Notes: generated by a model not told the origin, from the letters alone. A stretch of 64,000 bases of DNA from Synechococcus sp. (GCA_047285535.1 JBJBDC010000001.1:1792136-1856135); one strand, 5' to 3'; shown: positions 1-64,000, counted from the first letter of the stretch. Translations and numbers: made by a program.

Positions 1-7
1 ACTGATC

Positions 8-775
8 ATGGCGGGGCTTCTTCTGTGCGGACCCGTTCCATCAGTCTTAGCGGCAAGCAACCCAAGCACTCAGAAGCTCCTAGAGCGACTGAACGCATGG
101 CCGGACTGGTCCGATCCTGCTCCTCTGCCGCGACCGAAATCAAACGAGGATTTGATCTATCCACCCTGGTTTTCAGGGCTTTGGAACGTTGAAAGCCTTG
201 AACTTTTAGCCAACGGAGACGTCGATGAAAGATGGCCTCCCTTGCAACATTTGGCTCGGTTTCAGCTCAATCAGCACAAGGACGTTGTGGGAGATCGACC
301 CTTTAATGCCAAATCGCTGGGAAAAGCCCTTCTGGGCGAGCAACTCATCAGCGTGGAGCAATCACCGCAACAGTTGAACCGTCAACTCGCCCGACTAAGC
401 GGAGATCGCCTGCTGGAAACAACCGTGATCGGGCGAGGACAATCAGGGATTGATGCCTCATCATTTCTGAGTGATGAACTCGTTCTGCAGGTCATGCATG
501 GTGCCAGGGCACCAAGACTGAGCAGAATCGAAACGCTGAGCCGCTACAGCCCCTGCCCCGAGTTACCAGTCTCGAAAACCAGAACCATCAATCGCATCTG
601 TGTCGAGCAATGGCAACAGCGATATCCAGCTCCCGGGGAGGCCAGCGCATCATTGGTGAAAAGAAGCAGCCGTTACAAACTCACGCTCAGGCGATTGGCT
701 GATCCTGCTGGAGCACTCGAGTCTCAAGCTGATCGCGCCACTCAAACAATGGCTGGAGTCGAGGATGATCACTGA
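8..775 (+). CDS. Conserved cyanobacterial hypothetical protein (DUF6816-like)
   Basis: 255-aa ORF with DLIYPPWFSGLW and DRPFN motifs typical of this cyanobacterial family; the true start may lie upstream of the window. Confidence 0.6.
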   Translation: MAGLLLCGPVPSVLAASNPSTQKLLERLNAWPDWSDPAPLPRPKSNEDLIYPPWFSGLWNVESLELLANGDVDERWPPLQHLARFQLNQHKDVVGDRPFNAKSLGKALLGEQLISVEQSPQQLNRQLARLSGDRLLETTVIGRGQSGIDASSFLSDELVLQVMHGARAPRLSRIETLSRYSPCPELPVSKTRTINRICVEQWQQRYPAPGEASASLVKRSSRYKLTLRRLADPAGALESQADRATQTMAGVEDDH

Positions 776-1418
776 GTCCCGCCACGCCTCGACCAGCCAA
801 TTGGGGCCCCGATGAGGCAGGGAAGCGAAGCAGTGATAACTGAGCCGCCACTGCCAGATCAGCCAGGCTGAGCTGCTCACCAACCAAAAAACTTTCAGGA
901 GTCAGCGCATCCGCGATGGCGATCAGGTTGTTGAGCATTGCGGAACGTTCCTCCTGCCCAAACAGTTCATTAAGCCCGTGGAGCCAACCCGTGGGCACAC
1001 CGGTCAACACCTGTCGCATCAGGCCGGGCATGTCATCAGGCAGTAAGGCAGCACGTAAATCAGAATCGTCTACCGCTGCCTGAAGCAAAGCCGACCGTAC
1101 AGAAGCTGCCAGGGTTGTGTCCGCCCAGTCTTCAATCAAATGAATCTGGGCGACATGCCGAGGATCCTTTGGGACGAATGAAGGCTCGCACTGAATCTCA
1201 TCCAAATAGGCGCAAATTGCACTGGAATCAGCCACCACCGTGTCACCATCCACCAGTACAGGCACTTGCCTCTGACCCGACAGCCTGAACAAGTCAAATT
1301 GCCCTAGTCCTGGCGTGACCTCCACCTCTCGAAAACTCAAACCTTTTGCATACAACCCCATCCGCACCTTTAGGCAAAAAGCGGAATGGCGGAATTGATG
1401 CAGCTCCAGCATGGCCAT
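687..1418 (-). CDS. Glutathione S-transferase family protein
   Basis: N-terminal SAFCLKVR, QVPVLVDG and DSSAI motifs; C-terminal SLADLAVA motif. Confidence 0.9.
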   Translation of the reverse strand: MAMLELHQFRHSAFCLKVRMGLYAKGLSFREVEVTPGLGQFDLFRLSGQRQVPVLVDGDTVVADSSAICAYLDEIQCEPSFVPKDPRHVAQIHLIEDWADTTLAASVRSALLQAAVDDSDLRAALLPDDMPGLMRQVLTGVPTGWLHGLNELFGQEERSAMLNNLIAIADALTPESFLVGEQLSLADLAVAAQLSLLRFPASSGPQLAGRGVAGLSDHPRLQPLFEWRDQLETRVLQQDQPIA

Positions 1419-1471
1419 CCTTGCCCTAGGACCGGCAGAGTAGCTATCAGATTCACCAGCCTGCCAGGACC

Positions 1472-1678
1472 ATGCGCGAGTTCTTCGTCAATGTGACGCG
1501 TTACCCGCGCTATCTCATTGCCTTCACCCTGGGCGTACTGAACTCCGTTGTGAAGCCCTTAGCTCAGAGGCGCAGCAATCCAGTAACAGCTGTGGCTTTA
1601 GTGGGTGCCTTAATCAGTGGCTTTATCACCCTCAGCCTGGTACTCCGTGCCATGGTGACTACAGCACCACTGAGCTGA
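1472..1678 (+). CDS. DUF751-family small membrane protein
   Basis: [14 protein letters not shown] start; 68 aa; usual position upstream of rbfA in cyanobacteria. Confidence 0.8.
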
Positions 1679-1680
1679 AG

Positions 1681-2085
1681 ATGGCCCAGGGACGTCGAGT
1701 TGAACGCATTGCCGCCTTGATCCGCAAGGAAACCAGCGAATTGCTCTTGAATGGAATCCGTGATGAGCGGGTTCACCAGGGGATGGTGAGCATTACCGAG
1801 GTTCAAGTCAGCGGCGACCTCCAACACTGCCGGATCTTTGTCAGTGTTTTCGGGGAGCAAGCTCAACGCGACGCAGTGATGGATGGCCTCCAAGCGGCCA
1901 GCGGATACCTTCGTGGAGAGCTGGGTCGTCGGCTGCAAATGCGTCGAGCCCCGGAAGTTGTTTTCAAACTCGATCTAGGGATTGAAAAGGGCACCTCCGT
2001 GCTTCATTTGCTTGGGGAACTCGAACGCGAACGAGATGCACGAGGAGAAGTGCCGGAGGGAACAGAACTCTCCGACAATCCATGA
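1681..2085 (+). CDS. rbfA: 30S ribosome-binding factor A
   Basis: [28 protein letters not shown] and RRAPEVVF motifs. Confidence 0.95.
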
Positions 2086-3704
2086 ATGCGAGCGAACTCC
2101 GTGAAGCTGTCGCCCAATTATTGGTGGTACGGGCTAGCGGTCACGCCACGGACAGGCAAAGGCGGTACCCCCGCTGGGAACTGAGCAATCACAGCCTGGA
2201 ACAGCTCTTGGGGATTGGAGTCGGAGGCGTCATTCTGCTCGGTGGAACGGCCACCGAATTGAGAGAGCGCTGCCGCACTCTTCAGGGTTGGGCCAGACGA
2301 TCCCTTTTGTTATGTGCAGACGTAGAAGAGGGGGTTGGGCAGCGCTTTGAGGGAGCAAGCTGGCTTGTGCCACCTATGGCTCTTGGACGCCTTCATCGAA
2401 GGGAACCCAAACGGGCAGTGCAGCTTGCCGAAGCTTACGGTCGTTGTTGTGGCAAGCAGGCAAAGCGCTGCGGACTGAATTGGGTGCTGGCTCCGGTTTG
2501 CGATGTCAACAGCAACCCCAACAACCCGGTGATCAACGTGCGGGCTTGGGGAGAAGATCCACACACCGTAGGGGAGCTGGCAGGAGCCTTTCAGCGTGGA
2601 CTGGCGGCTACAGGCGTCTTGGGCTGCGCCAAGCATTTCCCTGGGCATGGCGACACCGCCACCGACTCCCATCTAGAACTTCCACTGCTGCAACACAGTC
2701 GCGAACGCCTAGAAAGCCTTGAACTTCAACCGTTTCGCACCCTGATCCAGGAGGGAATCAGCAGTGTGATGACTGCCCATCTGCTGATCCCAGCTTTGGA
2801 TGAACGCTGGCCCGCAACCCTCTCACGAGAAGTGCTGACCTCTCTTCTTCGCCTTGATTTGGGCTTCAAAGGCCTTGTCGTCACCGATGCCCTGGTGATG
2901 GAGGCAATTTCGGCGCGCCACGGTGCTGGCGAGGCAGCGGTACTGGCTTTCGCTGCAGGTGCTGACTTAATCCTGATGCCAGACGATGCATTGGCAGCCA
3001 TTGATGCTCTCTGCGATGCGCTTCGTTCTGGTCGAATACCGATGTCGCAACTTCACGACTCCTTGAATCGTCGACAGGCTGCTTTGCAATCCATCGCGAT
3101 GGAAATCGATTCAACCGAGGACGACCACAGAATCGAAACAACGGATGAAAGAGCTCTCACTTTGGAACTCGTTCAACAGTCGTTAGAGATCTTCAGCTCT
3201 GAATCCAACACCAGACCATCCGAAGTCATCAAGGGCATCAATCTGATCCGCGTGGATGGTGTGCTTCCCTGCCCGGTGCTTCCAGCAAATGCACCTGCAC
3301 TCTGTCTTCCCAAGGTGCTCGGGTTCCAACCCGTGCTGTGTCATCCCCTGGGAATTTCGCCCTGGGAAAACCCTCCAAATCCTCTTGGCCCCTTAGCTCT
3401 CAATCGTCTCGGGGAGGGGCCGGTATTGCTGCAATTATTTATACGTGGCAATCCATTTCAAGCCAACCGCAGCGTTCAGGAACCCTGGACAGAAGCCGTG
3501 CAACAACTGCTTGCCTTGGATCGTCTCTTTGGTTTGGTGGTATACGGAAGCCCGTACGTGTGGGAGGCACTCCGCCAAGTGCTTCCACAATCAATTCCAG
3601 CCGCCTATAGCCCAGGACAAATGCCTGATGCCCAGCAACAATTGCTCGAAGGATTGCTACACCCAGCGCCTTCTCCAATGGGGATCAACCCATTCACTGA
3701 CTGA
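2082..3704 (+). CDS. Glycoside hydrolase family 3 (beta-N-acetylglucosaminidase, NagZ-like)
   Basis: [23 protein letters not shown] and [10 protein letters not shown]3 motifs. Confidence 0.9.
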
Positions 3705-3725
3705 ACGGGCCTAGCCTCTGCCGCA

Positions 3726-4949
3726 GTGATTCCAAAGGTCATGCTCAGCCTGTCAATGATCGTGCGAAACGAGCAGGAGCGGTTGGGCAGCTGCTTGGAC
3801 TCCGTTAAAGACTTCACCGACGAAATGGTGATCGTCGACACCGGTTCCACCGACGACACCATTGCCATTGCCAAGGCGGCTGGGGCCCGTGTGGAACACA
3901 TGACTTGGCCCGGTGATTTTGCACCAGCACGCAATGTCGCTCTTGACTTCGTGACAGGCGACTGGGTGCTGGTGCTTGATGCGGATGAATGCCTCAGACC
4001 TGAAGCGATTCCCCCTCTCAAGGCCCTCATGGCCCAACCCGATGTCTTGGTCATCAATCTGCTACGCCATGAGCAGGGTTCTGCGATGGCGCCTTACTCC
4101 AGAGTGAGTCGTCTGTTCAGACGCCATCCCCGAATCCGCTGGAGTCGCCCGTATCACTCCATGGTGGATGACAGCGTGCACGATCTGCTCCAGGACGAAC
4201 CCCACTGGCGAATCGCAGACTGCACCGAACCGGCCCTACTTCACGAGGGCTACAGCTCCGAACAACTCCAAGGAACTGACAAAGCAGAACGACTGCGCCA
4301 ATCCATGGAGGAGTGGCTCAACAAAGAACCTGGCAATCCCTATGCCTGCGCCAAGCTCGGAGCCCTGGACGTCGCTGAAGGAGAGCGGAGTCGAGGAATC
4401 GCAAGGCTACGTGAAGGGCTTGCCAACCTTGAAGAGCGAGATGACCAGGCCGCAGAGCGCTACGAGCTCTTACTCCATCTAGGGATCGCCTTGAGTCCAG
4501 AAGACAGCAACGAAGCGATCGACTTCTATAAACAAGCCCTTGCCCAACCTCTTGATATCCGCGTTGGCCTTGGCGCCAGATTGAATTTGGCTGCCTTGTA
4601 TCTTCAAACCAACAGGATCGATGAGGCCATCGACCTCACCAACACGGCTTGCCAACGTGCTCCAGAAGTGGCACTCGCCTGGTACAACCTGGGGCTGATG
4701 CAACGTCGTCAGGGTGATATTAAAAACGCGCTGCAGTCCTATGAACGCGCGCTCAGCCTGGAACCCACCCATGCTGAATGTCATCAAAACCTTGCGGTTG
4801 CAAGGCTCGTCGGTGGAGACATCGACGGAGCCAGAGCCTCTTTCGTTCAGGCGATCACCCTGCTGAACAGCCAGGGCAAAGGCGATCAGGCCACTGCCTT
4901 ACAAAATCAAGTAAGCGGACTGGTCAAGCTGAATGAGGTGAAAGCATGA
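3726..4949 (+). CDS. Glycosyltransferase family 2 with C-terminal TPR repeats
   Basis: SMIVRNE, VDTGSTDDT, LDADE and AWYNLG TPR motifs; start could be the ATG at 3741. Confidence 0.9.
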   Translation: MIPKVMLSLSMIVRNEQERLGSCLDSVKDFTDEMVIVDTGSTDDTIAIAKAAGARVEHMTWPGDFAPARNVALDFVTGDWVLVLDADECLRPEAIPPLKALMAQPDVLVINLLRHEQGSAMAPYSRVSRLFRRHPRIRWSRPYHSMVDDSVHDLLQDEPHWRIADCTEPALLHEGYSSEQLQGTDKAERLRQSMEEWLNKEPGNPYACAKLGALDVAEGERSRGIARLREGLANLEERDDQAAERYELLLHLGIALSPEDSNEAIDFYKQALAQPLDIRVGLGARLNLAALYLQTNRIDEAIDLTNTACQRAPEVALAWYNLGLMQRRQGDIKNALQSYERALSLEPTHAECHQNLAVARLVGGDIDGARASFVQAITLLNSQGKGDQATALQNQVSGLVKLNEVKA

Positions 4950-5755
4950 ATGAAGAAAACATCCCTGGTCTACAAGGGCGCACGATTATCGTGACGAGGG
5001 CCCGTGAACAACTTGGAGAGGCGCGCCAGCTTTTAGAACTTCAAGGCGCAAGGGTCCTTGATTTGCCAGCTTTAGAGATAGGACCACCCGATGATTGGGG
5101 CCCTCTCGATGATGCCCTGGCTGAACTAGATGAATTCCACTGGGTGGTTTTCTCCAGTGCGAACGGGGTTCAAGCGGTCGATGAACGCCTTCGGCTTGTG
5201 GGCAGCAGCCTGTCCCGCAGACCTGCTGGGCTGCGTGTGGCCGCAGTGGGACGCAAAACAGCACGACTGCTGGACAACTTGGGAGCGGAAGCTGATTTCG
5301 TGCCACCTGACTTCGTTGCCGATAGCCTCATCGAACATTTCCCTGTTTCCGGTTGGGGACTAAGACTCCTGCTGCCAAGGGTGCAGAGCGGAGGCCGCAC
5401 GGTACTCGCTGAAGCCTTCGGGAAAGCAGGAGCCAGAGTCGTGGAGGTCCCTGCTTACGAATCCCGCTGTCCATGCGACATGCCGGAAACCACAGCCTCA
5501 GCTTTGGCTTCAGGAGAGGTGGATGCGATCACATTTAGCAGCGGAAAAACCGTCATTCATACCGCTGCACTGGTTCAGCAAACCCTGGGGGCCGAGAAAG
5601 CAGCCATTGCGATGCAATCACTAGCTCTGGTTTCAATTGGACCCCAAACTAGTCAACGCTGTCGTGAACAATTCGGCCGAGTTGATCAGGAAGCCAGCCC
5701 CCACGATCTTGAGGGTTTAGTGCAAGCCTGTCGTCAAGTCATGCAACGTCTCTGA
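4946..5755 (+). CDS. hemD: Uroporphyrinogen-III synthase
   Basis: IIVTRA, FSSANGV, AVGRKTA, FSSGKTV and SIGPQTS motifs. Confidence 0.92.
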   Translation: MNEENIPGLQGRTIIVTRAREQLGEARQLLELQGARVLDLPALEIGPPDDWGPLDDALAELDEFHWVVFSSANGVQAVDERLRLVGSSLSRRPAGLRVAAVGRKTARLLDNLGAEADFVPPDFVADSLIEHFPVSGWGLRLLLPRVQSGGRTVLAEAFGKAGARVVEVPAYESRCPCDMPETTASALASGEVDAITFSSGKTVIHTAALVQQTLGAEKAAIAMQSLALVSIGPQTSQRCREQFGRVDQEASPHDLEGLVQACRQVMQRL

Positions 5756-6255
5756 GACTTGCCTGAGCGCATGAGCGTCAGGCAGCCTCGACGCATGTTG
5801 ATCTCTTCTACAGCCACATCCATAGAGAAAAGCCCTTCACCATGGCCAGGACAACGGCCGCCCTCCCCCAAACACACCATTCCTGATCCTTCAGCAGTTC
5901 TGATCAGTGCACGCAACTGATCTCCCACAGAGAGCACTCCGATGACCTGCCAATCCTGATCTCCGGATGCCCCAAGCTCAGATGGATCGGGAGCAGGCGA
6001 AACAGCGTTGGATTGCGGAACTGGCGCAAAAGGGTCAGCGCGACCTTCCGGGACTGATGCGAGAACCTCGGCAATACTGGGCAGGGTCCTGAATGCATTC
6101 GTTGGAGCGGGAGACACAGCCTCAGCATCTGGAGAGACCATGGGACTTTCAGTAACCCGCTCAAGAGTCGAATGATCCGTTCGATCAACTGAACAACCAC
6201 AGACCAAAAGGGCAAAGGTCAGACTTGCCAAAGCACACCTCGAGATGTGCTCCAT
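5734..6255 (-). CDS. Putative lipoprotein (hypothetical; PilP-like GRADPF motif)
   Basis: Hydrophobic stretch followed by a lipobox-like LVCGC and GRADPFAP; start taken at MEHISR because the longer ORF overlaps the next gene. Confidence 0.5.
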   Translation of the reverse strand: MEHISRCALASLTFALLVCGCSVDRTDHSTLERVTESPMVSPDAEAVSPAPTNAFRTLPSIAEVLASVPEGRADPFAPVPQSNAVSPAPDPSELGASGDQDWQVIGVLSVGDQLRALIRTAEGSGMVCLGEGGRCPGHGEGLFSMDVAVEEINMRRGCLTLMRSGKSQRRCMT

Positions 6256-6256
6256 C

Positions 6257-6712
6257 TCATGACTGCGAACGAGTTGCGTAACCGCTTTCCACCAGATCCC
6301 TAAAACGATCAAGGTTTGCCTGGAGCTCCTTGGTAACAATCCCTCCCAGGATGCTCGGTTCCATCAACGGTGCCAAGATGCCGGGCAACTCATAACTGAC
6401 ACTCAGCTTGATTGCTGTGAGCTCAGGATTCTCTGCATAAAAACGAACGATTCCTTTAGTCGGTAGTCCGCCAACAGATTCCCACTGCAATCGTTGCTGA
6501 TCCACTCGACTGGTGATGCGAGCTTTCCATTGGAAGCGAAAGCCCTGAGCTGCCAACGTCCAATCGGTTAGATCAGGATCCTCGCGGGTCTTGACAGATT
6601 CGATCCAGCGCATCCATCGAGGCATCGCTTCAAGGTCACTCCAAACAGCCCACACCTGATCGACAGGTGACTGAACTGTCGTCGTTACTGTGTGTTCGAG
6701 CCAACGTCCCAT
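6257..6712 (-). CDS. SRPBCC/polyketide cyclase-dehydrase family protein
   Basis: MGRWLEHTV...WSDLEAMPRWMRWI; directly downstream of crtQ as in other cyanobacteria. Confidence 0.85.
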   Translation of the reverse strand: MGRWLEHTVTTTVQSPVDQVWAVWSDLEAMPRWMRWIESVKTREDPDLTDWTLAAQGFRFQWKARITSRVDQQRLQWESVGGLPTKGIVRFYAENPELTAIKLSVSYELPGILAPLMEPSILGGIVTKELQANLDRFRDLVESGYATRSQS

Positions 6713-6716
6713 GGTT

Positions 6717-8189
6717 TCAGGCGACTGCAGTGTTGGAAGACAGTTTTGCCGGCCTTCCGAGGATGGCAGCGGCAGCGAGATGACCACTCATCGTTGCACC
6801 CTCCATTGAATCGATGTAGTCCTGTCGGGTGTAACTGCCTGCCAGGAAAAAATTACGAACAGGGGTGGTTTGAGCGGGGCGATACGGCTCCATCCCAGGC
6901 GCTTCGCGATAGAGAGACTGAGCCAATTTCACGACATTGCTCCAAGTCAGGGTTAGGTGTCTGGCCGAGGGGAAAAGGTTGCGCACCTGGGCATCCGTAT
7001 GGGCAACGATGTCTTTCACTGACTTCGGGATCCAAGGATCCCCAGGGGTGAGCACGCATTGAAGCAAAGATCCCTCACCTGATTTGCGATAGTCCTCGGG
7101 ACTCGCCAAGGCCAAATCAGCGAAACAGCTGAAGTCTGCATCAGCGGTGTAAAGCAGATTGTTTAAACCGCTGGCATTGTTTAAATCCTTGCGCCGTGCC
7201 TCTGCAGCCTGTCCAGTAGCAAGCTCAGTCACCCAACCGTCATATCGCAATTGCACGGTGGCAACCGGAACAGCTTCTAGGCGATGAATGGCTTCAAATT
7301 GCTCATGTTTCCGCCATTGATCAGGAATGATCCGTTGGATACCTGGAACATCACAAGCCGCCAGGTAAACATCAGCTTGAACGTTGCTCTCACCGTGAGG
7401 TGTGCTCAAGGTCAGTGAAGTCACCGTTGGAGCATCGCCATCATCAAAATGAATTTCCTTAACCCGATGCCGGAGGTGCAACTTGGCACCTCGTTGCTGG
7501 ATGTAATCCAAGATTGGACCTGTCAGCCAGCGATGCGGTGAGCCCTTAAGCAAATTGAGCTTGGAGGCCTCAGTCTTCGATGCAAACATCATGAAAATGG
7601 TCAACATGCATCGAGCTGAAATCGATTGGCAATCAATGAAACCCAACGCATAGGCAATCGGATTCCAAAGTCTGCGAATGCTCTCCAAGCTGCCGCCATG
7701 ACCAAGGAACCAGTCTTGAAAACTGATTGCATCCAAGGCACGGATTGTGCGCATCGCACCCTCGTAATCCACAAGGCCTCGCACGATTGGGCTAGTCCCT
7801 AAGGCCAGGGCATTGCGTAATTTATCGATCCAGGACAGCTGGGGAGTGGTGAAAAAAGCCTTGAGTCCATTGAAAGGAGCCCCGATCGGGAATCGGAAAT
7901 CAAGCTCGCGCAGATCGCCTCCGCGATTCACAAAAAGATGCGTGTGATCTTTGGGCAAAAGGTTGTCGATCGCGCCCACCTTGCGCATCAGAGCAAAGAG
8001 ATTGGCGTAATTAAAAAAGAACACATGCAAACCCATTTCGATGTGATTGCCTTTTTCATCAACCCAGCTACCGACCTTCCCGCCCATGAAAGGGCGAGCT
8101 TCGTAGAGATCAACATCGTGACCTGCATCCACCAGATCAACGGCAGCGGCTAGGCCAGCCAGTCCTGATCCCACAATCGCGACCTGCAC
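6717..8189 (-). CDS. crtQ: 9,9'-di-cis-zeta-carotene desaturase
   Basis: GSGLAG FAD motif, [12 protein letters not shown] and [16 protein letters not shown] start assumed. Confidence 0.93.
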
Positions 8190-8302
8190 CAGCGCTTTCA
8201 CCAAGAATTCAATAACTCTATGAATTCGGGAGCCATAACGGCTTCAGGCAGATCACGCATCGTTTCCATACAGTGGATGAAGGCCTGCTGGAATCCACAT
8301 TC

Positions 8303-8695
8303 ATGACCACTGCCGCCGCCAGTCCCTCACCCCACATGGCCAAGGATGGGAAAGGCATCCAGATCACCGAGCCAGCCATGCTGCAACTGGCCAAACTCTG
8401 CCGAGAGCAGGGCGATCAGCAAATCCTCCGTGTTGGAGTGCGCTCCGGTGGCTGCAGCGGCATGAGTTACACCATGGATTTTGTTCCCGCCACCGAGATC
8501 AATGAAAGTGACGAGGTCTATGACTACGCCGCACCAGAAGGTGCGGCTTTTCGAGTGGTGTGTGACCCCAAAAGCCTGCTTTACATCTACGGCATGCAGC
8601 TTGACTTCAGTACGGCATTGATTGGGGGCGGGTTCAATTTCACCAACCCGAATGCCACCCAGACCTGCGGATGTGGGAGCTCCTTTGCAGTCTGA
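8303..8695 (+). CDS. HesB/IscA iron-sulfur cluster assembly accessory protein
   Basis: GGCSGMSY and TCGCGSSF motifs. Confidence 0.93.
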   Translation: MTTAAASPSPHMAKDGKGIQITEPAMLQLAKLCREQGDQQILRVGVRSGGCSGMSYTMDFVPATEINESDEVYDYAAPEGAAFRVVCDPKSLLYIYGMQLDFSTALIGGGFNFTNPNATQTCGCGSSFAV

Positions 8696-8746
8696 AGTCC
8701 ACCGCGTGGGAATCTGTTGACAATTTTCAGACCATAAGAATCAACG

Positions 8747-9175
8747 ATGGAGTCCCAAGAATCTCAGGAGTCGAGCCTCTTCCAACAGGCCATGGCTCGT
8801 TATCAAGATGGAACACCTGCAAAAGATCTGATCGGTGATTTCGTTGCGATCACCGAAGCTGCACCCCGCCAATCCTCCGGATGGACATGCTTAGCGTGGC
8901 TTCTCTTACTCTGCGAACAACCAGATGATGCATTACGTTCCGCTCGAATGGCGGTGAAGCTCAATAGTCAAGACCCCCAGGCAAGGATCAATCTGACTTT
9001 GGCCATGCTTGAAACCAAGGCCAAAGGTGTGCGTGATCAAATCCAGATTGTCCAACAAGTGTTAGCGGTAGCCCCCGACATGGGGGAAGAACTGAGGGAC
9101 TCAATCAACGATGGCTTGAAACGTCGACCGGACTGGCCCGCCCTTCTCAAGGTGAAGAGTTGGCTGGAGCTCTGA
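8747..9175 (+). CDS. Conserved TPR-like hypothetical protein
   Basis: 142-aa helical ORF (WTCLAWL, AVKLNSQDPQARINL). Confidence 0.75.
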   Translation: MESQESQESSLFQQAMARYQDGTPAKDLIGDFVAITEAAPRQSSGWTCLAWLLLLCEQPDDALRSARMAVKLNSQDPQARINLTLAMLETKAKGVRDQIQIVQQVLAVAPDMGEELRDSINDGLKRRPDWPALLKVKSWLEL

Positions 9176-9176
9176 G

Positions 9177-10379
9177 GTGGGGCGGCTGCTGCTGCTGAGC
9201 AATGGTCATGGCGAAGACCTCTCGGGTGCTCTGCTGGGACAAGCCTTGCAAGCTCAAGGGCATGATGTGGAAGCGCTGCCCATGGTGGGGCGAGGCCGTC
9301 CATATCGAGAAGCAACGATTCCTCTGGTCTGTCGAACAAAGGAATTCAGCACCGGGGGGCTTGGCTACACAACGCTTCGGGGCCGACTCACCGAATTGAT
9401 CCAGGGCCAAGTGATCTATCTCTTGAGGCGCCTGTTCAAACTGATCCGTATCGCCAGCCAGTATGACGTTGTGGTTGTTATCGGTGATGTCATTCCTGTG
9501 ATGGCTGCATGGCTCAGCTTTCGGCCGGTAGCAACCTATCTGGTGGCTTACTCCAGTCATTACGAGGGGCGACTACGACTGCCTTGGCCATGCGGCAGCT
9601 GCCTGATGAGTCAGAGATTCAAAACGGTATTCAGTCGAGATGCACTGACTGCAGATGATCTCAGCGAGCAATTGCAACGGGATGTGGTTTTCGTGGGAAA
9701 CCCTTTTATGGATGCTGTATCTAGCCACAGCAAGCCCCTGCCGCCCGTCCATAGACGCCTGGGACTGTTGCCAGGAAGCCGGAGGCCTGAGCTTGAGCAA
9801 AACCTGGCACTGCTTTTAAAAGTGATTGAACAACTACCGAATTCAAAGCAGAGCCAACGAGAACTGGACATTGACCTCGCGCTAGTTGCAGCTCTCAACG
9901 ACGATGATTTGCACACTTTTGCAGAGGAGCATGGGTGGAACCTTGTCTTAGGGCAAGGCAGCTCTCCCTCACGAATGGAGAAGGTCAATCGATGCGTTCA
10001 AGTACGAAGGCACTGTTTCTCTTCCGTACTTCACAGCTCAGACCTCTTGCTGTGCATGGCTGGCACCGCTGCGGAACAGGCCGTGGGTCTTGCAAAACCA
10101 GTCCTGCAGCTGCCAGGCCATGGCCCCCAATTCACAGCTGGCTTCGCTGAAGCCCAACGACGTCTACTGGGTCCAACCGTGTTCTGCGCTGATTCCCACG
10201 TTGGCGGTGAAGAACTTTTCGCTGCCACTGCCAAACTGGCAAAAGAGCTCCTGGAACGAAGCGTGAACGATCCAGAGCTTCAGCGTGATTGCCAGCAGCA
10301 AGCGATGCAACGGTTAGGCCCTGAAGGAGGAGGGGACAAGATGGCCAAACTGATTGGTGATCTGCTCCAGGACAGCTGA
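9177..10379 (+). CDS. Lipid-A-disaccharide synthase-related protein
   Basis: SNGHGED, VGNPFMD, LLPGSR and MAGTAAEQ motifs. Confidence 0.85.
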   Translation: MGRLLLLSNGHGEDLSGALLGQALQAQGHDVEALPMVGRGRPYREATIPLVCRTKEFSTGGLGYTTLRGRLTELIQGQVIYLLRRLFKLIRIASQYDVVVVIGDVIPVMAAWLSFRPVATYLVAYSSHYEGRLRLPWPCGSCLMSQRFKTVFSRDALTADDLSEQLQRDVVFVGNPFMDAVSSHSKPLPPVHRRLGLLPGSRRPELEQNLALLLKVIEQLPNSKQSQRELDIDLALVAALNDDDLHTFAEEHGWNLVLGQGSSPSRMEKVNRCVQVRRHCFSSVLHSSDLLLCMAGTAAEQAVGLAKPVLQLPGHGPQFTAGFAEAQRRLLGPTVFCADSHVGGEELFAATAKLAKELLERSVNDPELQRDCQQQAMQRLGPEGGGDKMAKLIGDLLQDS

Positions 10380-10655
10380 ATGGATTCAAAATACATAGAA
10401 CCCACTTGGAAACGCTGGCTGGACCGTTTGCTGGTCCTCAATGTATTCCTGGTGATCGGAGGTGCTGTCTGGTTTGGCCTGGCTGTCATTGCCAACGGAC
10501 AAGGAGTGGTCACACCAATGCAGCAATTTCAGCGTCTCTGGGATCCTCTGTTTACCCCAGCGATCGGCCTGCTGATGGGCACTGCTCTCATCAATGGGAT
10601 GTTGAGCTGGTGGCAGCGTCGAATGCGGCAGGCAGCTCAGAAAAACGGCAACTGA
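10380..10655 (+). CDS. Small membrane hypothetical protein
   Basis: Two hydrophobic segments; LWDPLFTPAIGLLM; abuts the upstream gene. Confidence 0.7.
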   Translation: MDSKYIEPTWKRWLDRLLVLNVFLVIGGAVWFGLAVIANGQGVVTPMQQFQRLWDPLFTPAIGLLMGTALINGMLSWWQRRMRQAAQKNGN

Positions 10656-11535
10656 ACTTCAAATCCGCTTGCCGTTCAGACTGCACGTGCTGTCCTTCGA
10701 GGACAACACTCGCTCCATCGCCAAGTAGCAGTTGCAAGAGAGGCGCTGGCACCGGCAACAGATTGGGACGCCCTAAACAACGACCAAGAGTCGCGGAGAA
10801 CGTGGCCATCGAGACCGGACTTGGCGCCACTGCATTTACCGTTCCTGACCAAGCATCATCCTCAAGACCCGCAAGGATCATGCGGCACAGGTCACTGCGT
10901 TCAATCCAACTCATCCACTGACTGCCGGATCCGATCGCCCCACCAAAGCCAAGGCGAAAGATCGGAAGCATTTTCCCCAATGCACCGCCGTCGGCAGCAA
11001 GCACGATTCCAATCCGTAAAACAACCAAGCGTGTGGCAACAGGCTTTTCCGATGCTGCCGCTTCCCAGCGCTGACAGAGCCCAGCGAGCAGATCGTTGCC
11101 ACAAGGGCTTGATTCTGTAAAACACTTGTCGGCGCTTGTGCCGTAATAACCAACGGCTGAGCCATTGATCAACACTTTTGGAGGCTGGTCCAAATCACCC
11201 ATTGCTTTCACCAGGTACCGCGTGGTCTCAACGCGACTGTTTTCAAGCAACTGGAGATGCGCAGAGGTCCAACGCTTTTCTGCAATCGGTTCTCCAGCCA
11301 GGTTGATCACTCCCTGCGCTTGAGCCAAGGCCTGTTGGAGAACGCTGGATTCCTCCCAGCTGATCGAATCAGCAGCATTGCATTGAACCCAGTCCAGCCC
11401 CTTAAGGCAGTCGGCTGGGAGTGCATCCTGAGCAGATCTGCGACTCACGATGGTGAGATCGTGCCCTGCGTTTTGAAGCATGGGAATCAATGCACGACCG
11501 ACTAATCCAGTGCATCCGATCAGTAAAAGTCGCAT
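10591..11535 (-). CDS. TIGR01777-type NAD-dependent epimerase-like oxidoreductase
   Basis: GCTGLVG, NLAGEPI, SAVGYYG, LRIGIVL and QWMSWI motifs. Confidence 0.9.
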   Translation of the reverse strand: MRLLLIGCTGLVGRALIPMLQNAGHDLTIVSRRSAQDALPADCLKGLDWVQCNAADSISWEESSVLQQALAQAQGVINLAGEPIAEKRWTSAHLQLLENSRVETTRYLVKAMGDLDQPPKVLINGSAVGYYGTSADKCFTESSPCGNDLLAGLCQRWEAAASEKPVATRLVVLRIGIVLAADGGALGKMLPIFRLGFGGAIGSGSQWMSWIERSDLCRMILAGLEDDAWSGTVNAVAPSPVSMATFSATLGRCLGRPNLLPVPAPLLQLLLGDGASVVLEGQHVQSERQADLKFSCRFSELPAAFDAATSSTSH

Positions 11536-11563
11536 GAAGCATCTCTCTCACAACGTTCAGAGG

Positions 11564-12820
11564 CTAAGCAGCAGAAGCTGGATCAGGTTGAGTCGAAGAA
11601 GGCAGGGTGAGATTCATGCGTTGAGCCAATGGAACCAGCGCGAAACCCTGGATAAAAAGGCCGTAGAGCACCACCGCAAGTGCATAAGGAGGCATCATTT
11701 GCCCCCAACTAATGCCAGACGACCAAGCGTCGATCGCCATTGCAATCGGCACAGCACCTCTCAAGCCCGCGCAGCTCACAAAAATCCTCTCCTGACTGGT
11801 GAAATTAGTGCGCCAAAGCAAGGCATGCACCATCACAAATCTCACCACCTGCATGATCAGGAATAAAACGAATGCCCATCCCGCGGTAGTCACTACATCT
11901 TGCGGGGCCACCACAAGCCCCATGCACAAAAACAGTAAAAGCTCGGCCATTTTGGCGTAACTGGAATGGGCCTCAGCTAAAGAGGTGCGATCAAGGCCAG
12001 GACCATTCCCGAGCACGAGTCCCGCAACATAGGCCGCTAGCAAGGGGCTTCCCCCCAGCAACAACGTTCCGCCACTGAGAACCATTAGCAAGGCCAGGCT
12101 GACGACTGGGAGCATGGAGGCATGGTTCAGACTCATACGAGTTCCAAGCAGCTGCAGGGTGAGGCTCCCTCCCAGGAATCCAAGCAAGATGCCCAGCAAA
12201 AACTGGCGAACCACATCGGTGACCAAGACTCCGGCTGCAACGCCATCACCACCGGCCAGGGCTAGCGCCAATCCAGCCAGAACCACTGCCATCGGGTCAT
12301 TGAAGCCCGACTCGCACTCGATCAAGTTGATCAGTCGCTTGGGTAATCTCCCGGCCAGGGGCCTTAGGAGGGCCAGAACTGCTGAAGCATCCGTACTCGC
12401 CACCATGGCTCCAATGAATAAAACCCTTGGGAGCAGCTCTGGGTTTTGTGGAGCACCACTGGCGGTGGCCAGTCCGAATCCTGCTAAGGCAATAAGGGCA
12501 GCCGTGATGATCACTCCAACAGTCGCCAGACGGGCTGAGGGGTTGATCACGCCACGCACCGAGGTCCAATTTGTTGTGAGGCCGCCGAAAAAAAGCACCA
12601 GCACTAGGGCTGACTGACTGATCTGATGCGCTTGATCGAGGCTTAACAGTTGGATTTGCCGTACTCCGGCAACACCCACATGATTCTCAATCAGAAGGCC
12701 CAACAGCAGCACCATAAGGATGCCTGGAACTCTGATCCGAGACGCAAAATCATCCAGAAGGACTGCAATGAGCAGCAGACCCCCAAAGGCCACCAAATAC
12801 AAGGCAAGAGGATGGGACAA
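11564..12820 (-). CDS. Cation:proton antiporter (NhaP2/CvrA-like)
   Basis: Many transmembrane segments; STDASAV, ESGFNDPMAV and GLRGAVPI motifs. Confidence 0.9.
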   Translation of the reverse strand: MSHPLALYLVAFGGLLLIAVLLDDFASRIRVPGILMVLLLGLLIENHVGVAGVRQIQLLSLDQAHQISQSALVLVLFFGGLTTNWTSVRGVINPSARLATVGVIITAALIALAGFGLATASGAPQNPELLPRVLFIGAMVASTDASAVLALLRPLAGRLPKRLINLIECESGFNDPMAVVLAGLALALAGGDGVAAGVLVTDVVRQFLLGILLGFLGGSLTLQLLGTRMSLNHASMLPVVSLALLMVLSGGTLLLGGSPLLAAYVAGLVLGNGPGLDRTSLAEAHSSYAKMAELLLFLCMGLVVAPQDVVTTAGWAFVLFLIMQVVRFVMVHALLWRTNFTSQERIFVSCAGLRGAVPIAMAIDAWSSGISWGQMMPPYALAVVLYGLFIQGFALVPLAQRMNLTLPSSTQPDPASAA

Positions 12821-12876
12821 ATATCAGCCTTGCCATTAAGAATGGTTTTAGCCTGACTTCGATTGATCGTCTCGTT

Positions 12877-13134
12877 ATGGCTGAACCATCTGCTGATCCC
12901 AAGCCAACCGCAAAACCAACGGCGGCGCTCAAGAAAGGGGCGCTTGTTCGTGTAAACCGCTCGTCTTACATGGGGAGTTTGGAGGCTTCAGCCAGTGATC
13001 CCAGACCTCCCGCCTACATTTTTGAAGGCCCGGGAGAACTGCTTCTGGTCAAAGGTGATTACGGCCAGGTGCGCTGGAGACGTCCAGTTCCAGATGTTTG
13101 GCTGAAGCTGTCTCAATTAGAGATCTACTCCTGA
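12877..13134 (+). CDS. ndhO: NAD(P)H-quinone oxidoreductase subunit O
   Basis: LKKGALVRV...[19 protein letters not shown]...PVPDVWL. Confidence 0.92.
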
Positions 13135-15203
13135 CTGTTAAGGGAGTGTTCCACAGCTTGCAAGGCCGGAGGCAGAGACTGCAGGGCCTCAGACAACCTC
13201 CAAAGCGCCCCACCAAGCACAGCAGAAAGTGCGTCCAGACCAACCAAAACAGGCTGATCTCCATGGCGTTGCCGCGCAGCAGCAGCCACAGAGGACGCTC
13301 CCCAAGGATTCCACCCTGCAAGAGTCACAACACTGCGATAGGCACTCGGCCAAGGATTGCCAGGAAGCAATGTTTCCAGAGCCGCAAACTGCTTGGCCGC
13401 TTCTGCTGGCCGATTGGCCAGAACGCCCAGGAGGGCAAGCGTCCATCGTGCTTCTGCGTCGAAGGGATTCACAGCAATCCGCTGAAGAGCCTGTTTCTTG
13501 AGCGGTGCTCGATAGAGGAAGTGTCCATCCAGCATATGTTCAACAGCGATAGAGCTAAACACAGCATCTAAACCAGCAGGTCCCTTGGACAGACCAGCGG
13601 CAAGGGCGGGAAATCGTTCCTGAAACACCACCGGCTCCACGCTTTCTCTATCGCGGCGCCACAAGGAGTAACTCCCTCCCTGCGGCCTAGGGAAGGTTTC
13701 AACCAACACAAACACTCCGCTCTCGCGAACGGCGGCATCAAGTTGTTCAGCACTGTCCCGAACTGAACCCTGCTCCCCTTCCGCCAACAACACCCACTGA
13801 GCCTGAGCAAGCACAGGCTTGACATCAGAACTGCTGCTACCCAGTTGCCTCCCGACAAGCCGGCCGCCTTGACGGCGACCGTAAAAACTCACATTGTGCT
13901 GATTCAGATCCGGTGTACTTGGCACCACAATCAAGGTTGCGGGCTGAGAACGAGGATCCACTCCCCCAGCTCGGCGCACAATTGCGTCCAGAGGACCTTC
14001 ACGGCTTTGCCTCAAGCGCATGACCTGAGTAGACCAGCTCGTGGAAATGATGTTGAAACAGCCCATCAGCAAGATCACTCCTGGCAACCAAGCGAAGCGA
14101 GCCGGACAGCACCTTTGAACCCAGAGGCCCCACTGCCAAGAGCCACGAGCCAACAAGATGAGCAGCAGTGGAAGAAGAGGGGCGATGTAGCGATCATCCT
14201 TATTCGGGCTGAGATGGGTAAAGATCCATCCGAAGACCAGACTGAGGATCAACCAACGCCAAGCGAGGCGCTCATCCTCTTTGACGTAGCGACGCTGCCA
14301 GCACCAGAGGATGACTCCACTGCCACCAACTAACAGCAAAACCCATCCAATCTGCTCTGGGAGAAGTCGGAAGTACCAAAGCCAACCGTCCAAACTCAAG
14401 ACACCTGGATCACCCTCCAGAGCCGCCGATTCGATCACAGCACGGTTGGTTCCACCCAAGGTGGTGATCCAGTTGTGTTTCAACCAGGGCAATAGGGCTG
14501 CACAGACGATTACAAAGCCCATCAGCGCTTGCCAACGGCGAACAAGCGCGCGACTCCCATGACCAAGAAGAACACTCACCAGCGCTAGCGCAAGCGCCGG
14601 GATGAGAACCAACAAAGCACTTTGTTTCACCAGTAATGCTGCTGCGACCGAGAACGCAGCCCATAGGGCCTGTCTCCAACGACCACCATGCAGGGGATGC
14701 CACCAACAGCCCAGTCGCCAAAGCGCCAAAGCGACCATGGCGGTTAGAGGAAGCTCCAGTACGTAATCAGTCCGAAGCTCCAGCAGGAGCGGAGCCATCG
14801 CAACAAAACCACTGCAAAGCAGGGCGAATCCACGTGCCCCCCTCAATGGCTGACGCAACTCCAGGGCCCAGGCTGCGACAACTAACAGCAAAAGACCATT
14901 CCATAGGCTCAAGCTCCAGGCTGCTTGGTATGGCCAATCGCCAGTGATGGCCATCACCGTGCCATTCACCAGTGAAGCGAGGGGAGGAATCTTGGGAGAA
15001 AGATCTAATAAACCGCTCCAGCCTTGCCAGCTGCCGCCAGGAAGAAGACCTAATGCACGACCATGATCGAGAGCGCTATTGAGGTAATCCGCCTGATCCC
15101 AGGCTGGCAGACCTCCATTGTGAACCCACCAAAGCCTGTCGATGATGGTTGAGAGCAGCCAAATCAAAGTCAGCAGAACCCGAAACTGCCAAGACCTCAT
15201 CAA
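13125..15203 (-). CDS. GT-C fold (ArnT/PMT, GT39-like) membrane glycosyltransferase
   Basis: [14 protein letters not shown] and NKDDRY motifs; multiple transmembrane segments. Confidence 0.75.
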
Positions 15204-15925
15204 CCGATCTCCAAGCGGCGACGTTCCTCCTGAAGACGTTTGCGCCGCTGCCTGGCTTCTCTCAACATCTCGCGACCATCGTGAAGATATCCATCCACAT
15301 AGCCCATCGTGTATCTCTCTAACTCGCCAATGGCATCGTCCACCTCCGACAGACAGTGATAGAGACTCAGCCCGAATCCTTTTGCAGAGGAAGGCGTGGA
15401 GATGGATTGGAAGAGATCTTTCACCTTGTCCATCTTGCGGCGACTCTGCTCTAAGTAATGACAGAACTCTTCCATCAGGGCGTCGTCATAAGGGTCAGCT
15501 GAAAGCTGACGCAACTGGGATGCAAAGGGATTGATCACCTGACCAAGCAAACGATCAACGGGTGTGTACACCTTCTGCAGCCAGGTTGCCAAGGCCTCAT
15601 CCTCGGCAGCTGCATGTCCAGAAGCCCGACGGGCAGCCTGGCTGGCCCGAGCATTTCTGGCTCCACGGCGGCGGGCCTCCTCCTTCTCACCTGCCATTGG
15701 AGATGCTTGTCGGTCAAAAGCACGCCTGCGATCCCGATCACCCAGCAGTTCCCAAGCTGCATTCAAAGCGAGAATTCGTTGCGCATCACCACCGGCATCA
15801 GGATGATGTTGTTTCACGAGCTGGCGATACGCCGCCTTGATTTCAGTCGTGGTGGCGCTGCGGCTCACTCCGAGGACACCATAGGGATCGCCGCCACTGG
15901 CCTCAAACTGGGAAGAGCGGCTCAA
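15200..15925 (-). CDS. DnaJ-domain protein
   Basis: DPYGVLGV...[16 protein letters not shown]-domain. Confidence 0.9.
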
Positions 15926-16890
15926 AGCTGACCATCCCGGCGCGCCGGTGGGGCCGCCGAAGCACTAAACATTGGAGTGGAGAGGTAACGCTCCCCAAAG
16001 CTGGCAAGAATCACAACAATCCGTTTTCCAGCCATCTCAGGCCTCTGGCCAAGACGAATGGCAGCAGCGACAACAGCTCCACTACTCACGCCGGAGAGCA
16101 AGCCTTCCTCCCGAGCCAAACGGCGCCCAACTTCCATCGCTTCTTGATCACTGACAGGAAGAATTTCATCAATCAAGCTCCTGTCCAAGACCGGAGGAAC
16201 AAAACCAGCCCCTATACCCTGAATCCGATGGGGGCCTGGAGCACCACCTGCCAAGACCGGGCTCGCCTCCGGTTCGACAGCAACCACTTTCAACTCAGGA
16301 TTTCGCTGCTTGAGAACCCTGGCACAACCTGTAATGGTGCCCCCCGTTCCGACCCCAGAAACGAGTGCATCAATCTCACCATCGGTATCGCTCCAGATCT
16401 CTTCAGCAGTCGTAGCGGCATGAACCGCCGGATTGGCTGGATTATCAAACTGCTGAAGGAGATAGGCCTCTGGAATTTCAGAAACGAGCTCTCTGGCCAG
16501 ATCCAACGCCCCCTGCATCCCTGCATTCCCCGGCGTGAGTTGCAGCTCAGCACCGTAGGCTCGAAGCATGGCGCGTCGCTCGGTACTCATGGTGTCCGGC
16601 ATGGTGAGGATCAAGCGGTAGCCCCGAGCTGCAGCCACCATGGCCAGAGCGATTCCAGTGTTTCCGCTTGTGGGCTCAACCAGCACTGTGCAATCAGGAG
16701 AAATGGTGCCGGCTTCTTCAGCAGCCTGAACCATCGACCCTGCAATCCGATCCTTCACTGAGGCCGTGGGATTGAAACTTTCCAGTTTTGCCACCAACTC
16801 GGCCAGACAACCACTGCGTTTGGGGAGCTGATTGAGCCGCACCAGTGGAGTACGACCCACTAAAGCAGTGATATCAGGTGCGATTGACAT
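15922..16890 (-). CDS. cysK: Cysteine synthase A
   Basis: SVKDRIA PLP lysine, [15 protein letters not shown] and HRIQGIG motifs. Confidence 0.95.
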
Positions 16891-17003
16891 CCTTTTATCC
16901 AATCAGATGAAGTCCAAACAGAAAAGGTCCAACCTGGAATTACAACAGAAAGAGAACATCATCAAAACCAGGATAATGGGCGACTAATTCAATTTAACCC
17001 CTC

Positions 17004-17039
17004 AAAAAAAGCTCCCGCTTGCCGAAGCAAGACAGGAGC
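17004..17039 (-). terminator. Intrinsic terminator (second of a tandem pair downstream of porin 1)
   Basis: Minus strand GCTCCTGTCTTGC-TTCG-GCAAGCGGGAGC followed by T7. Confidence 0.85.
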
Positions 17040-17055
17040 AATGATGCATCCAAAG

Positions 17056-17082
17056 AAAAAAAGATCCCTCAAAAGAGAGATC
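17056..17082 (-). terminator. Intrinsic terminator immediately downstream of porin 1
   Basis: Minus strand GATCTCTC-TTTT-GAGGGATC followed by T7. Confidence 0.75.
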
Positions 17083-17095
17083 AATGTTCAGAGGA

Positions 17096-18907
17096 TCAGA
17101 ACTTGAAGGTGGTCTTCAGGAGTCCACCGAAGTTGTTGAACTGGACGTTACGGTCACCTCTACGGTTTCCACCGAAAGCGTTGGTCGTACCGTTGGTCAG
17201 ATCGCCGTAAGGGCGGCTGAGGTAGTAGATCGCAGGAGTTACAGAAATGTTGTCTGTAACTTGGAACTGATACCACCACTCCCAGGCGTAGTTGCCGTCA
17301 GCTACGAAATCAGACAAGGAGTCTTTGAAGTCGTTGCGATAGGAGACATCGGTCACGAAGGTGGGCTGACCAACAGCCATGCCCAAGGTGTTGCCCTTCA
17401 TGAAGGCGTCAGCCCACTGAAGGCCCACGTACCAGGACTGAGTTGTAGCAGAACGGAAGAGGAAAGTATCGTCGCCATCGGTGACGCTGTTGTAACCCCA
17501 ACCAGCACTCACGCTAGGAACCCAACCAGCTTCTTCTGGGGTCCACCACGCACTCAGACCAACCGAGGATGAATTGCCGTTGTTGATGAAGGCAGCAGAC
17601 AGAGGGGTGCCGTTAAGCTCTCCGACTGATGTGGCGTTTTTGGAACTGTAGTTGTAAGCGGCAGCCAAACCCCAGTTTTCTGGTGCATAAGCAATCTGAA
17701 CAGTGCCGATGGAACCAGCACAATCAGTCGCGATACCACCAGTGCCATCGCCACAGCTATCGCGGAAGAACAGATCAACATCATTTCTACCTGGGGTAGA
17801 GAATGAACCGTTGGTGCTCACATAGTTAGCACTGATGCTGAAAGCATCAGACTGCCAAGACAAACCGGCACCTGCACCTAAACCAAGGTTGTAGGTCGCA
17901 GGAGAACCGGCGTAGGTGAAGAAGTCAAGAACAGTGTCCGCAGGATATGCACTGGGCCATACAGCCAGCATGTCGTCCTGACGAACCAAGCCACCCACAG
18001 TTGCTGTGAAGCTGCTTCCGATCGGGAACTGATAGAAGAGACGATTGACGCCAACGCTGTTAGCACCGGAAGGTTCTTGGAAAGCAGTTTCCAAACCACC
18101 CAATCCGACGTAACCACCACCACCGAAGGCTGAATCGCCGAAGTTGCCGGAACGCAGAACGGTACGGAGAAGATCCTTACCAGTGAAGCTGGTGTCTAAG
18201 AAGAGCTTCAGGTCATAGTTGAAAGTAGTTCCACCAGAGAGTGCAGCTGCTGCTCTAGCCCGCTTGGTGCCAAAGCCTCCGGACCTAAACCCGGAATTGC
18301 GTGGCAAATCTGCGAAGAAATCGAAAAGATCCCCGGGGGAAACATTTTCTAGAGCCTCAAAGTTCCTAGGCCCGTAAGCCTGGGTTCCAAAGGCGTAATC
18401 AGCAAGGCCCTGACGGGCATCACCGCCGAAGCTGTTCGCACCAATCACGAAGGTGGCTTGACCTTTCAGCTTGGTGGTGGTGGAGAACTGAGTGGCTTCC
18501 AGTTCACCAACACGGGCTTCCAGTCCGTCCACACGGCCCTTGAGGATGGCGAGTTCCTTCTCGAACTCTTTCATCAGGCGCTTGAGTTCGTCGGTCACTT
18601 CGGTGACGCGATCGAGACAGGCGTTCAACAGAGCAGCCGCTTCAAAGCGGGTCATCGCCCTGTTGCCGCGGTAGGTGCCGTTGGGGTATCCAGCGACGCA
18701 GCCGTAACGCTCGATCAGGTTGCTCAGGGCCTGATAGGCCCAATCCGTGGGGTACACATCAGAAAACTGAGTGATGCTGGTGACTTGTTCACCAGTGGCG
18801 GTGTAGTCAGATACACCGTTGATGTTGAGCTCAGTGGCGTTCGCAGCCATAGGGGCCAGAAGGCCAAGAGCTGCTGGAGCCACCAGCAGTTTGTGGAACA
18901 GTTTCAT
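17096..18907 (-). CDS. Som-type outer-membrane porin (SLH domain, coiled coil, OprB-like barrel), copy 1
   Basis: Signal peptide, FSDVYPTDWAYQAL SLH motif, QFSTTTKLKG and C-terminal TTFKF. Confidence 0.93.
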   Translation of the reverse strand: MKLFHKLLVAPAALGLLAPMAANATELNINGVSDYTATGEQVTSITQFSDVYPTDWAYQALSNLIERYGCVAGYPNGTYRGNRAMTRFEAAALLNACLDRVTEVTDELKRLMKEFEKELAILKGRVDGLEARVGELEATQFSTTTKLKGQATFVIGANSFGGDARQGLADYAFGTQAYGPRNFEALENVSPGDLFDFFADLPRNSGFRSGGFGTKRARAAAALSGGTTFNYDLKLFLDTSFTGKDLLRTVLRSGNFGDSAFGGGGYVGLGGLETAFQEPSGANSVGVNRLFYQFPIGSSFTATVGGLVRQDDMLAVWPSAYPADTVLDFFTYAGSPATYNLGLGAGAGLSWQSDAFSISANYVSTNGSFSTPGRNDVDLFFRDSCGDGTGGIATDCAGSIGTVQIAYAPENWGLAAAYNYSSKNATSVGELNGTPLSAAFINNGNSSSVGLSAWWTPEEAGWVPSVSAGWGYNSVTDGDDTFLFRSATTQSWYVGLQWADAFMKGNTLGMAVGQPTFVTDVSYRNDFKDSLSDFVADGNYAWEWWYQFQVTDNISVTPAIYYLSRPYGDLTNGTTNAFGGNRRGDRNVQFNNFGGLLKTTFKF

Positions 18908-18946
18908 TTTCGGTCCTCACACCAAAAATTTGAGGTATCGAGACGC
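18438..18946. repeat. 509-bp direct repeat, copy 1 (5' UTR and N-terminal coding region of porin 1)
   Basis: Matches 20646-21154 at offset 2208; sense and antisense translations are identical across it. Confidence 0.9.
18914..18922 (-). promoter_or_regulatory. GTGTGAGGA at the ribosome-binding site; putative Yfr1 sRNA target
   Basis: Complementary to the conserved Yfr1 loop motif UCCUCACAC; som mRNAs are described Yfr1 targets. Confidence 0.6.
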
Positions 18947-19276
18947 GTGGCGTCTTGTGTAAATTGATACACAGAGATGCAGGCGCCAACTCACTAGGTA
19001 CCAGAGGCGGCAGTGGCACAGCTCCAAGAATCCTTGCTTCATCAATCCATGAAGCAATCCAGGAAGCCCTACTCTCATTCAGGTCAGCCCCAAAAAAGAC
19101 AGCTCGCTGAGAGCTCAGGATCCAGGCAAACAGCGTGACAGCTTCTCGATTGGAACAGGAAAAAGCAGATCTGTTCTCTCAGGACTGGATGACAGCAACG
19201 CAATGGACACAACCTTTTCTTTTTTCTTTTCCAATCGCAATGATGACGACATGTCTGCACCCACAACCAGACACTC

Positions 19277-19318
19277 AAAACAAAACCCCCTGGAAGACTG
19301 TTTGTCATCCAGGGGGTT
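19277..19318 (-). terminator. Intrinsic terminator of porin 2
   Basis: AACCCCCTGGA...TCCAGGGGGTT inverted repeat followed by TTTTGTTTT on the minus strand. Confidence 0.8.
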
Positions 19319-19378
19319 AAATATTGATTCAGATCTTTTTAGTGAGCACTCGTAAAAAATACTCAGACCGGAAAGAAA

Positions 19379-21115
19379 TCAGAATCTGAAGGTGGTCTTC
19401 AGGAGTCCACCGAAGTTATTGAAGGTGACATCTGAACGATCACCACCAACGACGTTGCCGCCGCCATCAGTCAAATCACCGTAAGGACGGCTGAGATAGT
19501 AGATTGCTGGAGTCACAGAGATGTTGTCTGTGACCTGGAACATGTACCACCACTCCCAGGCGTAGTTGCCATCAGCAACGAAGTCTGACAAGCCTGCTTC
19601 TTCCGCTGCGTTTCGGTAGTCGACCCCAGTAACGAAGGTGGGTTGACCAACGGCCATGCCCATGGAGTTGCCCTTGATGAAGGCATCGGCCCACTGAAGA
19701 CCCACGTACCAGGACTGAGTATCAACAGATCTAAAAGTAGTGTCGTCGGCGTTAGTAATGCTGTTGAATCCGTATCCAGCACTAACACTTGGAATCCAGC
19801 CAGCTTGCTCTGGAGTCCACCAAGCACTCACACCGAAGGAAGAATTGTTACCCGAACCAGTAGCAAGAACAGCTAGAGGTGTTCCGTTGCCGCCGTAGAG
19901 AGTGCCAGCGTTTTGGGATGTGTAGTTGTAAGCAGCTGCCAAACCCCAATTTTCAGGAGCGTAAGCAATCTGAACGGTACCGTTCGAACCAGCGCCGTCA
20001 GTGGCGATACCACCAGCATTCGGATCTGAAAGGAAACCGTTGGTGCTCAAGTAGTTAGCACTGATGCTGAAGTTATCGGATGCCCAAGAAAGACCAGCAC
20101 CTTGGCCGAGGCCAAGATTGTAAGTAGCAGGAGCACCGGCGTAAGTGAAGAAGTCAAGAACAGTGTCCGCAGGATATGCACTAGGCCATACAGCCAGCAT
20201 GTCGTCCTGACGAACTAAACCACCAACGGTTGCCGTGAAGCTGCTGCCGACAGGGAACTGGTACCAAAGGCGATTTACAGCAACGCTATTAGCACCAGAG
20301 GGCTCCTCAAAGGCGGTTTCCAGGCCAGTCAGACCAACATATGTGCCCCCACCAAAGGAAGAATTGCCGAAATTGCCTGCACGCAGCATGGTGCGGAGAA
20401 GATCCTTACCGGTGAAGCTGGTGTCCAGGAATAAACGAAGGTCGTAATTAAATACAGTTGCTCCAGAGGTGGCCGCAGCTGCGGTTGCACGCTTGGTATC
20501 AAGATCACCGTACTTGAAAGTATTTATATCGACATTTTCGACAATGCCAAATGCATCAACAACGCCAATGGTTTCTGATTGTGTAGCTGGAGTGCCAAGG
20601 AATATGTCATCAATACCCTGCTTGGCGTCACCGCCAAACGATTGTGCACCAATCACGAAGGTGGCTTGACCTTTCAGCTTGGTGGTGGTGGAGAACTGAG
20701 TGGCTTCCAGTTCACCAACACGGGCTTCCAGTCCGTCCACACGGCCCTTGAGGATGGCGAGTTCCTTCTCGAACTCTTTCATCAGGCGCTTGAGTTCGTC
20801 GGTCACTTCGGTGACGCGATCGAGACAGGCGTTCAACAGAGCAGCCGCTTCAAAGCGGGTCATCGCCCTGTTGCCGCGGTAGGTGCCGTTGGGGTATCCA
20901 GCGACGCAGCCGTAACGCTCGATCAGGTTGCTCAGGGCCTGATAGGCCCAATCCGTGGGGTACACATCAGAAAACTGAGTGATGCTGGTGACTTGTTCAC
21001 CAGTGGCGGTGTAGTCAGATACACCGTTGATGTTGAGCTCAGTGGCGTTCGCAGCCATAGGGGCCAGAAGGCCAAGAGCTGCTGGAGCCACCAGCAGTTT
21101 GTGGAACAGTTTCAT
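19379..21115 (-). CDS. Som-type outer-membrane porin, copy 2
   Basis: Same architecture as copy 1; ends TTFRF. Confidence 0.93.
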   Translation of the reverse strand: MKLFHKLLVAPAALGLLAPMAANATELNINGVSDYTATGEQVTSITQFSDVYPTDWAYQALSNLIERYGCVAGYPNGTYRGNRAMTRFEAAALLNACLDRVTEVTDELKRLMKEFEKELAILKGRVDGLEARVGELEATQFSTTTKLKGQATFVIGAQSFGGDAKQGIDDIFLGTPATQSETIGVVDAFGIVENVDINTFKYGDLDTKRATAAAATSGATVFNYDLRLFLDTSFTGKDLLRTMLRAGNFGNSSFGGGTYVGLTGLETAFEEPSGANSVAVNRLWYQFPVGSSFTATVGGLVRQDDMLAVWPSAYPADTVLDFFTYAGAPATYNLGLGQGAGLSWASDNFSISANYLSTNGFLSDPNAGGIATDGAGSNGTVQIAYAPENWGLAAAYNYTSQNAGTLYGGNGTPLAVLATGSGNNSSFGVSAWWTPEQAGWIPSVSAGYGFNSITNADDTTFRSVDTQSWYVGLQWADAFIKGNSMGMAVGQPTFVTGVDYRNAAEEAGLSDFVADGNYAWEWWYMFQVTDNISVTPAIYYLSRPYGDLTDGGGNVVGGDRSDVTFNNFGGLLKTTFRF

Positions 21116-21154
21116 TTTCGGTCCTCACACCAAAAATTTGAGGTATCGAGACGC
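20646..21154. repeat. 509-bp direct repeat, copy 2
   Basis: Matches 18438-18946. Confidence 0.9.
21122..21130 (-). promoter_or_regulatory. Putative Yfr1 target site of porin 2
   Basis: GTGTGAGGA ending 6 nt before the ATG. Confidence 0.6.
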
Positions 21155-21347
21155 AAAGCGTCAACAAAAAAATATTTAGCTTGCCAGACAAATAGTCTTT
21201 GCCTGTGACAGAAAAGGCCGTGGGACGTATCCGATAAAACAAAATATGCCAAAAAACGTTCAGCTAGCCACCAAGATTCTCAGAATATGTATCACATAAA
21301 ACAAAATATATACGCGAGCATGGAATCGAACAAAAAGCATCAAAAAA

Positions 21348-21361
21348 GTATCACTTACTAC
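21348..21361. promoter_or_regulatory. Putative NtcA box
   Basis: aaaGTAtcacttacTAC matches GTA-N8-TAC in the AT-rich divergent spacer. Confidence 0.45.
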
Positions 21362-21446
21362 TTAATTCAAACTACGTTCATTGGAAGTCGTGACTCCACG
21401 ACCAGGTTGACCATCAATTATTGGTAAGACATCTGCCCCAAGGCCT

Positions 21447-23138
21447 TTGCGGATGCAAGCACCACTCTCCAACCCACACCAGGCTCGAGAGAAGTCTTTT
21501 GCAAAGGGCTTAAAACCAAGCAGGCAAGCGCTGGTTGCAGCGCTGATCTTCGCAGGCCTAGCACTCCTGCTTCAGGCCTGGAGATCCCATGTGCTCCTTG
21601 CCAGTTACGACCAAGGCATCTTCCAACAAGTGCTGTGGAACAGCCTGAGGGGCCATCCATTTGAGAGCACTCTCTCGTCTCAGCTCTCAACCAACGTGAT
21701 CCATAGCGGAGAACCACCGGCCTTGGGCTATGCACGCCTAGGCCAACACTTCACCCCTTCCCTGCTGATCTGGGCACCTTTGCTCGGGTTGATCGGTGGC
21801 GCTGCTCTTCCGATCGTGCAAGTGATGCTGATGACCTGCGCAGGTTTGTTGCTTCATTCGCTGGCCCGCCAGTTGGTTCCGATCAGAACGGCGAATTGGA
21901 TCACCTACGGGTTTTACGGGGGGAACGCGCTGATTGGGCCCACATTGGGCAATTTCACCGATCTATGCCAGCTTCCCCTCCTGGTATTTGCGTTGATGTT
22001 TGGCCTTCAGAAACGAGTGAGCTGGTTGATCATCAGCGCTGCTCTCCTCATACCACTCATTCGCGAAGACACCGGGATCATGTTGGTTGCCATTGGGCTG
22101 TGGTTGCTCCTTCGAGAGCGCCAACGATGGCCCATGGCAATTGCATTAATCACCTGGGGGGCTGGGTGGATGGTGCTAGTGACCAATGCATTGATGCCGC
22201 TGTTCTCTGACGACAACAGCAAGCGATTCATGGTGGAAAACTTTGGCCAATATCTCAAAGCTGATCCCAGTGAAGGAGCCAGCAGCCTGTCCATGCTGCG
22301 GCAGGCTTTAAGCCAGCCACTCACTCTTCTCAGGGAACTCATCACCCCGCCAGGCCAAACCCTTTTGTATCTGCTGGGTCACGGACTGCCGTTTCTGATG
22401 GTGCCGCTGATCAGCATCGATGCATGGATCCTTGCGGGTCCATCACTCCTTGGCTTGTTTCTGGCTCAGGGCAGCAATGACCCACTCTCCATCACGATTC
22501 GCTACACGCTTCTCGTGGTTCCAGGCTTCAGCCTTGGGGCTCTGCTGTGGTGGAGCCATCGCCGCCAGTCCATTCCCGGACCTCGCACACGTCTGGCCTG
22601 GGGTATCGCCATCAGCCTGTCTCTCTTACTCACCGTGAGTAGCAATCCCCATCGCAGCTTGTCTTGGATCGTGCCGGACAGCATCAGGCCGATGGTTTTT
22701 AGCAATCCCATTCAGCAATGGGAGCACGGACAAAAGGCCCGACAAGCGCTGAACGTGATCCCTAAAGAGGCTTCAGTCAGTGCCAATACGCCCCTCATCC
22801 CCTTACTCGCTCGACGTGAGGTTGCGGTCCGCTATCCCGAATCTCTGCATTACCTCGACCGAAACAAAAACAAACTCTCGGTGGATTGGATCGCCGTCGA
22901 TCTCGACTGGTTAGAGCGCTACAGCGTGGCGTTCCGAAGCGACTGGCGTGAACTGAAACGCATCAAAGAAGACTTGCCAGGGCAAATGAACACTTACCAG
23001 GTGCAATCAATCGATGACGGTATCGCCGTGTTGCAACGAGGTGGTTCAAATAAACCAGATTTGGAACAGCAATTGCGTGAACGTCTGGCCACTCCGCTTC
23101 CACCTGACCCAAGACAACAATCCGCCAAAAGTCCCTGA
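21447..23138 (+). CDS. DUF2079-family membrane protein (GT-C-like)
   Basis: SYDQGIFQQVLWNS, LGQHFTP, NFTDL, IREDTG and IRY motifs; start codon uncertain. Confidence 0.8.
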   Translation: MRMQAPLSNPHQAREKSFAKGLKPSRQALVAALIFAGLALLLQAWRSHVLLASYDQGIFQQVLWNSLRGHPFESTLSSQLSTNVIHSGEPPALGYARLGQHFTPSLLIWAPLLGLIGGAALPIVQVMLMTCAGLLLHSLARQLVPIRTANWITYGFYGGNALIGPTLGNFTDLCQLPLLVFALMFGLQKRVSWLIISAALLIPLIREDTGIMLVAIGLWLLLRERQRWPMAIALITWGAGWMVLVTNALMPLFSDDNSKRFMVENFGQYLKADPSEGASSLSMLRQALSQPLTLLRELITPPGQTLLYLLGHGLPFLMVPLISIDAWILAGPSLLGLFLAQGSNDPLSITIRYTLLVVPGFSLGALLWWSHRRQSIPGPRTRLAWGIAISLSLLLTVSSNPHRSLSWIVPDSIRPMVFSNPIQQWEHGQKARQALNVIPKEASVSANTPLIPLLARREVAVRYPESLHYLDRNKNKLSVDWIAVDLDWLERYSVAFRSDWRELKRIKEDLPGQMNTYQVQSIDDGIAVLQRGGSNKPDLEQQLRERLATPLPPDPRQQSAKSP

Positions 23139-23144
23139 AACGAT

Positions 23145-23171
23145 GCCCCCGACCAGAGACTGGCCGGGGGC
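23145..23171. terminator. GC-rich hairpin, probable (possibly bidirectional) terminator
   Basis: GCCCCCGACCAG-AGA-CTGGCCGGGGGC. Confidence 0.65.
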
Positions 23172-23226
23172 TCTCGCCGGGTCCGCTCTGGCGCGGAACC
23201 GAGTGATCAGTCAGAAGATGAAGCCG

Positions 23227-23280
23227 TCAGCCGGCGTTCTCCGCGATCAGCAGACCCTGGGTCAAACAACTGGAACTCAT
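23227..23280 (-). other. Candidate 17-aa peptide ORF within a structured small RNA (MSSSCLTQGLLIAENAG)
   Basis: AGGAGGAGGT Shine-Dalgarno at 23285-23294; two hairpins downstream. Confidence 0.45.
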
Positions 23281-23314
23281 GGACACCTCCTCCTGGATGG
23301 ATAGATGAACGCCG

Positions 23315-24937
23315 GTGATGCATTCGGCCTCATTTGTGAACCCGAAGGTTGAGGATGAGACCACATCACTGCGAACAGGTCCTTTGCAAGATAACGGACG
23401 CTTGGGGCTTACGGCATGGCAATTGCCGTTTTTGCTTTGGTTCCTCACCCTGCTGATATGGCTCCCTTGGCTAGGCAACGTCCCACTACGCGATTGGGAT
23501 GAGGCTCTAGTAGCGGGAGTGGCTCGATCCACTACAACACAACCCGCATGGGAGTGGCTCCTGGCCATCAAGAACAGTGAGGCGATTTACCTCAACAAAC
23601 CGCCAGGCCTGCACTGGCTCATCGGTTCCTCCATCAAGCGATTTGGAGAAGAGGAATGGGCTGTTCGCCTCATTCCAACCCTGCTGTCCAGCCTGTCCGT
23701 ACCGCTCATCGTCTTGCTAAGACGTCAACTCAGGAATGGTCCTGGAAGCGAGCGCTCCGCGCTTTGTTCTGGCTTGATCCTGATGACTCTCTTACCAATG
23801 GCTCGCCATGGCCGATTGGCAATGCTGGACGGCACCCTGGTGAGCTGCAGTTTGCTGTTAATCATTGGCTGGCTCAGCAGCAAACGCACCCCTTGGCATG
23901 GACTCCTCGCCGGACTAGGGGGCAGCGGCATTTTGCTCCTCAAACCACCTGCCCTGCTTGGTTACCTGGCCATGATCGGGATTATCACCCTTTTAGACAG
24001 GCAACAACATCCCAGGAAGCCTTCGTCATTGCTCTGGGTCATGAGCGGCCTCATCCCAGGCCTTATCTGGCATCTCTGGCACTTCTGGCAACGAGGCAGC
24101 GACGCTCTCGTGATGTGGAGCAGCCAGGGTTTAGGACGGGTGACCGAAGTCGTCGGAGACAACAGTGGTGCCTGGGTCATGCCACTCACCGAGATTCTTG
24201 AAGGGGGCTGGCCCTGGATCCTTTTGCTGCCCAGCGGCGTGTATTGGGCATGGCGTCATCGCAAGACTCATACGGGGCTCTGGGAGTTAGGCCTCCTGCT
24301 GGGAAGCGCCTTGATGGTGCTGCCCTTACGCACCCAGCTGCCTTGGTACAGCCATCTTCTCTGGCCACCGATCGCCCTGCTGTGTGGAGAACGCCTGGCT
24401 GCCTTACTGCATGAGGGTCGGCCCCACTGGGTCTCGAAAGCCTGGCAATGGATCGGAGCACTCCTGCTGGCAGGAACCTTTGTCCTAGTGGCTGCGAAAA
24501 CCAGCAATGAGCTTCCGATCACAGCCTTTGTTGCTGCGGGCCTTGGCTTGCTCATTGGTGGCACTGGGGTTGCCGCAACAGAACAGAATCAACGCCGACG
24601 GGGTCTTGTTGTCCTCATTACAGGATGGAGCCTTGGGCTACTTGCCCTTTGGCATAGCAACCTATGGCTATGGGAATTAAATGAAATCTGGGACCCAAGG
24701 CCTGTTGCAGCACAGATCCGTTTGCTACCACAAGATGCAGTGGTGATGCTGGACGGTTCCACGCGCCCCTCACTCAATTGGTATGCAGAACGGCCCTTAA
24801 AAGAATTCAATACGAACCTCTCCAGCGAGTTTTGGCTTGTCAGCGAGCGTTCAAGAGAAGGCTGCAAGATCGTCAGCAAAGCCCCAGCAACGAATGGCTG
24901 GACGCTCTGGCACTGTGATTCCACTGACCAATCATGA
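23315..24937 (+). CDS. ArnT/PMT-family (GT-C) membrane glycosyltransferase
   Basis: PLRDWDEA, YLNKPPG, RLAMLD and TQLPWY motifs; start uncertain. Confidence 0.85.
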   Translation: MMHSASFVNPKVEDETTSLRTGPLQDNGRLGLTAWQLPFLLWFLTLLIWLPWLGNVPLRDWDEALVAGVARSTTTQPAWEWLLAIKNSEAIYLNKPPGLHWLIGSSIKRFGEEEWAVRLIPTLLSSLSVPLIVLLRRQLRNGPGSERSALCSGLILMTLLPMARHGRLAMLDGTLVSCSLLLIIGWLSSKRTPWHGLLAGLGGSGILLLKPPALLGYLAMIGIITLLDRQQHPRKPSSLLWVMSGLIPGLIWHLWHFWQRGSDALVMWSSQGLGRVTEVVGDNSGAWVMPLTEILEGGWPWILLLPSGVYWAWRHRKTHTGLWELGLLLGSALMVLPLRTQLPWYSHLLWPPIALLCGERLAALLHEGRPHWVSKAWQWIGALLLAGTFVLVAAKTSNELPITAFVAAGLGLLIGGTGVAATEQNQRRRGLVVLITGWSLGLLALWHSNLWLWELNEIWDPRPVAAQIRLLPQDAVVMLDGSTRPSLNWYAERPLKEFNTNLSSEFWLVSERSREGCKIVSKAPATNGWTLWHCDSTDQS

Positions 24938-26355
24938 ACAGCACGCCTGCACCACGCCTCTGGTGGACGGCCCTTGGCTTGGCATTCCTGGGTTGGGGCG
25001 TCGCGGCTTCTCGCCATTGGCTGCTCCAAAGCAATGCGTATGACCTCGGCCTTTTTGACCAATGGGCCTGGCTCATCGGCAATGGACTACCACCCATCTC
25101 ATCGATGGAAAAGGTGCACGTCCTGGCGGATCACGGCGCCTGGGTGTTCTATGGATCCGGCCTTTTGTACAGGCTGTATCCCTCCATTCAATGGTTACTG
25201 GCAAGCCAGGCTCTCGCGCTAAGCCTGACGGCAATTCCGATTTGGATGCTGGCAGCGCAAGCCGGGCTTTCAATACGGCTCTGTTGGTTCAGTTGTCTGC
25301 TGTGGTGGCTCCAACCTTTGGTCTTCAATGTCAATCTGTTCGATTTCCATCCAGAGGTCTGGGTCATGCCAGGGCTAGCCCTCGCCATCTGGGCTCAACG
25401 CCAGCGAAGGCTGGGGTTATGGCTTTTTCTTCTGATCTTGATGCTGGGTTGTCGCGATGGCCTTGTGCTCATCACGCTTGGGCTCAGCCTGAGTTTGTTG
25501 ATTCAACGGCGATGGAGCTGGGCCATCGCTGGGACAGCGATCTCCGGAGCCTGGATGCTCCTTCTGAGTCAGTGGCTCTATCCGTTGTTACGCAATGGCG
25601 AGGGACCAAAAGCGGCGAGTCAGATGTTCCCTCATTTAGGGGACAACCTCGGCGACATCCTGTTCACACTCGTGAGCCGTCCATGGCTTGTTTTGACCCA
25701 CATTGACGGGGCCGGAGCTACTTTTTACCTCCTTCTCTTAATCCTTCCCACCCTTCCCTTCTGGAGAAGGCGCTCATTCGTGATTTTGAGTGCTGCGCTA
25801 CCGCTGCTGGTCGTGAATCTCAACGCAGAGGCCTCGTCTTATAGAACTCTGATCCATCACTACAGCCTGCCGGTTGCCGTACTGAGCGTATCGGCCGCTA
25901 TCGACGGGTTGGCCATCAAACCGAAACAGCCCTTCCCATGGAAGGGTGTTGCTTGGGTTGTGGCTTGCTGGATAGCGCTTGCCAAACCCTGGTTTTTTAC
26001 TGGTCCATATTTGAACAAAGTGGGCATGGTTGGCGACGTTAAACAGGCCATCTCAACGCTCAGTCCTCAAGACCGCGTCCTCACGACCAGCTATCTGGTC
26101 CCGCAGATCAGTCAGAGAAGACACATTGCCTTTGCCAAACAATCGCTCAGTCAGCAAGCCTTTGAAGATGGTTGGACTGTGTTCTTGCTGAATCCCAACC
26201 AACCGGGCTGGGGGTCGAACGGAAGCATCCAGATCGGTCTGCTCAATCAAGCAAAAGACAGGAATTGGACGTGTCAGAGCTGGAAGTCGGGCCTTGAGCT
26301 TTGCCGGCAAGCCGACGCAGCACCACAGCTCCTCCATCGCAATAACCCTGGGTAA
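24934..26355 (+). CDS. DUF2079-family membrane protein
   Basis: AYDLGLFDQ, LADH, FDFHPE, CRDG and HHYS motifs. Confidence 0.85.
   Translation: MNSTPAPRLWWTALGLAFLGWGVAASRHWLLQSNAYDLGLFDQWAWLIGNGLPPISSMEKVHVLADHGAWVFYGSGLLYRLYPSIQWLLASQALALSLTAIPIWMLAAQAGLSIRLCWFSCLLWWLQPLVFNVNLFDFHPEVWVMPGLALAIWAQRQRRLGLWLFLLILMLGCRDGLVLITLGLSLSLLIQRRWSWAIAGTAISGAWMLLLSQWLYPLLRNGEGPKAASQMFPHLGDNLGDILFTLVSRPWLVLTHIDGAGATFYLLLLILPTLPFWRRRSFVILSAALPLLVVNLNAEASSYRTLIHHYSLPVAVLSVSAAIDGLAIKPKQPFPWKGVAWVVACWIALAKPWFFTGPYLNKVGMVGDVKQAISTLSPQDRVLTTSYLVPQISQRRHIAFAKQSLSQQAFEDGWTVFLLNPNQPGWGSNGSIQIGLLNQAKDRNWTCQSWKSGLELCRQADAAPQLLHRNNPG
26227..26344. repeat. 118-bp direct repeat, left boundary of the RiPP island
   Basis: Matches 42917-43034 (offset 16690) with 7 mismatches by manual alignment. 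Confidence 0.92.
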
Positions 26356-26457
26356 CGTCTCGCGAATCCAGAGATGAACAACTTCATGGGACCCAAACAC
26401 AGGATTCCCATCAATTAGGACAGTCGATCGTCCCTTCTTGAGTGTTGATCCAGCAAC

Positions 26458-28602
26458 TTAAGCCCCCCGAGAACGGACCTCCTCTAGGTAGCCCTGGTTT
26501 TTGAGTTCGTCCCAGCTGCCAGATTCCTGGATCATTCCGTTGCGCAGAACCAGAATCCGATCAGCATCACGGATCGTTGCCAGGCGATGAGCCACGCTAA
26601 TGCGGGTGATTCCTAGCCCCTCGACAGTGGAATTGATTCTCTGTTGCGATGTTGGATCAAGAGCACTAGTTGCCTCATCCATAATGAGCACACGTGGTTG
26701 ATGGATGAGAGCACGAGCGATGGCGATGCGCTGAGCCTGACCGCCCGAAACATTGCCACCACCATCACTCAGCAAAGTCTCTAGCTTCATCGGCATTGCC
26801 TCCACTTCTTCGTCAACGGAAGCAGAACGCAGCGCCTCCCAGACCTGCTCTTCACTGAGCACTAAGCCTCCCGAGACGACGTCGAAGATAGATCCAGAAT
26901 TCAGGTGCGCAGTCTGGAGTACAACGCCGAGCTGCCTTCGGTAATTGCGGATTGCAAGCTGGTTCAGGGGGATGCCATCCACTAGCAACTCGCCTCCTTG
27001 TGGTTCGACAAAACCGAGCAGCATCCGTACCAAGGTTGACTTGCCACAGCCGCTCGGGCCGGTAATCACAGTGTTTAGACCGGCTTCGATCTCAAAGCTG
27101 AGATTGCGGAAGATGGGTTCACTGGCTTGAGGGAAAGCATAAGTAATTTCGCGGAAGCGAAAATTTCCCTCAAGCTGATGATGCACCGCATCCGGTTCAT
27201 AGCCCTTTTCAACAGAGGCATAGAGAACAGGTTCAGCGCGTTGCCAGAGAACTGAGGCTCGGCCTGCCGTCGAGGCGATAAGGTTTGCTGCCTGGGTCAG
27301 CGAGGAATTGAACCCTGTGAAAGCGGCATTGAAGGAGATGAAGCTCACTAGAATGGCCGCGAACTGAATGCTGTCACCACTGGCCGAAAGCACTCGGCGT
27401 ATGACGATAGTGAACATCATCAGCGAAGCCAGGGGCGCAACCAATGTTCCGAAGACCTGAATCCCGTCGCCATAGAAATTGCTGCGCAATTGAAGCAGGG
27501 CGTACCGGTTCACTTCGCGCAACCAACGAAGCAGCACGAAGGGCTCTGCCGCAGCACTCCGGATCTGGGGAAGCCCCATCACAGCCTGGAGAGAAAAATT
27601 AGTGATCTCAGCACCACTCTCAAGAAGGGGGCGCTGCAGGCTGACATCACGAAGCGTGAGATAGAGCAGGCCGATCAGAGAGATGACGGTGAATGCAACC
27701 GCCCAGATCGCCAACTTGGAGTCATAGATGAACATGAGAATGAAATACCCCACGCCAAATACCGCGGACAGAAGCGTCGACAGCACACCATTTCCAAGCA
27801 ACTTCCGCAACTGATTGATCGCCTCAACTCTCGAGGAGAGATCGCCCGTGGTGTACCTGGAGACAAACGCCATCGGCAACCGCATTACCCGATCAAAGAC
27901 AGCCGTCTGTAAGCGGAGATCGGTGACACTCTCCAGACGAAGCATCATCAGCGTCTGCAGATATTGAGCGGCCGCAAGTCCTGCAACGACGACGAGAACG
28001 ATGACCAGCCCTTGGAGCAGCAAAGCTTTGTCGTTAGCAGGTAAAACCTTGTTTACAAGAAGGTTGGTGAAAATAGGAAGCGCAAGGTTGAAAGCCATCA
28101 CCGCCGCAGAAGCCAGCAAGAGCCCCCAGATCGCACTGGTTTGTGTGCGGAAGGCGAACCGGAAAACACTTAACGGCCCAGGGACCACTGACGGCAGCGA
28201 TGGATAGATCTCGAAGGCCTCGTTAGCCAAACAGGCGCCCTCAGGGACCTTCCAGCGAAGATCACGAATGGCGGAATAGAACCAGTTGCGACCATTTTCT
28301 CTGAATAACGCAAGCGGCTCACCAGATTCGGCATCTTGAACAATTAGCATTGGATACTCTCCAATCCAAGGCTGGCGAGGCGCCACGATCCTGCGATGGT
28401 GAATATCGTTATTGTCCAGTTGAACGTCTATGGGAGCATCGGCGATGAGCATCAGATGCTTAATGGGGGCTTGTAACCGTCGAAGACAAAATCCGATCAG
28501 CCGAAGATCACTCTGCGGAGAAACATTCTCATCGACGTCTAGGAGAAGATTCGTCTCTATCGAATGAGCTTCCTCGAGAGCATGCTGGCGGGATGAGGTC
28601 AT
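26458..28602 (-). CDS. NHLP/NHLM bacteriocin-system ABC transporter, permease/ATP-binding, without peptidase domain
   Basis: Transmembrane domain; GPSGCGKST, VSGGQAQR and IMDEATSALD motifs. Confidence 0.88.
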   Translation of the reverse strand: MTSSRQHALEEAHSIETNLLLDVDENVSPQSDLRLIGFCLRRLQAPIKHLMLIADAPIDVQLDNNDIHHRRIVAPRQPWIGEYPMLIVQDAESGEPLALFRENGRNWFYSAIRDLRWKVPEGACLANEAFEIYPSLPSVVPGPLSVFRFAFRTQTSAIWGLLLASAAVMAFNLALPIFTNLLVNKVLPANDKALLLQGLVIVLVVVAGLAAAQYLQTLMMLRLESVTDLRLQTAVFDRVMRLPMAFVSRYTTGDLSSRVEAINQLRKLLGNGVLSTLLSAVFGVGYFILMFIYDSKLAIWAVAFTVISLIGLLYLTLRDVSLQRPLLESGAEITNFSLQAVMGLPQIRSAAAEPFVLLRWLREVNRYALLQLRSNFYGDGIQVFGTLVAPLASLMMFTIVIRRVLSASGDSIQFAAILVSFISFNAAFTGFNSSLTQAANLIASTAGRASVLWQRAEPVLYASVEKGYEPDAVHHQLEGNFRFREITYAFPQASEPIFRNLSFEIEAGLNTVITGPSGCGKSTLVRMLLGFVEPQGGELLVDGIPLNQLAIRNYRRQLGVVLQTAHLNSGSIFDVVSGGLVLSEEQVWEALRSASVDEEVEAMPMKLETLLSDGGGNVSGGQAQRIAIARALIHQPRVLIMDEATSALDPTSQQRINSTVEGLGITRISVAHRLATIRDADRILVLRNGMIQESGSWDELKNQGYLEEVRSRGA

Positions 28603-30830
28603 AACTCAACCTCAATTTGATCGCGTTGTTCAGCTGCAAGAAGTTTGCTGAAAGCACCGCCCGGATCCTCCAACAATTTCTGCGGATGTCCACACTGAAT
28701 GATCTGCCCTTGGGACATCACCAACACCTGATCACTAACCAGAGCCGCATCCAGTCGATGCGCCACGCTGACGACTGTGATCCCCTTTCGGCAGACGTTT
28801 TCGAGAACTCTTCGCTGCGTGAGGTTGTCAAGAGAACTAGTCGCCTCGTCGAGTAACAAGATCGCAGGCTGACGGATCAAAGCCCTGCAAAGCTCGAGCC
28901 GCTGTCGCTCTCCCCCACTCAGATCCCGACCATTATCCTCAAGCTGACGCAAGAATGCGTCTGGATGCCCGGTGATCATCTCCAAGAGCTGGGCAGCCTC
29001 TGCAGCCTGAACCAGATCATCTAGCTGATATTCGGGATTCCAAAGCGTGATGTTGTCCCAAATACTGGCATTTAAGACAAACACCTGCTGCGGGACATAA
29101 GCGATGCTGCTGCGTATTCTCTGATCGTTCCATCTATCCCAGATTTGACCATCAAAAAGCAACTCACCTTCGGTGGGAGGCACAAGGCCAGAGATCAGAC
29201 GAACCAGTGTGGTCTTACCAGACCCGCTTGGACCCACCAGAGCGACATGAGACCCGGCTGAAATCTCTAGATCAATTGGGGGGATAAAGGGCGGATCCAC
29301 AACATTGAACCCAAAACTGAGCCCCTTTAAAGTGATATTACCCCTTAGTTTCTCAGAAATTTCATTAGGCCTACCTTCAGCCCCAGGACGAACAACATCA
29401 AAGCTCTGAACATGGGAATCATTTTCAGAGCTTGTAAGGTCCAGCAAGCGCCCCAGATCTCCAATCAATCGCTGCACGGATGCACTCAACTGAGGCAATC
29501 CGTTGATTGGAGCCACGAGCTGGGCCTGCAGAAACTGAAAGGAGATCAGCACTCCAAGAGACAGCTTCCCAGCAATAATCAGCAGCCCTCCAATCGTGAG
29601 AACCAGAGATGACAGAAGCAAGGTGGCCGCGCTGGCACTGATCGTGGACCACGCCAGTTGGGCCCCTAGCAACTGGTTCTGCTCAACGACATTGCCGAAG
29701 TTTCCCTGCCACTGACTGAGAAAATCAAACTCGAGACCAGAAGCTTTCAGCGTCTCGATGTTATTGATACCTTGCAGTGCACGCCCTTGGGCCTTGCCCT
29801 GTTCGATCGCCAATCTGCGGTTCGCGTCGTAGCGATGCACAGTGAGCCACCAATTCAGGAGCAGATTCAACCCCAAAATCAACGCCACCAATAACGTGAG
29901 CCAAAAGGAGATCAGGGAGGTCACGATCATGATCAGCAACGCTGCCCAGCTACTAACAACAAAGCGCAGCAAATCAGCAACAACGATTTGAGTGGTGGTC
30001 ATGCCCAGGAGCATCCGTCCTGAAAGCTCACCATTCATGCGGACCTGAAAAAAAGCCCAAGGCACGGAAAACAGCTTTTCGAAAAGATCAGACGTCAGGC
30101 GTTTCGATAAAAGTAGTTCCATCCGTCTAAGCAACACGTACTGGAGGCTCAGTAATGTCAGCCACAACAAGATTGAGATGACCATTAACCAAACAATCGG
30201 GATGCCAAAATAAAGATGCTTATCCGTCAAAAAGTTGGAAATAAAGCTGGAAGTAAGACCAGCAATCATTAGGTTTGGTATGAGCAAGCCTGTCGCTACG
30301 GCAAATAATCGAATCAGTGGATTTCGATACGGAGCCAAAAGGGAAGGAAGCAGCCAAAGGGGAGAAGGATCCTCTCCCCCCTTTTGGAATTCCGGGCCGG
30401 GAGTGAACTCCAGCACGATGCCGGTGAATTTATCGAGAAACTCCTCCATCGGAATCCGGACACGACCCTGCATTGGATCACTGAGAAAAGCGTGACCGTC
30501 GTCGAAGCCCTCAACCACCAGAAAGTGATTAAATCCCCAAAAAACGATGCAAGGGAACTTGCCCTCCTCAATCAGCTGGGCTCCTGAACATTGATATCCC
30601 CTGGTTTTTAAGCCATAACTCTTGGCCGCTACCAATATGCTTTTCGCATTCGATCCATCACGATTAACGCCACACTCCTTACGGAGAATCGTCAATGGAA
30701 CGAGCCTGCCATGGTATCGGAGCACTGTGGCCAACGATGCAGCACCGCATTCAGCGGCTTCGTACTGAAGAACGGTCTTGGCCTTGACTCGCCTCCGCCG
30801 GTGGAACAGTTTCAAGGCACGAACTTTCAC
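28599..30830 (-). CDS. NHLP-type C39 peptidase/ABC exporter (leader cleavage and export)
   Basis: LQYEAAECGAASL and FNHFLVVEG C39 motifs; GPSGSGKTT, LSGGERQR and DEATSSLD motifs. Confidence 0.92.
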   Translation of the reverse strand: MKVRALKLFHRRRRVKAKTVLQYEAAECGAASLATVLRYHGRLVPLTILRKECGVNRDGSNAKSILVAAKSYGLKTRGYQCSGAQLIEEGKFPCIVFWGFNHFLVVEGFDDGHAFLSDPMQGRVRIPMEEFLDKFTGIVLEFTPGPEFQKGGEDPSPLWLLPSLLAPYRNPLIRLFAVATGLLIPNLMIAGLTSSFISNFLTDKHLYFGIPIVWLMVISILLWLTLLSLQYVLLRRMELLLSKRLTSDLFEKLFSVPWAFFQVRMNGELSGRMLLGMTTTQIVVADLLRFVVSSWAALLIMIVTSLISFWLTLLVALILGLNLLLNWWLTVHRYDANRRLAIEQGKAQGRALQGINNIETLKASGLEFDFLSQWQGNFGNVVEQNQLLGAQLAWSTISASAATLLLSSLVLTIGGLLIIAGKLSLGVLISFQFLQAQLVAPINGLPQLSASVQRLIGDLGRLLDLTSSENDSHVQSFDVVRPGAEGRPNEISEKLRGNITLKGLSFGFNVVDPPFIPPIDLEISAGSHVALVGPSGSGKTTLVRLISGLVPPTEGELLFDGQIWDRWNDQRIRSSIAYVPQQVFVLNASIWDNITLWNPEYQLDDLVQAAEAAQLLEMITGHPDAFLRQLEDNGRDLSGGERQRLELCRALIRQPAILLLDEATSSLDNLTQRRVLENVCRKGITVVSVAHRLDAALVSDQVLVMSQGQIIQCGHPQKLLEDPGGAFSKLLAAEQRDQIEVEL

Positions 30831-30839
30831 AGAATTAAC

Positions 30840-32213
30840 TTAATTGCCCCCAGCGGAAGGAACAATTTCCATGACTCCCTTCTTATTTTCAGGTGGAGTA
30901 AAGCCAAACCATCGACGCAGCCGTGGAATCACTAGAGCAATTGGTGCCACCCGTCTTGTTGTAATCGAGACCGTGAGCTCATCCGCAGGCTTTGGAGGGA
31001 AAGGCATGTCGCTATTGGAATTCCAGACATAGCCACCACGGTTCCCGCCTCGATCGTGACGGCTACGCTCCAGCTCAAGCACAGCCATGGTTGGACTTGG
31101 CTCGCGCTTTGTGATCACACTTGCCAAGCTTTGAACTCCGATACGAGACTGAACCTCCGCCTGGCTGCTGGGTAATTCCGAGACAGAAATGACCTTGCCG
31201 CGAATTCCACCCACCTCTGAACGCCTAAACCCAACCGGGGTGACCAGCACCTTCATCCCTTTACTTACTTGGGCCGCCTCTGCTGCTGAAAGAAACACTG
31301 GAACTCGCTTGGGCTCGTGAAGCTTCTTCCTACTGATTAGCATCAATTCATCGCCTCTCTTCACACCCGCACCATCGTTTGGCACTACCAAGCGAATAAA
31401 CAAATCGCTATCCGCGAAAAGCATCCCGTTGGAAATCGCCTGAGCCAAAGACTGCCTCAATTTGATGGACTCCTCGAGCAGCTCGGTCTCGAGCTTCACT
31501 AAGGTGTCATCAGTGGAGAAGAGTTGCGATTTCAGATTGTCTACTTGAGACTGCTCTGATAAAAGAGTGGGCTTGGTCACAAAGCCTTTCGCTACTAAAG
31601 ACTCCATCGACTTGAGGTAGTTCTCGCGTCTCTCGACGCCTAATTGCAAGTTGTGTTGTTTTTTCTCCAAAGTCGCTTTCTGAATCCGATTTTGACGCCC
31701 AATCGCCACTAATTCATCCACTTGTTTCTGAAGCGCCTCTCTCTCGCTGAGAGACCTGAGCCACATCAAAAGCTTCCCTTCTTGGTATTTGTGGTAGTCC
31801 GGTCCATAACCACGTCTCACATCTTTATCTGTAGGCGCCTGAGAGGGGGTGTAAGAACGAAGTATTTTCTGAGCCAGATCAAGCACCTGCTCATCAGTGA
31901 ACCGCTCAGGGTGTCGCTGAAAGGCAAGGGCTTCCTGCTCCCATGGGAAATCAGAATCGACAAACGCCCAATGCGCCACTCCGTCAACTCGCGCGCGAAG
32001 GCTATTGAGGACACCGACCGGTAGCAATACACCTGTGCCGTTAACGTCAACCGGCACTCTCGACAGAACCGACCAGAGCGTCGCCATCCCAGCCAACCCC
32101 AATCCGAACAGCAAAGTTAGCCGTAGCGGAGGAGTGAGAACACGGACTGCATTTGTATTTTCGCCAGCCTGATGGCGCTTGCGTAGCGCTCGTGTTTCAA
32201 AGATCTGCTTCAT
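30840..32213 (-). CDS. NHLP-system HlyD-family membrane fusion protein
   Basis: Single N-terminal transmembrane segment, VDVNGTGVLL, coiled coil, and RSEVGGIRGKVISVSELP. Confidence 0.88.
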   Translation of the reverse strand: MKQIFETRALRKRHQAGENTNAVRVLTPPLRLTLLFGLGLAGMATLWSVLSRVPVDVNGTGVLLPVGVLNSLRARVDGVAHWAFVDSDFPWEQEALAFQRHPERFTDEQVLDLAQKILRSYTPSQAPTDKDVRRGYGPDYHKYQEGKLLMWLRSLSEREALQKQVDELVAIGRQNRIQKATLEKKQHNLQLGVERRENYLKSMESLVAKGFVTKPTLLSEQSQVDNLKSQLFSTDDTLVKLETELLEESIKLRQSLAQAISNGMLFADSDLFIRLVVPNDGAGVKRGDELMLISRKKLHEPKRVPVFLSAAEAAQVSKGMKVLVTPVGFRRSEVGGIRGKVISVSELPSSQAEVQSRIGVQSLASVITKREPSPTMAVLELERSRHDRGGNRGGYVWNSNSDMPFPPKPADELTVSITTRRVAPIALVIPRLRRWFGFTPPENKKGVMEIVPSAGGN

Positions 32214-33790
32214 CGCAATCGCCTCTCCTGTTCATTAACCAACTGATCAGTCTCTCCAGGCCAGGTTGCGGAATAGCGATAAAGCTCAGCCACAGCGCTG
32301 TTGTAACTCTTGATTGCCAATGACAGTTGTGTTGATGACTGACCCAGCTGTTGAATGGTCTGAACAAGCGAAGTGATACTCGTCACGCCGACATCGAATC
32401 GTGCAAGTGCCGCCTCCTGGGCAAGCTGTGCACTTTTATAGGCACGTCTAGCACTATGAACAGCAATATCTGCAGACCGATACTTACCGTAACTAGAGCG
32501 CACCTGCTCAACAGCTTTCAACTTATTGAGCTCGGCTACAGATTTATTCTTAGCCTCCAGAGAGTATGCACTCTGTGATTGAGCTGCTTGAACTCCTCCG
32601 TCAAACATCAACCAGGAAAAGCCAAGTCCTACATTGGTATCCCAGCGACGTGTTTCAGCAAGATAATCTGATGTATTGAGGCCAGGCTGCCCGCTCAGTA
32701 CGCCACTTTGATACGAAAGATTTCCGGATCCGATCAAAGAAATTTTTGGCAGATATGCACGGATAGCAGCTAGGCCCCGCCACTTTGCTTGTTGAGCTGC
32801 TGCCAAACTTGATAAAATTTCCTCCCTCATTTCAATGGCGCGAGTGATAGTATCACTCAAGGATAGTTTCCACTCGGGATACAAGCGAGCTTTTTCCGAT
32901 GGAATAGCAAGCTCATCACTTTTCATACCCAAGCTCCTGGATAAAACGGCTGCTTCTGAAAGAAAAGATTGCGTGTAATTAATTAGAGAATTCAATTGAG
33001 TATAAAGCTGAGTTTCTGTTTGCGCGAGATCTTGGACGGAAACCATGAGAATGCCATACTGTGCCTGAATAAAATCAAGCTGGCGTCGGTTAATGTCATA
33101 GATTTCCTGAAAATCGTCAATAAGCTGTCTAGTACTTTGTAGAGCGTAATAGGCTGTTTGAATCTCAAGGATTAAATTTCTAGCACTTACAATAAAGAGT
33201 AATTTTTGCTCTCTCAGCGCCTCTGAGGCAGCATTAATGGATGGCTGCCGCGTTGGGTCGATTGCATCCCAAGAAAAGCTAAGGCCCGGCTGAAATGTCG
33301 CATTACTAGAATAAGTGGTGATCTGAGGAGATGTAGTCGTAGTGACCTGCGAAGATTCAGGCAGCGAAGAGAGTGAGCCTTCCTCTGTAGCAGTCGCTGC
33401 CAGATCAGAAGTAAAAGACTGGGGTCGGTATAACCTCTGAACAAAAGTTTGTGCTGTGTAACCAACGAATGGTGAGCCATTGGCAAAGCGAAGATTTGGA
33501 TACCAGCGTCTCTGTGCAGCGACAAGCTGCCACTCATACTGTTGGATCGTTCGAAAGGCAGAAACCAGCTCAGGATTGTTCTTAATACCAAGAGCTATTG
33601 CCTCGTCGAGCGTGAGACTCTTTGAAGAATTCAAGACTATGGACTGAAGGTTTTGAAGTCTTCGCAAAAGGGCATCTGCCTCCAAATCAGCTGAATCTTC
33701 TTTCGCCAATGCACTTTTGGGGAAAGAGTTGGCAATTATCGCCAAGCAGAGCGCAGCGCCAAGATAATTCTTAAGCAGCCAACGTGACAA
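32210..33790 (-). CDS. TolC-family outer-membrane efflux protein
   Basis: Signal peptide; LTLDEAIALGIKNNPEL, AYYAL, FDGG and RFDVGV motifs. Confidence 0.9.
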   Translation of the reverse strand: MSRWLLKNYLGAALCLAIIANSFPKSALAKEDSADLEADALLRRLQNLQSIVLNSSKSLTLDEAIALGIKNNPELVSAFRTIQQYEWQLVAAQRRWYPNLRFANGSPFVGYTAQTFVQRLYRPQSFTSDLAATATEEGSLSSLPESSQVTTTTSPQITTYSSNATFQPGLSFSWDAIDPTRQPSINAASEALREQKLLFIVSARNLILEIQTAYYALQSTRQLIDDFQEIYDINRRQLDFIQAQYGILMVSVQDLAQTETQLYTQLNSLINYTQSFLSEAAVLSRSLGMKSDELAIPSEKARLYPEWKLSLSDTITRAIEMREEILSSLAAAQQAKWRGLAAIRAYLPKISLIGSGNLSYQSGVLSGQPGLNTSDYLAETRRWDTNVGLGFSWLMFDGGVQAAQSQSAYSLEAKNKSVAELNKLKAVEQVRSSYGKYRSADIAVHSARRAYKSAQLAQEAALARFDVGVTSITSLVQTIQQLGQSSTQLSLAIKSYNSAVAELYRYSATWPGETDQLVNEQERRLR

Positions 33791-34126
33791 CGTGAAAAAT
33801 CAACGCACTGTATAAAAACACATTTCACTGGCATGCGCAATCCTATTAATAAGCATCAATTTCCCAACAACTGCCTCAAGAGGGAAAACCCCCAAACTGG
33901 CATCGTCAAGACGCAAATTCTTCACAACGACCTTACAGATCACAAGCGAACACAATCCCTAGCTAAAACCAAAACGAAAAACATTACAGATTACCCCTAA
34001 AACCATACCTACCCAGGCTAAAAGCTTGCACAGAATAAAACAAAATTCAAAGCGAAGACCCTAGATTGTTTCATAGCAATCCGAGAAAATGATGAGAATG
34101 CAACCTCTTGCCAACCCTTTGAGGAT

Positions 34127-34477
34127 ATTTCCAATTCCAAGCCACTTATCAAGAGAAGCCATAACCCTTGCCAACACTGACAATGACAACACAGTCGCAC
34201 TGCTTGCAAAGCCAAAAGAAGCCTCATGCAAGGCAGGGTTTATTACATCCAATGGCATAACAGTCCATTACTCGACGGAAGTGAAATAGTTCCTCCAACA
34301 ACGACCCCTAACTTTTACCCACAACGCTGCAAAATGGACAAGATGGCAAACAGGTAGTTAGACGAAGAGGCCATGCAAACTGTTACCGCAGGTGGTCCAT
34401 GCCAAACCACCAAAAACACAGCAGGCAGCTCTCACACTTACATGCCTTCAGCCACCAGCGCCGCAAGCAAGTGCTGA
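34127..34477 (+). pseudogene. Decayed paralog of the NHLP precursor
   Basis: Reads EAITLANTDND...KAGFITSNGITVHY, then a 1-nt frameshift near 34271, an in-frame TAG at 34355, and LDEEAMQTVTAGG-PCQTTKNTAGSSHTYMPSATSAASKC-stop; collinear with 34916-35266. Confidence 0.85.
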
Positions 34478-34854
34478 TCAAACACTGACTAAAAAATCAG
34501 ATTCACTCAAAACAGCAAAACACAAGCCCGAACAAGAGCAAAATCACATCCCAAACTTGTGCCAATCCACGAAACAGTTACCCGAAATCATTAAGAGTAT
34601 ATGCAAAATCCTTAGCTCCTATCAAGCAATTTTCAAAGTTCAAAGGTCAGAGCGCATTTGACACAAGTTCAAAGGAAAAGCAATTGCGATCTTCTCTCAG
34701 AAGATGTATGCTGAGATTGCTAATTACGAGGACAAGCATAAATTCTCATCATTCAAACAAATAGATTCAACTCTTCTTACATCAACAAGTTTACAATTGC
34801 AATTGTCAGGGAGACCCTCCATTGGGCTAGGCCAGTGGCAGAAAACCAAAGCAT

Positions 34855-34863
34855 TGCTATGGT
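34855..34863 (+). promoter_or_regulatory. Putative extended -10 promoter of the precursor gene
   Basis: TGcTATGGT directly upstream of a 5' hairpin (34868-34893), about 50 nt before the ATG. Confidence 0.4.
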
Positions 34864-34915
34864 AGGTAGAGTTTCCTAAGCGCAGGGAACTCTTTATAAA
34901 CAGATTTAAGAAGTA

Positions 34916-35266
34916 ATGTCCGACTTCAAGCTCATTCAAAAGGCAACAGCTTTGGCAAGCACCGATGCTGACTACAAAGCTGAATTGCTTTCCAACACTA
35001 AAGAAGCATTAAGAAAGGTCGGGTTCACTGCACCCGAAGGCGTAACAGTCCATTTTGTCGAGGAAGGTACAAATGTTCCTCCAGCAACAAGTTCCGACAT
35101 TTATTTGCAACTTGGCAAAGTGGACAATACGGCAACCATGGAATTAGACGAAGAGGCTCTGCAAGCGGTTGCTGCAGGTGGGACATGCCAATCAACAGCA
35201 AGCACAGCAGGCACAATTCCCTCTTGCGTCTCCTCAGCTAGTAGTGCCAGTTCAAAGTGCCAATGA
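34916..35266 (+). CDS. NHLP (nitrile hydratase-like leader) RiPP precursor peptide
   Basis: Leader DADYKAELLSNTKEAL...PEGVTVHFVEE...ELDEEALQAVAAGG; core TCQSTASTAGTIPSCVSSASSASSKCQ. Confidence 0.93.
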   Translation: MSDFKLIQKATALASTDADYKAELLSNTKEALRKVGFTAPEGVTVHFVEEGTNVPPATSSDIYLQLGKVDNTATMELDEEALQAVAAGGTCQSTASTAGTIPSCVSSASSASSKCQ

Positions 35267-35285
35267 TCATCAGCGTCTAGACATT

Positions 35286-35320
35286 CAAGAAGACTCTAGA
35301 TTTTTATCAGAGTCTTCTTG
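35286..35320 (+). promoter_or_regulatory. Stem-loop between the precursor and the modification genes
   Basis: Perfect 12-bp inverted repeat CAAGAAGACTCT/AGAGTCTTCTTG with no U tract. Confidence 0.7.
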
Positions 35321-35352
35321 CATTCATAATAGCAATCAATAATTTACCATCA

Positions 35353-37605
35353 ATGAGGATGCTAACCATACCCAAATTTGCTCCACACATCACCGTAACT
35401 TTCATTCCTGACGACTCCGTTGTCATCTCAGGCAGCGGATTCCAGAGTCGCCTTAAATCCCCTTACTGGCAGACATTATATCCCCTTATCAATGGTTCCA
35501 ATCAGCTAGACGACATTGTTGATATTGCAACTTCAGAAAATCCAGATTGGAGTACAACAGATCTCTACAAGTTTTTTTTCCGTCTCCACAAGAAAAACTT
35601 TCTGGTAGAAACAAATCAAGAGCGTTCACACCTTGATATTTTCGCTTTAGCGGTGAGTGAACAAAAACCGATTAGCCATGGCTTGCAGATACCAACATTA
35701 AGGATTCACCAAATCGGAGCCATCGATATTGAACCAATCAAAGCACTGATGAGCTGCACTGGGGTCAAGTTAAGCGAATCAGATAACGAACAAGCTCTCG
35801 ATATTTACCTCACAGACGATTACTTACGCCAAGAGCTAAAGGAAGTTAATCAAATCCATCTTAAGGAATCATCCGAATGGATTTTGATGCAGCTCAACGG
35901 CTTAGAGCCCATGCTCGGACCATGGTTCCACCCTGAGGAAGGAGCTTGCTGGGAGTGCCTGGCATCACGATTAAGAATGAACCGGGATCTCACAGAATTC
36001 CTGGGAGCTCACAGACAAGAGGGATACCCTTTCCCTGAACGTGTTGAGGTTCCTGGCTCGGCGTTACACATCACAGGAATACTTATCGAGCAAATTGCCT
36101 TGGCAACCTCGAAAGGTAAATCGAATATCGATGAAGCAATCTTGTCATGGAACACGTATCGATCCACGGCAACAACCCACACTGTGGTCAAACGGCCCCA
36201 ATGCAACGAATGCGGAAGCGAGCAACAGATCCATCTGCCAAAGCCGATCAACTTGAGCTCGGCACCAAGACGGCAAGCCAGCGATGCCGGCTACCGAAGC
36301 ATGACATCCGAGCAAGTCTTTGAAACTTTTAAATATCATCTGAGCCCCATTTCAGGCGTCGTCAAGCATCTTGAACGCATCACAAATCCCACCGATCCGA
36401 TTCAACACGTTTATGTCTCAGGTCAAAACTTCGCAACGTCTTATCGAAATATTCAGGACCTATCAAAGAATCTGCGTAGTTCATCCTGTGGTAAAGGCAC
36501 CACAGATATCCAAGCCAAGGTGAGTGGGCTTTGCGAAGCCATCGAGCGCTACAGCGGAGTGTTCCGAGGAGACGAGTATCGGATTCTATCCTCTCTAGAT
36601 CATCTAGGTGAAACAGGCATTCACCCAAATAGTATTCTGCTAATTAGCGATCAGCAGTACGAAAATAGGCACGAATGGAATGCTCGAAATAACAAGTTTG
36701 CCCTCGTTTGCGAACCATTCGATCCAACTGCTGAGCTGGAATGGTCGCCAGTTTGGTCGGTGACAAAGCAATGCACCAAATGGCTACCTACAGGTCATTT
36801 GTATTTCAACTATCCAATCAAAAACAATCAATTTACTATGATGCCATGCTCCAACGGCGCGTCCACTGGAGCGAGCCTTGAAGAAGCTGTTTTGCAGGGC
36901 TTTCTTGAAGTTGTTGAAAGGGATGCTTTTGCTATGTGGTGGTATCCCCGTACGCAACAGCCTCAGGTTGATCTTTCGAGTTACGACCTGCCTTATGTGC
37001 GCGCCATGGAAAAACGAATGGATGAACTGAACAGAGAACTTTGGGTTCTCGACATTACAAGTGATCTTGGGATCCCCGTTTTTGTGGCCTTTTCAAGAGA
37101 GACAACAGGCCATCGAGAAAATATCGTGTTTGCTCCAGGTGCGCACTTTGACCCCTGCATTGCGCTGTTGAGAGCTCTAACCGAGCTAAACCAAATGCTG
37201 CCTGGCGTGCAACCCGGACTAAACGGCCACGAATATGCGTTTGACGACCCCCATTGTGTTGAGTGGTGGACAACAGCAACGATTGATAATCAACCATACA
37301 TCTGCCCAAATAAAAACGCGGCAATGAGCCGGAGAGTGAATTACGACGTACCACAGACAACAGACTTGCTCGAAGATATTGATATTGCCCGTTCACTCGT
37401 TGAGTCGCGAGGAATGGAATTCATCATTCATAATCAAACAAGGCCTGACATCAAAATGCCAGTGGCTAAAGTGATCGTTCCTGGAATGAGACATTTTTGG
37501 GCTCGCTTCGCTCCCGGTCGATTATTCAATATCCCTGTAGAACTAGGAAGATTACAGATAACCCCCAAAGAGAGTGAACTGAATCCAATCTCGGTTTTCA
37601 TTTAA
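35353..37605 (+). CDS. Fused E1-like/YcaO cyclodehydratase (TOMM, PatD/TruD-like architecture)
   Basis: CWECL and CNECG zinc pairs; HLSPISGVV, GKG...EAIERYSG, SNG...LEVVERD, PGMRHFWARFAPGRL motifs; ends ELNPISVFI. Confidence 0.95.
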   Translation: MRMLTIPKFAPHITVTFIPDDSVVISGSGFQSRLKSPYWQTLYPLINGSNQLDDIVDIATSENPDWSTTDLYKFFFRLHKKNFLVETNQERSHLDIFALAVSEQKPISHGLQIPTLRIHQIGAIDIEPIKALMSCTGVKLSESDNEQALDIYLTDDYLRQELKEVNQIHLKESSEWILMQLNGLEPMLGPWFHPEEGACWECLASRLRMNRDLTEFLGAHRQEGYPFPERVEVPGSALHITGILIEQIALATSKGKSNIDEAILSWNTYRSTATTHTVVKRPQCNECGSEQQIHLPKPINLSSAPRRQASDAGYRSMTSEQVFETFKYHLSPISGVVKHLERITNPTDPIQHVYVSGQNFATSYRNIQDLSKNLRSSSCGKGTTDIQAKVSGLCEAIERYSGVFRGDEYRILSSLDHLGETGIHPNSILLISDQQYENRHEWNARNNKFALVCEPFDPTAELEWSPVWSVTKQCTKWLPTGHLYFNYPIKNNQFTMMPCSNGASTGASLEEAVLQGFLEVVERDAFAMWWYPRTQQPQVDLSSYDLPYVRAMEKRMDELNRELWVLDITSDLGIPVFVAFSRETTGHRENIVFAPGAHFDPCIALLRALTELNQMLPGVQPGLNGHEYAFDDPHCVEWWTTATIDNQPYICPNKNAAMSRRVNYDVPQTTDLLEDIDIARSLVESRGMEFIIHNQTRPDIKMPVAKVIVPGMRHFWARFAPGRLFNIPVELGRLQITPKESELNPISVFI

Positions 37606-39008
37606 TGAAAGAATCCATACATCTTCAACTACTAGCAACTCAACCCTATTCGTCTGTCATATCTGATAATGGCGTTGAAATCAACACCCCAACGAGACGA
37701 TTAAAATACAAAACCAAAAACAAAGCACTAGTCGAAGCATTTGGAAACATTTTCGACCAAAAAAAATCACTTCACGCTGCAATTCAGTTACTCACCGAGA
37801 GAGACCCTGATCAGCTTAGATCATTATTTTTAGTGCTGAAACGGCTGTACCAAGAAAATGGAATAGCCATTTTCTACCACCTCGACCAGATACACGCAGG
37901 AACCATACTGCCGATGGCGCCGATGCCATTAATCACCGACTTCTCACCATTAAGTGGAACAATCGGTCTGGCACGTTCTGCCAAACTTCATCGCCACCAA
38001 GAAGTGTTAGTTCTCGAAGCACCACTGGCTAGAGCTCGCTTAGAGATTCAACAAACCGCTCTTGTCGTCAAAATCAGCCAATGGATGGCTCAAGCAACTG
38101 TAAAGGTCGAAGAGTCTCTCCTAGCCCAATTACTTGTTGCCACAAATCTAGGAGATCTAATTACAGGGGACAATCCATTACTCTCCAAACCAGCTCCTGA
38201 GCTTGATGGATGGGGTTCCCATGAGCTCTTCTTTCAATTTCGATCGCGGCACGGATTCCACACATATCCATCCGGCGCCCTATTTCTAGCTGCTGGTCAT
38301 CGAGAACCACCCCCAGCCAACAGGATTAGAAGCGAGTCAGAAAAACGGATCCCCCTAAACAAACCAAAATCAATCAAAAGCGGCACGCTCGAGTCAGTCA
38401 TTGCAGCAAGGGTATCAACCAGCAGTTATAGGAATGAACAACCCGCACTCAATCAGTTAAGTGAACTGTTGTGGAGAACGATGCGTCAAACCGGAGAATT
38501 CTCTATGACAATTGAGGACAAGACAGGAAAATCTCACATTTTTCCACTGAAAAGTCGCCCGGTTCCATCCGGCGGTTCAGTACATGAAATCGATGCCTAT
38601 CTTTTAGTCAATGCACCAGGTTCTCTACAGAAAGGACTCTGGCGATATGATGACAAGAATCACGAACTTGTGATGGTGACAACACTCAATAATGACACCG
38701 AATTAATCCTCCTTCATGGACAGATCTCAGCAGGATTAGAGAAGCTGCCACCCATGATGCTGATATTTTCCGCACGATTTGATCGAATGATGTGGAAGTA
38801 CTCAGCACTTCCGTTAGCCGCTATCCTTAAACATGTCGGAGTTCTCTATGAAATTTTTTACCTAGTAGCTACAGACATGCGCTTAGGAGTCCGCGGATTG
38901 GGAAGTGGTGAATCAAGGGCATTCTCTCAGGCTATCCAAGTTCATCCCGCTGTTGAGTCAAGCGTTGGAGAAATGCTAATTGGTCTCCCTGCACAACACA
39001 TAGCATGA
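37605..39008 (+). CDS. SagB/ThcOx-family FMN azoline dehydrogenase
   Basis: HELFFQFRSR, RPVPSGG..HEIDAY and RMMWKY...KHVGVLY...YLVAT motifs. Confidence 0.9.
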   Translation: MKESIHLQLLATQPYSSVISDNGVEINTPTRRLKYKTKNKALVEAFGNIFDQKKSLHAAIQLLTERDPDQLRSLFLVLKRLYQENGIAIFYHLDQIHAGTILPMAPMPLITDFSPLSGTIGLARSAKLHRHQEVLVLEAPLARARLEIQQTALVVKISQWMAQATVKVEESLLAQLLVATNLGDLITGDNPLLSKPAPELDGWGSHELFFQFRSRHGFHTYPSGALFLAAGHREPPPANRIRSESEKRIPLNKPKSIKSGTLESVIAARVSTSSYRNEQPALNQLSELLWRTMRQTGEFSMTIEDKTGKSHIFPLKSRPVPSGGSVHEIDAYLLVNAPGSLQKGLWRYDDKNHELVMVTTLNNDTELILLHGQISAGLEKLPPMMLIFSARFDRMMWKYSALPLAAILKHVGVLYEIFYLVATDMRLGVRGLGSGESRAFSQAIQVHPAVESSVGEMLIGLPAQHIA

Positions 39009-40450
39009 CGATGCAACAGACAATCTCGAATGAATTAATCAGATTTCATGAGGTTCTTGCATCCAATTCTCACGTAAAGAGATTTGCGGAAAAATGGCTA
39101 TCCGACCCATCATTTCGAGAGGCCTTTCGAATCAACCCCAAACAAACTCTCTCCCAACATCACATCAAGCTTGATGAAAACGAAATCGTTCTCATCAGCG
39201 AGGGGAAACCCTCATCGGCTCTTGAACACCTGGAAGAAATTAAGCGTCAAAAGGAAATCTGGACTCATCACTTCTATAGCCAGACGTGCGCACCTATCGA
39301 TGAATCATGGCTGAGCTGGCGCAAACGCCAAGTTTCGCGGCAGATATTCGACCTTGGACCTCAACATGCGCTCTCAAACATCCACTCATCTCTGACTGTT
39401 GAACTAAACAAAGGTTGCAGTGTCGGCTGCTGGTTCTGCGCTTTAAGCCCTGACAAAAACACTATTCCGATGTTGTATGACTCTGGAGGGGAAGCTCGGT
39501 TCTCCACCTTGATTCGCGCGATGCAAAAAGAGCTTGGTCCTGCGGTGAAAAGCGGATTCCTCTATTGGGGAAGCGAGCCGATGGACAACCCTGATTACGA
39601 GCGTTATTGCCTTGATTTTCATTCCATCACAGGTGTCTTTCCTCCCACAACAACAGCACTACCCCATAAAGACCCAGAGCGTACGCGTCGATTTTTAAAA
39701 CTTGCTGATAAGCACAATGCCTGGCTGAGCCGATTCAGCGTTGCTTCGACAAGTCTCATGAATCGCATCCACTCTCTTTTCACAGCCGAGGAACTCGCCA
39801 CAACCGAGTGCCTGTCCCTGAATGCTGAGAGTTCTTTCTCGTTTGGTGTAGGAGGTCGATACCGCGATTATCTAAAGAAGCACCCAGAGATCCTTCAAGA
39901 GCAAAAGCAGAAACTAAAAAATGCACCTTTTTACGAGGAGATCAAGGAACATCTAAATGAAGAAACGCATGCGCACGGCTCCATTGCCTGTGTAACAGGT
40001 TTCCTGGTTAATTTAGTAGATCAATCGATTGCATTGATTGCACCTACCCACGCTGATGATGAGCACCCTCTGGGATATATCACATTTTCCAAAGAAACCT
40101 TTTCGAGCAATAGTGAAATCGTCAGCACAATCAGAACTGTTGTAGAACGCGGCAGAATTCTGGCACTCCGAAACAAAGATATCTGCGCTTTTCCCTGCTA
40201 CATCAAATGGGACCAGGACAAATCCGACATTATTTTTCAGGGTAGGCTTGGTACCAAGATTCGAGCTAAAAGTCTTGGTAAAAAGCCTAATTTGAATAAA
40301 CTATGTACTCTACTCAGCCACGGCAACCATTCGAAGCAAAAGATAGTTTCATCCTTCCCCAAAGAAAAAGAATGGATCGAATCAGTCCTCCATCGCCTAT
40401 GGCTAATGGGTGTATTGAAAGAGCCTAGCCATGCTAAAACAACTCCATGA
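39005..40450 (+). CDS. Radical SAM RiPP epimerase (PoyD/OspD-like)
   Basis: N-terminal HVKRFAEKWLSDPSFR; ELNKGCSVGCWFC (CxxxCxxC), FLYWGSEPMDNPDYE and GSIACVTGFLVNLVD motifs. Confidence 0.88.
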   Translation: MTMQQTISNELIRFHEVLASNSHVKRFAEKWLSDPSFREAFRINPKQTLSQHHIKLDENEIVLISEGKPSSALEHLEEIKRQKEIWTHHFYSQTCAPIDESWLSWRKRQVSRQIFDLGPQHALSNIHSSLTVELNKGCSVGCWFCALSPDKNTIPMLYDSGGEARFSTLIRAMQKELGPAVKSGFLYWGSEPMDNPDYERYCLDFHSITGVFPPTTTALPHKDPERTRRFLKLADKHNAWLSRFSVASTSLMNRIHSLFTAEELATTECLSLNAESSFSFGVGGRYRDYLKKHPEILQEQKQKLKNAPFYEEIKEHLNEETHAHGSIACVTGFLVNLVDQSIALIAPTHADDEHPLGYITFSKETFSSNSEIVSTIRTVVERGRILALRNKDICAFPCYIKWDQDKSDIIFQGRLGTKIRAKSLGKKPNLNKLCTLLSHGNHSKQKIVSSFPKEKEWIESVLHRLWLMGVLKEPSHAKTTP

Positions 40451-42836
40451 TTCGGTGCCTCCAACTCAGCGACTTGCAAGCTGGTTCATCACCAAGCCTA
40501 CTGCTCATGAAACGATTCAGCACAGAAAAAGACTTGTTAAAGGGTCTTTAAAAGGCGCATGGGGTGAAATCTATGAGAATGATCTCCTCTATCAGAATGG
40601 AGAGATCGACTTCACCCACCCTGATCTGCCAGCATGGATCACACACGCGGATCGCATCGCTTCTTCTCCTCCACTTAGCTTTGCAAGGGATTTAGGAACA
40701 ACACCAAAGTCGCGAGAATTATTCTTTTTTCTATCACCAATCACCAACTATGGATACAACCTACTAACAGAGCATCTGTCATCTATTGAGATAGAAGTTT
40801 CAGACATCGCCATTCAAGGAATGATAGCAGGACTTGGGCACAGAATCATGCAGACATGCGTTGATATTGCTGATATCGAAATCAGTGCATGGTTTAATCT
40901 TGCCAAGTCACTCGGAGATCAAAAAAATCCACAAATCACTATCGATTCATCCACCTATCCGGATCTTTATGAACGCTATCCTGCCTTAGCATTCATTATC
41001 GGCCATGGCATTGGCCAATGGTTCGAAGCCGTCAAAGAGATGACAAGTCGCCTAGCCGAGGACCTTCCTCGACTGCAAGAGTTTTTATTTAATAGCCATC
41101 GCATCCACCGCCTCGAAGATGTCTCGATGGATACGGGAGACATTCACGATGATGGTCGATCTGTAGCCCTACTGACATTCAATAACGAGCAGAAAGTGGC
41201 CTACAAGCCCAAAGACCTCAGGATTGCCAAAGAAGTTCAGGACCTGTTTGACATTATCAACAATAAAATTGGCAAGAAGATTCTGCACGTTCGCACAATC
41301 ATTGTTGGGCAGGGATATGCATGGGAAGAATTCATACCCCATTCTGAGTGCAATTCATCCCTTGATATTTCCCTTTATTATCAAAGATATGGGGCCATGG
41401 TCAGAATTTATGAACTTCTACAAGCTCGCGATCTCTGGCTGGACAATGTCATTGCCCATGGAGCCTGGCCCGTAGTCATTGACCTCGAAATGGTTATGCA
41501 ACCCTGGATGGCTCCAAGCGAGGCAAAAAATGCCTGCGAGTTTCATGCGCAGGAGCTCATCGAGCAAACAGCGCTTCCGATCGGCTTGATCTCGATGATG
41601 TTCCCGATAGATGCTGATGAACCCCTTGAAGACATGGGTGGTTTAACACCACACCGGCCGTTTCGTACGCCATTCCGAATGCCTTCAATAATCGAAGTGG
41701 AAGGTAAAAGCAACAGTCGCGTGTATTTAAATAATGACATTTACACTCCACGACTTGGCACTTCCATCGTTAACTCACAGGCCTGGCTTGACGATGTCCA
41801 AAAGGGTTACAACGAGATGGATCAACTCATTGAAGATACTGTTCAGCCAGATATTCGACAATGGCTAGATCAACTTAATCCTTCATTTCCTGTACGTGCC
41901 ATTTACAGAGATACGTGGACATATCAGCAGATCCTGAATAGCTCCTGTGCAGGAAAATATTTACGATCTGTGTTCCATCGCGAAGCCTACCTAGCAAAAT
42001 TGCCCACCAGCCTTCAATTTCTTTATCCATCGCATTCTGCTCAATCACGAATTGTCTTTTCTGAAATTGAACAACTACGACAACTGGACATTCCTTATTT
42101 TATTTCCGAACTAAATGACGGAGAGCTCCGCGAAAGTACAGGTAAGAGTTTGGGCACAATTTTTCATGGCAGCCCTCTCGCGAGCATGAAACAGCGCTGT
42201 TATTTCCCTGCAGAGAAAGACTTCAGACGAGATTGTCTGGCAGGTGCTTTAGAAACAGGCCATGGAAGCCAGGGCACCGAAACGCGCATTGTTCTTGCCT
42301 TAAGTGCCTCAACCCTGGAAACAATTCACGAGATCAGCCATCTGCTGCTGTCTTGGTCCATCAATCTTGAAGGTGATTATGCCTGGATCACTTACACCGC
42401 ACATCCAGCAACCAAAACCGTTGTGCTCCAATCCATTCGCCCCACCTATCCGGGCATGCTGAAGGCGGCAATTGCACTCCGCAAAGCACAGCTATGCACA
42501 GGACTTTCTTCACTGACACCCGCGATCCAATCCCTCAGACGCCAGGTAGACGTCTGCCGCAATCAAATCATCGAATCGATAGCCGCCTCCTGCAGCCAAC
42601 CTTGGCATCATTCGGAGGAGGATGGATTACCAGGGATTGAAAGAGGGAAGGCTCATTTGGATGAACTACTGATGATGGGGGCACCATCCCCTACTACCAA
42701 ATCCGGCCCTATAGCTGTTCAGCTGCTTTCGACAACCCGTATTCCTCCAAGGCTATGGCTACTTGGAGAGCATGGCGTCTTTGCTCTACTTGATTCACTG
42801 TGCAGTCAGCACCTCGCGCATCAGGATGCTGGTTAG
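40431..42836 (+). CDS. LanM-like (DUF4135) dehydratase-domain protein with a degenerate C-terminal domain
   Basis: GDIHDDGRSV, YKPKDL, YAWEEFI, DLWLDNVIAHG.WPVVIDLE, RAIYRDTWTY and DIPYF motifs; no LanC WCxG or CHG motifs. Confidence 0.85.
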   Translation: MLKQLHDSVPPTQRLASWFITKPTAHETIQHRKRLVKGSLKGAWGEIYENDLLYQNGEIDFTHPDLPAWITHADRIASSPPLSFARDLGTTPKSRELFFFLSPITNYGYNLLTEHLSSIEIEVSDIAIQGMIAGLGHRIMQTCVDIADIEISAWFNLAKSLGDQKNPQITIDSSTYPDLYERYPALAFIIGHGIGQWFEAVKEMTSRLAEDLPRLQEFLFNSHRIHRLEDVSMDTGDIHDDGRSVALLTFNNEQKVAYKPKDLRIAKEVQDLFDIINNKIGKKILHVRTIIVGQGYAWEEFIPHSECNSSLDISLYYQRYGAMVRIYELLQARDLWLDNVIAHGAWPVVIDLEMVMQPWMAPSEAKNACEFHAQELIEQTALPIGLISMMFPIDADEPLEDMGGLTPHRPFRTPFRMPSIIEVEGKSNSRVYLNNDIYTPRLGTSIVNSQAWLDDVQKGYNEMDQLIEDTVQPDIRQWLDQLNPSFPVRAIYRDTWTYQQILNSSCAGKYLRSVFHREAYLAKLPTSLQFLYPSHSAQSRIVFSEIEQLRQLDIPYFISELNDGELRESTGKSLGTIFHGSPLASMKQRCYFPAEKDFRRDCLAGALETGHGSQGTETRIVLALSASTLETIHEISHLLLSWSINLEGDYAWITYTAHPATKTVVLQSIRPTYPGMLKAAIALRKAQLCTGLSSLTPAIQSLRRQVDVCRNQIIESIAASCSQPWHHSEEDGLPGIERGKAHLDELLMMGAPSPTTKSGPIAVQLLSTTRIPPRLWLLGEHGVFALLDSLCSQHLAHQDAG

Positions 42837-42914
42837 CTCGCATTAAGTCCTGACCAGCTGCGCTCCTGGCGAGGACCATCGCCGAAACCTGCCAGGCGAG
42901 GGCGATCAAAAGAA

Positions 42915-44567
42915 CTATCCAGACCCGTTTGCTCCATCAAGCAAAAGACAGGAATTGGACTTGCCAGAGCTGGAAGTCGGGCCTTGAGCTTTGCCGACAA
43001 GCCGACGCAGCACCACAGCTCCTCCATCGCAATACACCTGCTCGTAACGGCCCTCCTCAATGAGAGCGTCCAATTCACGCAAGATGCTCCGTTGCTGTTC
43101 GGTTTCGCGTTTAAATAATGGAACAAGGGGTGTGTAGTAGCCAGGAAACGCTGCAACCCATTCCACCTCTTGAATTTGCCCCTCTCGATCGACATAACGC
43201 ACACCATTGGGAAAGCGAATCGCCACCTCACGGGTAGCCAGCGAAGGGAGCAATGACGTATCGGCACTAACCGAGGCTGACGGAGGGATGAGCGCCAAGG
43301 CTTTACGAGCCTCTGAACGTCGCTGAACCATCGCCGAGGGAGGCACATGCACCCATGGAACAAAGCTATCGGGCACCAGTGCCGACAAGGTGCGATGTGG
43401 ATTTCCCAGAAAAGTAAGCACAAGTCCAATGGTCAAAGCGGCAGTCCAGCAGCGACGCAACCAGCGCCTATTCCAAATGGATTGGTTGGCCTGCCACCAC
43501 AGCATCGTCCCGATGTAGAGCCCTGGGATTAACGCAAGGACATAGCGCAAGGTCACCGCAAGTGCCGTTCGCCCTTGCGATAAAAGAGCGATCAGCAATG
43601 GTGCACTCACAATCAAGGCCGCATCGACCGAAAACAGCGGTACAAAAATCAACGGCAGAGTGAGTGCTAATAGAAATCCCAACGTGGCACCCGGTGGACT
43701 CACCAAGGCTTCTAAAAGTGCTGCAGGGTTTTGCAGCATTTGCACCAAAACGGACCAAGTCCCACCCGTGACGTCATCAACAAGGTGACCAAATTTTTCT
43801 TGAAGGAAGCGATCAGATAACGACGCATCTACAGAAGGTTGAATCACGCCAGTCACCACGAGCACCCAGGCGAACGACATCACCATCAACACAACACCGA
43901 TCAGCCGTGCGTCAGGGCGACGAACAGCGGCCCAAAGTCCAATGGAAAAAACCAGCAATCCACTGTCTTCTCTGACCAACAACAATGCAATCGATGCCGC
44001 AGCCACCTGACGCCAGCGACGATCGAGCAGGCCCCCAAGAATCAAGAATCCAAACAGAGGATACCAAATCAAGTCATGAAAATTTTCCAACATGGGACCG
44101 ATCACAGCCCCACTGAGGAAGTAACTCAACGTGAGACGCCAAGCCAATTCCTCAGGCAAACGAGGTTGGGCCAGTCGCCAAAAAATTAATCCTGCAGCAG
44201 TGAGAACTGTCACTTGCGCCAGAGGAAGTGCAATCGCTCCCAGAACAGCTACAGCAGGTGCCAGAAGCAGTGTCCAGACATTGGCATGTTGGCCCAGATG
44301 GAGATAAGTAACCTGCGGCAAGCCTCCATTCACAGCAACTGCTGAAGAGAGCACTGACGACAAACTGCTTTCGAATGGCCGACCTTGAGCGGTCGACCAC
44401 AATTCCTGTAGGAACAACGCCTGGTCATAGGTGGCACTAAAACTTTCCAGCCGCCAGAGCTGAAGCACAAAACCGCTGAGCCAAAAGCCAGCAGCCAGCC
44501 ATAAGACTGCTGGAGGCCAGTAGCGGGTGAGGCGGCTCAAGATCTTGAACGATGCCATCGGATCCAA
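42915..44567 (-). CDS. DUF2079-family membrane protein
   Basis: TYDQALFLQELWS, LGQHAN, NFHDL, VREDSG and LRY motifs; paralog of 21447-23138. Confidence 0.85.
   Translation of the reverse strand: MDPMASFKILSRLTRYWPPAVLWLAAGFWLSGFVLQLWRLESFSATYDQALFLQELWSTAQGRPFESSLSSVLSSAVAVNGGLPQVTYLHLGQHANVWTLLLAPAVAVLGAIALPLAQVTVLTAAGLIFWRLAQPRLPEELAWRLTLSYFLSGAVIGPMLENFHDLIWYPLFGFLILGGLLDRRWRQVAAASIALLLVREDSGLLVFSIGLWAAVRRPDARLIGVVLMVMSFAWVLVVTGVIQPSVDASLSDRFLQEKFGHLVDDVTGGTWSVLVQMLQNPAALLEALVSPPGATLGFLLALTLPLIFVPLFSVDAALIVSAPLLIALLSQGRTALAVTLRYVLALIPGLYIGTMLWWQANQSIWNRRWLRRCWTAALTIGLVLTFLGNPHRTLSALVPDSFVPWVHVPPSAMVQRRSEARKALALIPPSASVSADTSLLPSLATREVAIRFPNGVRYVDREGQIQEVEWVAAFPGYYTPLVPLFKRETEQQRSILRELDALIEEGRYEQVYCDGGAVVLRRLVGKAQGPTSSSGKSNSCLLLDGANGSG
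42917..43034. repeat. 118-bp direct repeat, right boundary of the RiPP island
   Basis: Matches 26227-26344. Confidence 0.92.
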
Positions 44568-44819
44568 GGGCTTGATCTGAATGGTTCCTATTAAAAAGCC
44601 TCACTCAGTGGGGATGAGGAAACTAACAATTCCGCTCGCCGAAACAACAATCAATAGTCACATGATTGCGGCTCAAACGAAGAGGAGCACAGCCAACTCC
44701 TGAGGCTGCCATCAACAGCAAAAACAAGATTTACAGCTCTCCTCGAGACAAATCCTCAAGAACCAGAAACAAGTTCCTCCAGGCAAACAATATAAAATCA
44801 ATCAAATAATTCTCAACAC

Positions 44820-46259
44820 TTACAGCGACGAATCTTTTCGACACAGGCGGACATAGTCATTAGGCTCAATACAGACCATCCTCTGTTTTTCCGCCTCCTC
44901 GATAATATTGTTCATTTTGAAACCGATCTCTGTATCCCCAACCTTCCTCAGACGACCGCGCACACTAATAAAGGCTGTATTACTCGGCAAAATAATCACG
45001 TCAAAAGGTCCATCTTGCGCATAGTCATCCTTTTCAATATAAGACAGATGCTCACGCCCCGCCAGATGAACAGCATAAGAAGATGTAGTCAGAACAGACT
45101 CCTGTGGATCAATATCAGACACAACAGACTGAAAGGCGATTGCCTCTGGCAAACGTGGGAGATATCGCGATTTAAAATAGATCAACCGTGAATAACCCAG
45201 GAAAGCAGCTAAAGACAAAACCAGCGTGATGACCAACACATTTTTCTGAACCTGTATAGCCTTGACAGAAATCAACGGCATGGAATCAAGGCAACCCGCA
45301 ACTAAAAAAGCCAGCACAGCGATCGAATAATGGTGATTAAGCTCACGCTGAATTCCCGAATTCGAGATAATATTTGTTAGATAAACAGGCGCCGCTCCGA
45401 GCAGACAAGCAAAAGCAGGCTTACGCAATAGAGCGAGGAAGGGAAGAGAAAGACCTAAGGTATAGAGAAAGATATCCGAAGGTGAAGCAACCTGAAACAC
45501 AATCCAAGGACTAGTCAGCAACGTCACCAGCATTTCCAGCTTTGTATCGCCCAAATAACCCAAACGGATGGCAACATGATCACCACCAGCTGAAGAGAGG
45601 TGGGTCGCCACGAACCACCAAATGAGCGAAATCGCTAAAGTGATTAAGCCTCTTAAATACTTACCCCTCGCAAACGCATAGAAGCCCAGGCCAAATCCAA
45701 AGAGCGCCTGAGCATTCTTAGCGAAGAGTGTCAGCATGAGGCAAATATAGTAGGGCCACTTTCGACTCTTAGTGGCCTCATAAATAGCAACAACCATCAA
45801 CGGAATCGTCAGAACATCTGGATGAAAATCACCTCGATTCACAAGAAAACTATATGGGCAAAGAACAATTGCACAGATCAACGCCCAAATAAGCCTTGAA
45901 TGAACCCGGCGCTCAACCGCCAAATAGGCAGCTACAGCTGGAAGCGAACCCAAAGCTATCGACTGCAATCCAATCAAGGAATATGTAGAAGGGAAAACCC
46001 TATAAATCAAACCCAAAGGGAGCAGCAGCAGTGAAAAATGATCCTCTAATGGAGCAACATCTCTCAAGCTACTAATGGTCGTAATTTTACCTTCACCAAT
46101 CAGCCAACTAAATTGCTCAAAAAGACCAATATCCCAAACCTGTGTTCCAAACAGATAATGCTGAGCTGCAGCAGTTGCAAAGAGAAGACTTGCATAGACG
46201 ATAGAAACAATCAGGGCCGCCCGCTTGAGCCCTCCAACATCATTAAGCTTCAGATTCAT
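44820..46259 (-). CDS. DUF2079-family membrane protein
   Basis: WDIGLFEQ, LEDHFS, GDFHPD and HHYS motifs; paralog of 24934-26355. Confidence 0.85.
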   Translation of the reverse strand: MNLKLNDVGGLKRAALIVSIVYASLLFATAAAQHYLFGTQVWDIGLFEQFSWLIGEGKITTISSLRDVAPLEDHFSLLLLPLGLIYRVFPSTYSLIGLQSIALGSLPAVAAYLAVERRVHSRLIWALICAIVLCPYSFLVNRGDFHPDVLTIPLMVVAIYEATKSRKWPYYICLMLTLFAKNAQALFGFGLGFYAFARGKYLRGLITLAISLIWWFVATHLSSAGGDHVAIRLGYLGDTKLEMLVTLLTSPWIVFQVASPSDIFLYTLGLSLPFLALLRKPAFACLLGAAPVYLTNIISNSGIQRELNHHYSIAVLAFLVAGCLDSMPLISVKAIQVQKNVLVITLVLSLAAFLGYSRLIYFKSRYLPRLPEAIAFQSVVSDIDPQESVLTTSSYAVHLAGREHLSYIEKDDYAQDGPFDVIILPSNTAFISVRGRLRKVGDTEIGFKMNNIIEEAEKQRMVCIEPNDYVRLCRKDSSL

Positions 46260-46535
46260 TTCGCCCCATACTGCTCATCACAAGATTCTTGTTCTGGAAA
46301 TCTAACCTGCATACAACTCATTAGCCAATCAAATTCACCATGCCTCACTGCAATCAAATCCAACCTTCCGCGGTCTAAGCTCAACACGCTCTCATAGACC
46401 TCGTATGTCAGGGTTAAACTCCCGATGCACCTACAAAGTGCCATCCTTCAAAGAAGGACTCATCAATACATTGACAACCAATAAAACACACTAGGGCCAA
46501 TATATTTACTGGTTACAAGCATCTCACAAGGCATT

Positions 46536-46557
46536 AAAAAACCCCCAAAGGGGGTTT
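46536..46557 (-). terminator. Intrinsic terminator of psbD
   Basis: AAACCCCC-TTT-GGGGGTTTTTT on the minus strand. Confidence 0.8.
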
Positions 46558-46577
46558 AACTTAGTGGCAATCAATGC

Positions 46578-47633
46578 TCAGAGAGCATTTCCACGGGGCA
46601 GAACCTCTTCAGGGAAGACGAAGTTTTCGTGCGGCTGGTCAGCCGGTGCCATCCAGGCACGCAGACCTTCATTCAGAAGAACATTCTTCGTGTAGAAGGT
46701 TTCAAATTCAGGATCCTCAGCAGCGCGAATTTCCTGTGATACGAAGTCGTAGGCACGCAAGTTGAACGCTAAGCCGATGATGCCGATGGAGCTGGTCCAC
46801 ATCCCCATCACTGGCACAAACAACATGAAGAAGTGCAGCCAACGCTTGTTGGAGAACGCAATTCCGAAGATTTGGCTCCAGAAACGGTTGGCGGTGACCA
46901 TCGAATAGGTCTCTTCTTCCTGGGTGGGTTCAAACGCCTTAAAGGTGTTCGACTGTTCACCATCCTCAAACAATGTGTTTTCCACCGTGGCGCCATGAAT
47001 GGCGCAAAGCAGTGCACCGCCAAGAATGCCGGCCACACCCATCATGTGAAATGGATTCAGGGTCCAGTTATGAAAGCCCTGGAGGAACAGCAGGAAGCGG
47101 AAAATTGCAGCCACACCAAAGGAGGGTGCAAAGAACCAGCTGCTCTGTCCCAGGGGATACATCAGGAAGACACTGACGAACACCGCAATCGGACCGGAGA
47201 AGGCGATTGCGTTGTAAGGACGAATACCGACCAGACGGGCAATCTCGAACTGACGCAGCATGAAGCCGATCAAGGCGAAGGCGCCGTGGAGTGCAACGAA
47301 CGACCAGAGGCCTCCAAGCTGACACCAGCGGACAAAATCACCCTGGGCTTCCGGGCCCCAGAGCAAGAGCAGACTGTGACCCATCGCATCAGCGGGGGAG
47401 GACACAGCAGCAGTCAAAAAGTTGCAACCCTCGAGATACGACGACGCAATGCCGTGGGTATACCAGGAAGTTACAAACGTGGTTCCCGTTAACCAGCCAC
47501 CAATCGAGAGGTAGGCCGTGGGGAAGAGAAGAATGCCGGACCAGCCGACAAAAACGAAACGGTCGCGTTTAAGCCAGTCATCGAGGACGTCGAACCATCC
47601 CCGCTGAGGCATGCGACCTGCAGCGATCGTCAT
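46578..47633 (-). CDS. psbD: Photosystem II D2 protein (stand-alone copy)
   Basis: [22 protein letters not shown]...[10 protein letters not shown]. Confidence 0.99.
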
Positions 47634-47790
47634 GAGAGAGCTTCATGAAGCTTTACCTTTGGGAGCCTAGTGGCTTGGACTCCGTTTGCAGGGGCAAGGC
47701 ACGCTCAAGGCCCATAGATAAGTAAAAATACTCAGACCTCCACTTCCAGCTTCGAGCGAGGAGAATGGAATCACAAACAATTTTGCAACT

Positions 47791-48054
47791 GTGTACGTCG
47801 TCGAATTAGCTCTGCGCATGAGCCCGATGCCCATCTCTGTTCAACGCAAGGAATCAGGTGATGCAGAAGCTGTTTATCAACAGGTTCGTCAAGCCCTAGA
47901 ACAGGGTCATCCACGATTGCTGGAGCTGACCTGCGAAAAAGTAGAAGGCAAGAGGCTGTGCGTTCTCACAAGTGACGTACTAGCTGTTCAGACCTACGAA
48001 AAAACCGCAGCATCCGGAGGGAGCAAGCGCCCAGGCTTTTCACTCGACAGCTGA
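47791..48054 (+). CDS. Conserved cyanobacterial hypothetical protein (UPF0367-like)
   Basis: [19 protein letters not shown]...LLELTCEK...RPGF. Confidence 0.75.
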
Positions 48055-48059
48055 CACCT

Positions 48060-48740
48060 GTGAGAACCAACACCGGCGATCTGGTTCTGCAGTTTGAGTC
48101 GGTAAGTTTTTGCTGGCCCTGCGGAACTCGTGCCTTAAATCACTGCACCTTCAAGGTTCCAGGCCCTGGACTGTGGATGCTTGTGGGCAGTAATGGCAGT
48201 GGGAAAAGCACACTATTTCGAATGATTGGTGGTTTGATCCAACCTCAGTCGGGACGAGTTGCATGCACCGCCAAAACGGCATTGGTGTTTCAAAATCCTG
48301 ATCACCAATTACTACTTCCAAGCTGCGGAAGTGACCTGCTCCTTAATCTTCCTGCCCCACTGGAATCCTCAGTCAAACGAGAGCGCATTGGTCATCTACT
48401 GGAACAGGTCGGGCTCGCCGGTATGGCTGGTAGACAGATTCACACACTGAGTGGTGGCCAAAAACAACGGCTGGCCATTGCTGGCGCTCTAGCCAGCGAT
48501 GCGAAACTTCTTCTACTCGATGAACCGACAGCCTTGCTAGACCCAGCCAGCCAAAGTTCAGTCTTGGCAACGGTTCAACAGCTCTGCCACCGCTCATGCA
48601 ATCCGCTCACAGCTCTCTGGATCACGCATCGACTCGATGAACTGGACCACGCTGATGGTGCAGCCCTCATGGATGCAGGCAAGATTAGAGGGTGGGAAAA
48701 AGGGATTTCATTGCGTCGCAAGCTCAAAGCACTTGCTTAA
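48060..48740 (+). CDS. ABC/ECF transporter ATP-binding protein (CbiO-like)
   Basis: GSNGSGKST, VFQNPDHQ, LSGGQKQR and LDEPTALLD motifs. Confidence 0.9.
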   Translation: MRTNTGDLVLQFESVSFCWPCGTRALNHCTFKVPGPGLWMLVGSNGSGKSTLFRMIGGLIQPQSGRVACTAKTALVFQNPDHQLLLPSCGSDLLLNLPAPLESSVKRERIGHLLEQVGLAGMAGRQIHTLSGGQKQRLAIAGALASDAKLLLLDEPTALLDPASQSSVLATVQQLCHRSCNPLTALWITHRLDELDHADGAALMDAGKIRGWEKGISLRRKLKALA

Positions 48741-48784
48741 GTGCTTGACCGAGCAGTAATGTCTCCACGTTCCAGAAGTTCCAA

Positions 48785-48856
48785 TCCTCGGTAGCTCAGC
48801 GGTAGAGCGGTCGACTGTTAATCGATTGGTCGCAGGTTCGAATCCCGCCCGGGGAG
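48785..48856 (+). tRNA. tRNA-Asn (GTT)
   Basis: TCCTCGG/CCGGGGA acceptor stem, TAGCTCAGCGGTAGAGC D-arm, CTGTTAA anticodon loop, GGTTCGAATCC T-arm. Confidence 0.97.
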
Positions 48857-49155
48857 CTTTAAACGAACGTCATCACTCCAAGAGTGGTGATTTTTTTTTG
48901 GCTCCATGAGACTTTTTCCTCCAATGGAGAGAAAATGCTCACAGATCGCTGCGCAAATCAAAAGATTTCCTGTAAAGCCACGTCGGCCGATCTCGGGCCA
49001 ACTGCTTCGAATCGCAGTCATATAGGCATTTCCCAGAGACTATCCCCCATTCACGGCAAGAGTCTCAATTCTGCAGATCTTGGTTGATCTTGAGAGAATT
49101 GCTCCTTAATGACGCGGTACCACCTCGTCCATCTGTTCTCGTCGCCAGCATTTAG

Positions 49156-49956
49156 ATGAAACCTTCCATCCTGCTGATCGAAGACGACCGTGACATGAGC
49201 GAATTGGTTGGTGGTCACTTAGAGCACAGTGGATTTGATGTCCAGCGTGCTGATGACGGCATTAAGGGGCAGGCTCTTGCATTGCAATACTCCCCCGACC
49301 TCATTCTCCTCGACTTGATGCTTCCAAATGTTGATGGGCTCACGCTCTGTCAACGACTGCGCCGTGATGAGAGAACAGCATCCATTCCTATTTTGATGTT
49401 GACCGCCCTTGGTGGAACGAAAGACAAGGTCAGCGGGTTCAACTCTGGTGCAGACGATTACCTCACCAAACCGTTTGATCTCGAAGAATTGCAAGTGAGA
49501 GTTAAAGCACTTTTAAGACGGAGTGATAGAGCCCCTATCGGGTCGTCCGGCAACCATCACGAAATCCTCAGTTACGGACCCCTTACCTTGGTGCCCGAAC
49601 GTTTTGAAGCGATTTGGTTCGAGCAGCCTGTTCGACTCACCCATCTGGAGTTTGAGCTTCTTCATTGCTTGCTTCAACGCCACGGTCAGACCGTTGCTCC
49701 CTCACTCATCCTCAAGGAAGTATGGGGGTATGAACCTGACGATGACATCGAAACAATTCGCGTTCACGTCAGGCATCTACGAACGAAGTTAGAGCCAGAT
49801 CCACGCAAACCCCGGTTCATCAAAACGGTCTATGGCGCTGGATACTGCCTTGAGCTTCCAACTGGCTCACAACTCGAAGGACTTCAAGACGTACTCTCCC
49901 AGGCCCGTCAGGAGAGAGAACGACAAACTGAAATCTCCAATCGAGCGACTGCCTAA
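49156..49956 (+). CDS. rpaA: OmpR-family response regulator RpaA
   Basis: [25 protein letters not shown] and [15 protein letters not shown] motifs. Confidence 0.93.
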
Positions 49957-49973
49957 TCCCAGGGCTCAAGGGC

Positions 49974-50966
49974 TTAGATCCCTAGCAAATCCAACAGGGT
50001 GACCTCCCATGCCAACCTCGGCTGCACAAAGCTCACTAACTGCATGCGCAAATGCTCAAGCCTCCACAAGGCACGTTCAGCTTGTTTTTGACTCCAGAGT
50101 TGTTGCTGCAACCATTGAATAACCCAAAGTTGTTGCTCTCCATCCAGGGCTTCAGTGAGATCTCGTGCCAAGCCCATGGCTTCAATGGGCTGAGTAGGTA
50201 GACCTTTCAAGCGCCCCATCAGCTCCGGAGGAACGCGCATCCACTGCCTCACATGAGCAAGTAACGCTCCTGGTGAGCCACCAGCCATTTGAACCAGCTC
50301 AGTCTGCAAAAGCGCATGATTGATCGCATCGAGATCTGCTTGAGCAGGCAATCGATGAAGGACCAACTGCATTTCTTCGGCATTCAATCGAGTAAATCGA
50401 ATCAACTGACAGCGCGAACGAATGGTGGCGAGCAACCTTTCCGGAGCTGCAGACAACAGAATCAACAGTCCATGGCCCGGTTCCTCAAGGGTTTTTAACA
50501 AAGCATTGGCGGCTGCTTCCGCCATTGCTTCAGGCTCCTCCAAAACGACTAGGCCACGGGAAGTCTCCAGCGGTTTGCGGGCCAGGAAGCGACTGACTTC
50601 TCGAATCTGATCCAAACGCAATTGAGGAGGCGTTCGCCGACTCACACCTGCCTCTTCAGCTTCAGAACGCGGGATCAAACGTCCCTGATGGGTGTAGCTG
50701 GGTTCAACCCAAAGAAGATCGGGGTGGTTGCGTTCTATCAAGCGGCGACGTTGACGCTCATTGCATTGACCTTCGCTGATCACTCCCTCGAGGAACCGAA
50801 GAACGGCAAGCCTCCTTCCAACACCCTCTGGGCCAGCAAAGATGTATGCAGGAGCGAGCCGCCCCTGCTTGAGAGCTGCCTGCAAAAGAGTCACCGCCAG
50901 ATGCTGACCCAGCAGATCAGCAAACAGATCCGGCTCTCCCTCTAACACTTGGGTCATCTTTGCCAC
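49974..50966 (-). CDS. holB: DNA polymerase III subunit delta'
   Basis: AYIFAGPEGVGR, NHPDLLW, AANALLKTLEEP and TIRSRC motifs. Confidence 0.92.
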   Translation of the reverse strand: MAKMTQVLEGEPDLFADLLGQHLAVTLLQAALKQGRLAPAYIFAGPEGVGRRLAVLRFLEGVISEGQCNERQRRRLIERNHPDLLWVEPSYTHQGRLIPRSEAEEAGVSRRTPPQLRLDQIREVSRFLARKPLETSRGLVVLEEPEAMAEAAANALLKTLEEPGHGLLILLSAAPERLLATIRSRCQLIRFTRLNAEEMQLVLHRLPAQADLDAINHALLQTELVQMAGGSPGALLAHVRQWMRVPPELMGRLKGLPTQPIEAMGLARDLTEALDGEQQLWVIQWLQQQLWSQKQAERALWRLEHLRMQLVSFVQPRLAWEVTLLDLLGI

Positions 50967-51604
50967 TCAGCAGCTCTGACCAGCAACGCAGTCCGAATCG
51001 ACTCAGTGACGTCCTCAAGAGGACGATCCGCCACAACCGAGACCCAACCACGAGCATCTGCCATGTCAGAGAACCCTTTGGAGACTCTCTCTAGAAACGC
51101 AAAACCCTCTGCCTCTATACGGTCTTCCTGACGTCTTCCTCGTCGTTCAACGCTCAACTCCAAAGGGATGTCAAGCCAAAATGTCATGTCTGGGCTGAGT
51201 CCTCGCGTAGCAATTCGCTCAAGATCAACGATTAGATCGCGATTGAGACCTCGCCCATATCCCTGGTAGGCCATTGTCGATCCAGTAAATCGATCACTGA
51301 GAACCCAATCACCCCGCTCCAAAGCGGGCTGGATCACACGATCAACATGTTGGGCCCGATCTGCGGCATACAACAACAGTTCAGCTGTGGGCTCAGGGTC
51401 AGCATTGGGCGGCGGATGAAGAAGAAGCTGGCGAAGGCTGACCCCCAAGGCGGTACCACCTGGCTCTCGCGTCACCACCAACTGAGCTCCGTTGGGCATG
51501 AGTCCGCTCTTTGGAAGCCAGCTGGAAAGGTGCTGAAGCTGGGTCGTCTTGCCACAACCATCAATGCCTTCCATCACCAGCAATCGCCCCTTCCTGGTGA
51601 TCAT
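50954..51604 (-). CDS. tmk: Thymidylate kinase
   Basis: EGIDGCGKTTQ, TREPGGT and DRFTGSTMAYQG motifs. Confidence 0.95.
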   Translation of the reverse strand: MITRKGRLLVMEGIDGCGKTTQLQHLSSWLPKSGLMPNGAQLVVTREPGGTALGVSLRQLLLHPPPNADPEPTAELLLYAADRAQHVDRVIQPALERGDWVLSDRFTGSTMAYQGYGRGLNRDLIVDLERIATRGLSPDMTFWLDIPLELSVERRGRRQEDRIEAEGFAFLERVSKGFSDMADARGWVSVVADRPLEDVTESIRTALLVRAAEWQR

Positions 51605-51606
51605 CG

Positions 51607-53955
51607 TTATCGAAGCCGCAAACTGAGGGCATTTACCACCACGGACACCGAGCTAAACGCCATCAGCAACGCTGCTAGCGGGGGGGAAAGCAGCAATCCA
51701 GAGCCAGGTAAAAGCACACCAGCGGCAATGGGCAATGCAATCAGGTTGTAGCCAAACGCCCAAACTAAATTCTGTCGAATCTTGGCCATCGTGCGTCTGG
51801 CAAGACCAAGCGCCTCTGGCACCGCCTCAAGCCTGTCGCCGAGCAAGACAAGATCAGCTGTGTCCTGAGCAATCTGAGTACCAGTTCCCACTGCAATCCC
51901 AAGATCGGCTGCCGCCAAAGCAGGTGCATCATTAATTCCATCGCCCACCATGGCGACTGCCCCCTGAGCGCGCCAAGACTCAAGTCGTTCAAGTTTTTGA
52001 TGAGGCAACAGCTGCCAAGCCATATCTGAACAGGCAAAATCGAGTTCTTGTCCCACCCTCTCGACCGCCTGACGACGATCTCCACTCAGCATGGCTACAG
52101 ACTGACCTTGGGCTCGCAATCTCTGAAGGGCAACGGATGCGTCAGGGCGTAGCCGATCATCGATGGTGACCAGACCTAAGGGACACTCAGCCAAAGCGAC
52201 AGCGACCAATGACTGACCCCGCTGAAGGGCTGAATCGACCGTCTGTTGCTGTTGATCTGACCAAGACACACCTTGACCACGCAGCCATGCCGGAGATCCC
52301 ACGCGTACTAAGCCATCCACTCCTTGCAAATGCCCTTCCATGCCAGCACCAGGGATCGTGCGACTGGAATCGACCGGCAAGAGAGGTAACTGCAGCCTTT
52401 GTGCCTCCTGCAGAAGCGCATGGGCCAGTGGGTGACGGCTGGTTTGCTCAAGACTGGCAGCTAACTGAAGCGTTTGTGGAGGGTCCCCACTCGCCAAGAC
52501 GGCATCAACCAACGGTCTACCAAGCGTGAGTGTGCCGGTTTTATCGAACACGATGCGTTGAACCGAGGCTGCCAGTTCCATCACATCCCCACCTCGAAAC
52601 AACCAGCCCTGCTTTGCAGCCAATCCTGAAGAGACAGTAATCACCGTGGGAGTAGCCAATCCCAAAGCACATGGGCACGCCACCACAAGAACAGCAATCG
52701 CGAGTTGAAGAGCAAGACCAAGAGGCGTCTCAGCTCCCGCACCAAGAGATCCATGCAGACCATGCGCATGACCGTGATCCATCAAGGCCACAGGAACCTC
52801 CAGCACCTGAGGCCAGAGACGACAGCCGATCTGCCACCAAAACAGGAACGTCATGATGGCAAAACTGACCACTGCATAACAAAACCGACCTGCCACGCGA
52901 TCAGCAAGGCCCTGAATCGGTGCCTTGCGGGCCTGGGCCTGCTCCACCAAATCAATAATGCGAGCCAGTGCGGTTTCACGACCGATCCGCTGGACCTCCA
53001 GGACAAGAGTGGCTTCAAGATTGAGGCTGCCTGAGCTGAGCTCTGTGCCAGGCGAAGCATCCATAGGCAATGGTTCGCCCGTCAAGCTGGACAGATCAAC
53101 AGCGGAATGGCCCTCTCTCACGATTCCGTCAACCGGCACTCGATCCCCTGCCAACAGCTGTACGCGCTCTCCTGGTCTCAACGCTGCAACTGAAACCTCC
53201 CGGATGGTGTCATCCTCCATCAACAACCTGGCCACATCCGGCTGAAGGGCTGCCAAGTCCTGCAGTGCACGGCCGGTACGCCGGCGCGCACGCTCTTCAA
53301 GAAAGCGACCCAGCAACACAAAGCCCAGCAGCATCACTGGCTCGTTGAAAAAGCAAGGCCAACCCACTTGAGGCCAAGCCAATGCGACCAAACTGGCCAA
53401 ATAAGCGCTGCCAACACCAAGGCTAACCAAAGTATCCATCGTCGGCACGCCCCCACGAGCAGCACGCCAGCCAGCGAACAGAATGGGCCGCCCTGGACCA
53501 ATCAACGCAACAGTGGCCAAACCCGCATGGAAGGGAAGCGTTCCAAGGAGAGGTAAGTCGAGGGTTCCGGCCTGAGCCAGGTGACCAACCACCGACAACA
53601 CCAGCAAGACAAGGGCAACGATCAATTGACGCCACTGCTGCCACCAACCCCAACTGCGATCAGTTGCAACGGATGCACCGAAAGCATCGGTTTGGCGGGG
53701 TTGAGCATCAAAACCTCGTGCCGCCAAGGCATCGATTACTGCATCAAGATCCCAATCAACATCGCCATCAAAGCTGACCCAGGCGCTGCGAGTCACCAGA
53801 TTAACGCTGGCTTCGAGGACGCCGGGTTGATCAAGCAGGGTGCGTTCAACTGAGCGAACGCAACCACCACACTTCATTCCCTCCACATCAAGCAACGCTG
53901 TGGGGTGACGAATGGCGGCATTGGCAGGATTGGTCACGGCTGCAGAACGCATCAA
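51607..53955 (-). CDS. Copper-type P1B ATPase (CtaA-like)
   Basis: GMKCGGC, TGE, CPCALGLATP, DKTGT, HP, GDGINDAP and YN motifs. Confidence 0.92.
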   Translation of the reverse strand: MMRSAAVTNPANAAIRHPTALLDVEGMKCGGCVRSVERTLLDQPGVLEASVNLVTRSAWVSFDGDVDWDLDAVIDALAARGFDAQPRQTDAFGASVATDRSWGWWQQWRQLIVALVLLVLSVVGHLAQAGTLDLPLLGTLPFHAGLATVALIGPGRPILFAGWRAARGGVPTMDTLVSLGVGSAYLASLVALAWPQVGWPCFFNEPVMLLGFVLLGRFLEERARRRTGRALQDLAALQPDVARLLMEDDTIREVSVAALRPGERVQLLAGDRVPVDGIVREGHSAVDLSSLTGEPLPMDASPGTELSSGSLNLEATLVLEVQRIGRETALARIIDLVEQAQARKAPIQGLADRVAGRFCYAVVSFAIMTFLFWWQIGCRLWPQVLEVPVALMDHGHAHGLHGSLGAGAETPLGLALQLAIAVLVVACPCALGLATPTVITVSSGLAAKQGWLFRGGDVMELAASVQRIVFDKTGTLTLGRPLVDAVLASGDPPQTLQLAASLEQTSRHPLAHALLQEAQRLQLPLLPVDSSRTIPGAGMEGHLQGVDGLVRVGSPAWLRGQGVSWSDQQQQTVDSALQRGQSLVAVALAECPLGLVTIDDRLRPDASVALQRLRAQGQSVAMLSGDRRQAVERVGQELDFACSDMAWQLLPHQKLERLESWRAQGAVAMVGDGINDAPALAAADLGIAVGTGTQIAQDTADLVLLGDRLEAVPEALGLARRTMAKIRQNLVWAFGYNLIALPIAAGVLLPGSGLLLSPPLAALLMAFSSVSVVVNALSLRLR

Positions 53956-54013
53956 TGAACGTTAGGCAGTACCGATTGCCGTCAGGATGGCATTACTGCT
54001 TTTCTGGATTCCT

Positions 54014-54535
54014 GTGCCTCGCAGCAACCGTAACGACAACTTTATCGACAAAAGCTTCACGGTCATGGCCGATCTCATCGTGAAGCTACTTCCGATTAAT
54101 GCCCGTGCCAAGGAAGCTTATGTGTATTACCGCGACGGGCTTTCTGCCCAGAATGATGGAGATTATGCCGAGGCATTGGAAAACTATGAGGAGAGCTTGA
54201 AGCTTGAAGAGAACCCAGTCGACCGAGGGGAGACCTTGAAAAACATCGCCATCATCTACATGAGCAATGGCGAAGAAGAGCGCGCAATAGAGACCTATCA
54301 AAAGGCACTTGAAGAGAATCCCAAGCAACCTTCATGCCTAAAAAACATGGGTCTCATTTATGAAAAACGAGGCCGAATAGCGGAAGAAGAAGGTCGTCGC
54401 GATGATGCTGACGGCTGGTTTGACCAAGCCGCTGAGGTATGGACCCAGGCGGTGAGGCTGAACCCTGGCGGCTATCTGGATATCGAAAACTGGCTCAAAT
54501 CAACAGGACGTAGCAACGTGGATGTGTACTTCTGA
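54014..54535 (+). CDS. ycf3: Photosystem I assembly protein Ycf3
   Basis: [19 protein letters not shown]...YYRDG; GTG start. Confidence 0.96.
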
Positions 54536-54538
54536 GGG

Positions 54539-55936
54539 TCAGGATTCGCCGTCAGCGGGATTAACCCCTAACGCAAGCACAAGAGCCTCTGTAATGGATC
54601 CAGCTTCGTGCAGCTCCAAGTTCAGGCTGGCAGCCGCCGATCCCAATCCACAACCCTTTGGAACCACAGCACGTCTGAATCCGAGACGGACGGCCTCCTG
54701 CAGGCGCAACTCCAACTGCCCAACGGGTCTGAGCTGACCTCCCAAGCCAAGCTCTCCCAGCAAAACGGAACCCGCCGGCAGGATGAGGTCTCGATAACTA
54801 GCAACAACAGCAGCTGCCACACCAAGATCAGCCGCTGGCTCCTCCACATCGAGACCGCCAGCCACTGCCAGATAGCAATCAAAACGAGAAAGGGGAAGTC
54901 CCATGTGCTTTTCAAGCACAGCAAGGATCTGATGCAAACGATTCACAGCAATACCTGTAGCTGTTCTCCGTGGGCTTGCGTAACTGGTTGTACTGACCAA
55001 CGCCTGTAGATCAACCACCAGAGGTCTTGTGCCTTCACAAGCCACAATCGTGGCAACTCCGCTCGCCTCATCTCCACTTAAAAACAACTCGCTTGGGTTT
55101 TTCACCTCAACAAGGCCCTGGCCCTGCATTTCGAATACACCCAGTTCATGCGTGGCACCAAAACGATTTTTAACAGCACGCAGTAATCGATGACTGGCAA
55201 AGCGGTCGCCCTCAAACGTGAGTACGGCGTCAACCAAGTGTTCAAGCACTTTTGGGCCTGCCAGCATCCCCTCTTTCGTGACATGGCCCACGAGCAATAA
55301 AGCGGTGTTCTGACGCTTAGCGAGACGTTGTAGAGAAGCAGCGCATTCACGCACTTGAGCGACTGACCCTGGTGCGCTCGAGAGATTGGCGTCATGCAAG
55401 GCCTGAATACTGTCGATGATCGCCACATCTGGACGCAGAGCCTCAAGCTCCTCCAGAACAAGCTCCAAATCGGTCTCGGCAAGCAGTTGAAGCCGCTCAC
55501 TCTCACCACCCAAGCGCAACCAGCGCAACTTCACCTGCTGCGCCGACTCCTCGGCACTGACGTAGAGAACTGAGAGCCGATTGGCCATCAGCGATGCGCT
55601 CTGAAGCAGCAGCGTGCTTTTCCCAATCCCTGGGTCACCACCGACAAGGACAAGGGAACCAGGCACAACGCCACCGCCCAGCACTCGATCCAGTTCCGGG
55701 TAGCCACTATCCAGGCGCCGAATCGGACGATCACCAAGATCAGACATCGCCGTCGAGCGCCGCGCGACAGGAGCTGCAGCTGATTCAACGGGAGCTCTCC
55801 TACGCCTACCGTCGTGCTTGGGCGCCTTTTGCTCGATCAAGGAATTCCAGCTACCGCAACTACTGCAACGGCCAAAAAACTGCCGAGTCTGAGCACCACA
55901 GCTCTGACAAACGAACAATGAGGCGGGTCGGGACAC
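54539..55936 (-). CDS. radA: DNA repair protein RadA/Sms
   Basis: C4 zinc finger, GDPGIGKSTL and KNRFG motifs. Confidence 0.96.
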   Translation of the reverse strand: MSRPASLFVCQSCGAQTRQFFGRCSSCGSWNSLIEQKAPKHDGRRRRAPVESAAAPVARRSTAMSDLGDRPIRRLDSGYPELDRVLGGGVVPGSLVLVGGDPGIGKSTLLLQSASLMANRLSVLYVSAEESAQQVKLRWLRLGGESERLQLLAETDLELVLEELEALRPDVAIIDSIQALHDANLSSAPGSVAQVRECAASLQRLAKRQNTALLLVGHVTKEGMLAGPKVLEHLVDAVLTFEGDRFASHRLLRAVKNRFGATHELGVFEMQGQGLVEVKNPSELFLSGDEASGVATIVACEGTRPLVVDLQALVSTTSYASPRRTATGIAVNRLHQILAVLEKHMGLPLSRFDCYLAVAGGLDVEEPAADLGVAAAVVASYRDLILPAGSVLLGELGLGGQLRPVGQLELRLQEAVRLGFRRAVVPKGCGLGSAAASLNLELHEAGSITEALVLALGVNPADGES

Positions 55937-56027
55937 GTCGAACTATGAAGAAAGTTGGCTTTCGGTGAATGAACTGGGCCTCGATCCACTTATCTGTAGC
56001 CAATACTTGTACGAAATAGCTGCTGAT

Positions 56028-56774
56028 ATGACGGCCACAGGCGCCAGCAAAGAAACCATTCTCGTAGTTGATGACGAGGCCAGTATTCGACGGATTCTGG
56101 AAACACGTCTATCGATGATCGGTTACAACGTCGTCACAGCCTGTGACGGCACCGAAGCTCTGGAAAGCTTTGAGCAGTGCAATCCAGACTTGGTTGTCTT
56201 GGATGTGATGATGCCGAAGCTTGACGGTTACGGGGTTTGCCAGGAACTGCGCAAAGAATCGGATGTGCCGATTGTGATGCTCACCGCCCTGGGGGATGTT
56301 GCAGACAGAATTACCGGCCTAGAGCTCGGTGCCGATGACTATGTCGTCAAACCTTTTAGCCCCAAGGAACTTGAAGCAAGAATCCGTTGTGTTCTGCGTC
56401 GAGTTGAAAAAGAGCAGGTGGCCGGTATCCCCAACTCGGGGGTGATTCAAGTAGCAGATCTGCGCATCGACACCAACAAAAGACAAGTGTTCCGCGCGGA
56501 CGAACGCATCCGACTCACCGGAATGGAATTCAGCCTCCTAGAACTGCTCGTTGGTCGCTCGGGAGAACCATTCAGCCGAGGTGAAATCCTGAAGGATGTT
56601 TGGGGATATACACCTGAACGACACGTGGACACGAGGGTCGTGGACGTTCATATTTCACGCCTTCGCTCCAAACTAGAAGACGATCCGGCTAATCCCGAGC
56701 TAATCCTCACGGCTCGGGGCACCGGTTATTTGTTCCAGCGCATCATCGATTCCGTTGCACCCGAAGGATCCTGA
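56028..56774 (+). CDS. rpaB: OmpR-family response regulator RpaB
   Basis: DDEASIRRILETRLSMIGY and WGYTPERHVDTRVVDVHISRLR motifs. Confidence 0.96.
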   Translation: MTATGASKETILVVDDEASIRRILETRLSMIGYNVVTACDGTEALESFEQCNPDLVVLDVMMPKLDGYGVCQELRKESDVPIVMLTALGDVADRITGLELGADDYVVKPFSPKELEARIRCVLRRVEKEQVAGIPNSGVIQVADLRIDTNKRQVFRADERIRLTGMEFSLLELLVGRSGEPFSRGEILKDVWGYTPERHVDTRVVDVHISRLRSKLEDDPANPELILTARGTGYLFQRIIDSVAPEGS

Positions 56775-58095
56775 ATTCAGCCCGGCCGAAGAAGCCAGGA
56801 GCAAACCACGCCGTTCCAAGGCGGTAAGAAGACTAGTGATTTGGTACCGGCGCAATACCGCCGTAACCAGCCTTGTCGATACTGCAACCACCTCAGCCAG
56901 CGCTGCAGGCAATGTGGCTGAATCCGTCGGCTCAATGGCGGGAAGTGTGGTCACCAACGCCGGGAGCATGGCTGGACAGATGCTTCAGCCGGTGATGGAC
57001 CCTCTCCGCCGCCTGCAAAGTACTGATGTAGGTGATGACGGAGTCATCAACGACAAGGATCGCCTGTGGGTTGCAGTAGACGGAATGGGTGGAGACCATT
57101 CGCCTGAAGAGATCCTGGAAGGCTCTCTTCAGGCCATCAATCGACTGCCGTTGCGCATCCGCTTTGTCGGCGAAACCAAACGGATCATCGAGACGGCTGA
57201 GACCTATGGCTTAACAGAACCCCTCAACAACGCCATCGAAGCAGGACAACTGGAGCTGATCCCTAGTGGCCCTTCCGTGGAAATGGATGAGGAAGCCACG
57301 GTTGTTCGCCGGAAGCGTGATGCCAGCATCAATGTGGCTATGGATCTTGTAAAACGTGGAGAAGCCTTGGCGGTTTACTCCGCTGGAAATTCCGGTGCCG
57401 TCATGGCTTCGGCCATATTTCGGCTTGGACGGTTAGCAGGCATCGACAGGCCTGCCATCGGAGCCCTGTTCCCAACAAAAGATCCTGCCCAGCCTGTACT
57501 CGTTCTTGATGTGGGGGCGAATATGGACTGTAAGCCTTCCTACATGCACCAATTCGCCTTGCTCGGCAACATCTACTGCCGTGATGTCCTTCAGGTGAAC
57601 CGACCCAGAATTGGCCTGCTCAACATTGGTGAAGAAGAATGCAAAGGGAATGAATTAACCCAACGGACCCACGAACGACTCAAAGAAGAAACCCGGCTTC
57701 AATTCACAGGAAATTGCGAAGGGAGAGACGTCCTCTCCGGAGACTTTGATGTAGTGGTTTGCGATGGTTTTACAGGCAATGTGCTGCTGAAATTCCTTGA
57801 ATCGGTGGGCAGTGTGCTGCTCGGAGTTCTTCGGGCTGAATTGCCTCGTGGACGCCGCGGGAAAGTAGGCTCAGCTTTCCTTCGCAGCAATCTCAAGCGC
57901 ATCAAGAAACGTCTGGACCATGCTGAACATGGCGGGGCTCTCCTTCTTGGTGTCAACGGGATTTGCGTCATCGGCCACGGAAGCAGCAAGGCCCTATCTG
58001 TGGTGAGCGCTCTGCGCTTAGCTCACTCCGCTGCGAGCCACGGTGTGATGGACAATCTCGCTGAACTCAGCAAGCCAACATCCATCAAAAGCTGA
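56755..58095 (+). CDS. plsX: Phosphate acyltransferase PlsX
   Basis: AVDGMGGD, SAGNSGA, GIDRPAI, LDVGAN and VCDGFTGN motifs. Confidence 0.95.
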   Translation: MHPKDPEFSPAEEARSKPRRSKAVRRLVIWYRRNTAVTSLVDTATTSASAAGNVAESVGSMAGSVVTNAGSMAGQMLQPVMDPLRRLQSTDVGDDGVINDKDRLWVAVDGMGGDHSPEEILEGSLQAINRLPLRIRFVGETKRIIETAETYGLTEPLNNAIEAGQLELIPSGPSVEMDEEATVVRRKRDASINVAMDLVKRGEALAVYSAGNSGAVMASAIFRLGRLAGIDRPAIGALFPTKDPAQPVLVLDVGANMDCKPSYMHQFALLGNIYCRDVLQVNRPRIGLLNIGEEECKGNELTQRTHERLKEETRLQFTGNCEGRDVLSGDFDVVVCDGFTGNVLLKFLESVGSVLLGVLRAELPRGRRGKVGSAFLRSNLKRIKKRLDHAEHGGALLLGVNGICVIGHGSSKALSVVSALRLAHSAASHGVMDNLAELSKPTSIKS

Positions 58096-58117
58096 GTACA
58101 CCCTGTCTGGAGTGTGA

Positions 58118-59167
58118 TTGACTGACGCCACTCCCGGCGCTTCCACATTGGCTGGATCTCCCCCACCCTTCCGTGGCATGGCTCTTGTCGCCAGTGGCAG
58201 TGCCCAGGCGAACCAAACCATTAGCAATGCTGACCTGAGCGCAAGGGTTCAGACAAGTGATGACTGGATTCGCACTCGCACAGGAATCCAATCTCGTCGG
58301 ATCAGCACTCCCGAGGAATCGCTAAGTGACCTTGCAATCCGTGCTGGGCAAAATGCATTGACGATGGCTCGGTGGGAACCGGACACCCTCGATCTTGTTC
58401 TGCTTGCAACGTCCACCCCGGACGACCTATTTGGCTCAGCACCGAGCATTCAGTCCGGATTGAAAGCCAAAAATGCAGTGGCCTTTGACCTCACAGCGGC
58501 CTGCAGCGGCTTCCTTTTTGCGATGGTGACAGCTGCGCAATTCCTGCGCACAGGCGCTATGCAACGGGTGCTAGTGATCGGGGCAGACCAATTAAGCCGC
58601 TTCGTGGACTGGGATGACCGACGCACATGTGTTCTGTTCGGTGACGGAGCAGGTGCCGTTGCACTCGAAGCCACCTCTGCTCAAGAGGATGGCTTATTGG
58701 GTTTCAGGCTGCGTAGCGACGGAAGCCGCGGCCAGGCCCTGACCTTGCCGCAGATTCCTACCAGCCTCCCCTTGGTGAACACCGCCCGCCATCAATGTGG
58801 TGGCTATCTGCCGATTCAAATGATTGGACAGGAGGTCTACAAATTTGCCGTACGCGAAGTTCCAGCCATTCTCAAAGAGCTGCTGGACCAGACAAACACC
58901 ACACCGGAACAACTCGATTGGCTCCTACTCCATCAAGCCAACCAGCGGATTTTGGATTCAGTGGCTGATCGATTTGCCATTCCACATGCCAAGGTTTTGA
59001 GCAATTTGGCGAACTACGGCAATACCTCGGCTTCCACAATCCCACTCATGCTTGACGAAGCCGTGCGTGACGGTCGCGTTGCCCCCGGCCATCTCTTAGC
59101 CAGCAGTGGCTTTGGTGCAGGTCTGAGCTGGGGAGCCGCATTGTTGCGCTGGCAAGGTCCCTCCTAG
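58118..59167 (+). CDS. fabH: 3-oxoacyl-ACP synthase III
   Basis: DLTAACSGF, HQANQRI and GNTSAS catalytic triad motifs. Confidence 0.96.
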   Translation: MTDATPGASTLAGSPPPFRGMALVASGSAQANQTISNADLSARVQTSDDWIRTRTGIQSRRISTPEESLSDLAIRAGQNALTMARWEPDTLDLVLLATSTPDDLFGSAPSIQSGLKAKNAVAFDLTAACSGFLFAMVTAAQFLRTGAMQRVLVIGADQLSRFVDWDDRRTCVLFGDGAGAVALEATSAQEDGLLGFRLRSDGSRGQALTLPQIPTSLPLVNTARHQCGGYLPIQMIGQEVYKFAVREVPAILKELLDQTNTTPEQLDWLLLHQANQRILDSVADRFAIPHAKVLSNLANYGNTSASTIPLMLDEAVRDGRVAPGHLLASSGFGAGLSWGAALLRWQGPS

Positions 59168-59195
59168 GCTCCCAGCCATCCTTAATCTGCCAAAG

Positions 59196-60092
59196 ATGTC
59201 AATCGCCTGGGTATTTCCCGGACAGGGGTCTCAGAAGTCGGGCATGGCTGCCCCCGTGCTGACACTTCCTGGAGCGGAAGAACGATTCGCGCTGGCCTCT
59301 CGTCTACTAGGCCGAGATTTACTGGCAATCTGCCAGGGTGAACCGGGAGAACATGGCGATCCAACCGATCTCAATGACACCCGAAACACCCAGCCTGCGC
59401 TATTCGTCATCGAAAGCCTGATTGTGGATGAACTCCTGCGACAGGGGCGCGAGCCCGCACTTGTCGCTGGCCACAGCCTCGGTGAACTTGTTGCGCTGTA
59501 TGCCGCTGGTGTCTTTGATTTCATAACAGGACTGGAGCTGATGCAACGGCGCTCAGAACTCATGGCCACTGCTGGAGGTGGAGCGATGACAGCAGTGATC
59601 GGCTTTGACCGCGATCAACTTGAACAGCTGGTGAACGGTACTGAAGGCGTGGTCATCGCGAATGACAACAGCGCTGCGCAGGTTGTGATCTCAGGTAATC
59701 CAGTCGCCGTGAAAAACGTCAGCGACCAACTCACCTGCAAGCGAGCGATTCCACTTTCGGTATCTGGAGCGTTTCACTCACCATTGATGTCCGAAGCCGC
59801 TGAAGCGTTCAAGACCCATCTTGAAGATTTGGCCTTCGAAGATGCTCGCTTCCCGGTTCTCAGCAACACCAATCCAACGCCCTGCCGCGATGCTGCTCAA
59901 CTGAAAAGGCGCCTATCTAAGCAAATGATTACAGGTGTCCGCTGGAGGGAAACCATGGAGACTCTGTCCTCAGAAGGGATCGATACCTTGATCGAAATTG
60001 GACCTGGCAATGTGCTTAGTGGCTTGGCCAAAAGGGCAATGACTGGCGTAACAACCATCCAGCTCTGCAGTTCAGCCGATTTAGGACATTGA
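59196..60092 (+). CDS. fabD: Malonyl-CoA:ACP transacylase
   Basis: FPGQGSQ, GHSLGE and SGAFHS motifs. Confidence 0.96.
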   Translation: MSIAWVFPGQGSQKSGMAAPVLTLPGAEERFALASRLLGRDLLAICQGEPGEHGDPTDLNDTRNTQPALFVIESLIVDELLRQGREPALVAGHSLGELVALYAAGVFDFITGLELMQRRSELMATAGGGAMTAVIGFDRDQLEQLVNGTEGVVIANDNSAAQVVISGNPVAVKNVSDQLTCKRAIPLSVSGAFHSPLMSEAAEAFKTHLEDLAFEDARFPVLSNTNPTPCRDAAQLKRRLSKQMITGVRWRETMETLSSEGIDTLIEIGPGNVLSGLAKRAMTGVTTIQLCSSADLGH

Positions 60093-60095
60093 GCC

Positions 60096-60779
60096 ATGTC
60101 CTCCCTGAGTCCTATCCCTGACCAAGAATCTGGTGTTCTGCAGCCAGTGACACCAAAACCGAGCCTGATTTACAAGCTCGTCAGCGGCTTGCTGGTTTTT
60201 CCTCTGTTCCGAGGATTATTGAGAGGAAGAACCAGCGGCAAGGCCTTGGTGCCGCAACAAGGCCCCTTAGTCGTGGTCGCAAACCATGGATCCCATCTTG
60301 ATCCTCCATTGCTGGGCCATGCCATCGGTCGTCCGGTTGCATTCATGGCCAAAGCCGAACTCTTTCGCATCCCAATTTTGGGAGCACTCATTCAAGCCTG
60401 CGGCGCTTACCCAGTGAAGCGCGGAACAAGCGATCGAGAGGCTATCCGCACGGCGACAGCACGACTGGATGAAGGTTGGGCTATCGGCGTTTTTCTCGAT
60501 GGCACCCGCCAAACGGACGGACGCGTCAATCAACCAAAGCCTGGAGCAGCATTGCTTGCTGCGCGCACTGGAGCTCCTCTTTTACCGGTTGCAATCATCA
60601 ATACACATCGCGCCCTAGGCCCTGGAAGAGCGTGGCCAAGACTCATTCCGGTGGAACTTCGCATCGGACACCCAATCCCTGCGCCGAGCGGGCGAAGAAA
60701 GCCTGAACTCGAGGCCACCACTCTGGAACTCAAACGCAGAATCAATGCCTTAATCGATCAAGGAGACCACAACCATTGA
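60096..60779 (+). CDS. plsC: 1-acyl-sn-glycerol-3-phosphate acyltransferase
   Basis: NHGSHLD, FMAKAELF and FLDGTR motifs. Confidence 0.92.
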   Translation: MSSLSPIPDQESGVLQPVTPKPSLIYKLVSGLLVFPLFRGLLRGRTSGKALVPQQGPLVVVANHGSHLDPPLLGHAIGRPVAFMAKAELFRIPILGALIQACGAYPVKRGTSDREAIRTATARLDEGWAIGVFLDGTRQTDGRVNQPKPGAALLAARTGAPLLPVAIINTHRALGPGRAWPRLIPVELRIGHPIPAPSGRRKPELEATTLELKRRINALIDQGDHNH

Positions 60780-61345
60780 GGCCAACGTCGTTGAGCCCAA
60801 GGTTTCAGATCTCGACCTGTGAGGACCCAGATCAAAGATCTAATTCCGTCGCCCAATCGCTTGCCAAATTCCTCCTCTCTACACAATGGTTGACAAGCGA
60901 CTGGTACACCCGTGAGACGAATTCCACGGCTCCCGGCCACGAGTCGTCCCACCGTCATGGCGCGTGGCAAATGATCTTCACTGGTTACCAGTAACAGGTG
61001 GCGTACACCCTCGCGTTTCAGATCATCCACCAGTGAAGTGAAATTACTAAAGGTGTCGTTCGCCCTGTAATCGAGCACAACCCGGCTCTGGTCCATCCCA
61101 GCATCACGTACAAGCCATTGGGCATACTCCGGATTACTTCCACCACTCACCACCAAAGGGAGAGCCAGCTGCTGCGCTAAACGCAACCCAACTCGCTCGC
61201 GATCGAGGTCTCCTCCCAGCACAAGAATGCGTTGAGGAGACTGAGCTGTCGTCAGAGCCTGACGGAAAGGCCTTAAGGGACCGATAGCAATCGCCCAAGT
61301 CAAAGCAGCAAGAATCAGAATCGTGGAACGCCAACCTGTTGCCAT
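60758..61345 (-). CDS. YdcF/DUF218-family protein
   Basis: LVLGG, VSGG, DTFSN and VTSEDHLPRA motifs; start at MATGW overlaps the tsaB stop. Confidence 0.85.
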   Translation of the reverse strand: MATGWRSTILILAALTWAIAIGPLRPFRQALTTAQSPQRILVLGGDLDRERVGLRLAQQLALPLVVSGGSNPEYAQWLVRDAGMDQSRVVLDYRANDTFSNFTSLVDDLKREGVRHLLLVTSEDHLPRAMTVGRLVAGSRGIRLTGVPVACQPLCREEEFGKRLGDGIRSLIWVLTGRDLKPWAQRRWPQWLWSP

Positions 61346-61968
61346 CAAATTGGCCCCACTGGAGAAGTGGGGTAGATCGGCAGCACCTGCTCCCAAGGCC
61401 CTGGTCTGCTCTCTTGCTCCCAATAAACACAACGCTCCAACAGATGCTGAACATCGGATTCAACATCCAGCACCATCTCCAAAGCGGGAATGGGCTGCTC
61501 GTCATCTCTGAGCAATCGAGGACATTCCAACTCTTCCACAGGCACGGGACCTGACAGCAGGCGATAGCGACCAGCCACTCGACCACGGCGGGGAAGGGTC
61601 TGAACGATGGAGAAGGGCTCCCGAACCTGACTCAACGGCAAAGTGACAGAAAGCCTTTGCGCCATCAAAGCGAAGCTGCTTTCCCCGTGCAAAGGACATC
61701 TCAACTGTTGAGCCAAGGTGCGGGCCATCACCACGGTCAGTCGCGTTCCCGTGAAGCCTCCTGGCCCTGTACTGACAGCCAAACGACAAATCGAAGTCCA
61801 TTCCGATCTTGGGAGCAATTCCTCAACCGTTGAAATCAACCCATTGGTGAGCTGACGTCCCATGGAGCGACACAAAGTTCGATCTCCCCCTGCGGGGTCC
61901 TCAGCGTCACGAAGGGCAAGGCCAAGAGTCTCAGTGGAACTATGCATGGCCAGCAACCAACGACTCAT
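61345..61968 (-). CDS. tsaB: tRNA threonylcarbamoyladenosine biosynthesis protein TsaB
   Basis: LAMHSST and STGPGGFTGTRL motifs. Confidence 0.9.
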   Translation of the reverse strand: MSRWLLAMHSSTETLGLALRDAEDPAGGDRTLCRSMGRQLTNGLISTVEELLPRSEWTSICRLAVSTGPGGFTGTRLTVVMARTLAQQLRCPLHGESSFALMAQRLSVTLPLSQVREPFSIVQTLPRRGRVAGRYRLLSGPVPVEELECPRLLRDDEQPIPALEMVLDVESDVQHLLERCVYWEQESRPGPWEQVLPIYPTSPVGPI

Positions 61969-62216
61969 CTGGGCAGCTCCTGCTCAGGGCACAATCGCCG
62001 CCAGCGTCCGTAATCAGCCTCAAAGCTGGAGCAAGCTCGCACATCCCACTCCACACCAACTCCACCCCCACTGAGGTCATGAAGACTGATATGAATGCGT
62101 GGATCTCGGGGACTCACGTCGGGCTTCTCCGTGAGATGAGCCACACCATGCTGTCGTTCCACCGCGTGATAGGCCTGACAACGATCCACCCAGCGGCAAT
62201 CCACGCAGATGCACAT
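61965..62216 (-). CDS. ycf34: Ycf34 iron-sulfur protein
   Basis: MCICVDCRWVDRCQAYHAVERQH...EWDVRAC. Confidence 0.9.
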   Translation of the reverse strand: MCICVDCRWVDRCQAYHAVERQHGVAHLTEKPDVSPRDPRIHISLHDLSGGGVGVEWDVRACSSFEADYGRWRRLCPEQELPR

Positions 62217-62265
62217 GCACCCCACCTCTGCAGAGGGCTCCATTCTGGAGGGGGATGCCTGCAAA

Positions 62266-63426
62266 ATGGCACATCAACTCTGGACAAGGCTGCAGCCGCA
62301 ACATTGGCCAATACCTCTGAATCGCCTCCCTGCTGAGACAGTGCTGGTAGGAGGAGCAGTGCGAGACGGATTGCTCAACCGCTTGCCGGAGCATCCAGAT
62401 CTCGACATGGTTGTTCCAGAGGATGCGCGGAAACACGCTCGCAAGCTCGCTCAAGAGTTCGGAGGCGCTTTCGTGGTTTTAGATCAAGACCGAGACATAG
62501 CCCGATTGGTCCTGAAGGGATGGACCATCGATCTCGCGAGACAAGACGGTCAGGACCTCACGGCTGATCTCATGCATCGGGATTATCGAATCAACGCGAT
62601 TGCCCTGACGCTTTGCAACGAGCCAAGGTTGTTGGACCCCAGCGGAGGCGTGGCAGATCTTCGTGATGGACGAATCACTGCCATTCATGAGCAAAACCTG
62701 CTGGATGATCCTTTGCGGCTTTTGAGAGCCCTCAGACTGGCCGCGGAACTCTCGATGACCATTGATGACAACACGCTTGAAATGATTTCACGCCATCGGG
62801 GCCTATTGCCCATGGTCTCACCAGAAAGAATTCAGGCTGAATTGTTGAAGCTTGTTAAAGCCAACAATGCCGATGAAGCCATCAGCTTGCTGCATGCCTT
62901 GAAATTGATCGCCCCATGGGCTTCCAACAAGCCGCAAAGGATCTTTAACAGTGAGGCTTTAACGACAGAAGAACAACAGCTCGCCTTGCCCCTAGCCCGA
63001 TTAACGGAATTACTCACGGATCAAGGGGTCGTCGACTTGCGATTCAGCCGAAAGCAAATTCAGCGCTGCATGCGCCTACGAACGTGGTGGATGTGTGATC
63101 AAAAACAAAGCGTTCACACCCTGACGGAGCAGGAACGATTAAAGCTTCATCAAGAGCTTGAAAAGGATCTACCTGCCTTCATTTTGGCTTGGCCATTAGA
63201 GCTTCAGAGGCAATGGCTCAGTCGCTGGCGAGATCACAAGGACACCCTGTTTCATCCCAGTTCACCACTCAATGGGCGGACATTACAAGATGAGTTTGGT
63301 TTGCGTCCAGGGCCCCAACTGGGGGAGCTGATTCACCACCTCTGCCTTGAGCGAGCCTTTGGTCGGATTGGCAGCAAAAACGATGCCATTCAGTCTGTAC
63401 GCGCTTGGATCAACAAGCCGCTGTGA
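62266..63426 (+). CDS. CCA tRNA nucleotidyltransferase/poly(A) polymerase family protein
   Basis: LVGGAVRDGL, DLD, RDYRINAIA, DDPLRLLRA and ERIQAEL motifs. Confidence 0.9.
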   Translation: MAHQLWTRLQPQHWPIPLNRLPAETVLVGGAVRDGLLNRLPEHPDLDMVVPEDARKHARKLAQEFGGAFVVLDQDRDIARLVLKGWTIDLARQDGQDLTADLMHRDYRINAIALTLCNEPRLLDPSGGVADLRDGRITAIHEQNLLDDPLRLLRALRLAAELSMTIDDNTLEMISRHRGLLPMVSPERIQAELLKLVKANNADEAISLLHALKLIAPWASNKPQRIFNSEALTTEEQQLALPLARLTELLTDQGVVDLRFSRKQIQRCMRLRTWWMCDQKQSVHTLTEQERLKLHQELEKDLPAFILAWPLELQRQWLSRWRDHKDTLFHPSSPLNGRTLQDEFGLRPGPQLGELIHHLCLERAFGRIGSKNDAIQSVRAWINKPL

Positions 63427-63497
63427 TTAACTAACTTGCCTCTAGCGACAGTGATCGGCCTAACAGGCAGTTTTCTTCCCTTTCTCCCTCCCGTTTC

Positions 63498-63926
63498 ATG
63501 AGCGTGCGTCTTTACATCGGCAACCTGCCGCAAACATTCGAAGCCAAAGAGTTGGAATCCCAGCTCACAAGCGTGGGGGAGGGAATCCGATTCAAAACAG
63601 TGCTTGACCGAGACACTGGCGCATGCCGGGGGTTTGGCTTCGCCAATGTCGACGACGAAAAAGTTGCTGACGCCCTGATCGAGCAATTCAACGGCAAGGA
63701 ATTCAACGGCAAGACCCTGCGGGTGGAGCGCTCCGAAAGACGCGACAGCAACTCTGGTGGTGGTGGTCGTCGCGGAGGTGCTGGCAATGCCCCAGGATCG
63801 GCCCGCAAGGCAGTCAACAAGGTTGTGCATAGCGATGCCAAAGCTGAGGCAGCTCCAGATCCTCGCTGGGCCGGGGAATTATCCAAGCTCAAAGATTTAC
63901 TTGCAGATCAAAAAACAACCGTCTGA
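63498..63926 (+). CDS. RRM RNA-binding protein
   Basis: RNP2 LYIGNL and RNP1 RGFGFA motifs; Gly-rich linker. Confidence 0.92.
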   Translation: MSVRLYIGNLPQTFEAKELESQLTSVGEGIRFKTVLDRDTGACRGFGFANVDDEKVADALIEQFNGKEFNGKTLRVERSERRDSNSGGGGRRGGAGNAPGSARKAVNKVVHSDAKAEAAPDPRWAGELSKLKDLLADQKTTV

Positions 63927-63939
63927 ATCATGGTGTTGA

Positions 63940-63976
63940 CTTTGTGATCACTTAGCGCGACTGAGCGATCACAAAG
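63940..63976. terminator. Hairpin downstream of the RRM gene
   Basis: CTTTGTGATC...GATCACAAAG inverted repeat. Confidence 0.55.
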
Positions 63977-64000
63977 CATCTCGGCAGTTCAAGAAATTTT

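Follow-up and report, generated by a model that had tools for sequence, protein, structure and literature searches.

Dehydrazoles and their biosynthesis

The dehydrazoles are a known class of peptides, of which carnazolamide and nostatin A are examples. In 2023, the machinery for the founding member, carnazolamide from the flavobacterium Chryseobacterium carnipullorum, was reconstituted (PMC10676384). The cca system comprises an NHLP precursor, an E1-YcaO protein, a SagB dehydrogenase, a PoyD-like radical SAM (rSAM) epimerase and the DUF4135 dehydratase CcaM (1015 aa), which carries a zinc-free cyclase-like domain. According to this report, CcaM acts independently of the leader and solely on Ser preceding an azole, and its excised N-domain is inactive without the fused 370-residue C-domain (residues 645-1015). 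Carnazolamide contains about 8 azoles, about 8 dehydroalanines (Dha) and one D-Pro on a core of about 30 residues and is described there as having no antibacterial or cytotoxic activity. The same report gives as hallmarks of dehydrazole clusters the synteny of a DUF4135 gene with a YcaO gene and a precursor with a long nitrile-hydratase-like leader and a Ser/Thr/Cys-rich core. Its definition also includes the LanMbC architecture, in which DUF4135 is joined to a full cyclase domain of class III type without zinc ligands, and leader-independent dehydration restricted to Ser/Thr in front of an azole. In 2024, the same enzyme combination acting on an NHLP precursor was described for nostatin A from Nostoc sp. 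CCALA 1144 (nst cluster; PMC11583998), whose dehydratase NstG has 1075 aa. As described for both systems, the epimerase inverts a single Pro at a late stage.

Here, we describe a locus in a window of 64,000 nt from Synechococcus sp. (JBJBDC010000001.1:1792136-1856135). The stretch 26458..42836 is probably an intact proteusin gene cluster of the dehydrazole type (carnazolamide/nostatin-like) that was acquired as a 16.5-kb island; its gene content, motif integrity, homology, insertion and mosaic origin were observed directly. An earlier note on this DNA had regarded the enzyme combination as uncharacterised. This claim to novelty fails, as carnazolamide and nostatin A are made by the same four enzyme types from NHLP precursors, and the core of nostatin is homologous to that of the island; in substance, this is what the note itself had named as removing the novelty (PMC11583998; PMC10676384). 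The interest of the locus thus lies in its foreign insertion, its mosaic make-up and its conserved short dehydratase.

Precursor and biosynthetic genes

The nine ORFs of the earlier note, with their coordinates and domain calls, were confirmed by ORF and Pfam/NCBIfam profile checks, and the literal overlaps are present as well (TAATG at 37603-37607, ATGA at 39005-39008, and the ATG at 40431 with the TGA at 40448-40450). The biosynthetic half of the island consists of the following features:

~34146..34477, + strand: decayed second precursor (pseudogene) with diverged core, detected by tblastn and DNA alignment with the precursor
34916..35266, + strand: NHLP-leader precursor, 116 aa, with an 89-aa leader ending in GG and a 27-aa core; TCQSTASTAGTIPSCVSSASSASSKCQ
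35286..35320, + strand: hairpin between precursor and enzyme genes (MFE -21.3 kcal/mol)
35353..37605, + strand: fused E1-like/YcaO cyclodehydratase (NstD/CcaB type; PF02624, 297.5 bits)
37605..39008, + strand: SagB-type FMN dehydrogenase with ThcOx-like N-terminal domain, predicted to convert azolines to azoles (TIGR03605, 118.9 bits)
39005..40450, + strand: PoyD-family rSAM epimerase (NstF/CcaD type), predicted target Pro13 (TIGR04517, 348.4 bits)
40431..42836, + strand: short LanMbC-type dehydratase (801 aa), DUF4135 kinase/lyase plus a zinc-free LanC-like remnant of about 160 residues (PF13575)

The first two hallmarks of dehydrazole clusters (PMC10676384) were found: the DUF4135 gene (PF13575, 264.9 bits) and the YcaO gene lie in one operon of overlapping genes, and the 89-aa leader precedes a core in which 18 of 27 residues are Ser, Thr or Cys. 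The precursor matches NHase_alpha (E 6.9e-4) and the NHLP leader model TIGR03793 (E 4.6e-11; 42.4 bits, under the cut-off of 50.9). Ten relatives of the precursor are 61-78% identical, and C2, T5, A6, P13, S14, C15, S20 and C26 of the core are invariant; the central Pro-Ser-Cys, including Pro13, is retained in 11/11 precursors of the family. The core is laid out in seven (S/T)-(C/S/T)-X triplets, which is compatible with azole-dependent dehydration of Ser and Thr. The statement that there is one precursor holds for intact genes, as the genome contains no further intact NHLP precursor besides 34916..35266, but not for the decayed copy upstream. The latter is broken by a frameshift and a TAG stop, so that tblastn recovers it as two pieces in different frames, which share 44% and 50% identity with the precursor; it is linked to the precursor by the 100-nt repeat D2 (70% identical). 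This copy shows that some erosion has occurred within the locus. The hairpin downstream of the precursor has a z-score of -4.55, and 0/200 shuffled sequences fold equally well. It was not called by a consensus terminator scan; the related locus L006 has a GC hairpin with a T-run at the corresponding position. Possibly, the hairpin serves as an attenuator or stabiliser.

The YcaO protein, which is the only one encoded in the genome, passes TIGR03604 (229.3 bits; cut-off 219.25) and contains the leader-binding domain TIGR03882 (108.1 bits). Its two E1 CxxC pairs and the ATP block GKG...EAIER are intact, and it is 61-66% identical to the orthologues of the loci L004-L006. The SagB protein matches PF22767 (34.2 bits) and PF00881 (26.3 bits), with the Lys-Tyr of the WKY motif intact. 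The epimerase exceeds the curated cut-off of rSAM_PoyD TIGR04517 (325 bits), and its CxxxCxxC motif reads CSVGCWFC. Among the matches listed, it is 60% identical to a protein of an Ignavibacteria MAG, 41-44% to proteins of Chryseobacterium and Tenacibaculum and 32-34% to those of Nostoc and Scytonema. In a tree of 32 sequences hand-picked among the 120 matches listed, it groups with the Ignavibacteria MAG at 100/100, is sister to the Chryseobacterium/Tenacibaculum epimerases and lies away from all six named cyanobacterial epimerases. Homology to the Cca and Nst enzymes was judged by family models, architecture, the printed core and the identity to the Chryseobacterium/Tenacibaculum epimerases, which have no assigned function. 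The enzyme assignments of the earlier note are supported by family models and by the published dehydrazole relatives. A collinear five-gene operon occurs in three of the 26 loci compared (L004-L006; identity 45-66%), and all four enzymes are found together in seven.

A conserved short dehydratase

The DUF4135 protein had been taken for a dehydratase only, but a shortened LanC-like C-terminal domain devoid of the zinc site is also present. PF13575 matches residues 183-559, and no LANC_like Pfam match was found in the 801-aa protein. Its only significant sequence and fold matches are CylM and LicM2; the profile alignment to full-length relatives ends at residue 707, but the fold alignment reaches the C-termini of both LicM2 and CylM. 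The positions aligned to D252/H254, K274, D347, N352, D364, R506 and T512 of CylM are present and invariant in 13/13 family members. CylM His349 corresponds to Trp336, and the LanM block D-x-H-x-E-N reads DLWLDN. Twelve full-length relatives of 790-816 aa could be identified, down to 34% identity. Across the 13 sequences, the C-domain contains 0.7% gaps at a mean pairwise identity of 37%, as compared to 43% for the N-domain and 38% for the linker; no conserved Cys or His was found in residues 600-801, and thus the zinc ligands are absent. The same short form is present within the complete operons of L004-L006.

A canonical class II lanthipeptide synthetase (LanM), which has a Cys-Cys-His zinc site in its LanC domain, was ruled out: the match to TIGR03897 (293.3 bits, model positions 2-620 of 932) is under the cut-off of 304, LANC_like and conserved Cys/His were not detected, and the diagnostic block is DLWLDN. 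Judged by its sequence, the enzyme represents a shortened but conserved variant that retains roughly half of the cyclase-like domain required by CcaM. Since about 160 cyclase-like residues stand against the 370 residues required in CcaM (PMC10676384), the activity of the 801-aa form is a prediction.

Exporter operon, insertion site and mosaic origin

Divergently from the biosynthetic genes, the island encodes a predicted export machine:

26458..28602, - strand: ABC exporter subunit without peptidase domain (NHLM ABC2-like; ABC_membrane and ABC_tran)
28599..30830, - strand: ABC exporter with C39 peptidase domain (NHLM ABC1-like), with predicted cleavage after the leader Gly-Gly (Peptidase_C39, 110.9 bits, residues 17-146)
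30840..32213, - strand: HlyD-like periplasmic adaptor (TIGR03794, 73.2 bits, cut-off 156.2)
32210..33790, - strand: TolC-family outer-membrane channel (OEP PF02321, 134.5 bits)

The top models for the three NHLM-type transport proteins are TIGR03796 (C39-ABC; 678 bits, cut-off 853.3), TIGR03797 (ABC subunit; 540.6 bits, cut-off 709.4) and TIGR03794, each match being under the curated cut-off; for the adaptor, no Pfam match above threshold was found. The Cys of ECG and the His of NHF are both present in the C39 peptidase, which has orthologues (60-73% identical) in 12/40 other genomes of the genus. In the genomes G031 and G005, collinear TolC-HlyD-ABC-ABC modules precede a ProcM-type LanM of 1128-1138 aa, and the island proteins are 55, 58-59, 72-73 and 74% identical to these orthologues, respectively. 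The identity of the TolC protein begins at residue 46, and thus its true start may be downstream of the TTG at 33790. Prochlorosin leaders likewise end in Gly-Gly but are of the Nif11 type, unlike the NHLP leader of the island, and the ProcM chemistry yields lanthionine rings instead of the predicted azoles and dehydro residues. A ProcM-type enzyme was not found in the source genome, where the island gene is the sole DUF4135 match.

The 16.5-kb cluster is inserted precisely between two convergent DUF2079 genes, whose 3' ends carry a direct repeat (family D1 of the repeat search, 91% identical):

26222..26350, unstranded: left repeat copy (129 nt), at the 3' end of DUF2079 gene 24934-26355
42912..43040, unstranded: right repeat copy (129 nt), at the 3' end of DUF2079 gene 42915-44567

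In the same-genus genome G016, the counterparts of 21509-26348 and 42928-44564 are adjacent, the cluster is absent and the repeat sequence is present once in the empty site. The GC3 of the biosynthetic genes is 0.39-0.46, as compared to 0.53-0.65 in five of the six conserved flank genes. No orthologue of the cluster was found among 36 same-genus genomes or, at E<=1e-40, among 400 other genomes of the class. The transporters are 27-31% identical to those of L004-L006. By sequence relationship, the island is a mosaic of an exporter of the genus's ProcM-linked type and of biosynthetic genes closest to Ignavibacteria/Bacteroidota MAG loci. A foreign peptide island is joined to the genus's own exporter in a small cyanobacterial genome.

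Comparison with nostatin A and related clusters

The gene order NstC-D-E-F-G is identical to that of the island, and the enzymes are of similar size (NstD 796 vs 750 aa, NstE 492 vs 467 aa, NstF 475 vs 481 aa), except for NstG with 1075 vs 801 aa (PMC11583998). Aligned by eye with the printed nostatin sequence, the NstC core is homologous to the island core, with 17/25 identities ungapped or 18/27 with one gap; four of the eight ungapped mismatches are Ser/Thr swaps. Both cores share the Dhx-azole-X triplets and a central Thr-x-Pro-Ser-Cys. However, a search of the island ORFs (Pfam/NCBIfam) turned up no NstA-type B12 rSAM C-methyltransferase and no NstB, and therefore no isobutyl-Pro is expected. 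Moreover, the bridging Cys12 of nostatin is replaced by Gly10, so that the nostatin-type sactionine bridge cannot form. For transport, the nst cluster has two simple ABC proteins of 635 and 588 aa instead of the four-component exporter, and nostatin keeps Ala-Ala before the first Dha, which cleavage at GG would remove in the island product. The S-methyltransferase CcaH and the S8 leader protease CcaF (PMC10676384) are absent from the cyanobacterial island, with the C39 transporter in the place of the protease. In the same broad organism group, marine Synechococcus UW179A and BIOS-E4-1 carry a YcaO protein, a SagB-like protein, a protein that aligns to the CylM dehydration domain and NHLP- or thiocillin-annotated precursors (PMC10783134). 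Unlike the island, these clusters have a cytochrome P450 and nine precursors and are not known to include an rSAM epimerase, and their Thr120, Cys126 and KPKKH tail do not fit the 116-aa island precursor.

Alternative explanations

We consider it unlikely that the island is a silent or decaying acquisition, with a dehydratase lacking an indispensable section of its C-domain and a peptide that is absent or carries azoles only. Such decay would agree with the requirement for residues 645-1015 of CcaM (PMC10676384), given the short remnant without a LANC_like match, and with the second precursor being already a pseudogene. However, none of the nine reading frames is interrupted, their overlaps couple them in translation, the short architecture with its nearly gapless C-domain recurs in the twelve relatives, and L004-L006 keep it in complete operons with the kinase/lyase residues invariant.

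The earlier note had envisaged an uncharacterised hybrid class, with a leader-guided, azole-independent LanM-type dehydratase and a polytheonamide-like epimerase setting several D-residues. Although the epimerase exceeds the PoyD cut-off and DUF4135 is the LanM dehydratase domain, this is very improbable: in the characterised systems the same combination brings about azole-dependent, leader-independent dehydration, and because both invert a single Pro late, multiple D-residues are unlikely (PMC10676384; PMC11583998). Furthermore, the core is homologous to that of nostatin, and the epimerase groups with Bacteroidota-type enzymes of dehydrazole context rather than with the named epimerases of cyanobacterial proteusins. 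A pathway of the thiopeptide kind, with two Dha joined into a pyridine macrocycle as in thiocillin, is extremely improbable. The Ser/Cys-rich core and a marginal match of the precursor to the thiocillin-family model NF033482 (25.3 bits; cut-off 25) point in this direction, but neither a LanB-type split dehydratase nor a [4+2] pyridine synthase was found among the nine island ORFs (Pfam/NCBIfam), and the closest characterised products are described as linear or with a single thioether bridge (PMC10676384; PMC11583998). The thiopeptide class was therefore rejected.

Predicted pathway and product

For the dehydrazole-type cluster, we infer all chemical steps, as well as expression and any biological activity of the product, the pathway steps being taken over from carnazolamide and nostatin A. 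Leader binding would fall to the E1-like portion of the YcaO protein, and YcaO and SagB would convert the second residue of the (Ser/Thr)-(Cys/Ser/Thr)-X triplets to azoles, at C2, T5, T8, C15, S18, S21 and S24 and possibly at C26 and T11. Since CcaM acts only on Ser preceding an azole (PMC10676384), dehydration is expected after azole formation and before epimerisation. The short LanMbC enzyme would phosphorylate and eliminate the Ser/Thr before each azole (T1, S4, S7, S14, S17, S20 and S23), giving dehydrobutyrine (Dhb) or Dha, and the epimerase would finally invert Pro13. Cleavage after Gly-Gly and export by the C39-ABC/ABC/HlyD/TolC machine would expose Dhb1, which is expected to hydrolyse to an N-terminal 2-oxobutyryl group. 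The secreted product of about 27 residues with azoles, dehydro residues and D-configuration that had been proposed is thus supported by analogy; we predict 27 residues with about 7-8 azoles, 7 dehydro residues and one D-Pro, resembling carnazolamide. As carnazolamide is reported to be inactive (PMC10676384), the bioactivity of nostatin A is not transferable to this product. Its predicted monoisotopic mass is 2282.85 Da with 7 azoles and 7 dehydrations and falls to 2262.82 Da if C26 also becomes a thiazole; the keto N-terminus would add +0.98 Da.

Gene content of the island

The nine ORFs of the 16.5-kb island lie where the earlier note had placed them, the three overlaps between neighbouring genes quoted there are literally present in the sequence, and each of its family assignments was confirmed by Pfam and NCBIfam:

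26458-33790 (-), transport genes: a pair of ABC exporters, of which one carries a C39 peptidase domain (C39, 110.9 bits); an HlyD-like adaptor (TIGR03794, 73.2 bits, a weak match under the cut-off); a TolC-family channel (OEP, 134.5 bits)
34916-35266 (+), NHLP-type precursor (TIGR03793 with E 4.6e-11 and 42.4 bits, short of the cut-off of 50.9)
following gene (+), fused E1-like/YcaO cyclodehydratase (YcaO, 297.5 bits, and the TIGR03882 leader-binding domain)
following gene (+), SagB dehydrogenase (TIGR03605, 118.9 bits)
following gene (+), PoyD-family radical SAM epimerase (TIGR04517, 348.4 bits against a cut-off of 325)
40431-42836 (+), 801-aa DUF4135 protein (264.9 bits), the short dehydratase

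No further ORF of at least 150 aa is present inside the island. The genome, a single contig of 3.03 Mb, encodes one YcaO protein and one intact NHLP precursor, and the system is therefore self-contained. The radical SAM protein contains CSVGCWFC, which we take to be the radical SAM motif, and the YcaO protein has a GKG...EAIER sequence, presumably the ATP block, as well as two CxxC pairs within the E1-like half. SagB retains a Lys-Tyr pair that we count as its motif, and the Cys and His residues assumed to form the motif of the C39 domain are both kept.

The precursor has a leader of 89 residues, the last two being Gly-Gly, and a 27-residue core, TCQSTASTAGTIPSCVSSASSASSKCQ. It belongs to a tight family with ten relatives (61-78% identity), in which the core residues C2, T5, A6, P13, S14, C15, S20 and C26 are invariant. 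The earlier statement that there is one precursor holds for intact NHLP genes in the genome; a decayed second copy had been overlooked, which is located at ~34146-34477, about 500 bp upstream of the intact gene, and is interrupted by one TAG as well as a frameshift. The diverged core of this copy would read ...AGGPCQTTKNTAGSSHTYMPSATSAASKC. Thus, the island formerly had two precursors.

A strong hairpin is located 3' of the precursor (35286-35320; -21.3 kcal/mol, z -4.55, none of 200 shuffles as good), and a hairpin with a T-run occupies the same position in L006, one of three related loci from metagenome-assembled genomes (MAGs). This is compatible with attenuation between precursor and enzymes, of which it is no proof. 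A consensus scan of 33700-35450 gave nothing usable (five promoter-like sites against 2.7 expected, two terminator-like sites against 2.3 expected). In L004 (2838-4751), another of the MAG loci, and with the same layout in L005, four extra ORFs with NHLP leaders separate the nostatin-like precursor from the YcaO gene. Their cores are unrelated and either Cys-poor or Cys-rich, and a single set of enzymes may act on several very different cores in these loci. The N-terminus of the window's epimerase (39071-39211, residues 23-69) weakly matches two models of the NHLP clan, NF038399 (28 bits, cut-off 40) and TIGR03793 (E 0.1), and may contain a leader-like segment.

Relationship to carnazolamide and nostatin A

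Dehydrazoles have been defined as NHLP-leader RiPPs produced by a pair of YcaO and dehydrogenase, an epimerase of the radical SAM type and a 'LanMbC', that is, a fusion of DUF4135 with a class III-type cyclase domain free of zinc, and about 50 clusters have been reported (Pei, Zhu and Nair; PMC10676384). The reconstitution of carnazolamide revealed that the azoles are the first modification, that the dehydratase CcaM requires its C-domain (645-1015) and dehydrates only Ser preceding an azole, with no need for the leader, and that the epimerase is the last enzyme to act and inverts Pro15 only (PMC10676384). Moreover, nostatin A has been isolated from Nostoc (Delawska et al.; PMC11583998). As described there, the nst cluster encodes the NHLP precursor NstC, NstD, NstE, the PoyD-like NstF and the LanM-like NstG, and the order NstC-NstD-NstE-NstF-NstG is that of the window. 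The printed NstC core, AASCQTTASSACTTPSCLSSASTASSNSCS, shares 17 of 25 positions with the window core in an ungapped by-eye alignment and 18 of 27 if one gap is allowed; Ser and Thr are swapped at four of the eight mismatches of the ungapped version.

Given these published enzyme sets and the homology of precursor and core, the cluster is a member of the characterised dehydrazole/nostatin-type proteusins and represents no new RiPP class. Readings as a thiopeptide or as a canonical lanthipeptide were rejected on tests of class membership. The observation made earlier is confirmed and its interpretation is partly supported: the suggested novelty of the enzyme combination has to be given up, because the carnazolamide and nostatin A clusters are already characterised, in substance the refuting case that the earlier note had named. 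The nst locus of Nostoc itself was not recovered, as a survey of the class (400 other genomes, E<=1e-40) returned the window's own genome only, and no named Nostoc protein was among the matches of the precursor search.

The bridging Cys12 of nostatin A is replaced by Gly in the window core, and no counterpart of the NstA-type C-methyltransferase described for nst (PMC11583998) was found among the island ORFs. Therefore, neither a sactionine bridge nor an isobutyl-proline is expected in the product. Such a simpler nostatin analogue could help to sort the features behind the activity of nostatin A and to learn which role these peptides play in plankton. Since nostatin A has been reported to target the V-ATPase (bioRxiv 10.64898/2026.03.27.714872), the peptide might act on eukaryotic grazers rather than on bacteria.

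Proposed chemistry of the product

By analogy with the two characterised relatives, carnazolamide and nostatin A, azoles would be formed at C2, T5, T8, C15, S18, S21 and S24, dehydrobutyrine (Dhb) or dehydroalanine (Dha) at T1, S4, S7, S14, S17, S20 and S23, and Pro13 would be converted to D-Pro13. T11 could become a methyloxazoline, as occurs in nostatin (PMC11583998), or stay unchanged like Thr13 of carnazolamide (PMC10676384). C26, which is followed by another residue in the window core, could form a thiazole, remain a free Cys or undergo addition to a Dha. The C39 transporter would expose Dhb1 by cutting the precursor behind Gly-Gly. In lanthipeptides, an N-terminal Dhb generally hydrolyses to a 2-oxobutyryl group, and the same should happen here. 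The computed monoisotopic masses are 2549.10 for the unmodified core, 2282.85 with the 7 + 7 modifications, 2262.82 with a thiazole added at C26 and 2244.81 with one further oxazoline.

A conserved short dehydratase

With 801 residues, the dehydratase is shorter than CcaM (WP_073335633.1, 1015 residues; PMC10676384) and NstG (1075 residues; PMC11583998). NstG has a 99.1% identical homologue in Nostoc sp. KVJ20 (WP_069070537.1; PMC11583998). The short form is no accident, as far as its relatives tell: twelve of them have 790-816 aa, cover 92-100% of the query with PF13575 as sole domain and are 36-87% identical by BLASTP (34-87% in the alignment). The orthologues in L004 and L006 have the same architecture, and the remaining matches are longer (862-1141 aa). 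In alignment with CylM, the family profile covers residues 195-728 of that protein, and profile-profile alignment with full-length DUF4135+LANC_like relatives stops at residue 707, within their first LanC repeat. A confident AlphaFold model (pLDDT 83.5, pTM 0.83) has LicM2 (E 6.7e-25) and CylM (E 1.2e-23) as sole significant structural matches. From residue 1-4 to 797, the model aligns with LicM2 chain 9-1013 (644 positions, Z 26.5) and CylM chain 3-984 (672 positions, Z 25.4), the fold of the C-domain being known from this full-length model alone. Residues 641-801 have a mean pairwise identity of 37% with 0.7% gaps (N-domain, 43%; linker, 38%), the family alignment has no conserved Cys/His column in the C-domain, and residues 561-801 match no Pfam family at E<=10. 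We read residues 641-801 as a putative cut-down, zinc-free LanC-like domain under constraint. Being kept in distant relatives, this shorter architecture can reveal what portion of the cyclase-like domain azole recognition truly needs.

The following comparison uses CylM residue numbers. Counterparts of D252/H254, K274, D347, N352, D364, R506 and T512 are kept in the DUF4135 domain and invariant in the 13-sequence family alignment; at the position of His349, the whole family has an invariant Trp (W336 in the window protein). The surrounding block (residues 333-340) was compared in 35 DUF4135 segments from 34 fetched loci (L004-L029, L031-L035, L044, L045, L047). Although the counts are not independent, as the sequences are related to one another, D-[LF]-W-[LF]-D-N is found in each of the 21 segments that have a strong neighbouring E1-YcaO match (E<=1e-30 in tblastn), and the CylM-like D-x-H-x-E-N in all seven ProcM-type enzymes of the genus and in L017 (8/8 ProcM-type or YcaO-less). 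Four loci with weak YcaO-domain matches (L011, L013-L015) have D-F-T-x-D-N; the Trp is also present in L010 and L047, which are too short or truncated to reveal a YcaO. D-[LF]-W-[LF]-D-N is a possible marker of azole-dependent dehydratases, and this block, with its Trp at the site of His349, may be the sequence signature of azole-dependent, enolate-free elimination. His349, H349, Trp and tryptophan are absent from the main text of PMC10676384; its supplementary alignments may treat this position.

A mosaic of exporter and biosynthetic genes

Orthologues of the C39-ABC protein (60-73% identical) are encoded by 12 of 40 other genomes drawn from the genus, in eight of them 3-5 kb from a ProcM-type gene by coordinates. 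In two (G031 and G005), a TolC-HlyD-C39ABC-ABC-LanM module is wholly collinear (identity to the window proteins: TolC 55%, HlyD 58-59%, C39ABC 72-73%, ABC 74%). Identity to the window transporters is only 27-31% for those of L004-L006. These identities indicate that the exporter has a history different from that of the biosynthetic genes and that a prochlorosin exporter of the genus type has been combined in the island with a dehydrazole operon of foreign origin. Relatives use this exporter for prochlorosins, and the island is a clean case of module exchange in nature. No ProcM-type LanM was found in the window's genome with the dehydratase query. The genome has eight Nif11-leader ORFs above the TIGR03798 cut-off (e.g. 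C1:1132137-1132343 and 783292-783438), and such orphan peptides might use the island exporter.

Insertion site and origin

In the complete same-genus genome G016, the counterpart of window 21509-26348 directly adjoins that of 42928-44564, and two convergent DUF2079 genes overlap at their 3' ends. In the window, these genes are separated by 16.5 kb, which is the cluster, and the ~129-nt overlap segment is present at both island edges (26222-26350 and 42912-43040, 91% identical). The event is dated and delimited by the preserved empty site and the flanking repeat. In Pfam and NCBIfam, the nine island ORFs gave no match to a recombinase family. GC3 is 0.39-0.46 in the five biosynthetic genes and TolC, 0.54-0.59 in the other three transport genes and 0.53-0.65 in five of six conserved flank genes.

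The dehydratase query matched nine of 36 same-genus genomes at E<=1e-10, always in ProcM-type frames (1063-1149 aa, 24-28% identity). The 24 genomes taken from other families of the class gave no match, nor, in an even draw of the class, did any of 400 others at E<=1e-40. In a species-representative collection, 7 of 26 related loci had all four enzymes together and three had the collinear five-gene operon (L004-L006), which belong to a Bacteroidota, an Ignavibacteria and a Ca. Kapaibacterium MAG (precursor 63-65%, YcaO 61-66%, SagB 45-54%, epimerase 52-60%, dehydratase 46-53% identity). The phylum of those MAGs yielded a match at E<=1e-40 in only one of 400 other genomes. A tree of 32 epimerases, chosen from 120 listed as all named ones plus representatives, groups the window enzyme with the Ignavibacteria sequence (100/100), sister (94/90) to a Chryseobacterium/Tenacibaculum group, and all six named cyanobacterial epimerases stand apart beyond a 100/100 branch. 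Metagenome proteins without taxon label are 66-87% identical, and an epimerase with 98% identity is encoded on another contig, of 3.07 Mb, so the cluster is shared by a sister strain.

The island is noteworthy for its insertion within defined limits, its swapped exporter and a short dehydratase that has been conserved. It may be that a picocyanobacterium of marine type captured a nostatin-like peptide when a foreign set of biosynthetic genes was fitted to its resident prochlorosin exporter. It is rather unlikely that this capture holds jointly with the 790-816-aa clade being a natural minimal core-dependent dehydratase on half of the cyclase-like domain required by CcaM, with D-[LF]-W-[LF]-D-N as signature of azole dependence and with eukaryotic grazers as target.

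Around the insertion site (21447-26355 and 42915-46259), a variable cell-envelope locus comprises four paralogous membrane proteins of the DUF2079 family and a PMT_2 glycosyltransferase, in an arrangement that varies among same-genus genomes, with a different middle section in G034; the gene at 44820-46259 has a low GC content (0.45). Further upstream are two tandem SLH-OprB porin paralogues (17096-18907 and 19379-21115). A segment of about 500 bp of the second (~20620-21160) recurs at five other sites of the genome (94-97% identity) and in many same-genus genomes (78-91%). The Photo_RC gene 3.5 kb from the right island edge (46578-47633), whose protein is 98% identical in G016 and G034, confirms an oxygenic phototroph as host.
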